Shown: positions 1 through 64,000 of the stretch, piece by piece
Layout: each line of letters starts with the position of its first letter
Position numbering within the stretch: position 1 is the first letter of the stretch
Source of the DNA: an uncultured Aestuariivirga sp.
GTDB taxonomy: Bacteria; Pseudomonadota; Alphaproteobacteria; Rhizobiales; Aestuariivirgaceae
Direction of reading: 5' to 3'
Assembly (NCBI GenBank): GCA_964392525.1
Contig: CAYMQH010000002.1
Span: 37,992 to 101,991, forward strand
DNA length: 64,000 bases
Position numbers and translations under genes: made by a program
The notes under the pieces: model-generated
What the model saw: the letters and a program-made list of their open reading frames with translations, nothing else
What the model was told of the DNA's origin: nothing
Databases searched by the model: none

Positions 1-12
1 CTCTGAGCTGCT

Positions 13-35
13 GCGAGGCCGCCGACAGGCCTCGC
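13..35 (-). terminator. GC-rich hairpin just downstream of hutH
   Basis: GCGAGGCC-N7-GGCCTCGC inverted repeat; no clear U-tract, so it may be an intercistronic stem-loop rather than a terminator. Confidence 0.3.
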
Positions 36-40
36 GCCTG

Positions 41-1579
41 TCAGCCCGAAAGCGGCGGGAGGGGTAGACCCGAAGCGCGGGATAAATCACCCATGCCGAT
101 GAGATTGGCGGCACGGCGCAGGTCATGCGCCATGTAGCGGTCATCCTCCATGGCGGCGACATCGCGGCGCAGCCGGCCGATCACCGCCTGCAGCGGCCTG
201 CTGGTGGCCAGTGGGGCACGGAACGCAACCCCCTGCGCCGCGCACATGGCTTCGACGCCCAGTATGACATTCAGGTTTTCGACCATCCGGCCAAGCCGCA
301 CCGCGCCATGCGCGGCCATGCTGACATGGTCTTCCTGGTTTGCGGAGGTCGGGGTTGAATCGGTGACGCATGGCATGGCGATGTGCTTGTTCTCGCTCAT
401 CAGGGCGGCCGTCGTCACTTCGGCGATCATCAGGCCGGAGTTCAGGCCGGGGCGCGGCGTCAGGAAAGGCGGAAGGTTGAAGGACAGGGCAGGGTCCACC
501 ATCAGCGCCACGCGGCGCTGGGAAATGGCGCCGATCTCGGCCAGCGCCAGCGCGATCATGTCGGCCGCGAAGCCCACGGGTTCGGCATGGAAGTTGCCGC
601 CGGAGACGATCTCCCCGCTGCTGGTGAGCACGAGCGGATTGTCTGTTGCGGCGTTGGCTTCGATCTCCAGAGTACGCGCCGCCTGGCGCAGCACATCCAT
701 GGCGGCACCTGTTACCTGCGGCTGGCAGCGGATGCAGTAGGGGTCCTGAACGCGCTGATCACCCGAGATGTGGCTTTCGCGGATCTCTGACCCCGCCAGC
801 AGGGCGCGCATGAAGGTGGCTGCCTCGATCTGTCCGGCATGGCCGCGCAGGGCGTGGATTTCGGGTGTGAGCGGTGCGGTCGAACCCATGATGGCATCGG
901 TCGAGAGGGCCGAGACCACCAGTGCCGATTGCGCCGCATTCCAGCCATCGAACAGGCCGGCCAGCGCGAAGGCCGTGGAGAATTGTGTGCCGTTGATGAA
1001 GGCGAGGCCTTCCTTGGGGCCGAGTGCGATGGGCGAAAGCCCCGCCGCCGCGAGCGCCGCCGCCCCCGGCATGACACGGCCTTCGTATTCGGCTTCTCCG
1101 TGGCCGATCAGCACCGCTGTCATGTGCGACAGCGGCGCGAGATCGCCCGAGGCGCCGACCGATCCCTGTGACGGAATGACGGGCGTGACGCCGCGTGCCA
1201 GCATCTGCTCCATCAGTTCGACCAGTTCCCAGCGCACGCCGGATGCGCCACGCCCGATGCCGAGCAGTTTCAGAACCATCAAGAGCCGCCCGTGAGGCCT
1301 TGGAATTGGCGCGCCGACACCACAGCAATGCGACAGGATCAGGTTGCGCTGCAGGAGGGCCGTATCCTCGGGCGGAATGCGCAGGCTGGCCAGCTTGCCG
1401 AAACCTGTGTTGACGCCATAGACCGGGAGGTCGCCGGCGGCCGCGGCGGCGATGGCGGCAGCGGCGGCATCGACGCCCGGCCGTGCCCGCCTGTCCAGCA
1501 GGACCGGCCGTTCCTCGCGGTAGATCCGTTCGAGTTGCTGCAGCGTTGCTTCGCCGGGGATCAGGATTTCAGGTGTCAA
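41..1579 (-). CDS. hutH: histidine ammonia-lyase
   Basis: MIO-forming [32 protein letters not shown] and [10 protein letters not shown] motifs; TTG start with GGAGG SD. Confidence 0.93.
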
Positions 1580-1778
1580 ACGGGCCTCCAGAGATGGGCA
1601 GCGTGGCGTCCCGGCCGGGTCTTCCTGACCCGGTGAGAGGCCTTGCCTGCTGCCCCGCCTCTTACAGCCCTTCCGATCCCCGCAAAAGGGCCCGGCGGGC
1701 GTTGTCGGTCCTGCCAGACAAGAGAATCGGCCACTGTGGCGCGGCCGGACCTCCCGGTGTTGCGCGCCTCAGAGGCCT

Positions 1779-2138
1779 TCAGCTTCGGCCCAGATGCGTC
1801 TCGAGGTCGAGCCTCACGGCAACGCCCGCCATGGCGATGACCGAGACGCCGCCGCGTTCCTCGTCGGGAATGTCGAGTCCGCCCTTCACCACCTTCACCG
1901 TCACCTGGCCATGCGGCAGGCTGGCGGCGACGGCGGCCGTGTCCACCTTGTCGGGTTGCTGCACGCCGATCGTCACTTCGATCTGCATGGTCTTCGGCTC
2001 AACGCCGAGCGTTCGCAGGAACGGAAGGGACGAGTGGTGGATGCAGTCCTGCACGGCGCGAAGGGCCGCCTTGGTGTAATCGCCGCCATGCATGTCGTTG
2101 CCGTGGCCCATCTCAAGAATGATGCGTTTCAGGGCCAT
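1779..2138 (-). CDS. Lin0512-family protein (copy 2)
   Basis: N-terminal LKRIILEMGHGNDMHGGDYTKAA matches the GxGxDxHG motif; ATG overlaps the upstream TGA; GGAGA SD. Confidence 0.85.
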   Translation of the reverse strand: MALKRIILEMGHGNDMHGGDYTKAALRAVQDCIHHSSLPFLRTLGVEPKTMQIEVTIGVQQPDKVDTAAVAASLPHGQVTVKVVKGGLDIPDEERGGVSVIAMAGVAVRLDLETHLGRS

Positions 2139-2488
2139 CACTTTTTCTCCGGAATATCGAGGTAGACGATCGCTGCGGCATTGGCCATCAGGGTGAGGTT
2201 GGTGCCTTCGTCATTCATGATCTCGAGGCCACCCTCGACGACTTCGACGCTGGACTTGCCATAGGGGAGTGTTGCGGCGACTGCCGCCTTGTCAACCAGT
2301 TCGGGCTTGGGCACGCCGACCAGCACCTTCACATGCATGTCATGCGGCGACTGCCCGACGGCATTGGCGATGGTGAGTGAGTTGTGCCAGAGCGCATCCT
2401 TCAGCGCCCGGATCGCAGCCTTGGTGTAATCGGCCCCGGTCAGGTCCGTTCCCATGCCGATTTCGACGATCATGCGTTTGAGCGCCAT
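2138..2488 (-). CDS. Lin0512-family protein (copy 1)
   Basis: MALKRMIVEIGMGTDLTGADYTKAA; paralog of the next gene with the motif His replaced by Thr; start trimmed to ATG 2488 behind GGAGA. Confidence 0.85.
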   Translation of the reverse strand: MALKRMIVEIGMGTDLTGADYTKAAIRALKDALWHNSLTIANAVGQSPHDMHVKVLVGVPKPELVDKAAVAATLPYGKSSVEVVEGGLEIMNDEGTNLTLMANAAAIVYLDIPEKK

Positions 2489-2513
2489 GTGTTCTCCGAT
2501 CTTTCCGCGTCTC

Positions 2514-3356
2514 TCAAGCTGACAGGAATGCCGATACCTCGGCGTTGAAGCGGCGGGGGTTTTCAAAGAACATGAAGTGCCCGCCGCCTTCATGCTCCTC
2601 ATAGATGGATGCTGTGGCATTCGGGTTCACCGCGGCGATCCACTCCTGCGATTCAGCGCTGAAGATGCTCTTGCGGCCGCCGATCACCAGTGTGGGAAGG
2701 CGGCTCGCCATGATGACGTCCCGCCAGTCGTTGAGGCAATGATCGAACAGCAGTTCGGCGGCCGCCTCACGCGGCATCTTCAGGTTCTCGGCAGCGATCC
2801 AGCGCAGGTCCGCCTCCGGCAGGGCGCCGGTGAACATGCCCTTGAGGATGCCCATGGTGCCATCCACCGTTGCGGTGGCGCGCACCACGTCCGCGAAACC
2901 GGCAACCGACTGCACGTCCGGCAGCAGGCAGCCGTACTTCTTCTTTGTCGCGTCGTCCCAACCGGGAAGGGCGGCCACCATCGGCGCCTGGTCGACGATG
3001 ACCAGCCGCCGCAGCCGCTCCTCGCCGAACAGGTCGAGATAGCTCCAGATGATCGAACTGCCCATGGAGTGTCCGAGCACATCCACCTGGTCGAGGCCCA
3101 GAACATCGATTGCCTCCCTCAGGTCCTTGGCCAGCCGCTGGATGCGATGGCCTCCGGCCGCATTGGGACTGTCGCCATGACTGCGCATGTCGAGCGCGAT
3201 GACCCGCCGCGATTTCGCCAGATCGTCGATGTTGCGGCCGAACTCGGCCGCCGACTGCGACCAGCCGGGTATCATGATGAGCGGCGCCCCGCGTCCCGCC
3301 TCGATGGCGTTGAGGGTTGCGCCGCCCGGAAGCACGATGTGTCTGCCAGCCGTCAT
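2514..3356 (-). CDS. alpha/beta-fold hydrolase (perhydrolase/amidase-like)
   Basis: PGWSQS oxyanion region, DMRSHGDS, GHSMG nucleophile elbow, GHFMFFE catalytic His. Confidence 0.88.
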   Translation of the reverse strand: MTAGRHIVLPGGATLNAIEAGRGAPLIMIPGWSQSAAEFGRNIDDLAKSRRVIALDMRSHGDSPNAAGGHRIQRLAKDLREAIDVLGLDQVDVLGHSMGSSIIWSYLDLFGEERLRRLVIVDQAPMVAALPGWDDATKKKYGCLLPDVQSVAGFADVVRATATVDGTMGILKGMFTGALPEADLRWIAAENLKMPREAAAELLFDHCLNDWRDVIMASRLPTLVIGGRKSIFSAESQEWIAAVNPNATASIYEEHEGGGHFMFFENPRRFNAEVSAFLSA

Positions 3357-3372
3357 GGCCGCCTCCCCTGAC

Positions 3373-4137
3373 TCAGAGTTGCACGCCCTTGGTGAGCGCC
3401 CCGTCGATCACCAGATTGGTGCCCATGGTGAAGCTCGAGGCGGGGCTGGCGAGGAACACGATACCCTTGCCGATTTCCTCCGCCGTGGCCATGCGCCCCG
3501 TCGGGTTGAGGGCGAGGGCCTGCTGGAACAGGTCAGGCAGGTTCTTCTCGATATAGTGCCAGATGCCATCCTTGAAATACACGTTGCCGGGCGAGACGGA
3601 GTTCACGCGGATCAGCTTCGGGGCCAGCTTGTGGGCAAGGCCGTGCGCGTAGTGAATGAGTGCCGCCTTGAACGCACCATAGGCGGGCGAGGTGAAGTCG
3701 ATCTCTCGGCCCGACACCGACGAGACGATGACGATCGACGGCCACTTGGATGTTTCGAGATAGGGAAGCGAGGCATTGACGGCGCGAACCGTGTGCATCA
3801 TGTCGATGTCGAACTGGGCCTGCCACGAGGCTTCGGTGTCTTCCGCCGCAGCGAGCGCCGACACATTGGCGACGAGGATGTCGATGCCGCCCAGCGCCTC
3901 GGCGCTTGCCTTCACCCAGCCTTCGAGGGCGGCTTTGTTGCCCACGTCAATGGCTTGCCCGAAGGCCTTCACGCCTTTGCCCTTGAGCGATGCGACCGTG
4001 CTGTTCACCGTTCCTTCATCGCGCGCGCAGACCGAGACATTGGCGCCTTCGTCGGCGAACATGTCGGCAGCGCGCCGCCCGATGCCCTTGGTGCCGCCGG
4101 TGACCAGTACGTTCAAGCCCTTCAAACCGAGATCCAT
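3373..4137 (-). CDS. short-chain dehydrogenase/reductase
   Basis: TGGTKGIG, YGAFK (YxxxK), NSVSPG. Confidence 0.9.
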   Translation of the reverse strand: MDLGLKGLNVLVTGGTKGIGRRAADMFADEGANVSVCARDEGTVNSTVASLKGKGVKAFGQAIDVGNKAALEGWVKASAEALGGIDILVANVSALAAAEDTEASWQAQFDIDMMHTVRAVNASLPYLETSKWPSIVIVSSVSGREIDFTSPAYGAFKAALIHYAHGLAHKLAPKLIRVNSVSPGNVYFKDGIWHYIEKNLPDLFQQALALNPTGRMATAEEIGKGIVFLASPASSFTMGTNLVIDGALTKGVQL

Positions 4138-4148
4138 TTTCCGTCTCC

Positions 4149-5156
4149 CTATTGCTGAGTGTTTGCTGATTGTCCGAGGTAGGATTTCCTGATGGAGGCC
4201 CCGAGCGTGTATTTGGGGTCTACCATGTTGCCCACGCGCACGCGGCCGGCCTGCGTCAGCAGGAAATAGGCTTCGAGTTCGTCGAAGCCATAATCGGAGG
4301 CAAGCCAGCGGGTGAGCTCGCGATAGGCGATGCGGGCGGCGTCCTCCATCGGGCGCGCCGAACCGATTGTCATGATGAAGTCTTCCGTCTCAAGCCGCGG
4401 CCAGGAGATCTGCCAGTTCTTGATGAGGTCGACCTGGATGGTCGTCGTCGATGGCATTTCGACAGCCACGCCGCAGAGTTCGCCATCGCCCTGCCGCCCG
4501 TGGCAATCGCCGAGATAGAGATAGGCATCCTTGTGCAGTACGGGGAAATAGACGACGGCGCCCGGCGCCACGTCCGGCAGGTCCATGTTGCCGCCCCAGT
4601 AGTCTGGCTGCAGCGACAGCACCGCCTCGATCAGCGGCGAGACGCCAAGCGTACCGATGAATGGTTCATAGGGCAGGGTGATGCGGTCGTTGAACTTCAC
4701 GCCCGCTTCGGTGACCTCGTATTTCATCACCCGCTCCGGCAGGGGCGGGTTCAGCATGGCCGTCTGGCCGTTGGAAACGAGGCCGCCGAATTCCGGGATC
4801 AGGGCAGAGGTGCCCACCGGCTGCGGCCCGCGCGGCAGGATCGACTTGATATGGACGCACAGGACATCCCCCGGCTCCGCCCCTTCGACCGCGATGGGGC
4901 CACACTGCGGGTTGACGAATGGCATGCGCAGCTTCTGCGAGGGGAGGTCTTTCTCGGTCCTGATGGCGCCGCCGAAGGCATCCTCCGTCTCGGCGATCAC
5001 CGTGTCGCCAGGGCGGATCGACAGAACCGGCTTGGCATAGGGACCATAGACATAGTGATACTCACCCTGCACGGCCTTGTTCAGCAGATGTGTCGTGCCG
5101 TCCCGCCCGCCTGAAACGGCCTTGCGCCCCATGTAGCTTTTCGTAAGCCAGCTCAT
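4149..5156 (-). CDS. acetamidase/formamidase family protein
   Basis: NPQCGPIAVEGAEPGD, PFIGTLGV, GGNMD, GDCHGRQGDGELCGVAVE; start trimmed to ATG 5156 behind GGAGA. Confidence 0.9.
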   Translation of the reverse strand: MSWLTKSYMGRKAVSGGRDGTTHLLNKAVQGEYHYVYGPYAKPVLSIRPGDTVIAETEDAFGGAIRTEKDLPSQKLRMPFVNPQCGPIAVEGAEPGDVLCVHIKSILPRGPQPVGTSALIPEFGGLVSNGQTAMLNPPLPERVMKYEVTEAGVKFNDRITLPYEPFIGTLGVSPLIEAVLSLQPDYWGGNMDLPDVAPGAVVYFPVLHKDAYLYLGDCHGRQGDGELCGVAVEMPSTTTIQVDLIKNWQISWPRLETEDFIMTIGSARPMEDAARIAYRELTRWLASDYGFDELEAYFLLTQAGRVRVGNMVDPKYTLGASIRKSYLGQSANTQQ

Positions 5157-5226
5157 CTTCTGTCGTTCTCCCTTTTGCAACTGCGAACATCTTGGCGCGG
5201 GCACGGGTCCGATCCCGGCGAAGCGA

Positions 5227-5242
5227 TGCAGAATACATGCCA
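5227..5242 (-). promoter_or_regulatory. sigma-54 (-24/-12) promoter of the amidase operon
   Basis: minus strand TGGCATGTATTCTGCA = GG-N10-GC, about 70 nt upstream of the amidase ATG. Confidence 0.75.
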
Positions 5243-5304
5243 TTGTGCACCGCAACGAGGTCTATGGTGATGGTGTTCCCTAAGCCCCCGGAGACAGCTT
5301 TGTT

Positions 5305-5335
5305 CTTGACATGGATTTTTTCAAGGACCGATAGT
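5305..5335 (+). promoter_or_regulatory. putative sigma-70 promoter of the activator gene
   Basis: TTGACA at 5306-5311 with GATAGT 18 nt downstream. Confidence 0.45.
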
Positions 5336-5359
5336 GTTGTCCACATCAGGAGGAAGCCC

Positions 5360-7309
5360 ATCTCTTCGGCGCAAAGCGATCACATCAACGAACTCATCCG
5401 TGTCGCTGAAGGCGACCCCACGGACCGTGATCCTCTGATCCTCGAATCCTGGCGGCGCTGCGTTGGAAATCATGGGCTGGACCCCTCTGTGATGCGCCCT
5501 GCCGTGATCGTCGAAGACCGCCGCCTGCGCGAGCATCGCGACGCGATGGAAGAGTTGCTGCGCACCGCGCGCTTCGGCGTCGAGGCCCTGTACCGGCATG
5601 TGACGGGGCTTGGATATGTGGTTCTCCTCACCGATCATCAGGGCATCACAGTCGATTACATCGGGGATGAATCGACAACGGACTATCTCCGGTCGGCCGG
5701 GCTCTATCTCGGGGCGGACTGGAACGAGGCGCGCGCCGGCACCAACGGCACGGGCACCTGCATCGCCACCGGCGAGTCGCTTACCGTTCACCAGTGCGAC
5801 CATTTCGACGCGACCCACATTCCGCTCACCTGCACCGTGGCACCGATCTTCGATCCGGCGGGAAACCTCGCAGCCGTCCTCGACATTTCGGCGCTCCGTT
5901 CGCCGCGCGAAAAATCCAGCCAGTTTCTGGCCCTGCAGATCGTCAGGAACTTCGCCCACCGGATCGAGACGGCCAATCTCATCCGCTCCTGCTCGCGCAA
6001 CTGGATCGTCAAGCTGACGACCAACCAGGCGCTGGCGGAAGTCGACATTGAATGCGTGCTGGTACTCGATTCCTCCGGCCGCATCGTAGGGTTCAACCTG
6101 TCGGGGCGGCAATTGCTGGCGCAGGAACTCAAGGTGGGCTGGCGGGACGCCGCCCGCTGCCTCGGCCGGCTTTTTTCCGATTTCTTCGACTGCGAGATCG
6201 ACGGCCTGACACGCTTCGTGGCGCCCAACGCCATCGAGCGCAATGTCGTGCGCCTCACGGCCTCCGGCCGCAGCCTGTTCATTCAGGTGGTGCCGCCCGC
6301 CACCATTCGCGTTCTGACCCCCACGCCTGCGCCGGAGGACAGCAAGCTGCCGCCCGCCCTGAAGGCCGTGGCGGGCGAGGAACCCTCGATCCAGCGGAGC
6401 CTGCGCAAGATTTCCCGCCTGCTCAACACCAACATGAGCATTCTGGTGAATGGCGAAACAGGCACCGGCAAGGAGTTTCTCGCCAAGGCCATTCACCTGT
6501 CCGGCGTGCGGGCGTCAGGCCCCTTCATTCCTGTCAATTGTGCGGCGCTGCCGGACAGCCTGATCGAAAGCGAGTTGTTCGGCTATGAGAGCGGTTCCTT
6601 CACCGGGGCGCTGGCCAAGGGCAAGAAGGGGCTGATCCGCGAGGCGCATGGCGGAACGCTGTTTCTTGACGAGATCGGCGACATGCCGCTCAGTTCCCAG
6701 ACACGCCTGCTGCGGGTGCTGGCCGAGCGCGAGGTGCTGCCCATCGGCGGTACGCGGCCGCATGCGGTCGATATGCGGGTGATTGCCGCCACCCACCGCG
6801 ATCTGCTCGCCATGGTGAAGAGCGGGGCCTTCCGGGAAGATTTGTATTTCCGGCTCAATGGCGCCGTCATCACGCTGCCGCCGCTGCGTGACCGCAGCGA
6901 CCTCGCTGCCCTCGTCGCGCGGCTGTTGGAAAGCCGCGCCTTCCCCGATGGCACGCCGCGCGCCATCTCGGCCAATGCCCTCGGTATTCTGGCCTCCCAC
7001 ACCTGGCCGGGGAACATCCGGGAGCTCGTCAACGTCATCGATTTTGCCTGTGCTGTGGCCAGCAACCCGGAAATCGCGGTCGATGATCTACCGGATGAGG
7101 TGTTCCGCCGCTCGCCGAACGAGGCGGGTTCGGCCATCGAAGAAGTCGCCGGGCGCGAGGGCCATCATGCCGCTGCCCTGCGTGAGGACCTGCGCCGCGC
7201 CGGCTGGAACATTTCCGCCGCCGCGCGCCTCTTGGGGGTAGACCGCACCACGCTGCACCGGCGCATGCGTAAGCTCGGCGTCACGCTGCCGCCGCGCATG
7301 CCGCAGTGA
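5360..7309 (+). CDS. acoR: GAF + AAA+ + Fis-HTH sigma-54-dependent activator (AcoR type); start uncertain (ATC 5360 or ATG 5270)
   Basis: SWRRC..GTNGTGT GAF domain, GETGTGKE Walker A, GSFTGA loop, LFLDEIGD, C-terminal NISAAARLLGVDRTTLHRRM; adjacent to acoXABC. Confidence 0.88.
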   Translation: MSSAQSDHINELIRVAEGDPTDRDPLILESWRRCVGNHGLDPSVMRPAVIVEDRRLREHRDAMEELLRTARFGVEALYRHVTGLGYVVLLTDHQGITVDYIGDESTTDYLRSAGLYLGADWNEARAGTNGTGTCIATGESLTVHQCDHFDATHIPLTCTVAPIFDPAGNLAAVLDISALRSPREKSSQFLALQIVRNFAHRIETANLIRSCSRNWIVKLTTNQALAEVDIECVLVLDSSGRIVGFNLSGRQLLAQELKVGWRDAARCLGRLFSDFFDCEIDGLTRFVAPNAIERNVVRLTASGRSLFIQVVPPATIRVLTPTPAPEDSKLPPALKAVAGEEPSIQRSLRKISRLLNTNMSILVNGETGTGKEFLAKAIHLSGVRASGPFIPVNCAALPDSLIESELFGYESGSFTGALAKGKKGLIREAHGGTLFLDEIGDMPLSSQTRLLRVLAEREVLPIGGTRPHAVDMRVIAATHRDLLAMVKSGAFREDLYFRLNGAVITLPPLRDRSDLAALVARLLESRAFPDGTPRAISANALGILASHTWPGNIRELVNVIDFACAVASNPEIAVDDLPDEVFRRSPNEAGSAIEEVAGREGHHAAALREDLRRAGWNISAAARLLGVDRTTLHRRMRKLGVTLPPRMPQ

Positions 7310-7354
7310 TGTGGCAGGTGTGGCGCCACATCTGTGGCACACGCCGCCACAGAT
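7308..7354. promoter_or_regulatory. candidate upstream activator sequences
   Basis: nested inverted repeats GATGTGGC-N9-GCCACATC, TGTGGCGCCACA and ATCTGTGGC-N7-GCCACAGAT, 95-140 nt upstream of the -24/-12 site. Confidence 0.6.
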
Positions 7355-7447
7355 CAGATATCCCGGTAGGGACGTTTCGCGGATGCACAAAAATCCTGTT
7401 GCGCGTCTTTTCTCGAAAACAGCCATTTAACTGCTGCAGTGCGCAGT

Positions 7448-7462
7448 TGGCACGTAACTTGC
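7448..7462 (+). promoter_or_regulatory. sigma-54 (-24/-12) promoter of the aco operon
   Basis: TGGCACGTAACTTGC, near-perfect consensus 40 nt before acoX. Confidence 0.87.
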
Positions 7463-7502
7463 GAATATCCTGCCAAGTGCTTTTCAAGAGACATGGGTTC
7501 AC

Positions 7503-8534
7503 ATGGGAAAGTCCATCGGCATCATCGCCAATCCAGTTTCAGCGCGTGACATCCGCCGCGTGATCGCCAATGCGACGGCACTGCAGATCACCGACCGCGC
7601 CAACATCGTGTTGCGGGTCCTGTCCTGCGTGAAGGCGTGCGGGGTAGACCATGTTTACATGATGCCGGAGAATGGCGGCATTCGGCATCATGTGCGCCGC
7701 GGCATCGACCGGGCGGTGAATCAGGGGCTGAAGCATTTCCCCGAGATCGAATATCTCGATTACAAGATCTCCGGCACGGTTGAGGACACGCTCAAGGCCT
7801 CCCGCATGATGAAGGAGAAGGGTGTCTCCGCCATAGTGGTGCTGGGCGGCGATGGCACCCACCGCGCCGTGGTGACGGCCTGCGGCGATGTGCCGATCGC
7901 CGGCATCTCAACGGGCACCAACAATGCATTCCCCGAGCACCGCGAACCGACCATCACGGGCCTTGCCGTTGGCCTTGCAGTGATGGGCAGGGTGCCGCCG
8001 GAACATGCCTTCCTGCCCAACAAGGAAATCGTCGTCCGCGTCAACGGCCATGAGGAGATCGCCCTGGTCGATGTGGCGGTCGTCACCGAGCGCTACATCG
8101 GCGCCCGGGCGCTGTGGCGCACCGAGACGTTCCGCGAATTGTTCGTCACCTTTGCTGACCCGGAAGTGATCGGCATGTCGGCGATTGCCGGGCTCCTGAC
8201 GCCGGTGACACGGCTTGATCCCGGCGGACTGCATGTGCGCCTCGCACCCGAAGATGAAGCCAGCATCGTGCTCGATACGCCGATTGCACCGGGCTACATG
8301 CGCGGCATCGGCATCCGCGACTATATGCCGATGCAGCCAAACGTGAAGTACCGGCCCTCGATCACCGATGGCTCGATCGCGCTCGACGGCGAGCGCGAAC
8401 TCTCCTTCACGCGTGACGACGATGTGTCGATCGAGCTCATCCCCAATGCCTTCAGGACCGTGAATGTGAGCGGCTGCATGCAGTATGCCTCGCGCCACGG
8501 GCTGATGCGCCTCACGCCAAAAACCAGACCTTAA
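7503..8534 (+). CDS. acoX: acetoin catabolism protein X (NAD-kinase-like)
   Basis: IIANPVSARDIRR, LGGDGTHR, STGTNNAFP, DGERE; position before acoA. Confidence 0.88.
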   Translation: MGKSIGIIANPVSARDIRRVIANATALQITDRANIVLRVLSCVKACGVDHVYMMPENGGIRHHVRRGIDRAVNQGLKHFPEIEYLDYKISGTVEDTLKASRMMKEKGVSAIVVLGGDGTHRAVVTACGDVPIAGISTGTNNAFPEHREPTITGLAVGLAVMGRVPPEHAFLPNKEIVVRVNGHEEIALVDVAVVTERYIGARALWRTETFRELFVTFADPEVIGMSAIAGLLTPVTRLDPGGLHVRLAPEDEASIVLDTPIAPGYMRGIGIRDYMPMQPNVKYRPSITDGSIALDGERELSFTRDDDVSIELIPNAFRTVNVSGCMQYASRHGLMRLTPKTRP

Positions 8535-8551
8535 ACCATGGGAGGACTTAT

Positions 8552-9550
8552 ATGACTGCTCCAAACAGCACCGCCGGGATATTCCCGCTGGACAAGCCAG
8601 GGCTCCTGAAGGCGTACCGTACCATGCGGACGATCCGTGAGTTCGAGGAACGCCTGCATGCCGATTTCGCCAAGGGCGACATCCCGGGCTTCGTGCATCT
8701 TTATGCGGGCGAGGAAGCCTCGGGCACCGGCATCATGATGCACCTAGAGGACAAGGACCGGATCGCCTCGACCCACCGCGGCCACGGGCACTGCATCGCA
8801 AAGGGCGTCGATCCTGAGGGCATGATGGCCGAAATCTACGGCAAGGTGACGGGCTCCTGCCGGGGCAAGGGCGGCTCGATGCACATCGCCGACCTGTCCA
8901 AGGGCATGATGGGGGCGAACGGCATTCTCGGTGCCGGAGCGCCATTGGTGTGCGGTGCGGCCCTTGCCGCCAAGTACCGCGGCGATGGCGCGGTGGCGAT
9001 CTGCTTCGTGGGAGACGGCGCCTCGAACCAGGGCACCTTCCTCGAAAGCCTGAACCTTGCGGCGGTGTGGAACCTGCCGGCGATTTTCGTGGTCGAGAAC
9101 AACGGCTACGCCGAATCGACGTCGCGCGATTACGCCGTGGCGGTCGATTCCTATGTGGACCGCGCGGCGGGCTTCGGCCTTCCCGGCGTCACCGTCGACG
9201 GCCTCGATTTCTTCGCGGTCTATGAAGCAGCCGGCGAAATCATCAAGCGGGCGCGCGAGGGCGGCGGCCCGGCGCTTCTCGAGTGCAAGATGATCCGCAT
9301 GTACGGCCACTTCGAGGGCGACCAGCAGACCTACCGTGCCAAGGGTGAACTCGAGGACATCCGCGCCAACAAGGACTGCATCAAGATGTTCGTGCAGCGC
9401 GTGACCGAGGCGGGCGTCATCAGCCGTGGCGAGCTCGACGCCATCGACCGAGAGGTGGTGAAGCAGATCCAGGATGCCGTGGCCTCCGCCAAGGCTGCGC
9501 CGCTGCCCACGGCGGCCGACCTCGTCACCGATGTTTATGTCAGCTACTGA
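8552..9550 (+). CDS. acoA: acetoin:DCPIP oxidoreductase alpha subunit (TPP-dependent E1 alpha)
   Basis: GFVHLYAGEEA, STHRGHGH, GDGASNQG..ENN TPP motif, YGHFEGD. Confidence 0.92.
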   Translation: MTAPNSTAGIFPLDKPGLLKAYRTMRTIREFEERLHADFAKGDIPGFVHLYAGEEASGTGIMMHLEDKDRIASTHRGHGHCIAKGVDPEGMMAEIYGKVTGSCRGKGGSMHIADLSKGMMGANGILGAGAPLVCGAALAAKYRGDGAVAICFVGDGASNQGTFLESLNLAAVWNLPAIFVVENNGYAESTSRDYAVAVDSYVDRAAGFGLPGVTVDGLDFFAVYEAAGEIIKRAREGGGPALLECKMIRMYGHFEGDQQTYRAKGELEDIRANKDCIKMFVQRVTEAGVISRGELDAIDREVVKQIQDAVASAKAAPLPTAADLVTDVYVSY

Positions 9551-9570
9551 TCTGAGGGAGAGATAAGCAC

Positions 9571-10578
9571 ATGGCACGCAAGATCAGCATGCGCCAGGCG
9601 ATCAACGAGGCGCTCGACCAGGAAATGGCCCGTGATCCGTCAGTGATCGTGATGGGTGAGGACATCGTCGGCGGCGCCGGCGGCGAAGGTGAGGAAGATG
9701 CATGGGGTGGCGTCCTTGGCGTCACCAAGGGGCTTCATGCCAAGCACCGCGGCAAGCTGCTCGACACGCCGCTCTCCGAGTCGGCCTATATCGGTGCGGC
9801 GATCGGCGCTGCGGCCTGCGGCATGCGCCCCGTGGCGGAGCTGATGTTCCTCGACTTCATGGGCGTCTGCTTCGACCAGATCTTCAACCAGGCCGCCAAG
9901 TTCAAGTATATGTTCGGCGGCAAGGCCGAAACACCCGTGGTCATCCGCGCCATGGTGGGTGCGGGCTTCCGTGCGGCCGCCCAGCACAGCCAGATGCTCA
10001 CACCGCTCTTCGTGCACATACCGGGTCTCAAGGTGGTGTGCCCGTCCAACGCCTATGACGCCAAGGGCCTTCTGATCCAGTCGATCCGCGACAATGATCC
10101 GGTGATCTTCTGCGAACACAAGAACCTCTACGGCCTCGAGACCGACGTTCCGGCGGAATCCTACGCCATTCCGTTCGGCGAGGCCAATGTGGTGCGCGAC
10201 GGCAAGCACGTCACCATCGTGACCTATGGCATGATGGTACACCGCGCGATGGACGCCGCCGCAGCTCTGGCCAAGCAGGGCGTGGAGTGCGAGGTGATTG
10301 ATCTGCGCACCCTGTCGCCCATCGACTGGGATACGGTGATCGATTCCGCCGAGCGTACCGGCCATGTGGTCTGCGTGGACGAGGCGAACCCGCGCTGCTC
10401 GATCGCGGCCGACGTCTCCGCCATGCTGAGCCAGGAATGCTTCAAGGCCTTGAAGGGCCCGATCCAGATGGTGACGCCGCCGCACACGCCGGTGCCGTTC
10501 TCGCCGGTGCTGGAAGACCTGTACATCCCCTCGGCCGACGCCATCGTGAAGGCCGCGAACAAGTCGATGGGACGCTGA
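9571..10578 (+). CDS. acoB: acetoin:DCPIP oxidoreductase beta subunit (E1 beta)
   Basis: DTPLSE, ELMFLDF, AAAQHSQ, DLRTLSP. Confidence 0.92.
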   Translation: MARKISMRQAINEALDQEMARDPSVIVMGEDIVGGAGGEGEEDAWGGVLGVTKGLHAKHRGKLLDTPLSESAYIGAAIGAAACGMRPVAELMFLDFMGVCFDQIFNQAAKFKYMFGGKAETPVVIRAMVGAGFRAAAQHSQMLTPLFVHIPGLKVVCPSNAYDAKGLLIQSIRDNDPVIFCEHKNLYGLETDVPAESYAIPFGEANVVRDGKHVTIVTYGMMVHRAMDAAAALAKQGVECEVIDLRTLSPIDWDTVIDSAERTGHVVCVDEANPRCSIAADVSAMLSQECFKALKGPIQMVTPPHTPVPFSPVLEDLYIPSADAIVKAANKSMGR

Positions 10579-10611
10579 GAGACGCCTGACGCTTAGATTG
10601 AGGAATGAACT

Positions 10612-11724
10612 ATGACTGATACCCGTATCGTGCCGATCGTCATGCCCAAGTGGGGTCTCTCGATGAAAGAGGGAAAGGTGACGGGCTGGCTTCTGGAAGA
10701 TGGCTCGAAGATCAACCCCGGCGATGCGATCCTTGAGGTCGAGACCGACAAGATCGCGGGATCGGTCGAGGCGCATGAGGCCGGCGTGCTGCGAAGGCGC
10801 GTCGGCCAACCCGACACCATCTACCCGGTGAAGACGCTGCTCGGCGTCATCGCCGATCCATCCGTGCCGGACGCCGAGATCGACGCCTTCGTCGCGGCCT
10901 ATGTGACGCCATCCTCTGAGGAGGACGAGGAAGACCAGGGCCCGAAGTTCGAGTTCGCCGAGACATCGGCCGGTACGCTGCGCTATGCCAAGCGCGGCGA
11001 TGGCGATGAGACCGTCATCCTGATACATGGCTTTGGCGGCGATCTTGACAACTGGCTGTTCAACATCGACGCCCTCGGTGAGGCCGCCACCGTCTATGCG
11101 CTGGACCTGCCGGGCCATGGCCAGTCCACCAAGAAGCTGGAGAAGCCCAGCCTCAAGGCCATGACCGCGGCGCTGGCCTCCTTCATGGACAAGCTCGGCA
11201 TCGGCAAGGCGCATCTCGCGGGCCATTCGATGGGGGGCGCCATCGCCATGCAGATGGCGGCGGATCATCCGGAGAAGGTGAAGTCGCTGACGCTGATCTG
11301 CTCGGCGGGGCTCGGGCCCGACATTGGTTCTTATGTCGATGACTATGTCGCAGCCCAAGGCCGGAAAGACCTCAAACCCGTGCTTGAGCAGTTGTTCGCC
11401 GACAAGAACCTCGTCAGCCGCCAGTTGGTTGACGACGTGTTGAAGTACAAGCGGCTGGATGGTGTCGATTCGCTTCTGAAGGAACTCGCGGCATCGCTGT
11501 TCGCCGGGCGCAAGCAGCAGGATCAGCCGGCTGCTCAACTCGCGGGCAAGCTGCCGCCAGCGCTCGTCATCTGGGGCAAGGAGGATCAGATCATCCCCTC
11601 CGCCCATGCCGCCAACTTGCCGGGCGCCAAGGTCCATGTCCTCGAGGGGGCTGGCCACATGGTGTTCATGGAGAAGGCCAGCGATGTGAATAACCTTATC
11701 AAGGCTCACATCGCTGGCGCGTGA
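10612..11724 (+). CDS. acoC: AcoC: lipoyl domain + alpha/beta-hydrolase-fold acyltransferase
   Basis: MPKWGLSM..EVETDKIA lipoyl Lys; HGFGGD, GHSMGG and GHM hydrolase motifs. Confidence 0.92.
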   Translation: MTDTRIVPIVMPKWGLSMKEGKVTGWLLEDGSKINPGDAILEVETDKIAGSVEAHEAGVLRRRVGQPDTIYPVKTLLGVIADPSVPDAEIDAFVAAYVTPSSEEDEEDQGPKFEFAETSAGTLRYAKRGDGDETVILIHGFGGDLDNWLFNIDALGEAATVYALDLPGHGQSTKKLEKPSLKAMTAALASFMDKLGIGKAHLAGHSMGGAIAMQMAADHPEKVKSLTLICSAGLGPDIGSYVDDYVAAQGRKDLKPVLEQLFADKNLVSRQLVDDVLKYKRLDGVDSLLKELAASLFAGRKQQDQPAAQLAGKLPPALVIWGKEDQIIPSAHAANLPGAKVHVLEGAGHMVFMEKASDVNNLIKAHIAGA

Positions 11725-11877
11725 CCCAACTCATCCGATGCCGCTGACACGGCACAAGAAAGGAGGACCACAGATCACGGAAGCTTGAGACTTTCCGCGA
11801 GATACGGAGGCGCTGCAACGCCGCCGCATCTCCTGTTTGATCGACACAACAATGAAAATCAATGGGAGAAAACGCTG

Positions 11878-13407
11878 ATGTTTTCGATACCGAAGAATGC
11901 AGTTTACCAGCGGGTCAGCCGCCGCAAATTCCTTGAACTTGGCGGCGGTGCTGCCTCTGCGCTGGGCGTTGGCGGAATGACGCTGGGCCTGAGTTCCACC
12001 ATCACCCGCAACAAGGTGCAGGCCGCATCTTCAGATGATGCGAAGTGGAAGCAATACGCTGGCTCCAAGCTTGTCTTCATGTCCGAGAATACGCCGCCGT
12101 CCTTCGCTATCCGCGACAACATCAAGGCGTTCACCGACAAGACGGGCATCGAAGTCACCATTCTCACCGATGACCTGCCTGTGGTGCAGCAAAAGGTCGG
12201 TATCGACCTGCGCGGCGGCAAGGCGGACTATGTGCTGAACTATATTCAGGATAAGCCCATCGGCGCCCCGTTTGCCGATTTCTACGCCGATCTGACGCCA
12301 ATGTTCGGTGACGAGACCCTGCCGCAGGACCCGGAAGGCTATGGTGACGATGCGTGGTTCACCAACTTCCTCTCGGCGTGCGGCCGTTTCTACGACAAAG
12401 GCAAGATCGTCGCACTGCCCTATGATGCGGCCATTGCCTGCACTTTCTACCGGCAGGACCTGTTCGAGGCGAACTCCAAGGATTTCGAAGCTGAGTATGG
12501 CTATCGCCTCGAGTTCAACAAGGACTCGACCTGGCAGAACGTCATCGACATGGCGACCTTCTTCAAGAAGGCCAAGGAGTCGGGCAAGGATGTGCCCTAT
12601 GGCTATGCCCAGCACCAGGGCTCCTTCGCATGGACGACACAGCTTGACATTCAGCGCTTCCTGTTTGCCAACGGCCGCTGGATGGACTGGAACATCGACG
12701 ACGTTTATGGCTCCAAGGACCCGGGCAAGACCAACTGGGGCGATGAGCAGTCCATCTTCATGCTCGGCAAGTTCAAGGAACTGGCGGATGTCTGCCACCC
12801 CGACAATCTTGCGAATGGCACGCTGGAACTGAACACCGTCTATCAGTCCGGAAACATCGCGATGCAGACCCAGTATCACGAGTTTGCCGCCTCGATTGAA
12901 GACGAGTCGAAGTCCCGCGCCGCAGGCGGCAAGACAGCCTACGCACCCTGCCCGAAGGGCGATCCCAACTGGATCAAGAACGGCGGGCAGGCTGTCAACG
13001 GCACCAACTGCGGTATTGGCGGTATCGGCATCAACGGCAATGCCTCCGATGACCTCAAGCGCGCGGCTTACATCTTCGCGATCTGGTCGGTGTCGAAGGA
13101 CAACCAGTTCAACGTGCTGAAGGGCCTCGGCGGCACGCCCACTCGCAAGTCGGTTCTGGAGATCGAGGAAGTCAAGAAGGCCGAACAGCGTCCGACCACC
13201 ATGCCGAACGCGCTGACCTTCGATGTGGTCTACAACTACGGCATCAAGGATCCGAACTTCGTGTTGGGGCCCAAGATCCCCAATGCCAACGAGTACCACT
13301 CGATCCTTGCGGGCGAAGTGCAGAAGTGCCTGTCGAACGAGCAGAGCCCGGAAGAGGCCGCCAAGTCGATCCAGACACAGCTCGATGAGCTGAACGGCGC
13401 GGGCTGA
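11878..13407 (+). CDS. CUT1 (sugar-type) ABC transporter substrate-binding protein with Tat signal
   Basis: SRRKFL twin-arginine motif, LPYD..FYRQDLF; first gene of the ABC set; ATG 11878 behind GGAGA. Confidence 0.85.
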   Translation: MFSIPKNAVYQRVSRRKFLELGGGAASALGVGGMTLGLSSTITRNKVQAASSDDAKWKQYAGSKLVFMSENTPPSFAIRDNIKAFTDKTGIEVTILTDDLPVVQQKVGIDLRGGKADYVLNYIQDKPIGAPFADFYADLTPMFGDETLPQDPEGYGDDAWFTNFLSACGRFYDKGKIVALPYDAAIACTFYRQDLFEANSKDFEAEYGYRLEFNKDSTWQNVIDMATFFKKAKESGKDVPYGYAQHQGSFAWTTQLDIQRFLFANGRWMDWNIDDVYGSKDPGKTNWGDEQSIFMLGKFKELADVCHPDNLANGTLELNTVYQSGNIAMQTQYHEFAASIEDESKSRAAGGKTAYAPCPKGDPNWIKNGGQAVNGTNCGIGGIGINGNASDDLKRAAYIFAIWSVSKDNQFNVLKGLGGTPTRKSVLEIEEVKKAEQRPTTMPNALTFDVVYNYGIKDPNFVLGPKIPNANEYHSILAGEVQKCLSNEQSPEEAAKSIQTQLDELNGAG

Positions 13408-13425
13408 CCGGCCCGCACCCGACAC

Positions 13426-13451
13426 GCCGGCGGCCAGTACTGGCCGCCGGC
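13426..13451. repeat. perfect 26-bp palindrome after the binding-protein gene
   Basis: GCCGGCGGCCAG-TA-CTGGCCGCCGGC; typical intercistronic stem-loop of ABC operons. Confidence 0.7.
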
Positions 13452-13480
13452 ACCCCTCCCTTCAACCATCGAGCGAGCCG

Positions 13481-14491
13481 ATGACTGACGCCACCATGCC
13501 TCATGCCGCCGGGCGATCCGCGGGAAGCCAGAACAATCTGGACCTGTTCCGCGTCCGCCAGATACCAGACAGTGTCGAGTCCCGCCCCGCAACAACGCTT
13601 GGCGCGGAACTGCCCTCGGTCAATCCACCGGCTTCGAAGGCCTATTACTTCTGGCTCATGGCTCCGGCCATTCTGGTGCTTGCCTTCATATCGATCTACC
13701 CGTTCTTCTGGATGATCTACATGAGCCTCCATGATGTGGATATCGGCCACATCGAATGGAACAACTTCGCCAACTTCACCAGGCTCGCTTCCGATACGCG
13801 CTTCCTGATGGGCTGGGTGCTGCTGATCCAGTACAGCGCCATGTGCCTGTTCCTGCAGATCGTCATCGGCGTGTTCCTGGCCCTGGCCCTCAACCGCTCA
13901 CGCTATGAGAAGGTGCTGGTCACCACATTGCTGATGCCCATGATGATGGCCCCGCTGGTAGCCGGCATGGTGTGGTACTTTCTCTATAACGGCACTTTCG
14001 GCTGGTATCACTGGCTGCTGCAAAGCCTCGGCATCCTTGGCCCCAAGTCCATTCTGGCCAGTGGCAGCACTGCCATGATCGGGCTCGTGCTCGTCGACGT
14101 CTGGCAGTGGACGCCGCTCATCACGCTCATCACGCTCGCTGGCCTGAAGCGCGTGCCGCAGGACCAGCTCGAGGCCAACATGGTGGACGGTGCCTCGCCC
14201 TTCCGCAACTTCATCTCTGTGACGCTCCCGAACCTCTATCCGGTGCTGCTGATCGCCATCATGCTCCGCTTCATGGACAATTTCCGCTTCATCGACTCGG
14301 TGCTGGTGCTCACCGGCGGCGGCCCCGGCAATGCGACGAAGATCCTGCCCGTCTATCTCTTCGAGGTGTCGTTCAAGTTCTTCAAGCTGGGGCGGGGTGC
14401 CGCGATTGCCCTCATCCTCCTCATCGTCACCATCATTCTCGGAATGCTCCTGGTCCGTATCTTCGACCGCCAGCAGCCCAGAAAGGGGTAA
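13481..14491 (+). CDS. carbohydrate ABC transporter permease
   Basis: multiple TM segments, DVWQWTP, EANMVDGAS EAA loop. Confidence 0.9.
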   Translation: MTDATMPHAAGRSAGSQNNLDLFRVRQIPDSVESRPATTLGAELPSVNPPASKAYYFWLMAPAILVLAFISIYPFFWMIYMSLHDVDIGHIEWNNFANFTRLASDTRFLMGWVLLIQYSAMCLFLQIVIGVFLALALNRSRYEKVLVTTLLMPMMMAPLVAGMVWYFLYNGTFGWYHWLLQSLGILGPKSILASGSTAMIGLVLVDVWQWTPLITLITLAGLKRVPQDQLEANMVDGASPFRNFISVTLPNLYPVLLIAIMLRFMDNFRFIDSVLVLTGGGPGNATKILPVYLFEVSFKFFKLGRGAAIALILLIVTIILGMLLVRIFDRQQPRKG

Positions 14492-14494
14492 GTC

Positions 14495-15373
14495 ATGGCT
14501 TCCCGCGACCTCATACAATACGAGACGCCGGCATCGAAGGCCTTCAGATGGTTCTCCATCGTATTCCTCGCCTTCTACGTGGTGTGGACGGTGCTGCCGC
14601 TGTTCATCATGTTCGTGTCCTCCTTCAAGGACCTGCTGGAAGCCTTCAAGCTTCCGGCGGTTGGGGACTGGGCAGGGGTAACAGTCTTCTTCGACTTCAC
14701 GCCGACGACGAAGCATTACTATGAACTCTTCGCCAATCTCGGCTTCTCAACCTATCTGTTCAACTCGCTGGTCGCGGCGGCGGGATCTGCCGTTGTATCG
14801 GTCATCCTCGGATCCATGTGCGCCTATTCCCTGTCGCGCATCGACTTCAAGGGCAAGAATGACCTGTTCTTCTGGATCATTTCGACTCGCATGGCACCCG
14901 TCGTCGCCGTGATGGTGCCGCTCTACTGGATCTTCCGGCAGCTTGAACTTGTCGGAACGCTGCCGGGCCTCATCCTTGCCTACACGACCTTCAATCTTCC
15001 CTTTGCGATCTGGATCCTCAAGGGCTTCTTCGACAATGTGCCCTATGCCATCGAGGAGGCCCAGATGGTGGATGGCGCAACCCGGCTGCAAGCGCTGCGC
15101 GCCATCCTGCCACTGGTGGCGCCCGGTATCGGCGCCTTCGTGGTGCTCTGCATCCTGTTCGCCTGGAACGACTATCTGTTCGCCGCGATCATCGGTTCGG
15201 GCGGCGCCAAGACGTTACCCGCGGCGACGCGCGAACTGGTGCAGCCGCAGAACATCCAGTGGGGGCAGATCATGGCGGCGGGCGTCGTGACGACGTTGCC
15301 CATGATGTTCCTGGGTCTCGTCATCCGGAAATATCTCGTCACCGGCCTCACCATGGGCGCGGTCAAGGAATAG
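14495..15373 (+). CDS. carbohydrate ABC transporter permease
   Basis: EEAQMVDGA EAA loop, FAWNDY, TM segments. Confidence 0.9.
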   Translation: MASRDLIQYETPASKAFRWFSIVFLAFYVVWTVLPLFIMFVSSFKDLLEAFKLPAVGDWAGVTVFFDFTPTTKHYYELFANLGFSTYLFNSLVAAAGSAVVSVILGSMCAYSLSRIDFKGKNDLFFWIISTRMAPVVAVMVPLYWIFRQLELVGTLPGLILAYTTFNLPFAIWILKGFFDNVPYAIEEAQMVDGATRLQALRAILPLVAPGIGAFVVLCILFAWNDYLFAAIIGSGGAKTLPAATRELVQPQNIQWGQIMAAGVVTTLPMMFLGLVIRKYLVTGLTMGAVKE

Positions 15374-15385
15374 CAGGAGCTGCAC

Positions 15386-16480
15386 ATGGCAAAGATATCC
15401 TTCAGGAACGTATGGAAGAAATACGGCGACATGCCCGCCGTCAAAGACCTCAACATCGAGTGCCCGGACGGCTCCTTCCTCTCCATCCTCGGCCCCTCGG
15501 GCTGCGGCAAGTCATCCACCATGCGCATGGTGGCCGGGCTTGAGCACATCTCCTCCGGACAGATCCTGTTCGACGAAAAGCCCGTCAATGATCTCGCCCC
15601 CAAGGACCGCGACGTGGCCATGGTGTTCGAGAATTATGCGCTCTATCCGCACAAGACGGTCTACGAAAACATGGCCAACCCACTCAAGCTGCGCGGCCAG
15701 GACAGCGCGCGCATCAAGGAACGCGTGACAGCGGCTGCGAAGCTTCTCGAGATTGCCCACCTGCTGGAGCGTCGTCCGCAGGAACTCTCCGGCGGCCAGA
15801 AGCAGCGCGTCGCCATCGGGCGCGCCATCGTGCGGGAACCCAACCTGTTCCTGTTTGATGAGCCCATCGCCCATCTCGACGCCAAGCTTCGCGCCCATAT
15901 GCGCGGCGAGATCAAGCATCTCCAGCGCACGCTCGGCACAACGATGATCTATGTGACGCATGATCAGCTCGAAGCCATGTCCATGGCTGACAGCATTGCC
16001 GTGATGTATGAGGGCGAACTCCAGCAGCTGGGCACACCGCGTGAGGTCTACAACCACCCGGTCAATGCCTGGGTCGCGGGCTTCGTCGGCGAACCCGCGA
16101 TGAACTTTGTCGATGTCGGCCTTGAGGAGAGGGCCGGTCGGACCCACTTCATGCACGGCAATTTCGCCATACCGGTGAGCGAGGACCAGCAGCGGCGCAT
16201 TTCCGCCGGGGCAAAGGCGAACACGCTGCGCATGGGCGTACGCCCCGACGCCCTGTCGATCTCCATGACGAAGCCGGCGGAACCGCATATCACTGGCAAG
16301 ATCTTCGTGACCGAACTGCTCGGCGGCGACATGATTGTCGATGTTGATCTCGATGATTGCCGCATCCGCGTGAAGACCTCAACCGAGTTCGAGGGGCTGG
16401 AGGGGCAACCCTGCTACATGACCGTCAACACCGCCAAGTGGCATGCCTTCTCGAAAGAGAATGGCAAGGCCTTGTTCTAG
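15386..16480 (+). CDS. MalK-like ABC transporter ATP-binding protein
   Basis: GPSGCGKS, LSGGQKQRVAIGRA, DEP, YVTHDQ, C-terminal TOBE-like region. Confidence 0.93.
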   Translation: MAKISFRNVWKKYGDMPAVKDLNIECPDGSFLSILGPSGCGKSSTMRMVAGLEHISSGQILFDEKPVNDLAPKDRDVAMVFENYALYPHKTVYENMANPLKLRGQDSARIKERVTAAAKLLEIAHLLERRPQELSGGQKQRVAIGRAIVREPNLFLFDEPIAHLDAKLRAHMRGEIKHLQRTLGTTMIYVTHDQLEAMSMADSIAVMYEGELQQLGTPREVYNHPVNAWVAGFVGEPAMNFVDVGLEERAGRTHFMHGNFAIPVSEDQQRRISAGAKANTLRMGVRPDALSISMTKPAEPHITGKIFVTELLGGDMIVDVDLDDCRIRVKTSTEFEGLEGQPCYMTVNTAKWHAFSKENGKALF

Positions 16481-16494
16481 ATTGGGAGGCCGCA

Positions 16495-16830
16495 ATGGCG
16501 GATGCGAAGGAAAAGCTTGAATTGATCAACGCCAGGCTGATGGGCCTGTTCAAGGCTGAAAAGCAGACGATGATGGCCTTCAACGGTCTGACCGTTGCTG
16601 CGACCCGCGCGGGGAAGATTTCCCCAGCCATCAAGGAGCTGACGGCGGTTGCCATCGCGGTGGCCAAGGGCTGTGAAGACTGCATCGTCTATCATGCGGC
16701 GGCGGCGAAGAAGCACGGCGCGACGCGCGAGGAACTGGCGGAAATGCTGGCTGTCGCTGTCGAGATGGCGGGTGGCCCCGGTGCCGTCTATGCCGCCAGA
16801 GCGGTGGAGGTGTTCGACCAGTTGCCCTGA
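16495..16830 (+). CDS. carboxymuconolactone decarboxylase/AhpD-like protein
   Basis: KELTAVAIAVAKGCEDC..YH..AAKKHGATREE..E with CxxC; GGAGG SD. Confidence 0.85.
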   Translation: MADAKEKLELINARLMGLFKAEKQTMMAFNGLTVAATRAGKISPAIKELTAVAIAVAKGCEDCIVYHAAAAKKHGATREELAEMLAVAVEMAGGPGAVYAARAVEVFDQLP

Positions 16831-16885
16831 ATGCAAGCCGCGCGTCACCAGCTTCCGACCGGAAAATCTTTTTTCGCGTTTTGGG

Positions 16886-16914
16886 TTGTAATCCCCGTAC
16901 CGGTAGCCTATGTG
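16886..16914 (+). promoter_or_regulatory. putative sigma-70 promoter of cspA with a long (about 135 nt) leader
   Basis: TTGTAA-N17-TATGTG. Confidence 0.5.
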
Positions 16915-17054
16915 AAGGCTATCGAAATTTTGGCCTGATGGCTAAGCATCGCGTTCCTTTTGTGTGCACGAGCTCATTCTTCTCCAGAACATCGGTGACT
17001 GCGTACTGCTGAGACAGCAGTCGGGAGTCGTGCATTTTTCCAAAAGGATTCATC

Positions 17055-17264
17055 ATGCAAACAGGTACCGTGAAGTGGTTCAATTCCCAGAAGGGTTTTG
17101 GCTTCATTGAACAGAGTGGTGGCGGCCCGGATGTGTTCGTTCACATCAGCGCTGTCGAACGGGCGGGCTGGACCAGCCTCAACGAAGGTCAGAAGCTGTC
17201 CTTCGAGATCGTGACCGATCGCCGGAACGGCAAGTCGTCGGCTGATCGTCTCCAGGCGGCTTGA
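17055..17264 (+). CDS. cspA: cold-shock protein
   Basis: GTVKWFN..KGFGFI (RNP1), DVFVHISA (RNP2). Confidence 0.95.
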
Positions 17265-17329
17265 ACAGGAATTGAGCCGCGCCGACTGCGAGCCACGGAT
17301 GTACTGGTGGCAGGCGGCGCGGTGAAAGA

Positions 17330-17363
17330 AGCGTCGGTGTTCTGCACCGGCGCTGCTTCTTTT
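17330..17363 (+). terminator. intrinsic terminator/attenuator between cspA and the next ORF
   Basis: AGCGTCGGTG-N5-CACCGGCGCT stem followed by GCTTCTTTT. Confidence 0.55.
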
Positions 17364-17389
17364 ATGGGCGATTTTCCGAGGAGGCCGGT

Positions 17390-17626
17390 GTGACGCTGTC
17401 CGCGACGATCTATCTCTACCGGTCGACGAAGACCAAGGGCCTGTTCTGCTTCTCGACTGGTGAGAAGCCCGCCGGCTTGCCGGAAAGCCTTGCGCCGTGG
17501 CGGCGCTTCGGCGTGGTGAAGCCCGGTGAACAACTTCCGCATGGCCTCAAGCGGGAGGCGATTGCGCCAGGCATCGCCGAAAATGGTTACCAACTGTTCC
17601 GGCGCAAGGCGAAGTCAGGTAACTGA
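17390..17626 (+). CDS. small conserved hypothetical protein between cspA and rpsU
   Basis: GTG start behind GAGGAGG; position matches the middle ORF of rhizobial cspA-orf-rpsU operons. Confidence 0.7.
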
Positions 17627-17642
17627 CAAGGAGTTCCATCTC

Positions 17643-17930
17643 GTGAAAATTTTTGTTCGTGACAACAATATCGACCAGGCCCTGCGCTTTCTGAAGAAGA
17701 AGATGCAGCGTGAAGGCCTGTTCCGTGACATGAAGGCCAGGACGGCCTATGAAAAGCCATCCGAGCGCCGCATCCGCGAACAGGCCGAAGCGGTGCGCCG
17801 TGCGCGCAAGCTGGCACGCAAACAGGCTCAGCGGGAGGGGCTGTTGCCCATGCCGAAGGCCAAGCCGAAGCCTCTCCGTCCGTCCAATCCCTTCGCGCGC
17901 GTTGATGCGCCGAAGCCCGCTGAAAAATAG
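17643..17930 (+). CDS. rpsU: 30S ribosomal protein bS21 (with C-terminal extension)
   Basis: [33 protein letters not shown]; GTG start behind AAGGAG. Confidence 0.93.
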
Positions 17931-18134
17931 TTCATACATCTTCGCGCACTGTCCCAGGGGCAAATCCGGGAAAGTGAAATGATGGTAAACCTGCCGGAGC
18001 CTTTTCGTGCAGGCGTTGCAGAACCTGTCCACGCCTTTGGGCTGGTGAACGGTTCTCCGGGGCGTAGTTTTTGATTGATGTCTTTGTCGCCATGGCGCAA
18101 GACTCAAGCCCGGCAGAGTTCCGGGAATACAAGC

Positions 18135-19184
18135 ATGCGGGCGTTGAGTGCGGTTTGGTGGGCTTTTCTGGCCTGTGCGGTCAGCACGTCACCTGGCGCA
18201 GCGCAAGTCGCCGCCGGAAAATCGGACCTCGAGACGGGGCACCCCAGTGTCTATGCCGCTGCCGGTGTGATCCCGCGGGTCAATCCCGATGAATGGGGCG
18301 CGGAGCGCATACCGGCCCTTCAGGCGATCAACGTCCTGCCGGCCGCGGATGTGTCCGGTGGTTACGCCGACGTGCCGGTTGAGTGGTCCTACACGCCAGC
18401 GGACTTCTATCACAATGTCACGCTGATCCCATGGGAGACGGCCGCCATCGTCGGCGGAACGCTTGCTTTGGGCTTTGGTGACTGGGACTGGGGCAACGCA
18501 AGTTTTCACTTCGTCGATGAAGGTTTCTTTGGCAAGGACACCAACAACGGCGGCATGGATAAGCTGGGTCATGTTTACGGAACCATGCTTCTGTCGGACT
18601 TCTTCACGGCGAGCCTTGAGCGGCGTCACGTCAACCAGCATTCGGCCGCCCTCACCGGGGCGATCATGGGCTGGGGCGTCTTGGCCATGGTGGAGACCTT
18701 CGATGGCTTCTCGAAGGACTATGGCTTCTCGCCCCAGGATATCGTGGCGAACACCGTTGGCGCGGCATTCTCCTACCTGCGCAACACGATGCCGGGCTTG
18801 AAGGACAAGGTCGATTACCGGCTTGAATATGTTCCCTCGGGATATGACGAGGGTTTCAAGCCCCACTCGGACTATGCCGGCCAGAAATACATTCTGGCGC
18901 TGAAGCTTGCAGGCTTCGAGCAGTTCGAGGAAACGCCCCTCCGGTTTTTCGAGTTGGACGTGGGCTATTTCACGCAAGGCTTCAAGCAGAACGAAGCGCG
19001 GGACCGGGGCATCTCGCCGACCCGCCACTTGTTCGCTGCCATTGGCATCAATGTTGAACAGGTACTCTTCGGTTATCAGGAAGAGGGCGAGTCCTTCGCG
19101 GAACGGGCCGCCCGCGCCACGCTTCAGCGGGTGCAGATTCCCTACACTTACCTGACCTATGACCGGGACGCCTATCACTACTGA
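18135..19184 (+). CDS. exported DUF2279/YfiM-like protein
   Basis: signal peptide, GGMDKLGH motif, GFSPQDIVANTVG, aromatic-rich C-terminus. Confidence 0.6.
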   Translation: MRALSAVWWAFLACAVSTSPGAAQVAAGKSDLETGHPSVYAAAGVIPRVNPDEWGAERIPALQAINVLPAADVSGGYADVPVEWSYTPADFYHNVTLIPWETAAIVGGTLALGFGDWDWGNASFHFVDEGFFGKDTNNGGMDKLGHVYGTMLLSDFFTASLERRHVNQHSAALTGAIMGWGVLAMVETFDGFSKDYGFSPQDIVANTVGAAFSYLRNTMPGLKDKVDYRLEYVPSGYDEGFKPHSDYAGQKYILALKLAGFEQFEETPLRFFELDVGYFTQGFKQNEARDRGISPTRHLFAAIGINVEQVLFGYQEEGESFAERAARATLQRVQIPYTYLTYDRDAYHY

Positions 19185-19344
19185 TCCGGGGCGTGCCTGA
19201 GCAACCCTCGGTCAGATTGAAACCGTATGGAACCTGCCTTCTCGTTCAGATGCTGATCAGCCTGCGGCCAGGGGAGGCGGCCACGAAAATCCGGGCGCGC
19301 AATCACATGATGGCTCAGCGCTTCGTGCCTCGATCTGACGTGCG

Positions 19345-20145
19345 CTATTTGCGCGGGAACAGGAATGTCATGCCGAAGCGCGCGCCCCAGCCTTCAGGGC
19401 CTGCATCCTGTGGCGAGACGGCCCAGTAGCGCGCCCCGGCAAACAAGCTGATGGGCTGCTTGTCAATTCTGATCAGCTTGGAAACCGTTGCATTGAATGG
19501 CACGGACCATTCATCGTCGATCCAGTTATAGGTGGATTCGGAGTTCAGCGTGAACGTCCAGGCATCCTTCGTCGTGTAAGCAATGAACGGCTGAAGATAT
19601 GTGGCGTTGATGTCTGTCTCGTCCGTGTCGCCCGCGAATGACCATGTCTGATTGGCGAGAACGCCGGCCGTCCAGGGCCCGCCCTGCCACAGGGCGACGC
19701 CGGTGGGCCCTGCGCCCCATTTGTCCGGTCCGAGAAGCTCATCTGTCGCGGTGGGCAGATAGAAGATGGGCCCAACGCCCCAGATGATGCCGTTCATCGG
19801 CTTGGCGGGCGAGAAGAACAGGCTTTGCTGTGTATTGGCGAGGCCGAATTGTGAGCCCGCGCCGGGAAAGATGTCGGACTGACTGGTGATCGGCAGAATT
19901 GTGCGCGAGATCAAGTTCCAGTCATCGTTCAGCTTGAAGGGGATAACCGGCTGGAAGTTGACATAAGTCTGGTTGCCGTCCTCCGCCGGTCCGATGGCGT
20001 GATTGTAATTGCCCTGAAACGGAACGCTGATCAGGTCAGCAATCGGATTGGCCAGTTGCTTTGCAAGGTCGGACGCGTCCTCAGCCTGCGCGGCAGGCGC
20101 CAGAAGTGCGATGTGAACCAGCGTTACAAACAGCTTTTTCAGCAT
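19345..20145 (-). CDS. exported putative outer-membrane beta-barrel/transporter-family protein
   Basis: signal peptide, LAKQLANPIADLISVPFQ, amphipathic strands, near-terminal Phe. Confidence 0.6.
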   Translation of the reverse strand: MLKKLFVTLVHIALLAPAAQAEDASDLAKQLANPIADLISVPFQGNYNHAIGPAEDGNQTYVNFQPVIPFKLNDDWNLISRTILPITSQSDIFPGAGSQFGLANTQQSLFFSPAKPMNGIIWGVGPIFYLPTATDELLGPDKWGAGPTGVALWQGGPWTAGVLANQTWSFAGDTDETDINATYLQPFIAYTTKDAWTFTLNSESTYNWIDDEWSVPFNATVSKLIRIDKQPISLFAGARYWAVSPQDAGPEGWGARFGMTFLFPRK

Positions 20146-20457
20146 GTCCGCGACCATTCCTGATACATGAGAATCACCGGAACCCTTATACAGTAAAAAA
20201 TCATGTTCACGCTTGCTGTGGCCTTTACCGTGGCCTTGGTTATCTGCGATCGGGTGGGGCGGACGTGCCCCGGCCGAGAACAGTAGCCCGCTGCGGGCTC
20301 ATTGAAGCACGTTGCAATTGTGGTTTTTCCTGCTTTCATCAGGCAATTCAGGACGGCGGCAGGCGAGTGTGAAGACATCGTCATTTGACTTGCCCGGCGC
20401 TTGAACATACACACGAGCATCAGACCGTGTTTCAGATATCAGAGGAGGAGGTTCTCC

Positions 20458-22251
20458 ATGTGCCTTGGCTGCGTCAACCCAATGCTGGCTCACCCTTCGC
20501 TCTACGACCAGCCTTCAGGACTGGCGTCGATCTCCAGCTTCACGCCATCCCGCCGGGGGTTCATGGCAATATCAGCCGCCGCGGCGATTGGCGCGAGCCT
20601 GCCGGGGGCTGGCGGCCGGCCGGTCTTTGCCGCAACTTCGGCACCGGGTAAGATCGACCGTATCTTCAAAGGGGGCACCATCCTGCCCATCGCCGGCCCT
20701 GCAACGGCAGAGGCGATGGCCATCAGTGCGGGCAAGATCGTCAAGATTGGTGCCGCGGCTGATGTCATGGCGCTTGCCGGCACGGATACAGAGATCATCG
20801 ATCTTGCAGGCCGCACCATGCTGCCGGGCCTGATAGACCCCCATCATCATACGGTTCTGGCCTCGCTCTATTTCGAATTGCTGACGGATGTGGGCTATGA
20901 GAAGAACCGCACGCGCGCGGCACTCATCGACAATCTGCGCCAGCTCGCCTCGCGCACGCCGCCTGGCCAGTGGGTTGCGGTTTCCAATTTCGACAACCTG
21001 CTCCAGGGCGGCGATCTTTCGCTCGAGGAGCTTGACGGGGTATCGACCCAGAATCCGATCTTCGTCTGGTACACCAATGGCCATGACGCCTGCGTGAACT
21101 CCATGGCACTCAAGATCGCGGAGATACCTGAGGATATCGGAACACTGCCCGGCGGCGGGCATTTTGGCCGTGGGCCGGACGGCAAGCTGAACGGCCTTGT
21201 CTATGAAGAAAGCGCGATGCTGAAGATCGCCAAATTCGCACTGCCGAAGATCACGCCGCAACTCGCCTACAAGGCGGTCAGCCAGTACATGCAGTCAGCC
21301 GCCGCGGTGGGCAACACACTGCTGCATGAGCCGGGCACGCTGCGTTCGGAGTGGATCGAGGCGTTCACGAAGCTGTCACTGCATGCGCCGCTGCGCACCA
21401 GTGCCAGCCTGATGTATGAGGACATGAAGGGGTTCGACCCTTACCGTTCGCTCGGCCTCGGCGCCCGCGCGGCGCAGTTGCCGGACTCGCTGTTCACGCT
21501 CTACGGCGTGAAGATCGTTGGCGACGGATCGAACCAGACGCTGACAGGCGCGCAGACCCAGCCCTATCTGGGCACCGACATCAAGGGTTCTCCCAACTTC
21601 CCGTTGGACAAGATGAAGCCCATGGTGGCGGATGTGAAGGCAGCGGGCCTGCCCGTGCTGATTCATTGCAATGGCGATGAGACCATCGACCTTGCTCTGG
21701 ATGCCATCGAGGCGGCGTATGGCAACTCCACCGCATTCGGCATCAACCGCATTGAGCATTCGACCATGGCGCGCGCCGACCAGTTGGCCCGCATGAAATC
21801 GCTCAATGTCGAGCCGAGTTTCCTGATGAATCATGTGGGGCTGTATGGCGCCGCCTACCGCGACCAGATTTTCGGGCCTGAGCGCGCCGCTTTCATGGAT
21901 CCTGCCGGGGCCTGCGTGAAGGAAGACATCCGCTTCACCCTGCACACGGATTCACCTTGCTCGCCCATCGGGCCGCTGCGCCTCGTGCAGACGGCGGTAA
22001 CGCGCCGCTGCGAGTTCGACAACAGCGTGATCGGGCCCGATCAGGCGATCAGTGTGCAGCGCGCGCTGGAGGCGATCACCGTCGATGCCGCGCGTCAGGT
22101 TGGCATGGCGGACCGGATCGGCACGCTGGAGGCTGGCAAGGAAGCCGACATGACAATTCTCGAGGACAACCCGCTCACCGTCGATCCGGACAAGATTGCC
22201 GCCATCAAGATCAGCGAGACCTGGGTGCAGGGCGAAAAGAAATTCGGCTGA
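20458..22251 (+). CDS. Tat-exported amidohydrolase-3 (YtcJ-like) metalloenzyme
   Basis: SRRGFM Tat motif, DLAGRTMLPGLIDPHHH, HCNGD, RIEH, HTDSP, GTLEAGKEAD; GGAGGAGG SD. Confidence 0.88.
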   Translation: MCLGCVNPMLAHPSLYDQPSGLASISSFTPSRRGFMAISAAAAIGASLPGAGGRPVFAATSAPGKIDRIFKGGTILPIAGPATAEAMAISAGKIVKIGAAADVMALAGTDTEIIDLAGRTMLPGLIDPHHHTVLASLYFELLTDVGYEKNRTRAALIDNLRQLASRTPPGQWVAVSNFDNLLQGGDLSLEELDGVSTQNPIFVWYTNGHDACVNSMALKIAEIPEDIGTLPGGGHFGRGPDGKLNGLVYEESAMLKIAKFALPKITPQLAYKAVSQYMQSAAAVGNTLLHEPGTLRSEWIEAFTKLSLHAPLRTSASLMYEDMKGFDPYRSLGLGARAAQLPDSLFTLYGVKIVGDGSNQTLTGAQTQPYLGTDIKGSPNFPLDKMKPMVADVKAAGLPVLIHCNGDETIDLALDAIEAAYGNSTAFGINRIEHSTMARADQLARMKSLNVEPSFLMNHVGLYGAAYRDQIFGPERAAFMDPAGACVKEDIRFTLHTDSPCSPIGPLRLVQTAVTRRCEFDNSVIGPDQAISVQRALEAITVDAARQVGMADRIGTLEAGKEADMTILEDNPLTVDPDKIAAIKISETWVQGEKKFG

Positions 22252-22292
22252 GCAACTTTACCCTGGCCTAAGCCAGGGCCTCGCGGCGCCGT

Positions 22293-23093
22293 TCAGAAGC
22301 GGTATTGCGGCTCCTCCTGATCAAGCTGGCGGCGCAGCGATTGAAGGTGCATGCGGGCGGAATCCGTATCACCGCCGCGCATCTGCTCATAGGTTGCCTT
22401 TGCTACCTCTGGCGCGACAGGCAGCACCGTGCGGCCTGTCGACATGGCCAGAACCTGGGCTTCCGCGGCGCGCTCGAGATAATAGAGGTCATCCCATGCC
22501 TCGGCGATGGATGGAGCGAGCACCAATACGCCATGGTGCTTGAGGAAGATGATGTCGGCATCGCCGGCCGACCTTGCGATGCGGGCACCTTCCGCATTGT
22601 CCAGCGCAAGGCCGTTATAGGTGTTGTCCACCGCGGTGCGGCCGTAGAATTTGAGCGCGGTCTGCCCGGCCCAGATCAATGGCTCGCCCTCGGTCATCGA
22701 GAGGGCCGTCGCATAGGGCATATGGGTGTGGAAGGCGGCCCTGGCGCGTGGCAGAAGACGGTGGATTTCGGCATGGATATAGAAGGCCGTCGCCTCCGGC
22801 TGGCCTTCGCCATCAATGACATTGCCATGGAAGTCGCAGATCAGCAGTTTTGATGCGGTGATCTCGCGGAAGGCATAACCATACGGATTGACGATGAAGA
22901 GATCGTCATGACCCGGCACCACGGCCGAGAAATGATTGCAGATGCCTTCCTCGAAGCCGTTGCGCGCGGCCATGCGGAAGCACGCGGCAAGGTCTTCGCG
23001 TGCGGCGCGGATCGCGTCGGATGAAAGATCGGGCTGGTTCGGCCGGCTGGCCTTTGCGGAAGCCGGCGTGTTGTCGGGAAAGCTGTGGGCCAT
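22293..23093 (-). CDS. class II aldolase/adducin family protein
   Basis: EGICNHFS, AFYIHAEIH, FHTHMPYA, LKHHG Zn-ligand pattern. Confidence 0.88.
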   Translation of the reverse strand: MAHSFPDNTPASAKASRPNQPDLSSDAIRAAREDLAACFRMAARNGFEEGICNHFSAVVPGHDDLFIVNPYGYAFREITASKLLICDFHGNVIDGEGQPEATAFYIHAEIHRLLPRARAAFHTHMPYATALSMTEGEPLIWAGQTALKFYGRTAVDNTYNGLALDNAEGARIARSAGDADIIFLKHHGVLVLAPSIAEAWDDLYYLERAAEAQVLAMSTGRTVLPVAPEVAKATYEQMRGGDTDSARMHLQSLRRQLDQEEPQYRF

Positions 23094-23123
23094 GCTTTGA
23101 ACTCCTCCTGCAATCTCTCCTGC

Positions 23124-23729
23124 TCACTGCGCATAGAAGAAGGCAATGGCTTGCGAGCGGTTCTTGAGGCCGAGCTTCTCATACAGATTGCGCAAATGGA
23201 ACTTCACCGTGTTGATGGAGATGCCGAGCTCGGTTGCAAGTTCGGTATTGGTGCGGCCCCTTGCGAGGGCCGCCAGCATGGTCTTCTCACGCTCCGTCAG
23301 GTTTTCGCGCGGGTCCTGTTTCAGGGCGCGCACATCCATGAAAGGGAATACCATGCGCCCCTTGGCAACGGTGAGCGCAACATCCAGCAACTGGTCTTCA
23401 GGAGCGTCACGTGTGCAGAAGGCGGCGGCACCTGCCGCGAGGGCGCGGCGCGGCACATCCGGGTCGCCGCCCCCGGCATAGACGATGATGCGTGGCGCGT
23501 TGGGCTTGTCGCGCAGGATGCCGAGCAGCCGCTCCGCCCCCAGTTGCGGGATGGCCCAGTCCACGATGCCGATATCGACAGGCACCCGCAGGCAGCTTTC
23601 AAGGAAGCCCTCCGCCGTCCGGGAGGTGGCGACAAGGCTGAACCGCCGGTCCCGCTCGAACAGGTCCGAGAGGGCCTGAAGCATCATGGTATTGGGGTCT
23701 GCGATGATGACGCTGCGGATATCCACCAT
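23124..23729 (-). CDS. NarL/LuxR-family response regulator with atypical receiver
   Basis: REC-like N-terminus; LTEREK..GRTNTELA..ISINTVKFHLRNLYEKLG HTH. Confidence 0.87.
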   Translation of the reverse strand: MVDIRSVIIADPNTMMLQALSDLFERDRRFSLVATSRTAEGFLESCLRVPVDIGIVDWAIPQLGAERLLGILRDKPNAPRIIVYAGGGDPDVPRRALAAGAAAFCTRDAPEDQLLDVALTVAKGRMVFPFMDVRALKQDPRENLTEREKTMLAALARGRTNTELATELGISINTVKFHLRNLYEKLGLKNRSQAIAFFYAQ

Positions 23730-23752
23730 AAAACCATTCTTACGGGTAGGAA

Positions 23753-23765
23753 TTGTCTAAGACAA
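23753..23765. promoter_or_regulatory. palindrome in the divergent regulator/sga spacer
   Basis: TTGTCT-A-AGACAA, plus ATTTACAA direct repeats at 23771 and 23795. Confidence 0.35.
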
Positions 23766-23919
23766 GTGCCATTTACAATACGAAAGGATGGGCAATTTAC
23801 AACCCCTTCGGATGCCAAAAGGCTGGTTCTTGGAGTGTTTTCAAGTTTCAGCTACCCGGTCATTCTTTCCCCATGCGCACGGGACCCACATCCGGGCGAA
23901 AACAAAATGGGAGAACAAA

Positions 23920-25110
23920 ATGCCGGGATCACGGGGACTTTTCATACCGGGGCCAACCAACGTGCCGCAAGCGGTGCGGGTCGCCATGGATATCGCCATG
24001 GAAGACCAGCGGGCGCCGGACTTGCCTGCCTTCACGCTGCCGCTGTTCGAGGATGTGAGGAAGGTCTTCAAGTCCCGCACCGGGCAGGTGTTCCTGTTCC
24101 CGGCTTCGGGCACGGGTGGTTGGGAAGCGGCGATGACCAACACGCTGTCGCCGGGCGACAAGGTGCTGATCGCACGCTTCGGCCAGTTCTCCCTGCTGTG
24201 GGCCGACATGTGCGAGCGCATGGGGCTTGAGGCCGATGTCGTGGATGTGCCGTGGGGCGAGGGTGTGCCGGTGGACGTCTTTTCGGAGAAGCTCCGGGCC
24301 GACAAGGCGCATGCCTACAAGGCGGTGCTGGTGACGCATAATGAAACCGCCACCGGCGTGACGAGCGATGTTGCCGCTGTGCGCCGCGCCATGGATCATG
24401 CGAAGCACCCGGCGCTGCTGTTCGTCGATGGAGTGAGTTCGATCGCCTCGATTGACTTCCGCATGGATGAGTGGGGTGTCGATATCTGTGTCTCGGGTTC
24501 GCAGAAGGGCTTCATGATGCCCGCCGGGCTCGCCATTCTGTGCGTCTCCCAGAAAGCGCTCGAAGCGCGCAAGGCGGCCGGCATGCGCCGCTGCTACTTC
24601 GACTTCGAAGACATGCTGCGCACCAACAAGGATGGCTTCTTCCCCTACACGCCGCCGCTCCACATGCTGCGCGCGCTGCGCGCCGCAACCGACATGCTGC
24701 TGGCCGAAGGGCTCGACAATGTGTTCGCCCGCCACCACCGGCTGGCCGAGGGCGTGCGCCGCGCCGTGTCCGCCTGGGGCCTCCGTCTCTGCGCGAAGGA
24801 GGCTAAGTGGCATTCCGACACGGTGAGCGCCATCATGCTGCCGGACGGCTTCGACAGCGCCGCCATGCTCAAGCTTGCTTACACCAAGTATCATCTTTCG
24901 CTGGGAGCTGGCCTCAACAAGGTGGCGGGCAAGGTATTCCGCATCGGCCATCTCGGAGACCTGAACGAGCTGATGTGCCTCTCGGCCATCGCCGGTTCGG
25001 AAATGGTGATGCGTGACATCGGCGTTCCGGTGCAGGCCGGGTCGGGCGTCGCCGCAGCCATCGAATATTACCGCGGCACACCCGCCGCCGCCCTGAAGAC
25101 AGCGGCCTGA
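23920..25110 (+). CDS. sgaA: serine-glyoxylate aminotransferase (class V PLP)
   Basis: [30 protein letters not shown] (PLP Lys), FRIGHLG; adjacent to mtkAB and mcl. Confidence 0.82.
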
Positions 25111-25123
25111 GGAGGACACAAGC

Positions 25124-26323
25124 ATGGACATTCATGAGTATCAGGCCAAGGAAATCCTCAGCCGCTTCGGCGTCTCGACACCAAAGGGGGCGCTCGCCTA
25201 CAGCCCCGAACAGGCAGCTTACCGGGCACGCGAAATCGGCGGCAAGCTGTGGGTGGTGAAGGCTCAGGTCCACACCGGCGGGCGCGGCAAGGCGGGTGGC
25301 ATCAAGCTTTGCCGGTCGGAAGATGAGGTCTTGGAAGCGGCTGACGAACTGCTTGGCAAAAAGCTCGTCACCCACCAGTCCGGCCCCACTGGCAAGATCG
25401 TTTACCGCCTCTACGTCGAAGGCGGTGTGGCGATCACGAAGGAGCTTTATTTGGGTTTTGTGCTGGACCGCAAGTCAGAGCGCGTCATGGTGGTTGCCTC
25501 TTCACAGGGCGGCATGGAGATCGAGGACATCGCGGCGGAAAAACCCGAGTCCATCGTGAAGGTGAGCGTCGAGCCCGCCGTCGGCATGCAGGCCTTCCAG
25601 GCGCGTGAGGTGGCCTTCGCGCTGGGGCTCAAGCCCTCGCAGATTCAGTCCGCCGTCAACGCCATCATGGGCTGCTACCGCGCATTCGCGGAGCTTGATG
25701 CGACCATGCTGGAAATCAACCCGCTGATCGTGACCGAGGACGACCACGTCGTGGCCCTCGATGCCAAGATGACCTTTGACGACAATGCGCTGTTCCGTCA
25801 CCCGGCCATTTCCGAGCTTCGTGACAAGAGCCAGGAAGACCCGCGCGAGACCCACGCCAATGACCGTGGCCTGTCCTATGTCGGCCTCACCGGCAAGATC
25901 GGCTGCATCGTCAACGGTGCGGGCCTCGCAATGGCCACGATGGACATGATCAAGCTGGCGGGCGGCGAGCCCGCGAACTTCCTCGACATCGGCGGTGGCG
26001 CCACACCCGAGCGTGTGGCCAAGGCCTTCAAGCTCGTCACCATGGACAAGAACGTGGAGGCGATCCTCGTCAACATTTTTGCCGGCATCAACCGGTGTGA
26101 CTGGGTGGCGGAAGGCGTTGTGCAGGCGCTCGAAAAATCTCCGGTGAGTGTTCCGGTGATCGTGCGCCTCGCGGGCACCCATGTGGAAGAGGGCCGCCGC
26201 ATCCTGGCACGCTCCGGACTTTCCATCATCCGCGCCAACACGCTGGCGGAAGCCGCAGAACGCGCGGTGTCTGCCTGGAAAAACAATCCCAGCACAATGG
26301 GCCTCAAGGTGGTGAACTCATGA
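25124..26323 (+). CDS. mtkA: malate-CoA ligase (malate thiokinase) beta subunit
   Basis: [18 protein letters not shown], and [14 protein letters not shown] (MtkA-type rather than SucC IFGGIMRC); context. Confidence 0.85.
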
Positions 26324-27207
26324 GCATTCTTCTCGACCGCACAACGCCTGTTCTGGTGCAGGGTATCACCGGCAAGATCGGCTCCTTCCATGCCCGCGAA
26401 ATGCTGGCCTACGGCACCAACATCGTGGGCGGCGTGACGCCGGGCAAGGGCGGTACATCGATCGACGGCCTGCCGGTGTTCGACACCATGAAGGAAGCTG
26501 TGGACAAGACAGGGGCAACCGCCTCCATCGTCTTCGTGCCGCCGCCCTTTGCGGCTGACTCGATCATGGAAGCCGCGGATGCGAACATCCGCTTCTGCGT
26601 TGCGATCACCGATGGCATCCCCTCGCAGGACATGATCCGGGTGAAGCGCTACATGCGACGCTACCGCTCGGAAAACCGCATGCGCCTCATCGGCCCCAAC
26701 TGTGCCGGCGTCATCTCGCCCGGCAAGGCGCTGATGGGCATCATGCCCGGCAATATCTATCTTCCTGGCAATGTCGGTATCGTCGGCCGGTCGGGTACGC
26801 TGGGCTATGAGGCGGCAGCCCAGATGATGGAACTGGGCATTGGCGTCTCGACCTCCGTCGGCATCGGCGGCGATCCGATCAACGGCTCGTCCTTCAAGGA
26901 TGTCCTCGAACTCTTCGAGGCGGATCCGGAAACCCATGCGGTGGTGATGATCGGTGAGATCGGCGGTCCGCAGGAAGCCGAAGCTGCCGAATACATCCGC
27001 GACCACATGACCAAGCCCGTCATTGCCTATGTGGCGGGTCTGTCAGCGCCCAAGGGCCGCAAGATGGGCCATGCCGGCGCCATCATCCAGGCCTTCGGCG
27101 AAGGCGCTTCCGAGAAGGTCGAACTGCTGCGTGATGTGGGCGTTGCCATTGCGCCCACCCCTGCCGAAATCGGCAGCACGGCGCAGAAGGTCCTCAAGGC
27201 GGCCTGA
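26320..27207 (+). CDS. mtkB: malate-CoA ligase alpha subunit
   Basis: [26 protein letters not shown] phospho-His; ATGA overlap with mtkA. Confidence 0.85.
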
Positions 27208-27215
27208 GGCGCATC

Positions 27216-27560
27216 ATGATCCATCCCCTCAGCATTGCGATGGAGGCGGGGCACAAGCAGTCGGCCGCAGGCCCGGTGACGATCGTCCCTGACCTGCGCT
27301 CCTACCGCTATGAACCCAAGCCCGGCCGGCTCTCGCCCATGCAGGATCTCGTCGTGCAACTCGTGTGCTGCGGCATGGCCGACAAGGAGATCGCCTTCCT
27401 TCTCGGCCTCAGCAGCGCCACCGTGAAGGCGCACATGTCGCGCGCCATCGCGGAGCTGGGGCTCTACCGCCGCCATCAGCTGGTGCGCTACGTGTTCGAG
27501 AACAACCTCTTCGATCCCGAGCGGGCGCAGGCCGAAATCCTCCGCCGCCGCTCTGCTTGA
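27216..27560 (+). CDS. small LuxR-type HTH protein
   Basis: LSPMQ..GMADKEIAFLLGLSSATVKAHMSRAIAELG; no sensor domain. Confidence 0.7.
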   Translation: MIHPLSIAMEAGHKQSAAGPVTIVPDLRSYRYEPKPGRLSPMQDLVVQLVCCGMADKEIAFLLGLSSATVKAHMSRAIAELGLYRRHQLVRYVFENNLFDPERAQAEILRRRSA

Positions 27561-27582
27561 CATCGCATCTTAAGGAATAATC

Positions 27583-28560
27583 ATGAGCTTCTTTGTAATC
27601 GAGCAGGCGCCCGCGCGCCTCAACCGCAGCGAACTTGCCGTGCCCGGCAGCCAGCCGCACATGTTCGAAAAGGCCGCGAAATCGTCGGCTGACGTCGTGT
27701 TCCTCGACCTGGAGGATGCAGTGGCGCCGGATGACAAGGCGCAAGCCCGCAGGAATATCATTCAGGCCATCGGCGACATCGACTGGGGCAACAAGCAGCT
27801 GTCGGTGCGCATCAACGGCCTCGACACGCACTACATGTACCGCGACGTGGTGGATGTGCTGGAGCAGGCCAGTGACCGGCTCGACCTGATCATGATCCCC
27901 AAGGTTGGTACCGCCTCCGATGTCTATGCGGTGGACATGCTGGTAACCCAGATTGAAGCCGCCAAGAACCGCAAGAAGCGTATCGGCTTCGAACTCATCA
28001 TCGAAACGGCGCTTGGCATGCAGAATGTATCGGCCATCGCCGCGGCCTCCAAGCGCAACGAATCGCTGCATTTCGGTGTAGCCGACTACGCCGCCTCGAC
28101 ACGCGCCCGCACCACCTCGATCGGCGGTGCAAATGCCGACTATGCGGTGCTGACGGAACCGCTGGAGGATGGTTCGCGCCAGACCCACTGGGGTGACATG
28201 TGGCACTACGCCATCGCCCGCATGGTGGTGGCAGCGCGCGCCAATGGACTCCGCCCGGTCGACGGCCCGTTCGGCAATTTTTCTGACCCAGATGCCTTCA
28301 AGGCTGCTGCGCGCCGCGCCGCCGTTCTGGGCTGCGAAGGCAAATGGGCCATCCATCCCTCGCAGATCGCGCTGGCCAATGAGGTGATGAGCCCGTCGGA
28401 AGCGGAAGTGACGCGCGCCCGGCGCATTCTGGATGCGATGAAGGAAGCCGAAGCGCAGGGCAAGGGAGCCGTGTCACTCGATGGCCGCCTGATTGACTAC
28501 GCGTCGATCCGCCAGGCCGAAGTGCTGGTGGACAAGGCCCGGCAAATCGCCGCGCATTGA
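27583..28560 (+). CDS. mcl: malyl-CoA/beta-methylmalyl-CoA lyase
   Basis: RSELAVPGS, FLDLEDAVAPDDK, RINGLDTHYMYRD, EGKWAIHPSQI. Confidence 0.9.
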   Translation: MSFFVIEQAPARLNRSELAVPGSQPHMFEKAAKSSADVVFLDLEDAVAPDDKAQARRNIIQAIGDIDWGNKQLSVRINGLDTHYMYRDVVDVLEQASDRLDLIMIPKVGTASDVYAVDMLVTQIEAAKNRKKRIGFELIIETALGMQNVSAIAAASKRNESLHFGVADYAASTRARTTSIGGANADYAVLTEPLEDGSRQTHWGDMWHYAIARMVVAARANGLRPVDGPFGNFSDPDAFKAAARRAAVLGCEGKWAIHPSQIALANEVMSPSEAEVTRARRILDAMKEAEAQGKGAVSLDGRLIDYASIRQAEVLVDKARQIAAH

Positions 28561-28584
28561 GGTGCATCGCGCCGCGCCTGGCGC

Positions 28585-29652
28585 TCAGCCCTGGGTGGGC
28601 AGCTTGGCGGCGGCGCGCACCCTGACCGAGGGTGCGACGCCGAAACGCTGGCGATAAGCATGGCGGAACGCCACCGGGGACTGGAAGCCGCAGGCCACCG
28701 CGATTTCGGTGACCGACATATTGGTTTCCGTCATCAGGCTGTGGGCGTGTTCGAGGCGGATGTCGCGCAACTTCTTGGCGGGCGACGTGCCAAGCCGGTT
28801 CTCGAACAGCCGCTCCATCTGGCGGCGCGACAGGCCGTGCCGCTCGGCCAGTTGCTCGATGTCGAGATCGCCCGCGAAGTCAGAGCGCATGTCCTGCAGG
28901 ATCTTGACGAGCGTCGGGTGGCGGAGGCCGATTTCCGCCGCGATTGACATGCGCTGGTTGTTGCTGCCGCCGCGCGGCTGGCCGTGCAGGCACATCTCCG
29001 CCACCTTGGTGGCAAGCCCCGTACCGTGGTGCTCCTCGATCAGGGCGACGACGAGGTCCACCCCGGCATCGCCGCCGCCGCAGGTGATGATGTTGCCGTC
29101 CCGGCAATAGAGCTGGTTGCTGATCGGAAGAGCTGGAAAGATTTCCTCGAATGCGGGTTGGTTCTCCCAGTGGAGCGTGAAGCGCCGGCCCTCGAGAAGC
29201 CCGGCCCGCGCCAGCGTGAAGGCCCCGGTGCACAAGCCGCCCACGGTGCGGCCATGGCGAGCCTGATCCCTGATCCATGAGGTGGTGCGCGGCGAGGCCG
29301 CCAGATAGCCATCGACTCCGGAGCAGACGAATACCGTGTCGTCTCGCTTCGTTTCGCGCAATTCGCCGTCAACGACGATGGACACGCCGTTGGAGCAGCG
29401 CACCGGCTTGCCATCCTCCGAGAGCAGGAACCAGCGATACAGGCACTGGCCCGTCAGCTGATTTGCGATGCGCAGCGGCTCAACCGCCGCCGAGAAGGCG
29501 AGCATCGTCATCTTCGGCAGCATCATGAAGTAAAAATCGCGCCGTGGGCCGGGGCTTTCCAGTTCGAAGAAGGCAGCGCCCTTGCTGACGAAACGCTCGC
29601 GATCCTCGCTGGACACGTTCCGGTCCCCGTCAGCCTGCCCGCGTTGCTCCAT
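28585..29652 (-). CDS. GlxA/GbdR-type AraC regulator (DJ-1 + AraC)
   Basis: EPLRIAN, GLCTG, TLHWE, TCGGG; C-terminal SRRQMERLF..IRLEHA..EIAVACGF. Confidence 0.9.
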   Translation of the reverse strand: MEQRGQADGDRNVSSEDRERFVSKGAAFFELESPGPRRDFYFMMLPKMTMLAFSAAVEPLRIANQLTGQCLYRWFLLSEDGKPVRCSNGVSIVVDGELRETKRDDTVFVCSGVDGYLAASPRTTSWIRDQARHGRTVGGLCTGAFTLARAGLLEGRRFTLHWENQPAFEEIFPALPISNQLYCRDGNIITCGGGDAGVDLVVALIEEHHGTGLATKVAEMCLHGQPRGGSNNQRMSIAAEIGLRHPTLVKILQDMRSDFAGDLDIEQLAERHGLSRRQMERLFENRLGTSPAKKLRDIRLEHAHSLMTETNMSVTEIAVACGFQSPVAFRHAYRQRFGVAPSVRVRAAAKLPTQG

Positions 29653-29735
29653 AACCGAAATCCCGAAATTTGAAATTCCTTTGTATAGTGAGCGGCGTGA
29701 CGTTCTGCAAACCGAACCTGCCGGGGCGCGGCCCG

Positions 29736-30659
29736 TCAGAAGGTCTTCAAGCCGTTCACCGCCAGCCTCACGCCGTAAAGGCAGGAGGTTGCGCAGATAT
29801 AGAGATAGTTCCGCTTCGGGCCGCCGAAACAGACATTGGCAACGGGTTCCGAGATGAGGATCTTGCCGATCAGCGTGCCATCCGGCTCGTAGCAGTGAAC
29901 GCCATCGCCGGCACTCGTCCAGATGCGGCCGTCCTCATCCAGTCGGAAGCCATCGAAGAAGCCGGCGGTTGATTCCGCGAAGATGCCGAGGTCGCTCAGA
30001 ACGCCGCCGCTGCCCACCGTGAAGCGGCGGATATGCCGGGGGCCGTTCTTCACATGGCTGCCGCCGGTGTCGGCGATGTAGAGCAAGCGTTCATCCGCGG
30101 AGAAGGCAAGGCCATTGGGCTGCACGAAGTCATTTGCCACCACCCTGATCTCCCCGCTCTCGGCGTCGATGCGGTAGACATGGTTACCGGCTTGCTCGCG
30201 TTCGGCCTTGTTGCCCTCATAGTCCGAATCGATACCGTAGGAGGGATCGGTGAACCAGATGTTGCCGGCGCGATCCACCACCACGTCATTGGGGCTGTTG
30301 AGCCTCCGGCCGACATGCCGGTCGGCAAGCACCGTGATGCTGCCATCGATCTCGGTCCTGGTGACGCGCCGGTTGCCATGCTCGCAGCTGACGAGGCGGC
30401 CCTGGCGGTCCACCGTGTGGCCGTTCGCATGACCGGCGGGCTGGCGGAACACGCTCACCACGCCGCTGCACTCGTCGTAACGCAGCATCCGGTCGTTGGG
30501 GATGTCGGACCACACGACATAGCGTCCAGCGGGAAAGTAGGCGGCCCCTTCCGCCCAGCGACAGTCATCATGAAGCTTGTCAAGCCTCGCGGTGCTGACG
30601 ATCAGACGCTCGAAGCGATCATCCAGGACCTCGAAGCACCCCATGATCTCGCCAGCCAT
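29736..30659 (-). CDS. SMP-30/gluconolactonase family protein
   Basis: WAEG, WSDIPN, NSPND, FTDPSYG, QPNGLAFS, DGFRLD. Confidence 0.9.
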   Translation of the reverse strand: MAGEIMGCFEVLDDRFERLIVSTARLDKLHDDCRWAEGAAYFPAGRYVVWSDIPNDRMLRYDECSGVVSVFRQPAGHANGHTVDRQGRLVSCEHGNRRVTRTEIDGSITVLADRHVGRRLNSPNDVVVDRAGNIWFTDPSYGIDSDYEGNKAEREQAGNHVYRIDAESGEIRVVANDFVQPNGLAFSADERLLYIADTGGSHVKNGPRHIRRFTVGSGGVLSDLGIFAESTAGFFDGFRLDEDGRIWTSAGDGVHCYEPDGTLIGKILISEPVANVCFGGPKRNYLYICATSCLYGVRLAVNGLKTF

Positions 30660-30725
30660 GCAAACCTCCTCCGGTAGCGGCTGCAAGGTTTGCGGGTTTT
30701 CGCCGCGCGTTCAAGCCCCTTCGCG

Positions 30726-31481
30726 TCAGAGTGCGATGCGGGCAAGTCCGGCATAAAAGGGAAGGTGGTGGGCCAGATAGGCGGCAAAGCGGGGGTGTGC
30801 GGTACTGAGTTGTTCGAATTCCGCGTCGATCTTGCTGCGCTGATCAGCCGTCAAGGGCCGGATCGTGCTGCTCGACATCACATCCTGATGCCAGCCCTGA
30901 ACCTGCTGCCAGTCGGCGGGGGCAGGATCCTTCCAGTGCAGCGCGTCCGGCTTGTCGGGAACCCCAACAGCACGACAGTACTTTCGCATCTGGCCCTCGG
31001 GGTCCGCCTGGACCTCTTCGCTCCTCACGACCACGGGTGCGAGGCTCAGTTGCTTCATCACGGCCTCTGCATGAAGCCACTGCGCCTCGATCCCGATTTC
31101 CTCAAGCAGCATGTCAGGGTCGAGCTTCGCGTAGGACACGATCGAGGCCTTGGGATCGCGGATCAGGAAGCTGTGCGTGATCCGGGCGAAGAAGGCTTCG
31201 TCCGCCGCGATCTGCGGCATCACGTAATAACTCATGTCCTTGAAGAAAACGGGCCCCTTTTCCGCCTTCGCGAGGATCATGGCGCGTATCTCGGCATAAG
31301 CCTTGGGGTGATCCTCCATCGCCTCGAAATATGGCATCTGACGGGTCGAGCGGTTGATGTAATAGTCATACATGAACGGCTCGTGCAGGCATTGCAGGTC
31401 GCCGCGCGCCCGCATGGTGCGTTCGAAGGCGGTGGACATGGAGCGCGGGTGCGACCACAGCGCCACGATCGGAAAGCTCAT
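30726..31481 (-). CDS. sulfotransferase-like P-loop protein
   Basis: LWSHPRSMSTAFER, HEPF, FFKDM, FLIRDP; ATGA overlap with the aminotransferase. Confidence 0.72.
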   Translation of the reverse strand: MSFPIVALWSHPRSMSTAFERTMRARGDLQCLHEPFMYDYYINRSTRQMPYFEAMEDHPKAYAEIRAMILAKAEKGPVFFKDMSYYVMPQIAADEAFFARITHSFLIRDPKASIVSYAKLDPDMLLEEIGIEAQWLHAEAVMKQLSLAPVVVRSEEVQADPEGQMRKYCRAVGVPDKPDALHWKDPAPADWQQVQGWHQDVMSSSTIRPLTADQRSKIDAEFEQLSTAHPRFAAYLAHHLPFYAGLARIAL

Positions 31482-32788
31482 GCCGCCGCCTCGGTGAAGG
31501 CCCGGTCGAGCCCTTCGGCCACCTGATCGACGTCGCTGAGAGCGAGGCACATGGGCGGCACCATGCGCAGCACCGAGCGATGCGGCCCGGACTTGGACAG
31601 AATGAGGCCCTGATCACGGCACTTCTCGAACACGGCAGCGGTGATGGCGGCATCCGGCTCCTTCGTCTTGCGGTCCTTCACCATTTCAATGGCCAGCATG
31701 AGGCCGCGCCCGCGTACATCGCCGATCGCCATGTGGCGCTGCTGCAGGCTCTTCAGCCGGTCAAGCAATGCACCGCCCACCTTGCGGGCGTTGTCCTGCG
31801 TCTTCTCCTCGCGGATCACCTGCAACACGGCGCGGCCCGCCGCACAACTGGTCGGATTGGCGCCATAGGTGTGGAACATGTACTTCTCCGCCATGACATC
31901 TCCGATGGCCTTCTTCGCCACCACAGCACCCAGAGGGAAGCCATTGCCGATGCCCTTGGCCATCACCACGATGTCAGGCACCACGCCATCGGCCTCGAAG
32001 CCCCACATGTTGTCACCCGTGCGGCCAAAACCTGACTGCACTTCATCGGCCACATAAAGGCCTCCTGCGGCACGCACCCGTTCGGCCGCGCCCGACATGT
32101 AACCCTTCGGCATTTCGACGATGCCGCCATAGCCCTGTACGCTCTCGACGAAGATGCCGGCCACCTTGCCCGTGGTCGCGGTGGCGATGGTGCGCTCGAT
32201 CTCGTCGAGATAGGGCTCGGTGACGGCGCCGAAAATGCCGCGATACTGGTTTGGCTCCGGCACGAAGGCCACGTTGGCCGGCATGCCGGTGTGGCGGAAG
32301 CCGGCAATGCCGGTCAGTGACTGCGCCGCCGAGGTCGGCCCGTGATAGGCGGAACGGAGCGCGAGGAGGTCGAGGTTACCGGTGTAGGTGCGCGCCATTA
32401 CCATGGCGAGGTCGATCGCCTCTGAGCCCGAGTTGGTGAAATGCACCACCCAGTCATGGCCCTTCGGCATGGTGGCGGCCAGTTCCTCGGCGAAATGTGC
32501 CGGAACCGGATGGTAGAACATGGTGGTGCAGTGGGTGAGTTCCTGCGCCTGTTGCATCGCTGCCTTCACGACTGCCGGGTGTGAGTGCCCGACCGAGATG
32601 CAGACATTCATGCCGAGCAGGTCGGTGTATCTCTTGCCTTCCGCATCCCAGAGATACTGCATTGCGCCCTTGCGGAACACCAAAGGCTCCCGGAATGGCA
32701 CGAATTTTCGCTGCGAGGCGGCATAGAATTGAGTCCGGCGGGCGGCGGTGGCCTCTGTCGACCAATCGATATCGAGCGCGTCTTTCAT
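31478..32788 (-). CDS. class III PLP aminotransferase (AGXT2-like)
   Basis: YLWDAEG, NSGSEA, ESVQG, DEVQSGFGRTG, MAKGIGNG, GRGLM. Confidence 0.9.
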   Translation of the reverse strand: MKDALDIDWSTEATAARRTQFYAASQRKFVPFREPLVFRKGAMQYLWDAEGKRYTDLLGMNVCISVGHSHPAVVKAAMQQAQELTHCTTMFYHPVPAHFAEELAATMPKGHDWVVHFTNSGSEAIDLAMVMARTYTGNLDLLALRSAYHGPTSAAQSLTGIAGFRHTGMPANVAFVPEPNQYRGIFGAVTEPYLDEIERTIATATTGKVAGIFVESVQGYGGIVEMPKGYMSGAAERVRAAGGLYVADEVQSGFGRTGDNMWGFEADGVVPDIVVMAKGIGNGFPLGAVVAKKAIGDVMAEKYMFHTYGANPTSCAAGRAVLQVIREEKTQDNARKVGGALLDRLKSLQQRHMAIGDVRGRGLMLAIEMVKDRKTKEPDAAITAAVFEKCRDQGLILSKSGPHRSVLRMVPPMCLALSDVDQVAEGLDRAFTEAAA

Positions 32789-32810
32789 GGCGTATCCTTC
32801 GAGTGCGGAG

Positions 32811-35216
32811 TTAGTCCTTGAGCCTTGTGTTCAGCGGGTCATAAGGGGGCGAGGCGAGTATGCGCGCCGGGCGCTCGCGCCCCAGCAGCTTGACTGTCAG
32901 CCCATCGCGAACCTGCGGCTCGCGCAGGAAGGCAAGAGCGAGGGATGTCTTCACGCGATGGCCATAGGCACCCGATGTCACCACGCCAACGGGGCGGCCC
33001 TGCGCAAACAGCGTGTGGGAATAGAAGGGCTCCACCTCGCCATCGGTGTCGATTTCGAGCAGCACCATGTCCCAGCTGGGTGGTCGCTTGAGCATGGCAT
33101 CGCGGCCAATGAAACTGCGGCCCTCGGGCTTCACGAGGAAGCCGAGGCCTGTTTCAGGCGGCGAGCGTTCGGTGGTGAGATCGCTGCCCCAACCGCGATA
33201 ACCCTTTTCCAGCCGCATGGAGTTTGCGGCATAAGCGCCATAGTACCCGATGCCGAAAGGCTTTCCGGCCTCTTCCAGCACAAGGAACAGCTTTGCGGCC
33301 TGGGCCCGCTCCACATGCAGTTCGAAGCCGCGTTCCCCAACATAGGAAACCCGCAGCGCTTGGGCTCGAACGCCAGCGACTGTGATCTCCCGCGCCGACA
33401 GCCAGGGGAAGCCATGGCCCAGGTCCGCATCTGTCAGCTTCTTCAGCACATCGGGTGATCTTGGTCCCATCAGGCCGATGACCGCCAGATCATCCGTGCG
33501 GTTGCGGATCACCACATCGAAACCCTCCGCACGGGCATTCAGGAGGTCGAGGTCCATCTCCTCGGCTGCTGCAGCCGAGTTGAGATAGGCGCGGTCCGGT
33601 GCGAATACCGTAACGGTGAATTCGGAGGCAACGCCGCCCGCAGGTGTCAGGGCGTGCGTCAAGCCGATGCGCCCGGGCTTCGGCGGGCTATTGGCGCCTA
33701 GCGCATCGAGGAAGCGGAGCGTGTCAGGCCCCGTTACATCGAACTTGGAGAAGACCGAGAGATCGGCCAGCGCCACGCGGTTTGCGACTGCATCCACTTC
33801 GCGGGCCACCGCGTCAAACCAGTTGGTGCGCCGGAAGCTGTCGCGGTTTTCATCATGAAGATTGGTCGAAAACCAGTTGGGCCGCTCCGCGCCGTGCGCA
33901 GCGCCCATCACGGCACCGCGCTCGCGCATGATGTGATGCAGCGGCGAGACGCGGATCATGCGGCCCGCCCGGCGTTCCTCGAAGGGGAAATGCACGCCGA
34001 ATTGCAGACCGAAACATTCGATCGCCTTGTTGACACGGTAGCTCCGGTTTGCCCACGGGCCGAAGCGGCGGCTGTCGACGGCCAGTGCGTCCATCGGCGG
34101 CGCGCCATGTGTCATCCAGTGGGCGAGGAACTGTCCGGATCCGCCGCCCTCCATCACACCCATGGAGGAGCCGGTCAGCAGCCACGCATTGGGGACGCCG
34201 AACGCCGGGCCGATCAGCGGATTCGCATCCGGGGTGAAGGTGATGGGGCCATTGACCACCGTCTTGACGCCCGCAGTGGCAAGGGCCGGAACCCGCGCCA
34301 TGGCGGCTTCGATGATGTGTTCCACGCGGTCGAGATCGGGCGGCATCAGCTCCGCGCCGAAATCAGGCGGCACACCATCGACCGACCAGACCTGCGCCTG
34401 CTTCTCATAGGGGCCGAGAATGAACCCATCGCGCTCCTGGCGGCAGTACCAGCTTTCTTCGGGGTCGCGGATGATGGGCAGTTCAGGCGCGCCTGACTTT
34501 TGGCGCGCGGCAATGGCTGCCACCGTATCGGTGACCAGATACTGGTGCAGCACGGGCACCGAGGGCACATTCACGCCCATCATCTGCCCCACCTCGAAGC
34601 CCCATGTTCCTGCGGCATTGACGATGTGCAGAGCCTTCAACACGCCGGTCCTGGTTTCCACCACCCAGCGGCCGTTTTCGCGGCGGATGGCGTGGACCGG
34701 GTTGTAGCGCTGGATCACCGCGCCATGGCGCTGCGCCACCCTTGCCATCGCATTGGTGGCAAGCGAGGGGTCCACATGCCCGTCATCGGGCTCATAGATG
34801 CCGCCCAGCAGGCCATCCAGTTCGGCGAGCGGGTGAAGCTCCGCAATGCGCGTCCGGTCGATGATCTCGAGTGGGTAACCGGTGAATTCGGAAAGGCCAG
34901 CGACATGGCGGAACTCGTCCATGCGGTCGGGATTGCGTGTGACGCGCATCGCGCCCGAGCGGTGGAAGCCACAGCTTTCGCCCGTCTCCTGCGGAAGGAT
35001 GTCGCGGTAGAGGCGCACCGATGTGGCGCGCAGTTCCTGAATGGTGGGGTTATGGGCAAAATGCGTGCAAAGCCCCGCGGCATGCCAGGTGGAGCCATGC
35101 GTCAGGTCGTTCTTCTCCACCAGCACGATATCGCGCCAGCCCGCCTTGGCCAGATGATAGAGCAGCGACACGCCCATGGCGCCGCCGCCGATGATGGCGA
35201 CATTCACATCCGTCAT
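32811..35216 (-). CDS. FAD-dependent GcvT-family dehydrogenase (dimethylglycine dehydrogenase-like)
   Basis: IIGGGAMG, GSTWHAAG, FTPD, DLSVFSK, SYVGERGFE, RLEKGY. Confidence 0.9.
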   Translation of the reverse strand: MTDVNVAIIGGGAMGVSLLYHLAKAGWRDIVLVEKNDLTHGSTWHAAGLCTHFAHNPTIQELRATSVRLYRDILPQETGESCGFHRSGAMRVTRNPDRMDEFRHVAGLSEFTGYPLEIIDRTRIAELHPLAELDGLLGGIYEPDDGHVDPSLATNAMARVAQRHGAVIQRYNPVHAIRRENGRWVVETRTGVLKALHIVNAAGTWGFEVGQMMGVNVPSVPVLHQYLVTDTVAAIAARQKSGAPELPIIRDPEESWYCRQERDGFILGPYEKQAQVWSVDGVPPDFGAELMPPDLDRVEHIIEAAMARVPALATAGVKTVVNGPITFTPDANPLIGPAFGVPNAWLLTGSSMGVMEGGGSGQFLAHWMTHGAPPMDALAVDSRRFGPWANRSYRVNKAIECFGLQFGVHFPFEERRAGRMIRVSPLHHIMRERGAVMGAAHGAERPNWFSTNLHDENRDSFRRTNWFDAVAREVDAVANRVALADLSVFSKFDVTGPDTLRFLDALGANSPPKPGRIGLTHALTPAGGVASEFTVTVFAPDRAYLNSAAAAEEMDLDLLNARAEGFDVVIRNRTDDLAVIGLMGPRSPDVLKKLTDADLGHGFPWLSAREITVAGVRAQALRVSYVGERGFELHVERAQAAKLFLVLEEAGKPFGIGYYGAYAANSMRLEKGYRGWGSDLTTERSPPETGLGFLVKPEGRSFIGRDAMLKRPPSWDMVLLEIDTDGEVEPFYSHTLFAQGRPVGVVTSGAYGHRVKTSLALAFLREPQVRDGLTVKLLGRERPARILASPPYDPLNTRLKD

Positions 35217-37609
35217 GCACGCATCCTTCGTGACTCGGGGTCATGTGGCGGCTTCATGAGAACCGCCGCTTGGTAGGTTGATCCGGCCACCTCCAGCGCG
35301 AAGTCACGTTGCGCTGTTTGTGCCAGTGTTTCACCGGGGCGTATGTTCACCAGAGCGAATGCAAGCGTGAGGCCAGTGCGAAGCCCCTTCGCGCCAGATG
35401 TGGTGAGCCCCGCGACCCTGCCGTTCTCCCAAACGGGTTCATCATGAAGAATGAGCGGATCGCCAGCGATGCTGAGCAGAACGAGGCGCTGGCCGTAGCC
35501 ATGCTGCTTCTGCCGTTCGAGAACAGATTTGCCACGGAATGGCTTGGCCCAGTCGATGGCAAATCCGAGCCCTGCCTCGAGTGGGGTAATCTCCGGCCCG
35601 AGGTCATGGCCCCAGTGGCGGTAGCCCTTTTCGATACGGCAGCCATTCAGCGCATGATGGCCCATGGGCTTCGCACCAGCCTCGATCAGCGCGTCGAAAA
35701 CCTGCGGCGCGGATTCATTGGACATCATGACTTCCCAGCCAAGTTCGCCCACATAGGAAAGCCGGGTGGCAAGGCATGGCTCGCCCGCCACAGTCACTTG
35801 CCGCGCCGTGCTGAAGGGGAAATCCCCCCAGTCATCGGGTGATCGAGAAGACAGCATGCGGCGCGACGCAGCGCCCATCACACCGATCACGCAGAAGTCT
35901 TCCGTTCGGTCTTCAAGCGTGATGTCCATCCCCGCCGCGGCACGGCGGAGCAGCGCCAGGTCACGCCGCCGGGTAGCAGCGCCTGACACGACACGGAAGC
36001 GATCCTCCGCAAGGCGCGTCACCGTCACATCAGCCTCGATGCCGCCCTTGCCGTTCAGCATCAGCGTATAGACGGCGCGGCCCAGGGACACATCCATCTG
36101 CGCCGTGGCAAGGTGATTGAGTAGCCGAAGCGCATCGCTTCCTGAAACATCAATCTTGGTGAAGGGCGTGAGGTCGAGGAGTGCCGCGCCATCCATCATC
36201 TCCGCCGCCTCGCGCTTGGCGATGGAAAGCCATGGCTGGTCGCCGCTGACGGCATAGGGCAGGCCGCGTTCGGCGTCCTGCGTTGCATACCAAAGGCCGC
36301 GCTCCCAGCCGACGGTGAGGCCGAACACCGCGCCTTGCGCCGCCCAGTGCTCATGCAGCGGAGACTTGCGCAAGCCTCGGCCGGCCTTTGGCTGCTTGAA
36401 CGGCCAGTGCACGGCGAACAGGTCAGCCACGGCTTCCTGCATCCGCTCCGCCATGTGGGCGTCAGTTGCGGTAAGGGGGTCAACACGGGCGATGTCCACG
36501 CCCCATAGGTCGCGCGGTTCTTCGCCGCCGATGATCCAGTCGGCCAGAATGTCACCGATCCCTGCGGAGCTCATGATGCCGACCGAGTTCATGCCCGCCG
36601 CGACGAATATCCCATCCACTTCCGGCGCCTGCCCGATCAGGGGCCGCGTGTCGGCGGTGAAGCTTTCCGGCCCATTCATGAAGCGCTGGATGCCGGTATC
36701 TGCCAGTGCGGGAACGAGTGCCAGAGCTGCTGCCATGAAGGGGCCGAACTGCTCCCAGTCCTCTGGCAGTTCGAGGAAGGCACGGTCACCCTCCGGCCCA
36801 TAAGCGTTCCACAGCTTTGCATTGGGCTCGAAGCCGCCGATGACGAGGCGGCCCGCATCGCCCTTCACATAGATGCCGGTATCGAGATCGCGCACCACGG
36901 GGAAGGGGTTGGCGAGGCCGGGGATCGGTTCCGTCACGATATACATGTGCTCCACCGCCTGCAGCGGCAGCGCAACGCCAATGTCATCCGCCAGCTTCTT
37001 CGACCACGCCCCGGCGCAGAGCACCACCGTCTCCGCCAGCATGACTGTGCCATCGGCGAGTTCAACGCCGGTCACACGGCCCCTGGCGGTGAGGATGCGC
37101 GCAACGCCCACCCCTTCCCGGATGCTTACGCCATGAGCCTTCGCAGCGCGCGCATAGGCCATGCAAAGATCGACCGGATTGACGTTGGCGTCCTCCGGCA
37201 CCATCAGGGCGCCCACATGCTGCCTTACATCAAGCTCCGGAACGGCAACCTGGCCGGGCGTCACGATGGATGGCGTCAGCCCCATGTGGCGGCCCACCGC
37301 GCAGATGCGCTTCAGCTCATCCATGCGTTCGGGAAGTCGTGCCAGCCAGTAGCCGCCGGTGCGGCGGTAGCCGGTGCTCATGCCGGTTTCTTCTTCCAGT
37401 TCAGGAAAGAGTGTCAGCGCGTGGGAGGCGAGCCGCGTCATGCTGGCGGTTGCCCGCAATGGCCCGACAATGCCCGCCGCATGCCAGCTGGTGCCGGAGG
37501 TGAGCTGGTTGCGCTCCAGCAGCGTCACGTTCTGTGCGCCGCGCTTGCCGAGGTGATAGGCAAGACTCAGGCCAACAGCACCACCGCCGATGATGAGGAT
37601 ATCCGGCAT
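35213..37609 (-). CDS. FAD-dependent GcvT-family dehydrogenase (sarcosine/dimethylglycine dehydrogenase-like)
   Basis: IIGGGAVG, GTSWHAAG, GPESFTAD, SYVGELGWE, RIEKGYRHW. Confidence 0.9.
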   Translation of the reverse strand: MPDILIIGGGAVGLSLAYHLGKRGAQNVTLLERNQLTSGTSWHAAGIVGPLRATASMTRLASHALTLFPELEEETGMSTGYRRTGGYWLARLPERMDELKRICAVGRHMGLTPSIVTPGQVAVPELDVRQHVGALMVPEDANVNPVDLCMAYARAAKAHGVSIREGVGVARILTARGRVTGVELADGTVMLAETVVLCAGAWSKKLADDIGVALPLQAVEHMYIVTEPIPGLANPFPVVRDLDTGIYVKGDAGRLVIGGFEPNAKLWNAYGPEGDRAFLELPEDWEQFGPFMAAALALVPALADTGIQRFMNGPESFTADTRPLIGQAPEVDGIFVAAGMNSVGIMSSAGIGDILADWIIGGEEPRDLWGVDIARVDPLTATDAHMAERMQEAVADLFAVHWPFKQPKAGRGLRKSPLHEHWAAQGAVFGLTVGWERGLWYATQDAERGLPYAVSGDQPWLSIAKREAAEMMDGAALLDLTPFTKIDVSGSDALRLLNHLATAQMDVSLGRAVYTLMLNGKGGIEADVTVTRLAEDRFRVVSGAATRRRDLALLRRAAAGMDITLEDRTEDFCVIGVMGAASRRMLSSRSPDDWGDFPFSTARQVTVAGEPCLATRLSYVGELGWEVMMSNESAPQVFDALIEAGAKPMGHHALNGCRIEKGYRHWGHDLGPEITPLEAGLGFAIDWAKPFRGKSVLERQKQHGYGQRLVLLSIAGDPLILHDEPVWENGRVAGLTTSGAKGLRTGLTLAFALVNIRPGETLAQTAQRDFALEVAGSTYQAAVLMKPPHDPESRRMRA

Positions 37610-39144
37610 CAGAAGTAATTCACGTCTGGCATGGAGGCTTTCACCTCCCGGATATAGTCCTTCAGCGCCTCATCAATGGCGGGGTCGAGGCCGGGGTCCT
37701 GGTAGCTTTCAAGCTGCGTCTTCCACAATGCATTGGCCCGCTGTGCTGCATCCTTGCTGCCTTCGGCCTGCCATTGCTCGAAGGAGTTGTTGTCAGCTGT
37801 GAGCGGGCGGAACATGGCGGACATGAAATTGAGCCGCGTGTGCTCGCTGCCGAGGAAGTGCTGCCCCGGCCCCGTCTCGGCAATTGCAGCCATGGCCTGC
37901 GCATTCTCCGAGAGGTCGATGCCGTCGAAGAAGCGGGCCAGCTTGCCGCAGAGATCAGCGTCGATCATCGTCTTCTCGAAGGAGGTGACGAGCCCGCCCT
38001 CCAGCCAGCCTGTCGCGTGGTTGATCAGATTGGCGCCTGCAAACATCGACATCATCAAGCCCCAAGTCGCCTCCTGCTGGCTTTGTGCATCGGGAAGCTT
38101 GGCGGCTGAGAGTGTGCCCACAGTGTGGAACGGCACGCCGAGGCGACGTGCCAGTTGCCCTGCGGCCAGAACCATCAGCCCCGCCTCGGGCGTGCCGAAA
38201 GTGGGGGCGCCTGACTGCATGGACATGGTGGAGGCGAAGCTGCCCATGAGGCAGGGCGCGCCGGGATTGATAAGCTGCACGAGGGCGAGGCAGGCGGTCG
38301 CCTCCGCCAGCACCTGCGCCAGCGTTCCGGCAATTGTCGTTGGGCTCATGGCGCCTGTCAGCACCCAGGGCGTGCAGGCCACGGGCTGCCTGGCGCGTGC
38401 ATAGGTCTTGAGGGCGCCTGACATGTTTGCGTCCAGCACCAGCGGCGCGTTGGTGTTCGACACGCAATAGAGCACCGGGTTCTGGGCTACATAATCCGCT
38501 CCGAACAGGATGCGGGCCATGTCGATGGCGTGGCCGGCGCGCTCTGCACCGATAAAGGCGCCCATGAAGGCGCGGTCCGACCAGCGGATATGGGCATAGA
38601 GCATGTCGAGGTGGCGCTTGTTGGCGGGAAGGTCCACCGGTTCGCACACCACGCCGCCCGAATGGTGCAGCCACGGAATGGTCTGATGCAGCTTCACCAG
38701 GTCGATGAAATCCCTGTGTGACGCATAACGCCGCCCGCGATCAAGGTCGTGCACGAAGGGCGGCCCCCATGAGGGGCAAAGAACGGTGGCATTGCCGCCA
38801 AGCCTCACGCTGTTGTTTGGGTTCCGCGCATGTTGCATGAACGCGCGCGGGGCTGTTGCCTGAATCGTGTTGCGGCAGAAGCCTGGGTCAAAGCGTACGC
38901 GCGTTTGGCGCACGTCGCATCCGGCGGCGCGGAAGATATCGAGGATTTCAGGATCGCCCTGAAACTCCATGCCAGTGTCCTTGAGGATCGTCTCGGCATT
39001 TGCCTCGATCAGTTCAAGCCCTTCGCGGCTCAGCACGCTGTAGGTTTCCATCTGGCGCGAGATGTAGGGCGTGCGCATCACCTCCGCGGTGGCACCCGCA
39101 CTGCCGGAACGGTTGCGGCGGCGTGGGAGTAGGGTGTCATTCAT
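37609..39144 (-). CDS. trimethylamine methyltransferase (MttB) superfamily protein, non-pyrrolysine
   Basis: VVCEPVDLP..RHLD, GAMSPTT, SMQSGAPTFGTPE, DAQ..E, GWLEGG; no in-frame amber codon. Confidence 0.9.
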   Translation of the reverse strand: MNDTLLPRRRNRSGSAGATAEVMRTPYISRQMETYSVLSREGLELIEANAETILKDTGMEFQGDPEILDIFRAAGCDVRQTRVRFDPGFCRNTIQATAPRAFMQHARNPNNSVRLGGNATVLCPSWGPPFVHDLDRGRRYASHRDFIDLVKLHQTIPWLHHSGGVVCEPVDLPANKRHLDMLYAHIRWSDRAFMGAFIGAERAGHAIDMARILFGADYVAQNPVLYCVSNTNAPLVLDANMSGALKTYARARQPVACTPWVLTGAMSPTTIAGTLAQVLAEATACLALVQLINPGAPCLMGSFASTMSMQSGAPTFGTPEAGLMVLAAGQLARRLGVPFHTVGTLSAAKLPDAQSQQEATWGLMMSMFAGANLINHATGWLEGGLVTSFEKTMIDADLCGKLARFFDGIDLSENAQAMAAIAETGPGQHFLGSEHTRLNFMSAMFRPLTADNNSFEQWQAEGSKDAAQRANALWKTQLESYQDPGLDPAIDEALKDYIREVKASMPDVNYF

Positions 39145-39207
39145 GCAAAAAGGCCTGTCGGTCAGCAATAGCCTATCTTGCGCGAAAACCCGGTTGACTG
39201 AAAGGAG

Positions 39208-39224
39208 CATAAGTACTTCTAATG
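39208..39224. promoter_or_regulatory. LysR box (T-N11-A)
   Basis: CATAAG-N5-CTAATG between the divergent MttB and LysR genes. Confidence 0.55.
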
Positions 39225-39232
39225 GTGCCGAT

Positions 39233-40222
39233 ATGCGAAAATCAGCCATCAAGACAGCCGCGCAGTCCGGGTCCAATCTGATCCGCGCGATGGAGGTGTT
39301 CGAGGCCGTTGCCGAAACTGGTCAGATGACGGCGGCCGCGCGCCTGCTTGGCATGACACAGTCCGCTGCCTCCCAGCACATCGCCGCACTCGAGAAGGAC
39401 TATGGCGTCGTGCTGTTCGACCGGTCGGTCAGGCCTGCCCGGCTCACGCAGGCGGGTACGCTGCTTCATCGCCATGCCGCGCGCATCCTGAATGTGGTGG
39501 GTGACCTGGAAACCGAGATGCGCCATCAGGGTCCGGTGCCGATCAGCGTTCTCCGCCTCGGCATTCTCGCTTCGATTGCAACGACGCTCACCCCCGGCCT
39601 GGTGGCGCTGGCGAAGAAGGGCTTCGGCGTGCGCGATGTGACCTTGCATGCCGGCCAGAGCGGCGACCATGAAAACCTGCTGCGCACGAAGAAGGCGGAT
39701 CTCGCGATAACGTCGAATCCGTTCTACGACATGGACGGGCTGGAGCGGCACCCGATCCTGCAAGAGGCCTTTCTGCTGGTTCTGCCGGATAAGTACCGAG
39801 GCCCCACCGGAAGCCTGCAAGAGGTGCAGAGCCGACTGCCACTGATCCGCTTTGCCGATACCACCAGCGTCGGACGCCAGATCACCCAGCACCTCCGCCG
39901 CCTGCGGCTCAACCCGCAGCAGGTGATTCAGGCTGACAGGTCATCGATGGTCACGGCCTGCGTGTGCAATGGCATGGGGTTCACGCTGCTGACACCCTCC
40001 CTGCTGATTGACGGCTTCGTGGAGCGCATGCCGATGAGAGTGATGCCGCTGCCTGCGGCACGGCTCACGCGCACCTTGACGGTCGTCTCGCGCGAGAGGG
40101 AGTTGGGCAAATTTCCCGCGCATGTCGCTGATCTCTCGCGCCGCAAACTTGTTGAACAGGTCGGGGCGCAGATGGGCGATGTTGGGCTTGCCGCGCTCAC
40201 CCTGATGGAGGGGGCTGGGTGA
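39233..40222 (+). CDS. LysR-family transcriptional regulator
   Basis: MTAAARLLGMTQSAASQHIAALE..LFDR..LTQAG wHTH, plus substrate-binding domain. Confidence 0.92.
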   Translation: MRKSAIKTAAQSGSNLIRAMEVFEAVAETGQMTAAARLLGMTQSAASQHIAALEKDYGVVLFDRSVRPARLTQAGTLLHRHAARILNVVGDLETEMRHQGPVPISVLRLGILASIATTLTPGLVALAKKGFGVRDVTLHAGQSGDHENLLRTKKADLAITSNPFYDMDGLERHPILQEAFLLVLPDKYRGPTGSLQEVQSRLPLIRFADTTSVGRQITQHLRRLRLNPQQVIQADRSSMVTACVCNGMGFTLLTPSLLIDGFVERMPMRVMPLPAARLTRTLTVVSRERELGKFPAHVADLSRRKLVEQVGAQMGDVGLAALTLMEGAG

Positions 40223-40331
40223 GGTCTGTGTATAGTGGGGTGATCCGTGCTGCGGCATGAAGGGGATATGCTTCCAGGTTGGAAGCCATTAGGATGAATT
40301 TCCGAATTTGGACGTGCTGAGAGAGGCGGAT

Positions 40332-41552
40332 ATGCCGGTCGAAGAAATTGACACGCTGGTGATTGGTGGCGGCCAGGCCGGCCTTGCGATGAGCGGGCAT
40401 CTGGGCGCGCGGGGCGTGCCTCACCTCGTTTTGGAGCGCAAGCGGATTGCCGAGCGCTGGCGCTCCGAGCGTTGGGATTCGCTCGTCGCCAATGGTCCTG
40501 CCTGGCATGATCGTTTCCCGGCGCTGCAATTCAACTGCGGGCCGGATGAGTTTGCCACGCGCGATGAGATCGTTGAATATCTCGAGACGTTTGCAAAGCA
40601 AGTCAACGCGCCCATCCGTACCGGGGTTGAGGTAACCGCCCTGCACAAAACCGCCGATGGCTTCCGTGCTGAAACCGCTGAGGGTGTGATCGCGGCTAGA
40701 AATGTGGTGGCCGCCACGGGGCCGTTCCAGCGCCCGCTCATTCCAACCGTCGTTCCGGCCGACACCGGGATCCTGCAGATTCACTCGTCGCAATACCGCA
40801 ACCCCCGTCAGTTGCCGGAGGGGGCTGTGCTGGTGGTGGGGGCCGGATCATCCGGCACGCAGATTGCCGATGAGTTGCATCGCGCCGGCCGCCGCGTCTA
40901 TCTTTCCGTTGGCCCGCATAACAGGCCGCCGCGGAGCTATCGCGGCAAGGATTTCGTGTGGTGGCTTGGCGCGCTCGGCAAGTGGGATGCAAAGACCATC
41001 ACACCGGGCATGGAACATGTCACCATCGCGGTGAGCGGCGCCTATGGCGGCCACACGGTGGATTTCAACCGGCTTGGCCAGCGCGGCATCACGCTGCTCG
41101 GCCGGGCCGGGGCCTACCGTGATGGTGTGCTGCATTTCGCGGGCGACGTGAAGGAGAACATCGCAGGCGGCACCAGGGACTATCTCTCGGTTCTCGATGA
41201 GGCGGATGCTTACATTGCCAGGAACGGCCTTGACTTCCCCGAGGAGCCGGATGCCCGCCGGACCGACCCCGATCCCGAGTGCGTCAGCAATCCGATCCGT
41301 GAACTCAGTCTGAAGGAGGCCGGCATCACCTCCATCATCTGGGCGACCGGCTATGCGCTGGATTTCGGCTGGATCAAGTGCGACGCCTTTGACGACAAGG
41401 GCCGCCCGGCGCATGAGCGCGGCGTCTCGAAGGTGCCGGGGCTTTATTTCCTCGGCCTGCCGTGGCTGTCACGCCGCGCTTCGCCCTTCATCTGGGGCGT
41501 TTGGCATGACGCCGACTATCTCGCCGGTCACATCGCCGCCAGAACGCCCTGA
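40332..41552 (+). CDS. FAD/NAD(P)-dependent flavoprotein monooxygenase-like oxidoreductase (CzcO-like)
   Basis: [41 protein letters not shown]. Confidence 0.85.
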
Positions 41553-43300
41553 GCGAGGCCCGCCGCATCAAGCCCGGCATCGGCATATTGCTCGGCGGGA
41601 GAGCCATGGGCGATAAAGCGGTCGGGCAGGGTCAGGGCGCGGAAGCGCGTCTTCATCAGCAGGTCATGCGCGGCGAGATGGTGCAGCACATGGGCGGAAA
41701 AACCGCCCGCCGCGCCCTCCTCGACCGTTACCAGCAGGCGATGATGGCGGGCGAGGTTCTCGATGAGTGCCGTATCGAGCGGCTTGGCAAAGCGCGCATC
41801 CGCGATGGTGGCCCTGATGCCCTTCTGCGCCAGAAGATGCGCGGCCTCCATGCAGGCCTCAAGACGATTGCCGAGTGACAGGATGGCCACATGCTCACCC
41901 TCGGAGATGATACGGCCCTTGCCGATCTCCAGCGGGCGCATTTCATCTGGCACGTCGGTTCCCGTTGCCTCGCCGCGCGGGTAGCGGAAGGCGATGGGGC
42001 CCTCGTCATAGGCAATGGCGGTGGCCAGCATGCGGCGCAGTTCTTGCGCGTCGGATGGCGCCATTGCCACCATGCCCGGCAACAGCGAGAGATAAGCAAG
42101 ATCAAAGGAACCGGCATGGGTTGCGCCATCCTGTCCGACAAGGCCCGCACGGTCGATGGCAAAGCGCACCGGCAGGCGCTGCAGCGCCACATCATGCACC
42201 ACCTGGTCGAAGCCGCGCTGCAGGAAGGTGGAGTAGATGGCGCAAACGGGCTTCAGCCCCTCGCTGGCAAGCCCCGCAGCGAAGGTCACGGCATGCTGCT
42301 CGGCGATGCCGACGTCGAATGTGCGGGCGGGAAAATGCTGGCCGAAGATATCGAGCCCGGTGCCCGAGGGCATGGCGGCGGTGATGGCGACAACCCGCTC
42401 GTCCCTTGTGGCTTCGGCGATCAGTGCCGAGGCGAAGACCTTGGTGTAAGTTGGCGCATTGGCCTTGGCCGACTTGAATTCGAGCGTGTCGGGATCGAAG
42501 CCGGAAATGGCGTGGTAGTTTTCCTTGTCGGGCTTGGCGAAGGGGTGCCCCTTGCCCTTCTCCGTCACCATGTGGATGAGCACAGGCGCTGCATCGGGAG
42601 AATCCCTCAGCGCGCGCAAGGTGTGAACCAGCCCGATCACATCATGCCCGTTTACCGGGCCGATGTGACGAAAACCCAGCGCCTCGAACAGGCTCGGCAA
42701 CTTTCCCTGCCGCAAAGCCTTCAGGTGTCGATCGAGTGCACCGACAGCAGGGGCGATGGACATGCCATTGTCATTGAGGATGACGATCAGCCGGCTACGC
42801 AGGCTTCCGGCATGGTTCAGCCCCTCGAAGGCCATGCCGCCAGTCATGGCGCTGTCGCCGATCACCGCGATGACGTGGTTGGCGCCACCTTTGAGATCGC
42901 GCGCCACTGCCATGCCAAGCCCTGCCGAAATGGATGTCGAGCTATGGCCCGCGCCGAACGGATCAAAGCTGCTTTCGCTGCGCTTGGTGAAGCCATAGAG
43001 GCCGCCCTTCTGGCGGATGGAACGCAGCGCCCCGCGACGGCCAGTCAAGACCTTGTGGGGATAGGCCTGGTGGCTCACATCCCAGATCACGCGGTCATGC
43101 GGCGTGTCGAACACATAATGCAGCGCTGCAGTCAGCTCGATGACGCCGAGGCCGCTGCCGAAATGGCCGCCGGTTTCGGCAGCGGCCGCAATGATCTCGG
43201 CACGCAGTTCGTCCGCGAGCTGTGGAAGATCTTCGATGTCAAGCTGTCGCAGGGCTTCAGGTGTTGGCGTGCGGTCGAGGAGGGGGGTCGGTTGCTTCAT
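41528..43300 (-). CDS. dxs: 1-deoxy-D-xylulose-5-phosphate synthase (short form)
   Basis: [57 protein letters not shown]. Confidence 0.9.
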
Positions 43301-43489
43301 TCCGTCACCAGTCGCGGCGTTTTGTGACACTAACCTGTTGCCATGGCCTTTTCCACCGGAAAGCGCTTGGCCACCGGCCTTGGCTCTGCCGGGCTGCGGC
43401 GATCCGCCGTCAGGGCTTTCGCAGCCTGCCCGACCTGTCTAGAAGGAAAGCTCGGTTTCGTTTCAGGGGCAGGCGGAGGGCAGCGGGCC

Positions 43490-44521
43490 ATGGCAATGTT
43501 GCGCGGTGGACTTATCGGGTGCGGTTTTTTCGCCATCAATCACCTGCATGGCTGGCGGGATGTGGCGGGTGCCGAGATTGTCGCGCTCTGCGACCGCTCG
43601 GAGGAACGACTGACGCTTGTGGGCGAACAATTCGGCATAGACCGTCGCTACCACGATGCCGCCGCGATGATCGCGCATGAGACGCTCGACTTCGTGGACA
43701 TCGCCACCACCGCGCCCTCGCACCGCGCATTGGTTGAACTGGCGGCCGCCAATGGCCTGGCGGTGATCTGCCAGAAACCCTTGGCACCGTCTCTCGAGGA
43801 TGCGAAGGCCATCGTTGCGGCCTGTGCGGCAGCCGGTGTGCCCCTGATGGTCCACGAGAATTTCCGCTGGCAATCGCCAATCCAGATGGTGAAGGCCATT
43901 CTCGACTCCGGTGACATCGGAGCGCCCTTCTGGGGCCGCGTCTCGTTTCGCTCGGCCTATGATGTGTATGCGGGCCAGCCCTATCTGGCGGAGGGACAGC
44001 GCTTCATCGTCGAGGACCTCGGCATTCACGCGCTCGACATTGCGCGTTTCCTGCTGGGCGATGTACTGAATGTGAGCGCGCGCATCAAGCGGGTGAACCC
44101 GCGGATCAGGGGTGAGGATGTGGCGACCATGCTGCTCGATCATGGCGATGGCGTCGCCTCGGTGGTCGATTGCTCTTATGCCAGCGAACTGGAGCGCGAA
44201 TTGTTCCCGCAGACGCTTCTCGAGATCGACGGCACGCATGGCACGCTGCGGCTGGGGGCTGACTACCGGCTGACGGTCACCGCCCGCGGCACAACGCGTC
44301 AGAAGGATATCTCCCCGCCGCTACGGCCCTGGGCCGCGAAGCCCTGGCATAACATCCAGGAAAGCGTTGCCCTCATTCAGCAGCACTGGGTGGATTGCCT
44401 GCGCCAGGGGCTTGAGCCGCAGACATCAGGCCGTGACAATCTCCAGACCTTCGCTCTTGTGGAGGCGGTTTACCGCTCCGCCGAAACGGGCGAGACCGTC
44501 GGCGTCGCCAGCCTTCTCTGA
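43490..44521 (+). CDS. apsD: Gfo/Idh/MocA oxidoreductase resembling D-apiose dehydrogenase
   Basis: LIGCGFFA, CQKP, HENFRWQ, GQPYLAEG.RFIVEDLGIH.LD, PWHNIQESV resemble rhizobial ApsD as I recall it. Confidence 0.65.
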   Translation: MAMLRGGLIGCGFFAINHLHGWRDVAGAEIVALCDRSEERLTLVGEQFGIDRRYHDAAAMIAHETLDFVDIATTAPSHRALVELAAANGLAVICQKPLAPSLEDAKAIVAACAAAGVPLMVHENFRWQSPIQMVKAILDSGDIGAPFWGRVSFRSAYDVYAGQPYLAEGQRFIVEDLGIHALDIARFLLGDVLNVSARIKRVNPRIRGEDVATMLLDHGDGVASVVDCSYASELERELFPQTLLEIDGTHGTLRLGADYRLTVTARGTTRQKDISPPLRPWAAKPWHNIQESVALIQQHWVDCLRQGLEPQTSGRDNLQTFALVEAVYRSAETGETVGVASLL

Positions 44522-44536
44522 GTCCGCCGGCACGCC

Positions 44537-46285
44537 TCAGGCGGTGCTGTCCACCCGGAACGTCAGGTAATCGCCCTGATGATACTGCATGTGCTTCAGG
44601 CCGCTGACAGTTCGTGACAGGATGAGCAAGCTCAGGTTCTCGCCATTGTCGGCAACGGCTGTACCCGGCAGGCTGGCGATGATCTTTTCGGCGTTCTGTT
44701 TGCTGGGTGCCGTCACCATTTCGACTTCAACGACACCCTTCGCATCGGTGAGCTTCACCAGAAGCTGGCGGCGCTGTTCAATCTTCTCGCCGGCGGCTTC
44801 CTCGCAGAAGAACAGAACGGCTTCCTCGATGGCCAGCATCAGGCGGTTCTCGGCGGGCTGGTCCCACCCCATGCGGCGGCTGAAGGTACCGACCAGATTC
44901 CTGAGCAACAGGATGGAGCGTGGATCGACCGGTACCGTCAGCCTGTCCTGCATGCGCCGGCGCCCGAAGATGATCATCATCAGGACAATGGCAGTGATGC
45001 CGCCGATGGTGGTGCCGTTTGAGAACACCGTCTGCAGCCAGGAAGGCAGGAGTTCATTCATGAGTCCACCGGACTGCGCACTCAGCCCGATCCAGAAGCT
45101 GAGGCAGACAGCGAGCCCCATCTCGAAGCCCATGCCATCCTCGGTGATCATGCGCACGCCATGCCCGAAGATCAGCACCACGAGGATCAGCAGATAGGCG
45201 CCGGCCACCTGGCTTGGCACAGCCGCCACCGTGGCGCCGATCTTCGGGGAAAAGGCGAGAAGCAACAGGAACAGCCCGCCCCACGCACCCACCCGGCGCG
45301 ATGCGACGCCGGTGATCTCGCCCACCGCGATCGAGGTGGAAAACACGGTGTTGGGAACCGTGCCGAGGAGGCCTGCGGCGATGCTTCCCACGCCGTCGGC
45401 ATTGATTGCGCCCTGCACCGACCGGAAGTCGATCGGGCGTGGCTTGCGGAAGGCGATGCGCTGAACGGATATCGCATCGGCATAGGTTTCCATGCAGCCC
45501 ACGAGGCTGATCAGGATAAAGGCCGGCAGCAGGCTCCAGAAGGCCACATCCAGTGTCACCGAAAGCCCGGGCCAGCCGCGCGCCGGAAGGCCGATCCACG
45601 GTGCTGCGGCCGCGCCCGAGAGGTCGAGATGCCCGAACAGCGCGGCAACACCACTGCCGACGAGAACACCGATGAGTGCCGCCCACAACCGCAGCAGGCC
45701 GCGGGTGAAGATCAGGATCAGCGTGATGCTGACAAGCGTGACAAGGAATACCATGCCATGCTCATGAGAGAGCTGATCGGAGACGCCGGGCTTCTTCAGC
45801 ATATTCCAGATCACCGGGCCCACGCTCAGCGCCATCAGCATCAGGACGGTGCCGCCCACGGCGGGCGTCAGCACGCGGCGGAGCAGTGGAAGCCATCTTG
45901 AGAAGGCAAAGGTGCTCAGCGCACCAAGCGCGCCCAGCAAGCCCAGCTCCGCGAGGCCACCGCCCTGCAGCGCCGTCACCGCCACTGCCACGAAGGCGAC
46001 GTTGGAGCCGACGAACAGCGTGAAGCCGGAACCGATGGGTCCTTTCCTGATCAGTTGCAGCCAGGTGGAAAGACCGGCCGCCACAAGGGCTGCGAACACC
46101 ATCCAGGATGTGTCTGCCGCATTCAGCCCTGCGCCACGGGCGATGACCAGCGGCGTCAGCATGATGCCGGTCAGGATGAGGATGACGGTCTGACCCGCCA
46201 TCGCGGCGGCCAGAAGATGCGGGGCCTTCTCCTGCGGTTCGTAACGGACGACGTGTTCGCCGTCCTTTCTGTCTTCCGCCATCAT
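44537..46285 (-). CDS. NCS2 (xanthine/uracil) permease-like protein with a C-terminal RsbW/HATPase-like domain
   Basis: many TM segments, ITGVASRRV, FSPKIGA, YLLILVVLIFGHG; soluble 137-aa tail containing RLMLAIEEAV. Confidence 0.75.
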   Translation of the reverse strand: MMAEDRKDGEHVVRYEPQEKAPHLLAAAMAGQTVILILTGIMLTPLVIARGAGLNAADTSWMVFAALVAAGLSTWLQLIRKGPIGSGFTLFVGSNVAFVAVAVTALQGGGLAELGLLGALGALSTFAFSRWLPLLRRVLTPAVGGTVLMLMALSVGPVIWNMLKKPGVSDQLSHEHGMVFLVTLVSITLILIFTRGLLRLWAALIGVLVGSGVAALFGHLDLSGAAAAPWIGLPARGWPGLSVTLDVAFWSLLPAFILISLVGCMETYADAISVQRIAFRKPRPIDFRSVQGAINADGVGSIAAGLLGTVPNTVFSTSIAVGEITGVASRRVGAWGGLFLLLLAFSPKIGATVAAVPSQVAGAYLLILVVLIFGHGVRMITEDGMGFEMGLAVCLSFWIGLSAQSGGLMNELLPSWLQTVFSNGTTIGGITAIVLMMIIFGRRRMQDRLTVPVDPRSILLLRNLVGTFSRRMGWDQPAENRLMLAIEEAVLFFCEEAAGEKIEQRRQLLVKLTDAKGVVEVEMVTAPSKQNAEKIIASLPGTAVADNGENLSLLILSRTVSGLKHMQYHQGDYLTFRVDSTA

Positions 46286-46397
46286 GAACCCCCGTCAGCC
46301 AACTTGCGGCGCAAGCTAGAGCAGACGGGCTTCACCAGCAACAGCGCCGCACCTGGTTGACTGCAACTTGGTGGTTACATGGCAGGTCGTTTCCGGC

Positions 46398-48449
46398 TCA
46401 GATATCCTTCGCAAGCCGCAGCGCGTCATAGATTGCGGCGTGGATGTTGCGCGAGGCGACCGCATCGCCGATGCGGAACAGCCTGAAACCTTTGGGCCCG
46501 CCGCTCATCGTCTGCGGCCTGCCGTCGATCAGCGCGTCGTAGTCAACAGCGCCGAGGTTTTCCGACATGGGCTTGAGGTCGAAGTAGATACCGGCAAGCG
46601 GCTGTGTGCCGTGGTTCACAACGATCTGGTCCACCTGGCGCTCCTGCCGGAGGCCGGCGAGGTAATCGGAACCCACGATGGCTCTGAGGCGGTTGCCATC
46701 GCGCTCCGCTGCGAGCAGGCGGTAGGTGACGGTGAAGATCATTGGTTTCGTCTGGATCTCGCGCATGTAGGGCACGAGGTTCATCGCCATCACTTCCGGC
46801 GCGAAGCTGCGGTCCGGCGTCATCACCTCAACCGTCGATCCGGCCTCGGCGAGCAATTGCGCGGCCTGCATCGCCGTGTGGTCGCCCGCGTCGTCATAGA
46901 GCAGCACATTGGCGGCGGGCTTCACATCGCCCGAGAGAATGTCCCAGGCGGAAACCGTGAGCTCATTGCCGCTCTCCAGCACATCCTTTTCCGGCAGGCC
47001 TCCGGTGGCGATGATCACCACATCGGGCGTCTCGGCAAGAATGTCGGAGGCTTCGGCGAAGCTGTTGAAGCGGAATTCCACATCGCGTGCCGCGCATTGC
47101 GCCATACGCCAGTCGATGATGCCGATCATCTCGGCGCGGCGCTTGGTGCGCGTGATGAGGCGCACCTGGCCGCCAGGCTCGGATGCTGCTTCGAACACGG
47201 TGACGCGGTGGCCCCGCTCGGCTGCCACGCGCGCGGCTTCCAGCCCGGCGGGCCCAGCGCCCACCACCACGACACGCTTGCGCTGGCCAGCGGGGGCGGG
47301 CGCGATCAAATGCGGCATGGTCTCTTCGCGGCCTGTCGCCGGGTTATGGATGCACAGCGCCATGCCGCCCTGATAGATGCGGTCGAGGCAGTAAGTTGCG
47401 CCGACGCAGGGGCGGATGTCCTGTTCCCGCCCTTCCATGATCTTCTGCACGATGTGCGGGTCCGCCATGTGGGCGCGCGTCATGCCCACCATGTCCAGCT
47501 GGCTGGTGGCGATGGCGTGGCGGGCTGTCGCCACATCCGGAATGCGCGCCGCGTGGAAGGTCGGCATGCCGACCTCGGCACGGATGCGGGCAGCGAAATC
47601 AAGATGCGGGGCCGAGCGCATGCCCTGGACGGGGATCACGTCGGTGAGGGCTGGATCGGTGTGGATGCGGCCCTTGATGATATTGATGAAGTCCACCAGT
47701 CCGGAGGCCTTGAAGCGGCGGCCCATCTCGACCCCTTCATCGGCCGTGATGCCGCCTGTCTCCACCTCGTCCGCCGTGTAGCGGATGCCGAGCAGGAACC
47801 TGTCGCCCACGCGCTTGCGGCAGGCCTCCACCACATCCATGGTGAAGCGCAGGCGGTTGTCGAAGCTGCCGCCATAGGGATGGGCGAGGGTATTGGTCAG
47901 GGGGCTCATGAACTGGTCCATGAGGTGGCCGTAGCATTCGAACTCCACGCCATCGACGCCGGCATCCTTCATGCGCTCTGCGGCATCGGCATAGTCTTCG
48001 ATGATGCGTGCGATATCCCAGTCCTCGATCACCTTCGGGAAGGCGCGGTGCGAGGGTTCGCGCGAGGGGCCCGCACCGAGGACGGGCAGCCAGTCGCCCT
48101 TGTCCCAGCGGGTGCGGCGGCCGAGATGCGTCAACTGGATCATCACGGCAGCGCCGGCCTCATGGCAATCATCCGTCAGCCGTTTCATCCACGTTACAAC
48201 CTCGTCCTTGTAGGCGAGGATGTTGTTGAACACCGGCGGACTGTCCTTCGAGACGGCGGCCGAGCCCGCCGTCATGGTCAGTGCCACGCCCGCCTTGGCG
48301 CGCTCGAGGTGGTAGAGGCGGTAGCGGTCCTTCGGCATGCCGTCCTCGGGGTAGGCTGGCTCATGGCTTGTCGTCATGATCCGGTTGCGCAGCGTCAGGT
48401 GCTTCAGCGTGTAGGGTTGGAGCAGCGGATCTCTGGAGGTGGCGGCCAT
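46398..48449 (-). CDS. stcD: old-yellow-enzyme/NADH:flavin oxidoreductase, N-methylproline demethylase-like
   Basis: HEPAYPEDGMPK, SPPVFNN, HLGRRTRWDKGDW, CVGATYCLDR..C Fe-S motif, GAGPAG; closely resembles S. meliloti StcD as I recall it. Confidence 0.78.
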   Translation of the reverse strand: MAATSRDPLLQPYTLKHLTLRNRIMTTSHEPAYPEDGMPKDRYRLYHLERAKAGVALTMTAGSAAVSKDSPPVFNNILAYKDEVVTWMKRLTDDCHEAGAAVMIQLTHLGRRTRWDKGDWLPVLGAGPSREPSHRAFPKVIEDWDIARIIEDYADAAERMKDAGVDGVEFECYGHLMDQFMSPLTNTLAHPYGGSFDNRLRFTMDVVEACRKRVGDRFLLGIRYTADEVETGGITADEGVEMGRRFKASGLVDFINIIKGRIHTDPALTDVIPVQGMRSAPHLDFAARIRAEVGMPTFHAARIPDVATARHAIATSQLDMVGMTRAHMADPHIVQKIMEGREQDIRPCVGATYCLDRIYQGGMALCIHNPATGREETMPHLIAPAPAGQRKRVVVVGAGPAGLEAARVAAERGHRVTVFEAASEPGGQVRLITRTKRRAEMIGIIDWRMAQCAARDVEFRFNSFAEASDILAETPDVVIIATGGLPEKDVLESGNELTVSAWDILSGDVKPAANVLLYDDAGDHTAMQAAQLLAEAGSTVEVMTPDRSFAPEVMAMNLVPYMREIQTKPMIFTVTYRLLAAERDGNRLRAIVGSDYLAGLRQERQVDQIVVNHGTQPLAGIYFDLKPMSENLGAVDYDALIDGRPQTMSGGPKGFRLFRIGDAVASRNIHAAIYDALRLAKDI

Positions 48450-48489
48450 GGCATGTCCTTCGGTGGGCGAAAGCCTGTATCTCAGTCAA

Positions 48490-48530
48490 AATGTTCAGTT
48501 ATGTCAAGTATCAGGTCATCTCTGAACATT
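48490..48530. promoter_or_regulatory. inverted repeat, candidate TetR operator
   Basis: AATGTTCAG-N23-CTGAACATT enclosing a minus-strand TTGACA. Confidence 0.5.
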
Positions 48531-48567
48531 ATTGCGCGAAGCCTTTAAAAGGCCTAGGAAATTTCTC

Positions 48568-49194
48568 ATGAAGACAGCGGCCGAAAAGGAAACGGGGTGG
48601 CGCGGTTCGCGCGAGGGGTGGGTCGGGGCCGCCTATGCCGCCCTGATCCGCGAGGGCATCGAGGCCGTGAAGATCCAGCCGCTCGCCGAACGGCTCAAGC
48701 TCTCGCGTACCAGCTTCTACTGGTTCTTCGAAAACCGCGATGAGTTGCTGCAGGCCCTGGTCGCCATGTGGGCGGAACGTACCACCGCGCCGCTCACCGC
48801 TGCCACCCGCGACTATGCGGAAACCGAAACGGAAGCGATGCTGAATGTCATAGGCTGCTTCCTCAAGGCCGAGACGTTCGATGCGCGCCTCGAGTTCGCC
48901 ATGCGCGGCTGGGGCCTCAAGGCTCCCGCCATCATGGCGAGAATCAATGCCGCTGATGTTGAGCGGCTGGCCGCCCTCACCGCCATGCTGGAGCGCTGGA
49001 AGCATCCGCCGCAGGATGCAGACGTCCGTGCACGGACAATCTATCTCGTGCAGATCGGCTACATCTCCATGCAGGTCGAGGAGACGATTGAAACCCGCCT
49101 GTCGCGCATCCCGAAATATGTGGAGATCTACACCGGCCGGCCGCCGCTCCCCCGCGAAATGGCCAGGTTCACGGCGCGTTTCGCAGCCGGATGA
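48568..49194 (+). CDS. TetR/AcrR-family regulator
   Basis: AVKIQPLAERLKLSRTSFYWFF HTH; divergent from stcD. Confidence 0.92.
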   Translation: MKTAAEKETGWRGSREGWVGAAYAALIREGIEAVKIQPLAERLKLSRTSFYWFFENRDELLQALVAMWAERTTAPLTAATRDYAETETEAMLNVIGCFLKAETFDARLEFAMRGWGLKAPAIMARINAADVERLAALTAMLERWKHPPQDADVRARTIYLVQIGYISMQVEETIETRLSRIPKYVEIYTGRPPLPREMARFTARFAAG

Positions 49195-49197
49195 AGA

Positions 49198-50154
49198 TCA
49201 AAGGTCCCGCGTGCCGTCGATGATCCGCTGGGCGGCCTGGCGCACGGCGTCCCGCGCTTCGCCGCTGAGGCCGTCGAGATCGACCTGGATGTCATAGCCG
49301 CCGCCGCGTTCGGAAATCACCCGTTCGGAATTGGCGGCCTCCGCATCGAGAACGCGGTAAAGGCGCACGGCAACGGGAAACCCCTTGAGCGTTGCGGGTT
49401 CGCGCTCGATCATCGGGAAGCGGTCATGCACCAGTGCCCATGTCGCGTGCGAGACAAGGATGCCATCCTTGTCGGCAAGGCCCTGAATGCGCGCGGTGAG
49501 ATTCATTTCGCCGCCGATGGCGGTGTAATCCATGCGCGAGGCACTGCCGAAATTGCCCACCGTGCAATAGCCGGTGTTGATGCCGATGCGGCAGTGGAAC
49601 GGCCGCTCGATGCCGCGCGCGGCCCATTTCCTGCGAAGTCCGCGCAGGCTGCGCTGGATGTCGATCGCCATTTCAACGCAGCGGATCGCATCTTCCTGCT
49701 CGCCTGCCGTTTCAGGATCCCCGAAGAAGGCCACGACGGCATCGCCGATGTACTTGTTCACCGTGGCCCCATGGCGGCGGGCGATGTCCGTCACTTCCGT
49801 CAGATATTCGTTGAGAAGGTCGGCGAGTTCCTCGGGCTCGATGCTGTCGGTGATGGTGGTGAAGCCGATGATGTCGGAGAAGAAGATCGTCAGCTTCTTG
49901 CGCACCGCCTGAATCTCGACATTCCGCGCGCCCGAAAAGATTGCGGCGAAAACCTGGGGTTCGAGATAGAGCGAAAGCTTTTGCGAAAGGCGCTGCAGTT
50001 CGAGGTTCTTCTGGGCAAGCTGCTCCTCGATCGCCTCACTGTGCTCGATCGTTGCTTCGTAGAGCATTCTTGCGTCCTGCAGTTCGTCTCGAAGCTGCTG
50101 AAGGGCGCCGGTGTGATCCACACCCGTGCCGCCGTTTTCATCCACAGTGGTCAT
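49198..50154 (-). CDS. class III adenylate cyclase with N-terminal coiled coil
   Basis: FSDIIGFT, KYIGDAV, IGINTG, DYTAIG..NLTAR. Confidence 0.9.
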   Translation of the reverse strand: MTTVDENGGTGVDHTGALQQLRDELQDARMLYEATIEHSEAIEEQLAQKNLELQRLSQKLSLYLEPQVFAAIFSGARNVEIQAVRKKLTIFFSDIIGFTTITDSIEPEELADLLNEYLTEVTDIARRHGATVNKYIGDAVVAFFGDPETAGEQEDAIRCVEMAIDIQRSLRGLRRKWAARGIERPFHCRIGINTGYCTVGNFGSASRMDYTAIGGEMNLTARIQGLADKDGILVSHATWALVHDRFPMIEREPATLKGFPVAVRLYRVLDAEAANSERVISERGGGYDIQVDLDGLSGEARDAVRQAAQRIIDGTRDL

Positions 50155-50164
50155 GGAACGTGCC

Positions 50165-50542
50165 TCAGTAAGCGGCCACGATGCCGGCGATGAGAAGATA
50201 GGACAGTTGGTGCAGCATCTGGTCGAGCCCCACCAGCCACCAGAAGGGCGTGTCGGTGGGCGTCCAGCCCTTGGCGTGGTTCAGCCGGTCCTTCGCCCAG
50301 TCGAGATGATAGTGGAACAGGAATTCGCCGGTCATGATCAAGACGGTCATGCCCCATGGGACACCCGCCACCAGCAGGATGGGAAGCGTCAGCGCAACGT
50401 GAACGCCGGCGTGAAGCAGGCCGCCGGGGTGGCCCCATATACGCCGGTGGGCGAGAATGTACTGATTCTGGAATACATAATCTCCCATGAAGTGCTTGAC
50501 CTGGAAGGCAGCAAGTAAAAGTAGAAGCTCGTTATTTGACAC
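50165..50542 (-). CDS. DUF3307 membrane protein
   Basis: KHFMGDYVFQ, HAGVH, HYHLDWAK, GLDQMLH; GTG start inferred. Confidence 0.8.
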   Translation of the reverse strand: MSNNELLLLLAAFQVKHFMGDYVFQNQYILAHRRIWGHPGGLLHAGVHVALTLPILLVAGVPWGMTVLIMTGEFLFHYHLDWAKDRLNHAKGWTPTDTPFWWLVGLDQMLHQLSYLLIAGIVAAY

Positions 50543-50712
50543 GTTGAGATGTTCCGCCGGACCAATTGCCCGGAACCCTAGGCAGCGCGGCGTGCCGGGG
50601 TCAAGCGGAGCTTGCGGGCTTGCTCTTGCCAACTCTCTTGCATGGGCGGGTGATTTCCGTTGCGCGGGGACTTGCGCTAGAAACCTATGCCATGGGTTGG
50701 AGAGACATCAAC

Positions 50713-51324
50713 ATGAACCGCCGCAAGCCGCGCCAGAGCTTCGCGGTGGTTCCCCTTGAGGGCGATGGCGATGCGCATTCGGCTGTGCTGCGCAAGGCGG
50801 CGCGCGCCGCTGTTGCGTCTTGCGCCAGCCAGTGGCCCGCGAAAGACGCCATGGCGCTCTCGCCCCAGGGCCTCGCCTTTGCGGCTGGCTATCTCGCAGG
50901 TTTCGCACGCCATCAGGGGTTGAAGCATGGCGTAGATGCCGAACAGGACATGGCTGCACTTACCAGTATTCTTCTGGCGGAGGCGCCGGAAGATTTGCGT
51001 GCGTCCCTCGCGGCACTCGCCTTTTCGCCGCGCGCCTCCCTCTCCGCCCGGGCCGCGCTTGGGGCAGCCGGAGCGCCCGCCGATGCGGGCTATCTCGCCG
51101 GCCATCTCGAATCGCTGTGCGGCAGCCGCAGGTTGCTGGGCGTTGCGGCGCAGCTCTGGGGGGAGGCGGGGGCCACCGAAGCCTATCTGACTGCCTGCGA
51201 TACCGCGGCCGACCGGATGCAGACCCATCTTCCCACCGCCAGCCTGAGGTTCGATGAGGCAGAGCGCGCCGTGATCAGCGCCGCGTTCAGCCCTTGGGCG
51301 GGATCACGCCCTTCTTCAGGATGA
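50713..51324 (+). CDS. Ala-rich hypothetical protein
   Basis: ATG behind GGAGA; fills the gap between known genes; no family recognised. Confidence 0.55.
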   Translation: MNRRKPRQSFAVVPLEGDGDAHSAVLRKAARAAVASCASQWPAKDAMALSPQGLAFAAGYLAGFARHQGLKHGVDAEQDMAALTSILLAEAPEDLRASLAALAFSPRASLSARAALGAAGAPADAGYLAGHLESLCGSRRLLGVAAQLWGEAGATEAYLTACDTAADRMQTHLPTASLRFDEAERAVISAAFSPWAGSRPSSG

Positions 51325-51739
51325 AGCAGCCGTAGAAACGCGTCTCGCCCGTCACGATGACGGCATAGGCATCCCTGGCTTTCTCGTAGAAGGCGAAGCG
51401 CTCGACCGAGCCCATGGGCCAGGGCTTGCCCTCCCGCGTGTCAATCACCGCCTGAACCTCCTGCTGCACCGGGGGAATTTCGGCGGGCTTTCCGACGATC
51501 TCCATGCGCGAGGCGGGAGCATCCACGAAGCTGTCGAGCGGCATGACGGAGAGAATGGCGTCGATCGCCTCTGCCGCCGTCAGATTGTCCATGCGCAGCA
51601 ACTCGCCCGTGACCGTATGGCGGGCCACTGAATCGGCCGGAAAATTCGTATCGCAGATGACCAGGTCGTCGCCGTGGCCCATGGCACGGAGACAGCGGAT
51701 CACATCCGCATTGAGGCGGTTGTCGAAGTTGCGCAGCAT
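51287..51739 (-). CDS. RbsD/FucU family sugar mutarotase
   Basis: LRAMGHGDDLVICDTNFP, ERFAFYE, TGETRFYG. Confidence 0.88.
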   Translation of the reverse strand: MLRNFDNRLNADVIRCLRAMGHGDDLVICDTNFPADSVARHTVTGELLRMDNLTAAEAIDAILSVMPLDSFVDAPASRMEIVGKPAEIPPVQQEVQAVIDTREGKPWPMGSVERFAFYEKARDAYAVIVTGETRFYGCFILKKGVIPPKG

Positions 51740-51799
51740 GGCATGTCCTCCCAGAACGTGAGGGAAGGCTAGTGGGATGGTTCCCCAAGTCAAGCAGGC

Positions 51800-52240
51800 T
51801 CAGTAGCCCTCGGGCTTTCCCGGCACCTTCACCAGCGCTTCGCCTTCCAGCACCAGCGTACTGCCCACCGCGCAGCGGCAGGCGAGTTTCACGCGGCGGC
51901 CCTTCTCCACGAGTTCAACCACCTCGACCGTTGCCTCCACCTGATCGCCGATCCGCACAGGCGCGCGGAAATTCAGCGTCTGCGACATGTAGACCGCGCC
52001 GGGCCCCGGCAGCCTGGTGCCGATCACGGCGGAGATGAGGCTGGCGGTATAGAGGCCATGCGCGATCCGCCCGCCGAACGGCGTTGAGGCGGCGAAATGC
52101 TCGGAAAGGTGAATGGGGTTCCGGTCGCCGGAGATTTCGGCAAAGCCGACCACATCGGAGGATTTCACCTCCTTCACATAGGTTTCGGTCATGCCAATGG
52201 AGAGGTCTTCGAAGTAGAGGGTCTGGGTCGGCGGAAGCAT
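51800..52240 (-). CDS. MaoC-family (R)-specific enoyl-CoA hydratase
   Basis: FAEISGDRNPIH, RIAHG, LPGPG. Confidence 0.9.
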   Translation of the reverse strand: MLPPTQTLYFEDLSIGMTETYVKEVKSSDVVGFAEISGDRNPIHLSEHFAASTPFGGRIAHGLYTASLISAVIGTRLPGPGAVYMSQTLNFRAPVRIGDQVEATVEVVELVEKGRRVKLACRCAVGSTLVLEGEALVKVPGKPEGY

Positions 52241-52263
52241 GGCACCTCAGGCTGCAAAAGGTC

Positions 52264-52476
52264 CTAACGGCCCGTATGTATGCCGAACATGTTGAGGAGA
52301 TGCACCAGCGCCAATAGTCCAATGAAGGCGGTCAGCACGATGACGGGCGTGGTGGGGAGGAGGCTGGGCGTCAGCTGTGTCTTCGGCCGCCGCTCAACCC
52401 GGACGAGAAAGCCGATGGCGGCCAGACAGGCCAGCAGAACGGCAAGGGTGATCCACAATTCGGTGGTGTCTGACAT
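52264..52476 (-). CDS. small two-TM membrane protein
   Basis: two hydrophobic helices; co-oriented with maoC. Confidence 0.6.
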   Translation of the reverse strand: MSDTTELWITLAVLLACLAAIGFLVRVERRPKTQLTPSLLPTTPVIVLTAFIGLLALVHLLNMFGIHTGR

Positions 52477-52508
52477 GTCGAAGGGCGGGAAATCGGCAGG
52501 TAGATTGG

Positions 52509-52537
52509 TTGACAGGTCAGGGGCACCCCGCTAATGA
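52509..52537 (+). promoter_or_regulatory. putative sigma-70 promoter of rpmJ
   Basis: TTGACA-N17-TAATGA. Confidence 0.5.
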
Positions 52538-52606
52538 ACCCGCCAACGTTCAACAGGTGGGCTGGAGCTTCAGAGCTTCCTCTGCCTGAAATATCAGGTG
52601 AAGTCC

Positions 52607-52732
52607 ATGAAAGTCCGCAATTCTCTCAAGTCCCTCCTGAAGCGCCACCGCGACAACCGCATGGTGCGCCGCAAGGGCCGTATCTACATCATCAACAAGA
52701 CCAATCCGCGCTTCAAGGCGCGCCAGGGCTGA
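52607..52732 (+). CDS. rpmJ: 50S ribosomal protein bL36, zinc-free type B
   Basis: hand translation [41 protein letters not shown]; below the ORF-track length cutoff. Confidence 0.96.
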
Positions 52733-52762
52733 ATTTTTCAGTATCCCTGACGAAGTTTTGAA

Positions 52763-52799
52763 CGCCGTGGACGGGATGACCGTCCACGGCGCTCTTTTT
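52763..52799 (+). terminator. intrinsic terminator after rpmJ
   Basis: CGCCGTGGACGG-N5-CCGTCCACGGCG followed by CTCTTTTT. Confidence 0.85.
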
Positions 52800-52830
52800 G
52801 TTGCCATGATGGCTGGTGTAGGATGTTTCC

Positions 52831-53454
52831 ATGCGCAGCCTTCTGTTTATCGTCAGCCTGATTGGTTTCAGCCTTCCCGCCGGGGCGGCGGAGATGCCTG
52901 ATGCGCCCGCCGTCGAAACCGGCGTGCTGCCCCCTCCGGCCAGTGCAGGGCCGCCGGAAAAGCCCCGGAAGCCGGCTGAACTGCGGGCGGACCAGCTCGA
53001 CACGTTGTTCGCGCATCTGCATCAGCCCGGCATCGCGCCGGGTCCCGTGGAGGCCAGGATCTGGGCCCTGTGGGGCGCCTCCGATTCGCCCACTGCGGAA
53101 GTCCTGCTGATCCAGGCCGATCGGGCAATCAACGACGGTGCCCCCGCCGAAGCCCTGGCGATCCTGAACCGCGTCATCGCCACCTATCCCGATTTCGCCG
53201 AAGCATGGAACAAGCGCGCCACGCTCTATTTCATGATGAAGCGCTATGATCAGTCGCTGGCCGACATCGACAAGGTGCTGGATCTCGAACCCCGCCATTT
53301 CGGTGCACTGGCCGGCAAGGGCCTGATCCTCGAGCGCCAGAAGAAATACAGCCAGGCCCGTGCCGCCTATGAGGACGCGCTGGCCGTCAACCCCACGCTT
53401 GAGCAGGTCAAGGACGCCCTGAAGTCGCTCGATCGGCTGGAACAGGGAATTTAG
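52831..53454 (+). CDS. exported tetratricopeptide-repeat protein
   Basis: signal peptide; AEAWNKRATLYF, LDLEPRHFGALAG TPR pattern. Confidence 0.85.
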   Translation: MRSLLFIVSLIGFSLPAGAAEMPDAPAVETGVLPPPASAGPPEKPRKPAELRADQLDTLFAHLHQPGIAPGPVEARIWALWGASDSPTAEVLLIQADRAINDGAPAEALAILNRVIATYPDFAEAWNKRATLYFMMKRYDQSLADIDKVLDLEPRHFGALAGKGLILERQKKYSQARAAYEDALAVNPTLEQVKDALKSLDRLEQGI

Positions 53455-53635
53455 CGTCTGAGGACGCGGATGCCTTCGGCGCAATCAGGCATTCACCCCG
53501 TCCGTCACCCATCAGGCGCGGTCCGGCAGTCGGGCTTCACGACCAGGCATTTCCAACGAAACTCAATACCGGCGGCCACCGCCGGATAGGATGTCCGCCG
53601 TCCGTGGATGGGCGGAACCGTCCTGAACCTGAGCC

Positions 53636-55072
53636 TCAGTGGCCCACCGTGCCGCCCTTGCCGACATAGGCGATGCGGATCATGTTGGTAGCGCCCGGCG
53701 TGCCGAGCGGCAGGCCGGCGGTGATGATGATGCGCTGGCCCTGATCGGCGAAGCCCTCGTCAACCGCGATTCGCGCGGCGCGCGTCACCATGTCGTCAAG
53801 GTCGCGGGCGTCATCGGTCAGCACACAGTGCAGGCCCCAGACGAGGGCGAGGCGGCGCGCCGTGGCCGGAATGGGGGTCAGTGCGATGACCGGCGTATCC
53901 GGCCGCTCCCGCGACATGCGCAAGCCGGTGGAGCCCGAGCCCGTGTAGCAGACGATGGCCGACAGCTTCAGCGTTTCCGAGATCGAGCGCGCCGCGGAGG
54001 AAATCGCATCGGCGCTGGTCGGCTCTGGCTCATAGCGCTGCGCGGTGATGATGCCGCGGTAAAGCGAGTCGCGCTCCACGGCGTGGGCGATGCGGTCCAT
54101 CGTCGCCACGGCCTTGTCGGGCCAGGCGCCGGTGGCGCTTTCGGCCGACAGCATGATGGCGTCAGCACCCTCGTAAACGGCGGTTGCCACATCGGAGACT
54201 TCGGCGCGCGTCGGCACGGGATCGACGATCATGGATTCCAGCATCTGGGTCGCCACGATCACCGGCTTGCCCATGCGGCGGGCGGCGCGCGTGATCTGTT
54301 TCTGCCGCGCCGGAACGGTCTCAAGCGGCAGTTCGACGCCAAGGTCGCCGCGCGCCACCATCAGGCCGTCAGCGATTTCGAGGATCTCATCCAGAACCGT
54401 CAGAGCGGCCGGCTTCTCGATCTTGGCCATCACGCCGGCGCGGCCCGCCACCAGCTTGCGGGCCTCGGCCACGTCATCGGCGCGCTGCACGAAGGAGAGC
54501 GCGATCCAGTCCACGCCGATTGCTGCGGCGGCTTCAAGGTCGGCCCGGTCCTTCTCGGTCAGGGCCGGAATGGGGATCACCGTATCAGGCAGGTTCACGC
54601 CCTTGCGGTCGGACAGCGTACCCCCGAAAATCACCTTGGTGGTCAACCGGTTGGCCTCCGCCTTGACGATCTCGACGCGCAGACGCCCATCGTTCAGCAG
54701 CAGATTGTCGCCAAGCTGGGCGGAGGCGAAGATTTCGGGATGCGGCAGGTAAACGCGCGTTTCATCGCCCGGCGTCTTGTCGGCATCGAAGACGAACATA
54801 TCGCCCGGCGCGATCTTCGCTTCCTTGTTCTTGAACGTACCGATGCGGATCTTCGGGCCCTGCAGGTCGGCCAGGATGCCGATGGGGCGTTTCAGCTTCG
54901 CTTCGACCGCCCGGATATCGTGGTGGAGCTGCCGCAGCAGGTCGTGCTGGGTGTGGCTCATGTTGATTCGGAACACATCCACCCCTGCAAGGAAGAGCTT
55001 TTCCAGCATGTCGGGGGAGGACGAAGCTGGACCCAGCGTCGCCACGATCTTCACATTTCGGTTACGGCGCAT
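53636..55072 (-). CDS. pyk: pyruvate kinase
   Basis: KIVATLGPAS, RINMSH, DLQGPK, MAKIE, MVARGDLG, ATQMLESM; TAATG overlap with DUF1036. Confidence 0.96.
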   Translation of the reverse strand: MRRNRNVKIVATLGPASSSPDMLEKLFLAGVDVFRINMSHTQHDLLRQLHHDIRAVEAKLKRPIGILADLQGPKIRIGTFKNKEAKIAPGDMFVFDADKTPGDETRVYLPHPEIFASAQLGDNLLLNDGRLRVEIVKAEANRLTTKVIFGGTLSDRKGVNLPDTVIPIPALTEKDRADLEAAAAIGVDWIALSFVQRADDVAEARKLVAGRAGVMAKIEKPAALTVLDEILEIADGLMVARGDLGVELPLETVPARQKQITRAARRMGKPVIVATQMLESMIVDPVPTRAEVSDVATAVYEGADAIMLSAESATGAWPDKAVATMDRIAHAVERDSLYRGIITAQRYEPEPTSADAISSAARSISETLKLSAIVCYTGSGSTGLRMSRERPDTPVIALTPIPATARRLALVWGLHCVLTDDARDLDDMVTRAARIAVDEGFADQGQRIIITAGLPLGTPGATNMIRIAYVGKGGTVGH

Positions 55073-55500
55073 TACTGTCCTTGCGTGGTCTTTTCGCCGG
55101 AGAGCGAGACCGTCCAGTCCTTTTCCTCGCCCGTGTCCACCTCGAAGAACCCGGTCTTGGTGTAGCCGCGTCCCTCGCAATCCTCGAAGCCACGGATGGT
55201 GAATACCTTGTCGCGGGTGCACATGATGGACTTGCCACCCCATGAGCCGCCCTTGTCATAGTCGACGGCGAAAATATAGTAGAAGCGCGCGATCAGGTCG
55301 CCCTTCAGAAGCGGCATGCATTTCTGAGGCTCCACCGTCCACCAGCCTTCGGTGGCCCAGCCCTCCTTGTCCTTGTAGCCGAGCGCCACGCCCACCCGGC
55401 TCTCTGTCTTGTTGCAGAGCTTGAGGTCCGCCTGAGCCGGCGACGCCAGCAAGCCGGTCATCACGAGCGCGCCTGCCGCGAGCGTTACTTTGCGAAGCAT
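55072..55500 (-). CDS. DUF1036 exported protein
   Basis: signal peptide, LKLCNKT..GVALGY..EGWW, RYY; conserved position upstream of pyk. Confidence 0.85.
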   Translation of the reverse strand: MLRKVTLAAGALVMTGLLASPAQADLKLCNKTESRVGVALGYKDKEGWATEGWWTVEPQKCMPLLKGDLIARFYYIFAVDYDKGGSWGGKSIMCTRDKVFTIRGFEDCEGRGYTKTGFFEVDTGEEKDWTVSLSGEKTTQGQ

Positions 55501-55648
55501 TCTGCCGCCTCCGGATATGGTCCGCGAATCGTCCATAACATTCCTGCCTCAACAGGCCACGTCAACCCTCGGCGGCTTGTTCAAGCCCCCCCGGCTGCGC
55601 AGCGTAACTGGGTGACTGAGGGATTAGCCTCATCTATATGGCCAGTCC

Positions 55649-56413
55649 ATGGCAAAGATTTCGCAAAGCGTTGCTGGGGAAGACGCCTGTGAGACGGTGG
55701 ACGGCAGCCGGACCTCCCGGCTGGTTCTGCTCTGCGACCATGCCGCGAACCGGGTTCCGGCGGAGTATGGCGGCCTCGGCCTGCCGCCGGAACAGTTCGA
55801 ACGCCACATTGCCTATGATATCGGCGCGCGGGATCTGACGCTGGGCCTCGCCGATCGGCTGGGCGCCCACGCGGTCCTCTCGTGTTTTTCCCGCCTGGTG
55901 ATCGATCCGAACCGGGGCATGGACGATCCGACCCTGATCATGCGCATTTCCGATGGCGCGGCGGTGCCGGGCAACCGCGATGTGGACGAGGCCGAGCGCC
56001 AGCGCCGCATCCTCCGCTTCCATCAGCCTTACCACGCCGCCATCGCGCAGGCGGTGCGGCGGGTCGAGGCGGAAGGCCATGTGCCTTTCCTGGTCTCCAT
56101 CCATTCCTTCACCCCGGTTTGGCGCGGCTGGCCCAGGCCCTGGCAGGTGGGCATCCTGTGGGACCGTGACGAGGCGGTGGCCCGCGCCATGATCCGTGGT
56201 TTCCTCGCGCAGGGTGATCTTGTGGTCGGCGACAACGAGCCCTATCACGGGGCACTGGAGGGTGACACGCTCAACACCCATGGCACCCGGCCAGGTCTTC
56301 CCCATGCATTGATCGAGGTGCGCCAGGATCTGATCGCCACGAAAACAGGTGTGGATGAGTGGATCGGCCGGGTGGCGAAGGTGATTGAACCCATTATGTA
56401 TGATGACCGGTAA
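55649..56413 (+). CDS. N-formylglutamate amidohydrolase family protein
   Basis: CDHA, HIAYDIGA, SRLVIDPNR, SIHSFTP, NEPY, IEVRQD. Confidence 0.9.
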   Translation: MAKISQSVAGEDACETVDGSRTSRLVLLCDHAANRVPAEYGGLGLPPEQFERHIAYDIGARDLTLGLADRLGAHAVLSCFSRLVIDPNRGMDDPTLIMRISDGAAVPGNRDVDEAERQRRILRFHQPYHAAIAQAVRRVEAEGHVPFLVSIHSFTPVWRGWPRPWQVGILWDRDEAVARAMIRGFLAQGDLVVGDNEPYHGALEGDTLNTHGTRPGLPHALIEVRQDLIATKTGVDEWIGRVAKVIEPIMYDDR

Positions 56414-56442
56414 GGCGTCCGGGCACGCTGGAGTTGCAAGCC

Positions 56443-56742
56443 ATGAACATCGACGAAACGACCAGGACCGAACTCGAGGCTGCGGCGTTCCGCCGCCTGC
56501 TCGACCATCTGCGCAACCGCACCGATGTGCAGAACATCGACATGATGAACCTCGCGGGATTCTGCCGCAATTGCCTGTCCAACTGGTTCGAAGAGGCGGC
56601 CAAGACGCGTGGGCTCGCCGTTTCCCGTGACGAAGCGCGCCACATGGTCTATGGCATGCCTTATGAAGAGTGGAAGGCGAAGAACCAGAACGCCGCCACC
56701 GAAGACCAGAAGGCGAAATTCGCCCAGTCGCACAAGCATTAA
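56443..56742 (+). CDS. DUF1244 protein
   Basis: EAAAFRRLLDHL, QNIDMMNLAGFCRNCL, VYGMPY. Confidence 0.9.
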   Translation: MNIDETTRTELEAAAFRRLLDHLRNRTDVQNIDMMNLAGFCRNCLSNWFEEAAKTRGLAVSRDEARHMVYGMPYEEWKAKNQNAATEDQKAKFAQSHKH

Positions 56743-56760
56743 CCGCCGGATAAACGTATC

Positions 56761-57027
56761 ATGACCAAGACCACTTTCGCCCACGGGCAACTGAAGTCCA
56801 TCGTCGAGCGCATCGAGCGCCTCGAGGAGGAGAAGAAGGTCATCGCCGGTGACATCAAGGAAGTCTATGCCGAAGCCAAGGCCAATGGCTTCGACACAAA
56901 GATCCTGCGCAAGGTGATCAGCCTGCGCAAGAAGGAAGCGACCGAGCGTGAGGAAGAGCAATCCATGCTCGATGTCTACATGGCAGCGCTCGGCATGATC
57001 CCTGGCGAGTCGGAAGAGGCGGCCTGA
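56761..57027 (+). CDS. gapR: DUF2312 nucleoid-associated protein (GapR-like)
   Basis: [33 protein letters not shown]. Confidence 0.88.
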
Positions 57028-57059
57028 CACCGCCGCGCATCACGGGTTCAAACACATAA

Positions 57060-57083
57060 AAAGGGCCGCATCAGCGGCCCTTT
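57060..57083. terminator. bidirectional intrinsic terminator
   Basis: AAAGGGCCGC-ATCA-GCGGCCCTTT between convergent genes. Confidence 0.85.
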
Positions 57084-57108
57084 CTTCATTCGCCTGCTGG
57101 GCGGGCTG

Positions 57109-58629
57109 TCAGTTTCCCACACCTGCCGTCTGGCCGGGTGAACGCTGCTCAAGGAGGTTGCCTTTTCCGGCACGGTTGACGATCAGCATGTCGCCCTTGC
57201 CGGCGGCGCTGGCGGGAGCTGCGGCGGCCAGGCGTTGCATCTGCTGCAACGGTTCGGCCTGCGCATCGCTGATGCCCGGCAGGAGGCTGGCCGTGATGCT
57301 GTCGCTGAACTGCTGGGGTGCGCCATCGCGGCGCACCGCCTTGGCGGTATCGAACACGATCTGCTGCGGCCACCAATACATGTCGCTGCCGGCGGCCGAG
57401 GCGGTCATGGTCTGGATGGTCGGCACGTCTTCCGACATGCCATTGCGCAGTTCATCCGTCAGGCTGGTCTTGGCCGAAGCGTTGGACTCGAGCGACCCGG
57501 TTTCGGTCATCGTTTCGGCCGCCACGACGGTGCCGATCATGTTGCTGGCCAAAGGCGAGGCCGACTGGCGCGCCATCTGGTCAGGCGGCGGCGCGGAGGC
57601 CGGTTCGATCTTCATGTTCACGGCCGCCATCATCAGAACTTCGATGGGGCGCGGGCGCGGCTTTGGCGCCGGATAGCCCTGGGTGACCGCGGTGGACGCA
57701 TCGGCCACCAGTTCCTCTTCCGCGTCTCTTGCTTCCTCGACCGCGGGCTTCAGTTTCGGCTTCTGCGTCGGCACCGATGCATCCTCGCTCATGTCGGCGA
57801 GTTCGGCATCATCCTCGGTATAGGCGGTTTCGAGCGGAATCTGCTTCTTGCTCTTCTGCGAAGCCGCACTGCTGCCGCCTTCCTGCTGAGAGGGGAGGGC
57901 CGACGCCGAAGGATCGGCCATCGCAATCTCGACTTCGGGCACGGCCTTCATGCCCTTCTTGTTCACGCGTGCGCCCACCGTCTTGCGGTAGTCACGCATG
58001 ATCTTTGCCATCTGGGCCTGGCTGATGGCGGGGCCCCAGTGGCGCACGCGGCCGGAGTCGATGTGGACGAAACCCGTGGGACCGCCGCCAGAGCGGTAAT
58101 AGCCGACGCCGCCCACCTGGCGCACCAGCGCTGAGTTGCGGATCTTCACGGCCGGTACATCGGGGAAATAGAGATCGATGGCGCGGCCAACCATGTGCTG
58201 GCTCTTGCGCGCGACATTGCGGCCAACCTTCTTCAGGAAGGCATTGGTGCGCGGCGAGCGGTAGCCGGACACGATGTGGATGGGCGCCTTGGAACCAAGA
58301 TCGGCGTGGAGTTCCCACATGAGGTCGATCGTTCGCGGCGAAATGGTGATGACTTCGTTCCGCCGCCAGTCACGCAGGATGTAGTTGATCTTCTTCATGG
58401 CGGAGGGAATGTATTTCCCGCCCTTCATGTAAGTAACCGTGAGGCTTTCCTTGGTGTGGATCTGATAGATCGACAATGTGCGGGTTTCACCGCTGGAAAG
58501 GGCCGAGCCGTTCAGGCTGAAAAACGCACCCGCGCTGATCGCCGCAGCGGCAACGACGGAGAGTGCCGATTTTTTCCAACGTTGAATCACGGTGCGACGA
58601 TGTCCGGCTTCCCTGCAGTCCAAACTCAT
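57109..58629 (-). CDS. DUF882/YcbK peptidase-M15 protein with long C-terminal extension (start approximate)
   Basis: RDWRRN, VSGYRSP.TN, SQHMVGRAID, FVHIDSG. Confidence 0.85.
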   Translation of the reverse strand: MSLDCREAGHRRTVIQRWKKSALSVVAAAAISAGAFFSLNGSALSSGETRTLSIYQIHTKESLTVTYMKGGKYIPSAMKKINYILRDWRRNEVITISPRTIDLMWELHADLGSKAPIHIVSGYRSPRTNAFLKKVGRNVARKSQHMVGRAIDLYFPDVPAVKIRNSALVRQVGGVGYYRSGGGPTGFVHIDSGRVRHWGPAISQAQMAKIMRDYRKTVGARVNKKGMKAVPEVEIAMADPSASALPSQQEGGSSAASQKSKKQIPLETAYTEDDAELADMSEDASVPTQKPKLKPAVEEARDAEEELVADASTAVTQGYPAPKPRPRPIEVLMMAAVNMKIEPASAPPPDQMARQSASPLASNMIGTVVAAETMTETGSLESNASAKTSLTDELRNGMSEDVPTIQTMTASAAGSDMYWWPQQIVFDTAKAVRRDGAPQQFSDSITASLLPGISDAQAEPLQQMQRLAAAAPASAAGKGDMLIVNRAGKGNLLEQRSPGQTAGVGN

Positions 58630-58720
58630 ACCCCACTTACGACCGGATGTATCCGGTTCCTCTGGTATCCGTCCAGCTGCCAATCCCCTTCCCAGGCATC
58701 GGCTTACACTGAAAGCGCGT

Positions 58721-58735
58721 TTCAAACAAGATTAA
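58721..58735 (-). promoter_or_regulatory. near-consensus CtrA box
   Basis: minus strand TTAA-N7-TGAA. Confidence 0.4.
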
Positions 58736-58777
58736 GGCCACCATGAGGCGGACTTTTGAAAAGGTAAATGAGTATGT

Positions 58778-58792
58778 TTAACAAGCGCTTAA
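58778..58792 (-). promoter_or_regulatory. CtrA box
   Basis: TTAA-CAAGCGC-TTAA, exact TTAA-N7-TTAA upstream of the DUF882 gene. Confidence 0.7.
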
Positions 58793-58814
58793 TTGAGAAG
58801 CTGCACTGCTGCGG

Positions 58815-60701
58815 TCAGCGCTGGGCCACCAGCACGGCCGAGCGAGCCTTCTGTATGGTCGCATCCCGGCCGTAGATATCCTTGAAATACCTGATGCGGC
58901 CATCGGCATCCGGCCAGGCGGTGAAATAGGTGACGTGGACCGGAAGTTTGGTCTTCAGCGTGATGGTTTCGGTTTTCGGCGTTCCGAGATGCGCGTCCAC
59001 CTCCTCCGGCGACCAGCCCAACACGACGGCCGCGAAGTCGCGCGGGTTCTGAACGCGCACGCAGCCATGGCTGAAGGCTCTCTCGTCACGGTCGAACAGT
59101 TCGCGGTTCGGCGTGTCATGCATGTAGATGTCGTGGGAATTGGGGAACAGGAACTTCACTTCCCCAAGGGCATTGTCTTCACCCGGCGGCTGATGCACGC
59201 CAAACGGTATCCTGCTGCCATAACTTGCCCAGTTGATGGAGCGTGACGGCACGACCTTGCCGTTCTGGTTCACTACCTTGAAACCCATGCGGTCGAGATA
59301 GCCCGGGTCCCGGCGGAGCTTCGGCAGGTAGTCCTTGCGGATGATCGACTGCGGCACACCCCAGGAGGGATTGAACACCACGTATTCCATCTCGTCATGG
59401 AACAGATAGGTCTGGGTCGTCGGCCGGCCGACGATCACGCGGCTTTCCCATATGGTGCGGCCATTCTCGACGACCTTTGCTTCGAAGGCCGGTTGATTGA
59501 CGAACACATAGCGGTTGCCGAGATCGCGCGGCAGCCAGCGCAGCCGTTCCATATTGTCGACAAGTATGTCCGCATGAACTGCCGCCCGGCTGGTGTTGAG
59601 GGCGGTCACTGTCTGGGGGCCGAGCGCGCCGGATACCTTGATGCCGGAAGTTTTCTGGAACAGGCGGAGTTGCACCGACAGTTCGGCGTCCAGCAGCGTC
59701 GGGTCGCCATCCTCCGCCATGGCCGCCACATAGCCCAGTTCCTCGAGGCGCTGGCGCACCGACGGAATGCGCTCGTCATTGCCGCCCTTCTTGACGACCG
59801 GGCCATCTTCGATGACGCTCACCGTGACAGGCGCGGCACCGCGCGCTTCGGCCAGCGCCGTCTTCATCGCCGCATAGGCGGGGTGGTTCGGGTGAAGGCT
59901 TTTCAGATAGTCGGCCGGGAAGGGCGACCACGCCAGTACCTTCATGGCCTGGCTGGCCGGAACCCAGCCGGGCTTCACATCATGATAGCGCGACAGGCGG
60001 TTCGGATCGAACTGGCCGCCGGAGGCATCACGCGCATAGCGCAGTGCGGCGGCGGTGAGGTCGATGTCGAGCCGCGCCATAGCGGCCGGGTCCTGCACGG
60101 GAAGCGGTGCGTCGAAGCCCGCAAGCCCGCCGGGAAGATAGGCCTGGGGGTCCAGCCCGTCATCGGCCGCGGATGACAGCAGCCTCAGCACCGCGGCGCC
60201 GCGCGGGCTCAATGTTCCGTCCGCGAGCCAGATCGGCCTGAATGCCTGCGACCGGTATTGGTCCAAAATCGCATCGCGCGCCATCGGCAGCACCCGGAGC
60301 GATGCATTCTCACCGGTCAGTTGATCGTGGATTGCACCGGCTGCGGGGTCGGCCGGGCGGGGTTCGCTCAGCTTGAGGGCACTGAGCGCTGCAAGCTTGG
60401 GCGCGACATAGGTGAGATTGCCCATGCCAAGGCCGGGATCGGGCTCTGGGTCGGCGTCAGACCATGTGGTGGCGGAGGCGGCCTTCATGCCCTGGCCGGG
60501 AACGCCCAGAGCGTCCCGGTTGTTTTTCCAGCCGAACAGGTTGCGGCTCATCTCCTTGCGGGTGTCGCGCTTCTTGGGGGTGAACAGGCGTTCGAGAAAG
60601 CCGGGCTTCTGCTTCTTCACCCCGCTGTCGGCCAAAGCGGAACCGCTGGCCACGAGGGCAGCCAAACACGCAACGGCACACGCCTTAACGAACGTCTTCA
60701 T
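58815..60701 (-). CDS. L,D-transpeptidase (YcbB/LdtD type) with scaffold and PG-binding domains
   Basis: NMERLRWLP, VFVNQP, SRVIVG, NPSWGVP, IYMHDTP..AFSHGCVRV catalytic motif. Confidence 0.92.
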   Translation of the reverse strand: MKTFVKACAVACLAALVASGSALADSGVKKQKPGFLERLFTPKKRDTRKEMSRNLFGWKNNRDALGVPGQGMKAASATTWSDADPEPDPGLGMGNLTYVAPKLAALSALKLSEPRPADPAAGAIHDQLTGENASLRVLPMARDAILDQYRSQAFRPIWLADGTLSPRGAAVLRLLSSAADDGLDPQAYLPGGLAGFDAPLPVQDPAAMARLDIDLTAAALRYARDASGGQFDPNRLSRYHDVKPGWVPASQAMKVLAWSPFPADYLKSLHPNHPAYAAMKTALAEARGAAPVTVSVIEDGPVVKKGGNDERIPSVRQRLEELGYVAAMAEDGDPTLLDAELSVQLRLFQKTSGIKVSGALGPQTVTALNTSRAAVHADILVDNMERLRWLPRDLGNRYVFVNQPAFEAKVVENGRTIWESRVIVGRPTTQTYLFHDEMEYVVFNPSWGVPQSIIRKDYLPKLRRDPGYLDRMGFKVVNQNGKVVPSRSINWASYGSRIPFGVHQPPGEDNALGEVKFLFPNSHDIYMHDTPNRELFDRDERAFSHGCVRVQNPRDFAAVVLGWSPEEVDAHLGTPKTETITLKTKLPVHVTYFTAWPDADGRIRYFKDIYGRDATIQKARSAVLVAQR

Positions 60702-60800
60702 AACACCTACCTGCGCCTCACCAGACGTCGTCATGTTTAGCGCGTTCGGGCCCCGATGGAAAATCAAATCCTTTTCATTCCGGCTTTGCTCAGCTTGACT

Positions 60801-62306
<1,506 letters not shown>

Positions 62307-62418
62307 GCGTTGTTGAACTTCTTCTTGGGTGCTGACGGAAGAAGAAGGAAAAACCACTCCGGCGTGCAAGGCTCCGGTGCGACTCGCCTTCTTCTGTGTG
62401 GTAAACTCTCACCCAAGG

Positions 62419-62434
62419 GTAAAGGCGCTGTTAA
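62419..62434 (-). promoter_or_regulatory. CtrA box upstream of the TacA-like gene
   Basis: minus strand TTAA-CAGCGCC-TTTAC, one mismatch to TTAA-N7-TTAAC. Confidence 0.6.
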
Positions 62435-62532
62435 TGCACAGGCACGTTTGGGGACAATCAGCGAGGCTTTCGCGGCGCGCCGATGGGACCTGATGGCAGT
62501 TGTGGGAAGTGAATTCAACCGAGGGTGTTTTT

Positions 62533-64000
62533 TTGAGCCTGTTGCGTATCACCTTGTTCGCCATCGCCGCGCTGGGCCTCGCAGGCGGTTTTGCCGCAAC
62601 CTATCTCGGCGTCGGGTCGCTGCAGCCGTGGATCTGGGGCGTGGCGGCAGGGCTGGTCCTCGTGTCACTGACCGGAGAAATCGTCACGTCGCTGCTCAAG
62701 GGCGAGGTGGGGCTCGACATCGTGGCTGGTCTTTCGATCTCCGCCGCGCTGGCATTCGGCGAAACGCTGGCGGCCGGCGTCGTGGCCCTCATGTATGCGG
62801 GCGGCCAGTTGCTCGAAGACATCGCGGCCAACCGGGCCCGCGCCGACATGCGCGCCCTTCTGGCCCGCGTGCCGAGGACGGCGCTGCGCTATGACGACGG
62901 CCATCTGCGCGAAGTGCTGATCGACGAACTGCGCCCCGGTGACAGGCTGCTGCTGCGCCAAGGCGATATCATTCCGGCGGACGGCCGCGTCACGTCTGGC
63001 AAGGCGCTGCTCGACATGGCGGCGCTCACCGGGGAATCGGTGCCGGTGCGCGGCCTTGAGGGTGAAGAGATTCAAAGCGGTGCACGCTCGCTCGATACGG
63101 CCTTCGACATGGTGGTGCTGCGGCCTGCCTCGGAGAGCACCTATGCGGGGATCGTGCGCCTCGTGCAGGCGGCACAGGCCGCAAAGGCACCCATGGTGCG
63201 ACTGGCGGACCGCTACGCCATCCTGTTCCTTGCTGTCACCGTGGCGCTGGCGGGCGGCACCTATCTGGTGACGGGCGATCACATCCGCATGCTGGCGGTG
63301 CTGGTGTCGGCAACGCCATGCCCGCTCATTCTCGCTGTGCCAGTTGCGATCATCTCCGGGATGGGCAAGGCGGCGCGGCGCGGGCTTCTGATGAAGGGTG
63401 GCCCGGTTCTCGAAACCATGGCGCGCGCCACCACACTCGTCATCGACAAGACAGGCACACTCACCAAGGGCCGGTCGGATGTGGCAGAGATCGTTCCTGC
63501 GGGACGCTGGAGCAGGGATGAGATGCTGCGGCTTGCCGCCTCGCTCGAGCAGGCCTCCGCCCATGTCACTGCGGCTTCGATCGTCGATGCGGCCCGTGCC
63601 CGGGGGCTTCACCTGTCTCACCCCGTGGATGTTCGTGAAACCGCGGGCGAGGGCCTGATCGGAACTGTTGATGGCCGGGTGGTCATCATCGGCGGCCATG
63701 ATTTCGTGCACCGCCAGCTGGGGCAGGGCCATGTTGCAAAGCCGGTGCGTCCGCCCGGCATGGCGGTGGCGGCCCTCGCCGTGTCCGGTGAGTTCGCCGG
63801 GAACATCCTGCTGGCGGATGCGGTGCGGCCAGAGACGCCGCGCGCGCTCGCGGATCTTCGCGCCGGCGGCATCACCCGCATCGTTCTCGCCTCGGGCGAC
63901 TCGCAGGCGGTGGTGGACAGGATCGGCGAAGAACTGCCGCTGGATGTGTTGCGCGGCGAACTCACACCGCAGGAGAAGGTCGCCATCGTTCTTGCCGAGC
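62533..64000 (+). CDS. heavy-metal P1B-type ATPase, truncated by the window end
   Basis: hand-translated open frame from TTG behind GAGGG: TGES (63028), ATPCPLILA (63310), DKTGT (63445), SGD. Confidence 0.92.
   Translation, partial: MSLLRITLFAIAALGLAGGFAATYLGVGSLQPWIWGVAAGLVLVSLTGEIVTSLLKGEVGLDIVAGLSISAALAFGETLAAGVVALMYAGGQLLEDIAANRARADMRALLARVPRTALRYDDGHLREVLIDELRPGDRLLLRQGDIIPADGRVTSGKALLDMAALTGESVPVRGLEGEEIQSGARSLDTAFDMVVLRPASESTYAGIVRLVQAAQAAKAPMVRLADRYAILFLAVTVALAGGTYLVTGDHIRMLAVLVSATPCPLILAVPVAIISGMGKAARRGLLMKGGPVLETMARATTLVIDKTGTLTKGRSDVAEIVPAGRWSRDEMLRLAASLEQASAHVTAASIVDAARARGLHLSHPVDVRETAGEGLIGTVDGRVVIIGGHDFVHRQLGQGHVAKPVRPPGMAVAALAVSGEFAGNILLADAVRPETPRALADLRAGGITRIVLASGDSQAVVDRIGEELPLDVLRGELTPQEKVAIVLAE

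Follow-up and report, generated by a model that had tools for sequence, protein, structure and literature searches.

The acoR-acoXABC regulons of Cupriavidus necator H16 and Pseudomonas putida KT2440 (PMC10107126) have the gene order acoX-acoA-acoB-acoC, an AcoC with a lipoyl domain and an alpha/beta-hydrolase fold, a GG-N10-GC promoter before acoX, an AcoR that is an AAA+ activator with a Fis-type HTH, and no E3 gene in the cluster. All of these features, including the absence of an E3 gene from the locus, recur at positions 1779-16830 of a 64-kb window (the whole stretch of DNA that was analysed) from a freshwater Aestuariivirga-like alphaproteobacterium; however, the window adds a second conserved sigma-54 promoter and a divergent operon that encodes a pair of Lin0512 proteins (LinA and LinB), its aco operon continues through genes for an ABC importer and an AhpD-like protein, and it has no MDR-type butanediol dehydrogenase. 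In Paracoccus denitrificans PD1222, a cluster on plasmid 1 (rpoN / acoXABC-SDR-CMD-bdh-acoR) encodes AcoX, AcoA, AcoB, and AcoC proteins that are 58, 77, 75, and 60% identical to those of the window and, like the window, has a TGTGGC..GCCACA palindrome and a sigma-54 promoter before acoX; this cluster contains an annotated 2,3-butanediol dehydrogenase but neither a Lin0512 pair nor a CUT1 importer, and its SDR is unrelated to the window SDR (26% identity).

Parts of the divergent operon also have described relatives. Plasmids of Palleronia, Paracoccus liaowanqingii, and Methylobacterium currus carry operons (AmiC/ANTAR, Urt-like ABC, and acetamidase-SDR) in which an adjacent FmdA/AmdA amidase and SDR are 61-68% identical to the window pair; unlike the window, these operons have antiterminator-type regulation and a urea/amide-type importer, and they lack aco genes, Lin0512, and sigma-54. 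PDB 3C8L (Npun_R1471 of Nostoc punctiforme, 'FtsZ-like protein of unknown function') belongs to the Lin0512 family, as LinB does (HMM E-value 4e-22; TM 0.81 to the LinB model, pLDDT 87), and its motif, GMGIDQHG, has the His; it is encoded by a single gene, whereas the window has two differentiated paralogues, one without the His, in an obligate tandem.

We propose, with a probability of roughly 60%, that the locus is a divergent acetoin-type catabolic regulon in which an orthodox acoXABC arm and an accessory LinA-LinB operon are functionally linked. The new element is the LinA-LinB pair, which is repeatedly linked to an ordinary acetoin-breakdown cluster in several gene orders.

Anatomy of the locus

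The locus contains 15 genes, those of two divergent operons and of the activator between them, with their content confirmed by Pfam and NCBIfam:

1779-2138, minus strand: LinB, Lin0512 family, 119 aa (PF09585; LinB/LinA matches of 113 and 112 bits)
2138-2488, minus strand: LinA, Lin0512 paralogue, 116 aa (PF09585, as above)
2514-3356, minus strand: alpha/beta-fold hydrolase, 280 aa (Pfam; without equivalog assignment)
3373-4137, minus strand: short-chain dehydrogenase/reductase (SDR), 254 aa (generic matches only)
4149-5156, minus strand: FmdA/AmdA-family amidase, 335 aa (Pfam, 113 bits)
5360-7309, plus strand: acoR-type sigma-54 activator, 649 aa (Sigma54_activat, 219 bits; AAA_lid_14; HTH_8)
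7503-8534, plus strand: acoX, NAD-kinase/DAG-kinase-fold protein (Pfam)
8552-9550, plus strand: acoA, TPP-dependent E1 alpha subunit (E1_dh, 350 bits)
9571-10578, plus strand: acoB, E1 beta subunit (Pfam)
10612-11724, plus strand: acoC, lipoyl and alpha/beta-hydrolase-fold acetyltransferase (NF011457, 473 bits; cut-off 307)
11878-13407, plus strand: solute-binding protein (SBP), 509 aa, twin-arginine signal SRRKFLELGG
13481-15373, plus strand: two CUT1-type permeases, UgpA/MalF-like and MalG-like
15386-16480, plus strand: MalK/UgpC-type ATPase with OB_MalK domain
16496-16830, plus strand: AhpD-like CMD protein, 111 aa, motif CEDCIVYH (CxxCxxxH)

The left-operon genes are separated by 11, 16, and 25 nt and then, between the LinA stop and the LinB start, overlap by 1 nt. 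A preliminary description had the 15 genes, the gaps of this operon (0-25 nt), and both -24/-12 promoters in the places where we find them. For the amidase, acoR, SBP, LinA, and AhpD genes, the listed ORF starts lie too far upstream, and the GAF domain ascribed to the activator is not detected by Pfam, which gives a weak PAS_4 match only. The corrected amidase start (5156) is downstream of the left promoter; acoR appears to start at a conserved ATC codon that follows AGGAGG.

Promoters and operator-like palindromes

The control elements are as follows:

1728-1747, minus strand: terminator-like hairpin, about 30 nt past the LinB stop, the likely end of the left operon
5176-5187, minus strand: palindrome TTCGCAGTTGCA, between the left promoter and the amidase RBS
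5227-5242, minus strand: sigma-54 -24/-12 promoter of the left operon, TGGCATGTATTCTGCA, two mismatches
5306-5335, plus strand: sigma-70-like promoter of acoR, TTGACA, 18 nt, GATAGT (10 of 12)
7319-7351, plus strand: two palindromes, TGTGGCGCCACA and TGTGGC-N7-GCCACA, about 100-130 nt upstream of the acoX -24 element
7376-7387, plus strand: second copy of the common palindrome, TTCGCGGATGCA
7448-7462, plus strand: sigma-54 -24/-12 promoter of acoX, TGGCACGTAACTTGC, perfect consensus

The acoX promoter is the sole perfect match to the sigma-54 consensus in the 64 kb. Matches with at most one mismatch are no more frequent than chance predicts (6 found, 7.4 expected), so the left promoter, with two, is unremarkable on its own. 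In nine orthologous intergenic regions with a mean column identity of 60%, its TGGCA and TGCA do not vary and are correctly spaced; the acoX promoter is likewise an invariant island across nine orthologous loci, and the TGTCAAG block of the sigma-70-like acoR promoter is invariant among orthologues. No sigma-54 promoter is recognisable before LinA in some loci that lack acoR.

The 12-nt palindrome TTCGCRGNTGCA has two matches in the 64 kb (0.21 expected), one in each control region, and related loci keep it 25-35 nt ahead of the left operon's first ATG, whether the amidase, SDR, or LinA gene leads; we regard it as a candidate operator common to both control regions. The TGTGGC..GCCACA-type palindromes upstream of acoX, which are kept in all orthologues, are candidate AcoR binding sites: by binding to both, AcoR would open the acoX -24/-12 promoter. 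Because AcoR is the sole activator encoded at the locus, it probably also fires the left promoter, from a distance or via an unrecognised site; we infer this control only, since the AcoR-type palindromes are confined to the acoX side, that is, they occur in none of the left control regions examined, and the one nearest to the left promoter is 2.1 kb away.

The aco arm and the variable enzymes of the left arm

In the right arm, acoXABC make up an acetoin-dehydrogenase operon of the orthodox AcoR/sigma-54 kind. AcoA and AcoB are 75-83% identical to the E1 subunits of the Paracoccus and Chelatococcus aco clusters (77-80% for AcoA against known aco clusters), AcoX is 58-64% identical to the acoX products of the same clusters, and the N-terminal sensor region of AcoR is 43-56% identical to that of their AcoR proteins. 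AcoAB is expected to cleave the acyloin with TPP, and AcoC to pass the acetyl group on lipoate to CoA. In this lineage, the operon is extended by a TAT-exported CUT1 ABC importer, whose SBP is very distant from every solved SBP, and by the CxxCxxxH AhpD-like gene.

Alphaproteobacterial aco clusters regularly include such an AhpD-like gene; the product here shares 61% identity with the CMD protein inside the P. denitrificans aco-butanediol cluster, where the CMD gene adjoins the annotated 2,3-butanediol dehydrogenase gene. Mycobacterial AhpD is reduced by the lipoyl protein DlaT. As a lead only, the window protein shares with it the CMD/AhpD core and the CxxCxxxH motif, and the lipoyl-carrying AcoC is encoded in the same operon; the window protein would most likely exchange electrons with the dihydrolipoyl arm of AcoC. 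Unlike mycobacterial AhpD, it is a single domain of 111 aa, and AhpC/Lpd are not encoded nearby.

In the left arm, the order amidase-SDR-hydrolase-LinA-LinB recurs in several loci (L007-L009, L011, L012, L014, L017, L030). The amidase is absent from two otherwise orthologous loci (L010, L013), in which the promoter directly precedes the SDR gene; the hydrolase is absent from L029 and L031; L020-L023 have only the hydrolase of the three enzymes; and all three are absent from L015, L025-L027, and loci of the L037 type, as they are where LinAB lies directly beside or inside the aco operon. In the regulon that we favour, the amidase, SDR, and hydrolase would be peripheral and interchangeable rather than the set steps of a single pathway. 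The window amidase is close to PDB 5ubu (430 bits); its assignment to the FmdA formamidase equivalog was rejected (NF045496, 83 bits against a cut-off of 500). The AmiC/ANTAR and Urt-like context of the related amidase-SDR pairs suggests small primary amides rather than N-acyl compounds.

The preliminary description had proposed that the importer brings in an N-acylated or N-heterocycle-derived compound, that the amidase and then the hydrolase deacylate it, that the SDR oxidises it, and that LinAB converts it to an acyloin that Aco cleaves. The tight translational coupling of the five left genes behind one conserved sigma-54 promoter, and the recurrence of their order, are in its favour. We nevertheless find this pathway unsupported, and consider it improbable, because the three enzymes are gained and lost independently of one another while LinAB and aco stay linked; in addition, the amidase-SDR pair serves short-amide operons elsewhere, and the aco genes are close orthologues of those in ordinary acetoin/butanediol clusters. 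The tpdA-E tetramethylpyrazine pathway of Rhodococcus jostii TMP1 (PMC6099782) resembles it only in idea, that is, in an amide hydrolase and a ketoreductase that feed four-carbon acyloin chemistry; the window has no homologue of the ring-opening oxygenase, and related loci can do without the amidase.

The classical 2,3-butanediol cycle, in which acetylacetoin made from diacetyl is reduced and its C-C bond is hydrolysed to yield butanediol and acetate, is to our knowledge a pathway whose genes have never been assigned. The SDR and hydrolase, possibly with LinAB, could supply its enzymes, with AcoAB making acetylacetoin, the SDR reducing it, and the hydrolase cleaving the product. Consistent with this, in L010 and L013, which lack the amidase, SDR-hydrolase-LinAB follows a sigma-54 promoter, and the hydrolase weakly matches the C-C hydrolases HsaD and BphD and the hydrolase domain of AcoC. 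All matches of the hydrolase and SDR are, however, generic and far under family cut-offs, and the SDR is co-conserved with the amidase in operons that are not aco operons, so we regard this assignment as very improbable.

The LinA-LinB pair and its linkage to aco

LinB keeps the family motif, GHGNDMHGGDYT, with its His; in LinA the motif is GMGTDLTG, in which the His is replaced, and the two proteins are 46% identical. Among the orthologues, the His is kept in all LinB proteins (78/78) and lost in all LinA proteins (78/78), and the tandem is present in 80/80 genome loci. LinA and LinB are, thus, an obligate pair, one subunit with an Asp/His motif and the other without the His.

The preliminary description had expected Lin0512 pairs to be enriched near aco, and in this lineage they are: acoXA is within 10 kb of the Lin pair in 18 of the 80 loci, and aco, the AhpD-like gene, or a window-type SBP is nearby in 23 of the 80, in at least six architectures, with many of the linked loci coming from close relatives and, hence, not being independent observations. 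The pair adjoins acoXABC, the AhpD-like gene, or a window-type importer in Aestuariivirga-like and other Hyphomicrobiales; in one architecture, LinA-LinB-AhpD-acoXABC form an operon with the window-type importer divergent, and in one complete genome that contains two aco clusters, a separate Lin pair accompanies each (L012, L015). Together with the conservation of both promoters and the rare palindrome in each control region, this linkage bears out the idea that the two divergent operons are one functional neighbourhood, and it is the first functional lead for Lin0512, a family of unknown function. In Acetobacteraceae, Rhodospirillales, and others, the Lin pairs stand alone: their neighbours vary, and aco does not occur within 10 kb, so the pair is not intrinsically an Aco component. 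Conversely, Aco does not need the pair, which is missing from all 42 AcoX-encoding records of plasmids or chromids.

These distant pairs would also fit a left operon that is an independent nitrogen/amide-scavenging cassette, placed beside acoR but served by another activator (e.g., NtrC-type), with the Lin-aco linkage reflecting inherited synteny. The window also encodes, at 60801-62369, another sigma-54 activator, which has a receiver domain; the left promoter has no AcoR-type palindrome near it; and the amidase-SDR module occurs in amide-utilisation operons elsewhere. We judge this explanation unlikely: the linkage has persisted through six or more rearrangements, among them some with LinAB inside the aco operon and some with LinAB directly divergent from acoX and no amidase; both aco copies of one genome have a Lin pair; and the rare palindrome is common to both control regions.

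In the divergent regulon that we favour, the left arm would be an accessory unit that is transcribed from a conserved sigma-54 promoter of its own, with LinA-LinB as its constant part. LinAB would be a hetero-oligomeric enzyme with a chorismate-mutase/RidA-like fold that either isomerises (enediol-type) or racemises the acyloin substrate or handles a reactive intermediate that arises as Aco turns over; against this, we found no sequence-level link from LinB to any enzyme of known activity. Alternatively, LinAB may have a RidA-like role, in damage control or in binding small molecules, that is widely useful, and may have been recruited beside aco in one lineage, as the resemblance of the fold to RidA, chorismate mutase, and IspF and the spread of the pair through Alphaproteobacteria with variable neighbours might suggest. 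We find this possible but doubtful: the TM-scores of the LinB model to those three are only 0.3-0.4, and LinB has no profile-level match to their families; also, both the perfectly conserved Asp/His motif in one subunit and operon membership with AhpD-acoXABC argue for a defined catalytic role.

Genes of the divergent locus

The tandem Lin0512 (PF09585) paralogues LinA and LinB are the real finding of this locus; the aco arm that accompanies them is already known. All of the genes named in the preliminary description are borne out by Pfam and NCBIfam. The left arm is tightly packed, with gaps of 11, 16 and 25 nt and a 1-nt overlap, and a terminator-like hairpin lies 3' of LinB.

Genes of the left arm (Pfam/NCBIfam assignments)
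1779-2138, minus: LinB
2138-2488, minus: LinA
2514-3356, minus: alpha/beta-hydrolase
3373-4137, minus: short-chain dehydrogenase/reductase (SDR)
4149-5156, minus: FmdA/AmdA amidase

On the plus strand, the right arm encodes the sigma-54 activator, acoX, acoA, acoB, acoC, a solute-binding protein (SBP), two CUT1 permeases, a MalK-type ATPase and an AhpD-like protein, in that order; we place the end of the operon at the AhpD-like gene because a cold-shock-like coding sequence starts at 17056. The flanking hutH gene (41-1579) is unrelated to the locus. The G+C content of the window is ~63%, and matches of its proteins and loci put it in or near Aestuariivirga, a freshwater genus of the Hyphomicrobiales; the metagenomes that contain window sequence are exclusively aquatic, freshwater and groundwater. 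Fragmentary metatranscriptome contigs from related organisms (at least 88% identity) cover mainly conserved cores, that is, the AAA+ domain, AcoAB and the ABC ATPase, together with one LinA fragment.

Acetoin dehydrogenase clusters are well studied, and the right arm reads as an ordinary member of the class: acoX, E1 alpha, E1 beta and the lipoyl and alpha/beta-hydrolase protein AcoC occur in canonical order, and AcoC reaches 473 bits against NF011457, the equivalog for the acetoin-dehydrogenase E2 (cut-off 307). In the clusters of Chelatococcus daeguensis and Paracoccus denitrificans PD1222, AcoA and AcoB are 75-83%, AcoX 58-64% and AcoC 60-62% identical to those of the window. The locus lacks an E3 gene, and a comparison of AcoX with solved structures gave no match. 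Downstream of acoXABC in P. denitrificans come an SDR gene, a small carboxymuconolactone decarboxylase (CMD) gene, a gene annotated as 2,3-butanediol dehydrogenase and acoR; rpoN is divergent. Because this CMD gene product is 61% identical to the AhpD-like protein of the window, the latter is a recurrent aco companion and not a peculiarity of the locus. The AhpD-like protein (111 aa) matches PF02627 (70 bits), TIGR00778 (55 bits) and PDB 5dik (75 bits) and contains the CxxCxxxH motif as CEDCIVYH. We know of no role for acoX, for the small AhpD-like gene or for the Lin0512 family as a whole.

The importer is of the CUT1 type, with a MalK/UgpC-type ATPase that carries a C-terminal OB/TOBE domain, two MalFG/UgpAE-like permeases and a cluster-B type SBP. 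The SBP has 509 aa, which is long for a CUT1 binding protein, and a twin-arginine (TAT) signal, SRRKFLELGG (11878-11970); its family match is weak (SBP_bac_8, E 2e-15), and the PDB holds no close relative (best match E 0.0017).

The preliminary description placed the left-arm enzymes in an amide-to-acyloin pathway feeding Aco. This pathway is not supported: across related loci the amidase, SDR and hydrolase combine freely, and every combination of the three occurs, which does not fit a pathway with two deacylations and one oxidation as set steps. The amidase belongs to the FmdA/AmdA family (PF03069, 113 bits; cut-off 27) and has a close solved homologue in the uncharacterised PDB 5UBU (430 bits). 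It is no equivalog of the formamidase FmdA, with 82.9 bits on NF045496 against an equivalog cut-off of 500. Adjacent amidase and SDR genes, 61-68% identical to the pair in the window, are found on plasmids of Palleronia, Paracoccus liaowanqingii and Methylobacterium currus. Because the pair there ends operons that encode AmiC/ANTAR and urea/amide-type ABC components, we take amidase-SDR to be a movable two-gene module of short-amide metabolism. Searched against the PDB, the SDR gave no match below 1e-30 (its family matches are generic), and the hydrolase gave generic epoxide-hydrolase and esterase matches that carry no specific clue to its substrate.

The Lin0512 pair and its linkage to aco genes

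Lin0512 is a family of several thousand proteins for which a solved structure is available; our literature search for Lin0512, TIGR02058, PF09585 and 3C8L found nothing. LinB and LinA both belong to it (113 and 112 bits on PF09585, cut-off 23.4; 70 and 76 bits on TIGR02058, cut-off 56.85). LinB has the N-terminal GxGxDxHG motif as GHGNDMHG, with the His retained in 78/78 readable orthologues; the LinA counterpart is GMGTDLTG, and the His is lost in all 78, nearly always in favor of Thr or Arg. As judged from these sequences, LinA and LinB are two differentiated subunits that probably form a hetero-oligomer.

A model of LinB (pLDDT 87) superposes with a TM of 0.81 on PDB 3C8L, a Nostoc protein of the Lin0512 family without assigned function. 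The fold is the Bacillus chorismate-mutase-like fold common to RidA, IspF and the FtsZ C-terminal domain (TM 0.3-0.4 to these). For RidA/YjgF, AroH chorismate mutase and IspF the TM is 0.28-0.43, and a profile search with LinB found no match to any of these families. The LinB motif GHGxDxH resembles the N-terminus of IspF. An IspF-like metal site was dropped as a claim and retained as a lead, with no profile match and an hhalign probability of 4.8% for an approximate E. coli IspF sequence. Against mandelate-racemase/muconate-lactonising (MR/MLE) structures LinB gave a weak match at chance level (3q45, E 0.12).

To survey the genomic context of the pair, species-representative genomes were scanned; of 575 loci that encode relatives, the best 80 were taken. 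LinA and LinB are in tandem, LinA first, in all of these best 80. In 18 of the best 80, which are not phylogenetically independent, acoX and acoA lie within 10 kb of the Lin pair; aco genes, an AhpD-like orthologue or a window-type SBP are near it in 23 of the same 80 related loci. By our own estimate, a random 20 kb of a ~4-Mb genome would hold an aco cluster ~1% of the time.

Architectures that link Lin pairs with aco-associated genes (L numbers are handles of related genome loci)
L008-L014, L017: window type
L010, L013: window type without the amidase
L015, L025, L027: LinAB directly divergent from acoXABC
L026: LinAB divergent from acoXABC-acoR
L031: amidase-SDR-LinAB divergent from acoXABC
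L022, L024: AhpD-importer end convergent with LinAB
L018: LinAB divergent from AhpD
L037, L044, L049, L053, L055: more distant group, with a single LinA-LinB-AhpD-acoXABC operon facing a window-type importer

Although the loci share ancestry, the variety of these arrangements argues for selection on Lin-aco proximity. On one complete Aestuariivirga chromosome, two aco clusters lie ~94 kb from each other, and a separate Lin pair accompanies each. Not all Lin pairs show this link. Those of Acetobacteraceae, Rhodospirillales and others are found on their own among variable neighbors. Around distant Lin pairs no neighbor is consistent; the varied set includes luciferase-like monooxygenases, MFS transporters and enoyl-CoA hydratases. 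No functional clue comes from the singleton Lin0512 genes of Azospirillum and Listeria, and none of 42 AcoX-carrying plasmid/chromid records contains a Lin pair.

Two loci carry further genes beside the pair. In L027, a second, divergent E1 alpha/beta pair (3504-5500; 47% identity to AcoA and 44% to AcoB) follows LinAB, additional to the acoXA genes upstream. In Aestuariivirga litoralis (L005, 10388-12246), an MR/MLE-family gene and a GNAT acetyltransferase follow the Lin pair; no aco genes are found there.

Promoters, palindromes and the activator

Dependence of acoXABC on sigma-54 and AcoR is established in C. necator and P. putida (PMC10107126). In the window, an activator that has both a sigma-54 interaction domain and a Fis-type HTH adjoins acoX, and the -24/-12 promoter upstream of acoX, TGGCACGTAACTTGC (7448-7462), is the sole perfect consensus match within 64 kb. 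The left element, TGGCATGTATTCTGCA (5227-5242, minus), would not stand out if taken alone, so both intergenic regions were aligned across nine orthologous loci. Both of the sigma-54 promoters read earlier from the sequence are upheld, that is, in both alignments the -24 and -12 are invariant islands amid ~60% identity. The left promoter also keeps its position, 65-75 nt 5' of the first start codon, and this spacing holds in L010 and L013, where the amidase is absent and the SDR is the first gene.

Upstream of acoX, two palindromes are kept in all orthologues:

7319-7351: TGTGGCGCCACA and TGTGGC-N7-GCCACA

As candidate AcoR binding sites these two are the strongest; P. denitrificans acoX has a TGTGGC-N2-GCCACA palindrome ahead of its sigma-54 promoter. 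A palindrome of the AcoR type, sought in the left control regions, is absent from every orthologue. A different 12-nt palindrome, TTCGCRGNTGCA, occurs twice in the window (0.21 expected), once in each control region (5176-5187 and 7376-7387); in related loci, whatever the leading gene of the left operon, it is kept 25-35 nt 5' of the first ATG. Because the promoters are conserved on both sides and this palindrome is common to both regions, co-regulation of the two operons is well supported at the sequence level. Direct control of the left promoter by AcoR we infer from the adjacency of acoR and the lack of another activator in the locus. The shared palindrome differs from the AcoR type, is a candidate site for another protein, and sits downstream of the left promoter and upstream of the right one. 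Farther away, at 60801-62369, lies the gene for another sigma-54 activator, which has a receiver domain (NtrC/NtrX type); thus, a sigma-54 activator besides AcoR is encoded within the same 64 kb.

The GAF domain first ascribed to AcoR is not detected at E <=1; PAS_4 alone is found, at its cut-off (23.5 bits). The N-terminal sensor region is 43-56% identical to those of the C. daeguensis and P. denitrificans PD1222 counterparts. The start of acoR appears to be an ATC codon, 6-8 nt past a strong AGGAGG (5348-5362 in the window; L008-L014, L017). Both the ATC and the Shine-Dalgarno sequence are kept in all nine orthologues, and the codons that follow closely vary mostly in the third position; in Paracoccus and Chelatococcus, acoR has an ATG here. 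Such a near-cognate start would hold activator levels low. In L015 (9490-9510) and L031 (7670-7690), which lack acoR, an invariant TGTCAAG block persists, there facing acoX; its window counterpart (5304-5311), read on the opposite strand as TTGACA, is the -35 element of the acoR promoter. This suggests that, when acoR was deleted, acoXABC became joined to the sigma-70 promoter of that gene.

Proposed function of LinAB and other gene sets

From the preliminary description, the observation, the bidirectional regulon and the Lin-aco coupling stand; its pathway does not. In our working model, an acetoin-type inducer would activate AcoR, which would open the acoX promoter from the adjacent palindromes and probably the left promoter too; a second DNA-binding factor may act at TTCGCRGNTGCA. 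AcoAB and AcoC would then split the acyloin, yielding an aldehyde and acetyl-CoA. On the analogy of the mycobacterial proteins AhpD and DlaT, the reduced lipoyl arm is the probable partner of the AhpD-like CxxC protein. LinAB would be a core accessory enzyme; our preferred guess is that it isomerises or racemises the acyloin by an enediol-type reaction, or else deals with a reactive intermediate. The specific combination of a heteromeric LinA-LinB enzyme of acyloin metabolism (e.g., an acetoin racemase or enediol tautomerase that gives AcoAB the correct isomer) with an AhpD-like redox partner of the AcoC lipoyl arm is a long shot, to which we assign a probability of about 0.12. In the literature, an 'acetoin racemase' is a postulated activity only, one of long standing for which no gene is known to have been cloned.

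If LinAB acts on acyloins, this would be the first activity for the Lin0512 family. The recurrence of a differentiated Lin pair with acoXABC, the AhpD-like gene and one specific importer, in varied orders, replaces "conserved hypothetical" with a testable hypothesis for which the stereoisomers of acetoin, butanediol and diacetyl are obvious substrates. Relatives that have the pair differ in whether they also carry the amidase, SDR, hydrolase and AcoR, a natural experiment that helps to part core from peripheral functions. The value of the locus is a concrete context for Lin0512 and, indirectly, for the aco-associated AhpD-like protein.

Elsewhere in the window, a serine-cycle-like set (23788-28560) includes a class-V aminotransferase, a malate/succinate thiokinase-type ATP-grasp ligase, followed by an ORF at 26320-27207, and an HpcH/malyl-CoA-lyase-like protein. 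At 41528-43330, a DXP-synthase-like TPP enzyme adjoins a flavin monooxygenase-like gene and a GFO/IDH/MocA oxidoreductase. The genes at 31478-39276, an MttB-superfamily methyltransferase, two DAO+GCV_T dehydrogenases (dimethylglycine/sarcosine type) and a class-III aminotransferase, probably constitute a cluster for the demethylation of methylated amines (glycine betaine type).

Follow-up and report, generated by a model that had tools for sequence, protein, structure and literature searches.

A conserved LysR-MttB-dehydrogenase-aminotransferase module as candidate operon for demethylation and deamination of a quaternary amine in Alpha- and Gammaproteobacteria

The clustering of a gene for an MttB-superfamily methyltransferase with genes for two GcvT-type dehydrogenases (DH1 and DH2) and a class III PLP enzyme (AT) in an uncultured Aestuariivirga sp. 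(contig CAYMQH010000002.1) raises the question whether these genes form one catabolic unit and which quaternary amine it would degrade. Within the window, i.e. the whole stretch of 64,000 nucleotides that was analysed, the following features were identified:

39233-40222, plus strand: LysR-family regulator, divergent from the operon, with HTH_1 and LysR_substrate domains
39208-39224, no strand assigned: LysR-type dyad, reading CATTAGAAGTACTTATG on the operon strand (ATTAG-N5-CTTAT here; consensus ATTAG-N5-CTAAT)
39192-39198, no strand assigned: second intergenic element, GTCAACC (GTCAATTG in relatives), 9-12 nt from the dyad
37609-39144, minus strand: non-pyrrolysine MttB-superfamily methyltransferase (PF06253, E 8.8e-195)
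35213-37609, minus strand: DH1, with DAO, FAO_M, GCV_T and GCV_T_C domains
32811-35216, minus strand: DH2, with the same four domains as DH1
31478-32788, minus strand: AT, an AGXT2-type class III PLP enzyme (Aminotran_3 at 3e-87)
30726-31481, minus strand: PAPS-type sulfotransferase (Sulfotransfer_5, PF19798 at 9e-15)
29736-30659, minus strand: SMP-30/gluconolactonase-like protein (SGL, PF08450 at 1.6e-44)
28585-29652, minus strand: GlxA/GbdR-like AraC regulator with HTH_18 and DJ-1_PfpI domains

All genes listed for this region in an earlier note on the same DNA were recovered by domain matches; they locate to the minus strand, except for the divergent lysR gene, and junction overlaps indicate translational coupling. 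MttB and DH1 overlap by TGATG, ATGA overlaps connect DH1 with DH2 as well as the AT stop with the sulfotransferase start, and the 22-nt gap between DH2 and AT holds a GAAGGA ribosome-binding site. The MttB ORF spans 37609-39276, with 39144 as probable start; for LysR, 39290 is an alternative start and 39071 the beginning of the mechanical ORF. Judged by gene content and comparison, region 30726-40222 most likely represents a LysR-controlled catabolic operon. In RNA-seq contigs of a Ruegeria-like organism, one 4.4-kb piece covers MttB-DH1-DH2 and another covers DH2-AT.

The comparison set comprised 39 non-redundant related loci with at least 64 % identity in MttB. MttB, DH1, DH2 and AT are located side by side in about 34 of them; their order takes at least four forms, and the loci belong to two proteobacterial classes (Alpha- and Gammaproteobacteria). 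Such an association far exceeds chance. The conserved core consists of LysR and MttB-DH1-DH2-AT, to which the sulfotransferase is often added, and the module usually terminates directly after AT or the sulfotransferase. It occurs in organisms from the sea, fresh water, groundwater and soil, as well as in invertebrate symbionts and on soil plasmids; it was found on a Mesorhizobium plasmid and adjoins a transposase gene in one locus (L004). Falsiruegeria mediterranea CECT 7615, Ruegeria atlantica CECT 4292, Aestuariivirga litoralis and Mesorhizobium sp. B1-1-8 are among its cultured hosts. The region is best read as a self-contained, horizontally mobile module of many Alpha- and Gammaproteobacteria. 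The operon is real and widely shared among bacteria, yet uncharacterised. Two neighbours which the earlier note had listed with these genes are not conserved members of the module: none of the 39 orthologous loci contains an SMP-30 homologue, and the GlxA/GbdR-like gene (290 bits to the GbdR profile, below its cut-off of 480) is missing from the orthologous loci, occurring only near some paralogue loci; both merely adjoin the module in this window. Likewise, the serine-cycle genes beside it, to which the note had attached significance, are not conserved with the module and represent a chance local adjacency. Genes found nearby in various genomes encode BCCT transporters, an OpuA/ChoXWV-type ABC system, UgpB together with GDPD, GlpK and BetA-like proteins. 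Some loci have PhnS2-like, UgpB and GDPD genes in their vicinity, and in Falsiruegeria and Tropicibacter LysR is linked to a TauD-family gene with weak BBOX/TmpA-like similarity.

The LysR box proposed earlier was borne out by comparison. More than 10 orthologous LysR-MttB intergenic regions (L001, L006, L007, L009, L011, L012, L024, L025 and others) retain the ATTAG-N5-CTAAT dyad in the corresponding position, and in about 24 loci a LysR orthologue (61-89 % identity) is transcribed away from MttB. The GTCAACC element, also conserved in position in more than 10 orthologous intergenic regions, could serve as a -35 region or as an activation site.

A domain scan of the ORFs of at least 200 aa, covering most of the window, revealed no corrinoid-binding, methyl-THF-transferase or RamA domain, in agreement with the earlier note, and no cobalamin riboswitch was detected in the window. 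The line, a candidate complete one in that note, is not complete inside the window. The missing corrinoid genes are no obstacle, since aerobic proteobacteria (Rhodobacterales) share MtgC/MtgD in trans (PMC12478193); here, too, the genes for the corrinoid protein and the methyl-THF transferase would lie at another locus. The MtgBCD(E) system of the aerobic marine Ruegeria pomeroyi (PMC12478193) likewise employs a non-pyrrolysine MttB-family enzyme in an aerobic proteobacterium, with shared partners encoded elsewhere, as proposed here, and later demethylations by DMGDH-type enzymes. The operon MttB differs in belonging to a separate subgroup devoid of the carboxylate-binding Arg and the aromatic-pair Tyr, and in being tied to an operon that also encodes two dehydrogenases, an AGXT2-type enzyme and frequently a sulfotransferase.

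The MttB gene contains no in-frame stop codon, and its product matches PDB entry 4yyc at 2.7e-176 and MtgB at 1e-99. Residues W126, H340 and N375 correspond to Y97, R312 and L347 of MtgB; the W/H/N signature is invariant in 46 orthologues, and Y/R/L in 41 paralogues, position 312 being His in 46/46 and Arg in 41/41, respectively. With at most 58 % identity to the Arg-type paralogues, the enzyme is assigned by these residues to a distinct 'His-type' subgroup of the superfamily. In MtgB, R312 binds the carboxylate, and this Arg is kept in MtcB, MtpB, MthB and MtyB (PMC13080624). Outside the present subgroup, a residue other than Arg at this position is known only from the trimethylamine enzyme 7xcl, which has Tyr. 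Of the four MtgB residues that bind glycine betaine, three are altered in all orthologues (Y97W, R312H, F356G), which makes glycine betaine an unlikely substrate, as the earlier note had suspected. The F356 position is also Gly in the Arg-type paralogues. The conclusion from loss of Arg312 to a non-acidic substrate rests on a single precedent, and the newly gained basic residues H153 and K401 could bind an anion instead.

DH1 and DH2 are predicted FAD- and THF-dependent N-methyl dehydrogenases of the DMGDH/DMGO family, sharing with DMGDH, sarcosine dehydrogenase and Arthrobacter dimethylglycine oxidase the four domains, the His motif for covalent FAD, the His/Tyr dyad and the THF-binding GcvT part. 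DH1 is the more divergent paralogue, with just about 31 % identity to rat DMGDH (2.6e-116 to human DMGDH 5l46); its SWHAAG motif and dyad residues are intact, and almost every orthologous locus has it next to MttB or DH2. DH2 shows about 41 % identity to the rat enzyme (2.4e-195 to 4p9s) and conserves the dyad H225/Y259, but differs from the family by carrying Glu in its GVMEGGG loop, where rat DMGDH and DMGO have His (GxxxHxGG), and Arg63 at the position of human H109, a replacement present in 37/37 orthologues. In human DMGDH, H109R results in a 16- to 23-fold higher Km for dimethylglycine (PMC5082570). Arg63 in the substrate cavity would be compatible with an anion as substrate, for example a longer carboxylate or an ester of sulfate or phosphate. 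Both dehydrogenases are, in contrast to the known family members, tied to an MttB not of the glycine betaine type.

AT belongs to one class III sub-clade with AGXT2 (alanine-glyoxylate/beta-aminoisobutyrate-pyruvate aminotransferase), ETNPPL, PHYKPL and A1RDF1 (36-49 % identity); values are 40 % for human ETNPPL, 41-44 % for animal AGXT2 and 48-49 % for bacterial AGXT2-like proteins. By score, the phospho-lyases are closest (ETNPPL and A1RDF1 in the PDB, kinase-lyase fusions in NCBIfam). The residues nevertheless speak strongly against assignment as phosphoethanolamine phospho-lyase: at 9 positions that are identical in the two proven lyases, AT has the residues of AGXT2 instead, and it lacks the His, Arg and Lys residues and the GKPMGNGH motif common to the human and Arthrobacter enzymes. 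With AGXT2 it agrees at the Schiff-base motif, M90 and the carboxylate-binding R408; it reads YHGP, without the GabT-type Arg for a distal carboxylate. This signature agrees with the aminotransferase function assumed in the earlier note, and AT probably transaminates the primary amine left after all methyl groups have been removed. It differs from AGXT2 and its lyase relatives also by its own conserved H306 and R319, which, like Arg63 of DH2, would be compatible with such an anionic substrate, and by coupling to a sulfotransferase rather than a kinase.

The sulfotransferase, treated as incidental in the earlier note and left unaccounted for by its demethylation-transamination chemistry, is a dedicated component: in every context checked, it lies inside the module (12 loci plus L088-L091), and the gene is translationally coupled to AT or to DH2. 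An alignment of 23 homologues shows little or no variation in the motifs HPRSMST (5'-PSB) and R-x7-S (3'-PB), and the AF2 model (pLDDT 89) matches TPST, CurM, OLS and Stf0 sulfotransferases. Fold and PAPS motifs are common to the activating sulfotransferases of CurM and olefin synthase, although the likeness is remote (TM 0.44-0.59, 13-16 % identity) and acceptor and elimination are putative here. Together with the PRK06148/PRK06149 kinase-phospholyase fusions, these systems pair a possible leaving-group maker with an elimination-capable enzyme. Since only about one third of the loci carry the gene, the sulfotransferase may be peripheral. PAPS is a costly outlay for a catabolic route.

We give an even chance to the reading that a quaternary amine with a hydroxyl but no acidic group loses all its N-methyl groups and then its nitrogen, with corrinoid partners in trans and sulfation of the hydroxyl. 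Its hydroxyl is most probable in view of the dedicated sulfotransferase with PAPS motifs, and choline is the leading candidate from residue patterns and from scattered, non-conserved transport and metabolism neighbours. We infer the following order of steps. The His-type MttB would move one methyl group from the quaternary ammonium compound to a Co(I) corrinoid protein, from which a methyl-cobalamin:THF methyltransferase would hand it to tetrahydrofolate, both partners being encoded elsewhere (cf. MtgC/MtgD). DH1 and DH2, as covalent flavoproteins, would then oxidise the tertiary and the secondary amine, each C1 unit being transferred to THF as 5,10-methylene-THF, and AT would take off the last, primary amino group to yield an aldehyde. 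The leading route would run from choline via dimethylethanolamine and methylethanolamine to ethanolamine; we know of no AGXT2 with ethanolamine as substrate. The PAPS-type sulfotransferase would esterify the substrate hydroxyl, either so that PLP-dependent elimination has a leaving group (acetaldehyde, ammonia and sulfate arising from ethanolamine-O-sulfate) or so that choline is diverted into choline-O-sulfate. Proline betaine, also named earlier, was rejected because three demethylations cannot give a primary amine from it.

Conservation of the module as a unit fits the three demethylations and amino removal proposed in the earlier note; the carboxylate substrates named there fit less well with an MttB lacking the acid-binding Arg. 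A carboxylate betaine longer than glycine betaine, mainly beta-alanine betaine (via beta-alanine to malonate semialdehyde) or gamma-butyrobetaine/carnitine (to GABA/4-amino-3-hydroxybutyrate), is accordingly unlikely, though it is the best of the alternatives. AGXT2 enzymes accept beta-alanine and beta-aminoisobutyrate, Arg408 in AT and Arg63 in DH2 could hold a carboxylate, and the nearby BCCT and OpuA-type transporters and the LysR-linked TauD-family gene would suit such a substrate, as would, for carnitine, a hydroxyl usable by the sulfotransferase. However, characterised MttB enzymes for these compounds, including gamma-butyrobetaine and carnitine, all have Arg312, the His-type subgroup never; AT lacks the distal-carboxylate Arg; beta-alanine betaine offers the sulfotransferase no site; and no malonate- or succinate-semialdehyde dehydrogenase is conserved near the loci.

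Rather improbable is an ester-activated choline, in which choline-O-sulfate (made or imported) or phosphocholine would be demethylated three times and cleaved by a PLP lyase to acetaldehyde, ammonia and sulfate or phosphate. The precedent is Eubacterium limosum, where MthK activates choline and MthB then demethylates phosphocholine (PMC12155760). This MthB/MthK/MthC/MthA system resembles the operon in an MttB-family enzyme for a substrate derived from choline (presumed here) and in an accessory enzyme derivatising the hydroxyl; it is, however, anaerobic, removes one methyl group and relies on a kinase, whereas the operon has a sulfotransferase, two more demethylases and a PLP enzyme proposed to form an aldehyde. 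Consistent with esters are the best matches of AT among phospho-lyases and kinase-lyase fusions, the coupled sulfotransferase, the new basic residues (MttB H153/K401, DH2 R63, AT H306/R319) and the PhnS2-like, UgpB and GDPD genes by some loci. On the other side, MthB retains Arg312 for the phosphate where the operon MttB has His, the module contains no kinase, the sulfotransferase is missing from two thirds of the loci, and the AGXT2 residues of AT argue strongly against the phosphate version and less so against the sulfate version.

Ordinary glycine betaine catabolism, by an MtgB-like enzyme, dimethylglycine dehydrogenase and sarcosine dehydrogenase to glycine and by the AGXT2-type enzyme to glyoxylate, is highly improbable. 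In its favour, DH2 is as close to rat DMGDH as are the dehydrogenases beside Arg-type MttB paralogues, AGXT2 interconverts glycine and glyoxylate, and glyoxylate and serine-cycle genes adjoin the operon in this window. Against it, that adjacency is not conserved, the formation of glyoxylate from glycine by transamination is disfavoured by thermodynamics, the MttB pocket is changed in all orthologues, DH2 naturally carries the H109R replacement, and the Arg-type paralogues occupy separate loci with a single dehydrogenase each and without AT.

Seven genes on the minus strand span 28585-39276 of the window, the first five of which (MttB to sulfotransferase) are tightly coupled, with a divergently oriented regulator gene upstream:

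39233-40222, plus strand, divergent: LysR regulator
37609-39276 (ORF; probable start 39144), minus strand: MttB-family methyltransferase (PF06253, E 8.8e-195)
35213-37609, minus strand: dehydrogenase DH1 (DAO, FAO_M, GCV_T and GCV_T_C domains)
32811-35216, minus strand: dehydrogenase DH2 (DAO, FAO_M, GCV_T and GCV_T_C domains)
31478-32788, minus strand: class III PLP enzyme (AT)
30726-31481, minus strand: Sulfotransfer_5 protein
29736-30659, minus strand: SMP-30/SGL protein
28585-29652, minus strand: GlxA/GbdR-like AraC regulator

Domain matches bear out the gene calls of the earlier note (MttB, two dehydrogenases, aminotransferase, sulfotransferase, SMP-30, GlxA and LysR), and the gene coupling it described is likewise present: MttB and DH1 overlap by TGATG, DH1/DH2 and AT/sulfotransferase by ATGA, and the 22 nt ahead of AT carry a ribosome-binding site. 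The LysR box it had noticed corresponds to a dyad at 39208-39224 in the LysR-MttB intergenic region, which is of the T-N11-A type of LysR-regulated divergent operons and is kept across orthologous loci with the consensus ATTAG-N5-CTAAT; a second intergenic element, GTCAA(TTG), is conserved too (39192-39198 in the window). Terminator-like sites in the window showed no excess over shuffled controls, and neither a cobalamin riboswitch nor any other Rfam family was detected across it. The reported lack of corrinoid genes holds for the scanned window ORFs of at least 200 aa, covering most of the window, which gave no match to a corrinoid-binding, methyl-THF transferase or activase domain. These missing partner genes pose no difficulty, since in Ruegeria pomeroyi mtgB lies apart from the genes for MtgC and MtgD, both of which are shared with methionine synthesis and act from elsewhere (PMC12478193).

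A scan of one genome per species yielded 80 loci with relatives of the window MttB, the identities of which are bimodal (64-89 % for orthologues, at most 58 % for paralogues). MttB, DH1, DH2 and AT are encoded adjacently in about 34 of the 39 non-redundant orthologous loci, most commonly in the order MttB-DH1-DH2-AT; the order AT/LysR/DH1-DH2-MttB occurs in Mesorhizobium and others, and several Gammaproteobacteria have AT in divergent orientation to MttB-DH1-DH2. LysR is linked to the module in about 24 of these loci, and the operon usually ends directly after AT or the sulfotransferase gene. The further extension of the unit to SMP-30, GlxA and the serine cycle, as proposed in the earlier note, did not hold: none of the 39 loci has an equivalent of SMP-30, of the GbdR-like regulator or of the serine-cycle genes. 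The class V aminotransferase, two-subunit CoA ligase and HpcH-type lyase to the left of the operon (serine-cycle-type domains at 23788-28560) are sga-mtkAB-mcl-like at the domain level only and adjoin the module in 0/39 orthologous loci. The flanks, searched for a common transporter or downstream dehydrogenase, are heterogeneous, no family exceeding 6 of 108 neighbouring proteins.

Carriers of the module comprise Roseobacter-group members, Hyphomicrobiales, sponge- and bryozoan-associated Gammaproteobacteria and freshwater bacteria, among them the cultured Falsiruegeria mediterranea CECT 7615, Ruegeria atlantica CECT 4292, Aestuariivirga litoralis and Mesorhizobium sp. B1-1-8 and B2-7-1; the window organism itself is recorded from freshwater, groundwater and estuary metagenomes, with Aestuariivirga as its closest named kin. 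The module was found on a Mesorhizobium plasmid, and in a bryozoan-associated gammaproteobacterium it adjoins a transposase gene. RNA-seq data of a Ruegeria-like organism yielded contigs across the module, one of which (4.4 kb) comprises MttB-DH1-DH2, although these contigs are strandless and DNA carry-over is possible. We are fairly confident that the module represents a LysR-controlled, mobile catabolic unit. Two Rhodobacteraceae loci (L014, 16341-18802; L023, 16304-18387) harbour the module without AT, in place of which a small ORF of ~125 residues and an AidB-like acyl-CoA dehydrogenase are encoded. On a long metagenomic contig (L088, 1601-6491), the DH1 and DH2 genes were called as several DAO and GCV_T fragments, which could be due to assembly frameshifts or real decay.

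The window MttB matches profile positions 5-500 of 500 and is encoded by an uninterrupted ORF with no in-frame UAG; Leu occupies the pyrrolysine position of 7xcl, as expected for the non-pyrrolysine branch. In MtgB of Desulfitobacterium hafniense, Y97 and F356 hold glycine betaine by cation-pi interaction and R312 and H348 bind its carboxylate; R312 recurs in enzymes whose acidic substrates are proline betaine, carnitine, gamma-butyrobetaine and phosphocholine (PMC13080624; the conservation in MtcB, MtpB, MthB and MtyB is taken from that paper). The window enzyme carries W126, G384, H340 and H376 at Y97, F356, R312 and H348, respectively, retaining only the last. The window MttB was aligned with 45 orthologues and 41 paralogues including 4yyc of S. 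meliloti, and motifs were counted in 120 database homologues. At MtgB positions 97, 312 and 347, the orthologues possess Trp (42/46), His (46/46) and Asn (46/46) and the paralogues Tyr, Arg and Leu (41/41 each, Arg also in 4yyc); H153, W260 and K401 are further orthologue-specific changes. Judged by these residues, the orthologues constitute a diagnosable MttB subgroup (His-type, with Trp/His/Asn for Tyr/Arg/Leu). The paralogues retaining Arg at position 312 (Arg-type) sit in loci separate from the module. Because Arg312 is lost, the simplest reading is that the substrate of the His-type enzymes would be no carboxylate and, in particular, not glycine betaine; the one precedent is the pyrrolysine-containing trimethylamine methyltransferase, which has Tyr at position 312 and acts on a substrate without acid group. 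The substrates named in the earlier note (beta-alanine betaine, gamma-butyrobetaine/carnitine-like compounds and proline betaine) belong, by this MttB signature, to the less likely class, and proline betaine cannot, on chemical grounds, be demethylated three times and then lose a primary amino group.

DH1 and DH2 (~800 residues each, 35 % mutual identity) both display the covalent-FAD motif WHAAG, the His/Tyr dyad of dimethylglycine oxidase (H225 and Y259 line up with the conserved residues) and complete folate-binding domains, in agreement with membership in the DMGDH/DMGO family. DH2 is ~41 % identical to rat DMGDH, a value uninformative on its substrate since the single dehydrogenases beside Arg-type paralogues are equally similar. 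Position-by-position comparison revealed three sites that split 37 DH2 orthologues from a DMGDH-like set. One of these is the position of human H109, which lines the substrate tunnel in DMGDH proper: all 37 DH2 orthologues have Arg here (Arg63) and DH1 has Ala, whereas 12 of 13 DMGDH-like sequences, that of rat among them, carry His. The human H109R variant shows a 16- to 23-fold increased Km for dimethylglycine, with the Arg intruding into the substrate tunnel (PMC5082570). The loop GVMEGGG of DH2 contains Glu where rat DMGDH and DMGO carry His.

Among solved structures, the PLP enzyme scores highest against human phosphoethanolamine phospho-lyase (5.8e-87) and the Arthrobacter phospho-lyase A1RDF1, and its best NCBIfam matches are kinase-lyase fusions. 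The window enzyme and the two lyases are roughly equidistant from one another (40 %, 36 % and 40 % identity). At 24 positions alike in the two lyases, all or nearly all of 37 orthologues differ, and at nine of these the window enzyme has the AGXT2 residue. Four features common to the human and Arthrobacter phospho-lyases were compared: the His ahead of VGH, which is S65 in the window enzyme; the Arg of T-x-(S/T)-R, which is M90; GKPMGNGH, where MGKPMGNGH is replaced by MAKGIGNGF; and the Lys of VLK, which is R408. S65, M90, AKGIGNGF and R408 recur in 37/37 orthologues. We infer that the residues common to the phospho-lyases bind the phosphate. Features of AGXT2 (sequences so named by public sources, one match being 100 % identical to the query fragment) are present: the Schiff-base motif MAKGIGNGFP, Arg in (F/L)R(I/M)xPPMC and a hydrophobic residue at 90. 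Identity amounts to 41-44 % with animal AGXT2 and to 48-49 % with bacterial proteins annotated as alanine-glyoxylate or 3-amino-2-methylpropionate-pyruvate transaminase. Conserved basic residues of its own are H306, beside the Thr binding the PLP phosphate, and R319. Since AGXT2 rather than lyase residues occupy the separating positions, the PLP enzyme is classified as AGXT2-type and is probably a true aminotransferase, although elimination of a much better leaving group, e.g. sulfate, may be compatible with this type. Conversion of phosphocholine via phosphoethanolamine to acetaldehyde by a phospho-lyase, raised by the PDB and NCBIfam matches and the MthB paper, was downgraded, every residue common to the two proven lyases being absent and AGXT2 being matched.

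The sulfotransferase, passed over in the earlier note, is the most distinctive component of the module. Its family has an invariant HPRSMST loop of the 5'-PSB type (PRSxST) and, in at least 90 % of 23 homologues, R108 and S116 of the 3'-PB motif (R-x7-S), as in PAPS-dependent sulfotransferases. A sequence search against the PDB returned no match, so that a fold search was needed: the structural model (pLDDT 89) matched TPST, CurM ST and Stf0 with a Foldseek probability of 1.00 and also resembles olefin-synthase and heparan 3-O sulfotransferases, identity being low throughout. Of the 39 orthologous loci, 12 carry the gene; homologues sharing 54 % identity or more lie inside the module in every further context looked up, with a 4-nt overlap with the end of AT or DH2, and are named only 'hypothetical' or 'sulfotransferase-like' in public sources. 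This confinement to the module in the contexts examined implies that a hydroxyl group, less likely an amine, of the substrate or an intermediate would be sulfated. Such logic has precedent in CurM and olefin synthase, whose sulfotransferases attach sulfate to create a leaving group. In Arenicellales (L042, 3547-7216, and L043), two Sulfotransfer_5 paralogues are located beside the module, together with a glutathione-dependent formaldehyde-activating enzyme, a homocysteine S-methyltransferase (MtgE/BHMT-like) and a 416-residue protein without family match. Two further loci (L090, 2536-3462; L091, 1535-2461) have the sulfotransferase gene directly after DH2, followed by an EamA-family transporter gene.

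Taken as a unit, the module can with fair confidence be read as stripping three N-methyl groups and then the amino group from a quaternary amine other than glycine betaine, and the general scheme of the earlier note (three demethylations, then amine removal) was in this respect called right. The first N-methyl would leave via cobalamin (MttB), the next two via flavin and THF (DH1, DH2), and the amino group would go last, after the three demethylations. With less confidence, the substrate is proposed to be choline or a close hydroxylated analogue and the primary amine ethanolamine, based on the loss of Arg312, the dedicated O-sulfotransferase, and scattered choline-related neighbours combined with marine, freshwater and soil occurrence. 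Near the module, Ruegeria encodes a BCCT transporter, Mesorhizobium an OpuA/ChoXWV-type ABC system and a Chromatiales bacterium UgpB with a glycerophosphodiesterase; glycerol kinase, BetA-like genes and PotABCD- and PhnS2-like systems are located nearby in some genomes. The Mesorhizobium OpuA-type substrate-binding protein has only remote similarity to ProX, OpuAC and ChoX and is uninformative on the substrate. TauD-family dioxygenase genes overlap the end of LysR in Falsiruegeria and Tropicibacter (L002, 7861-8913; also L009 and L012); their sole NCBIfam matches are weak, C-terminal ones to gamma-butyrobetaine dioxygenase and the trimethyl-AEP dioxygenase TmpA, and these enzymes may hydroxylate a trimethylammonium compound feeding the module.

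A rival substrate is choline activated as an ester, i.e. choline-O-sulfate or phosphocholine, which would agree with the new basic residues and has a precedent in E. limosum but is at odds with His at position 312, and in its downgraded phosphate version also with the PLP signature; no kinase such as the choline kinase MthK of the MthB/MthK phosphocholine system belongs to the module, be it in the window or at the 39 loci, and GlpK is nearby in only 2 loci. Another rival would be a carboxylate betaine longer than glycine betaine, e.g. beta-alanine betaine; the AGXT2 type of the PLP enzyme and the new Arg in DH2 would suit it, whereas the MttB signature and the sulfotransferase do not. Plain glycine betaine is an unlikely substrate, an ordinary glycine betaine operon having been rejected in view of the MttB signature, the separate loci of the Arg-type paralogues and the natural H109R exchange in DH2.

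For choline as substrate, one complete route can be formulated, to which we assign a low probability: His-type MttB and the two THF-linked dehydrogenases would directly demethylate choline to ethanolamine, the PAPS enzyme would O-sulfate the latter, and the AGXT2-like enzyme would eliminate sulfate to yield acetaldehyde and ammonia. If true, this would constitute an aerobic route reversing phospholipid N-methylation and a B12-dependent alternative to BetA/BetB in widespread aquatic and soil bacteria, with the sulfotransferase and sulfo-lyase as the sulfate counterpart of kinase-phospholyase pairs.

The searchable literature yielded no account of this set of genes or of the His-type subgroup, nor anything relevant on beta-alanine betaine catabolism or on a bacterial ethanolamine sulfate or choline sulfotransferase. 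Every enzyme type of the module is already known; what is new is an MttB specificity class with dedicated downstream enzymes, and, with lower probability, the chemistry itself could be novel in the form of sulfation-assisted deamination. To our knowledge, only six specificities are established in the very large MttB superfamily, and aerobic cobalamin-dependent demethylation was not recognised until 2025. Assignment of the substrate would add a methylated-amine route supplying C1 units, nitrogen and possibly sulfate to aquatic and soil food webs with no trimethylamine released. It would also extend what is known of how far aerobic heterotrophs depend on cobalamin, and sulfation could prove to have a new catabolic role. 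As several cultured strains carry the module, the question is directly testable.

Several other genes of the window lie outside the module. Next to LysR, 40308-44521 encodes an MSMEG_0569-family flavin oxidoreductase (357 bits versus a cut-off of 498), DXS (41528-43330, minus strand; 739 bits to TIGR00204) and a GFO/IDH/MocA dehydrogenase, followed by a xanthine/uracil-type permease; conservation of the module extends to none of them. A sigma-54 activator, acetoin-dehydrogenase-like E1 (transketolase-type) and E2 (lipoyl/alpha-beta-hydrolase) proteins and a sugar-type ABC transporter at 5192-16480 are unrelated to it. A 683-residue OYE/FMN and NAD(P)-binding flavoenzyme (46398-48449, minus strand), beside a TetR gene (48532-49194, plus strand), resembles DgcA, trimethylamine dehydrogenase and FadH in architecture, and even its top NCBIfam match stays below cut-off. 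In a deltaproteobacterial MAG, a 51 %-identical homologue (L047, 5100-7148) sits immediately after an Arg-type MttB paralogue, so that flavoenzymes of this type may be another kind of partner demethylase for MttB enzymes.
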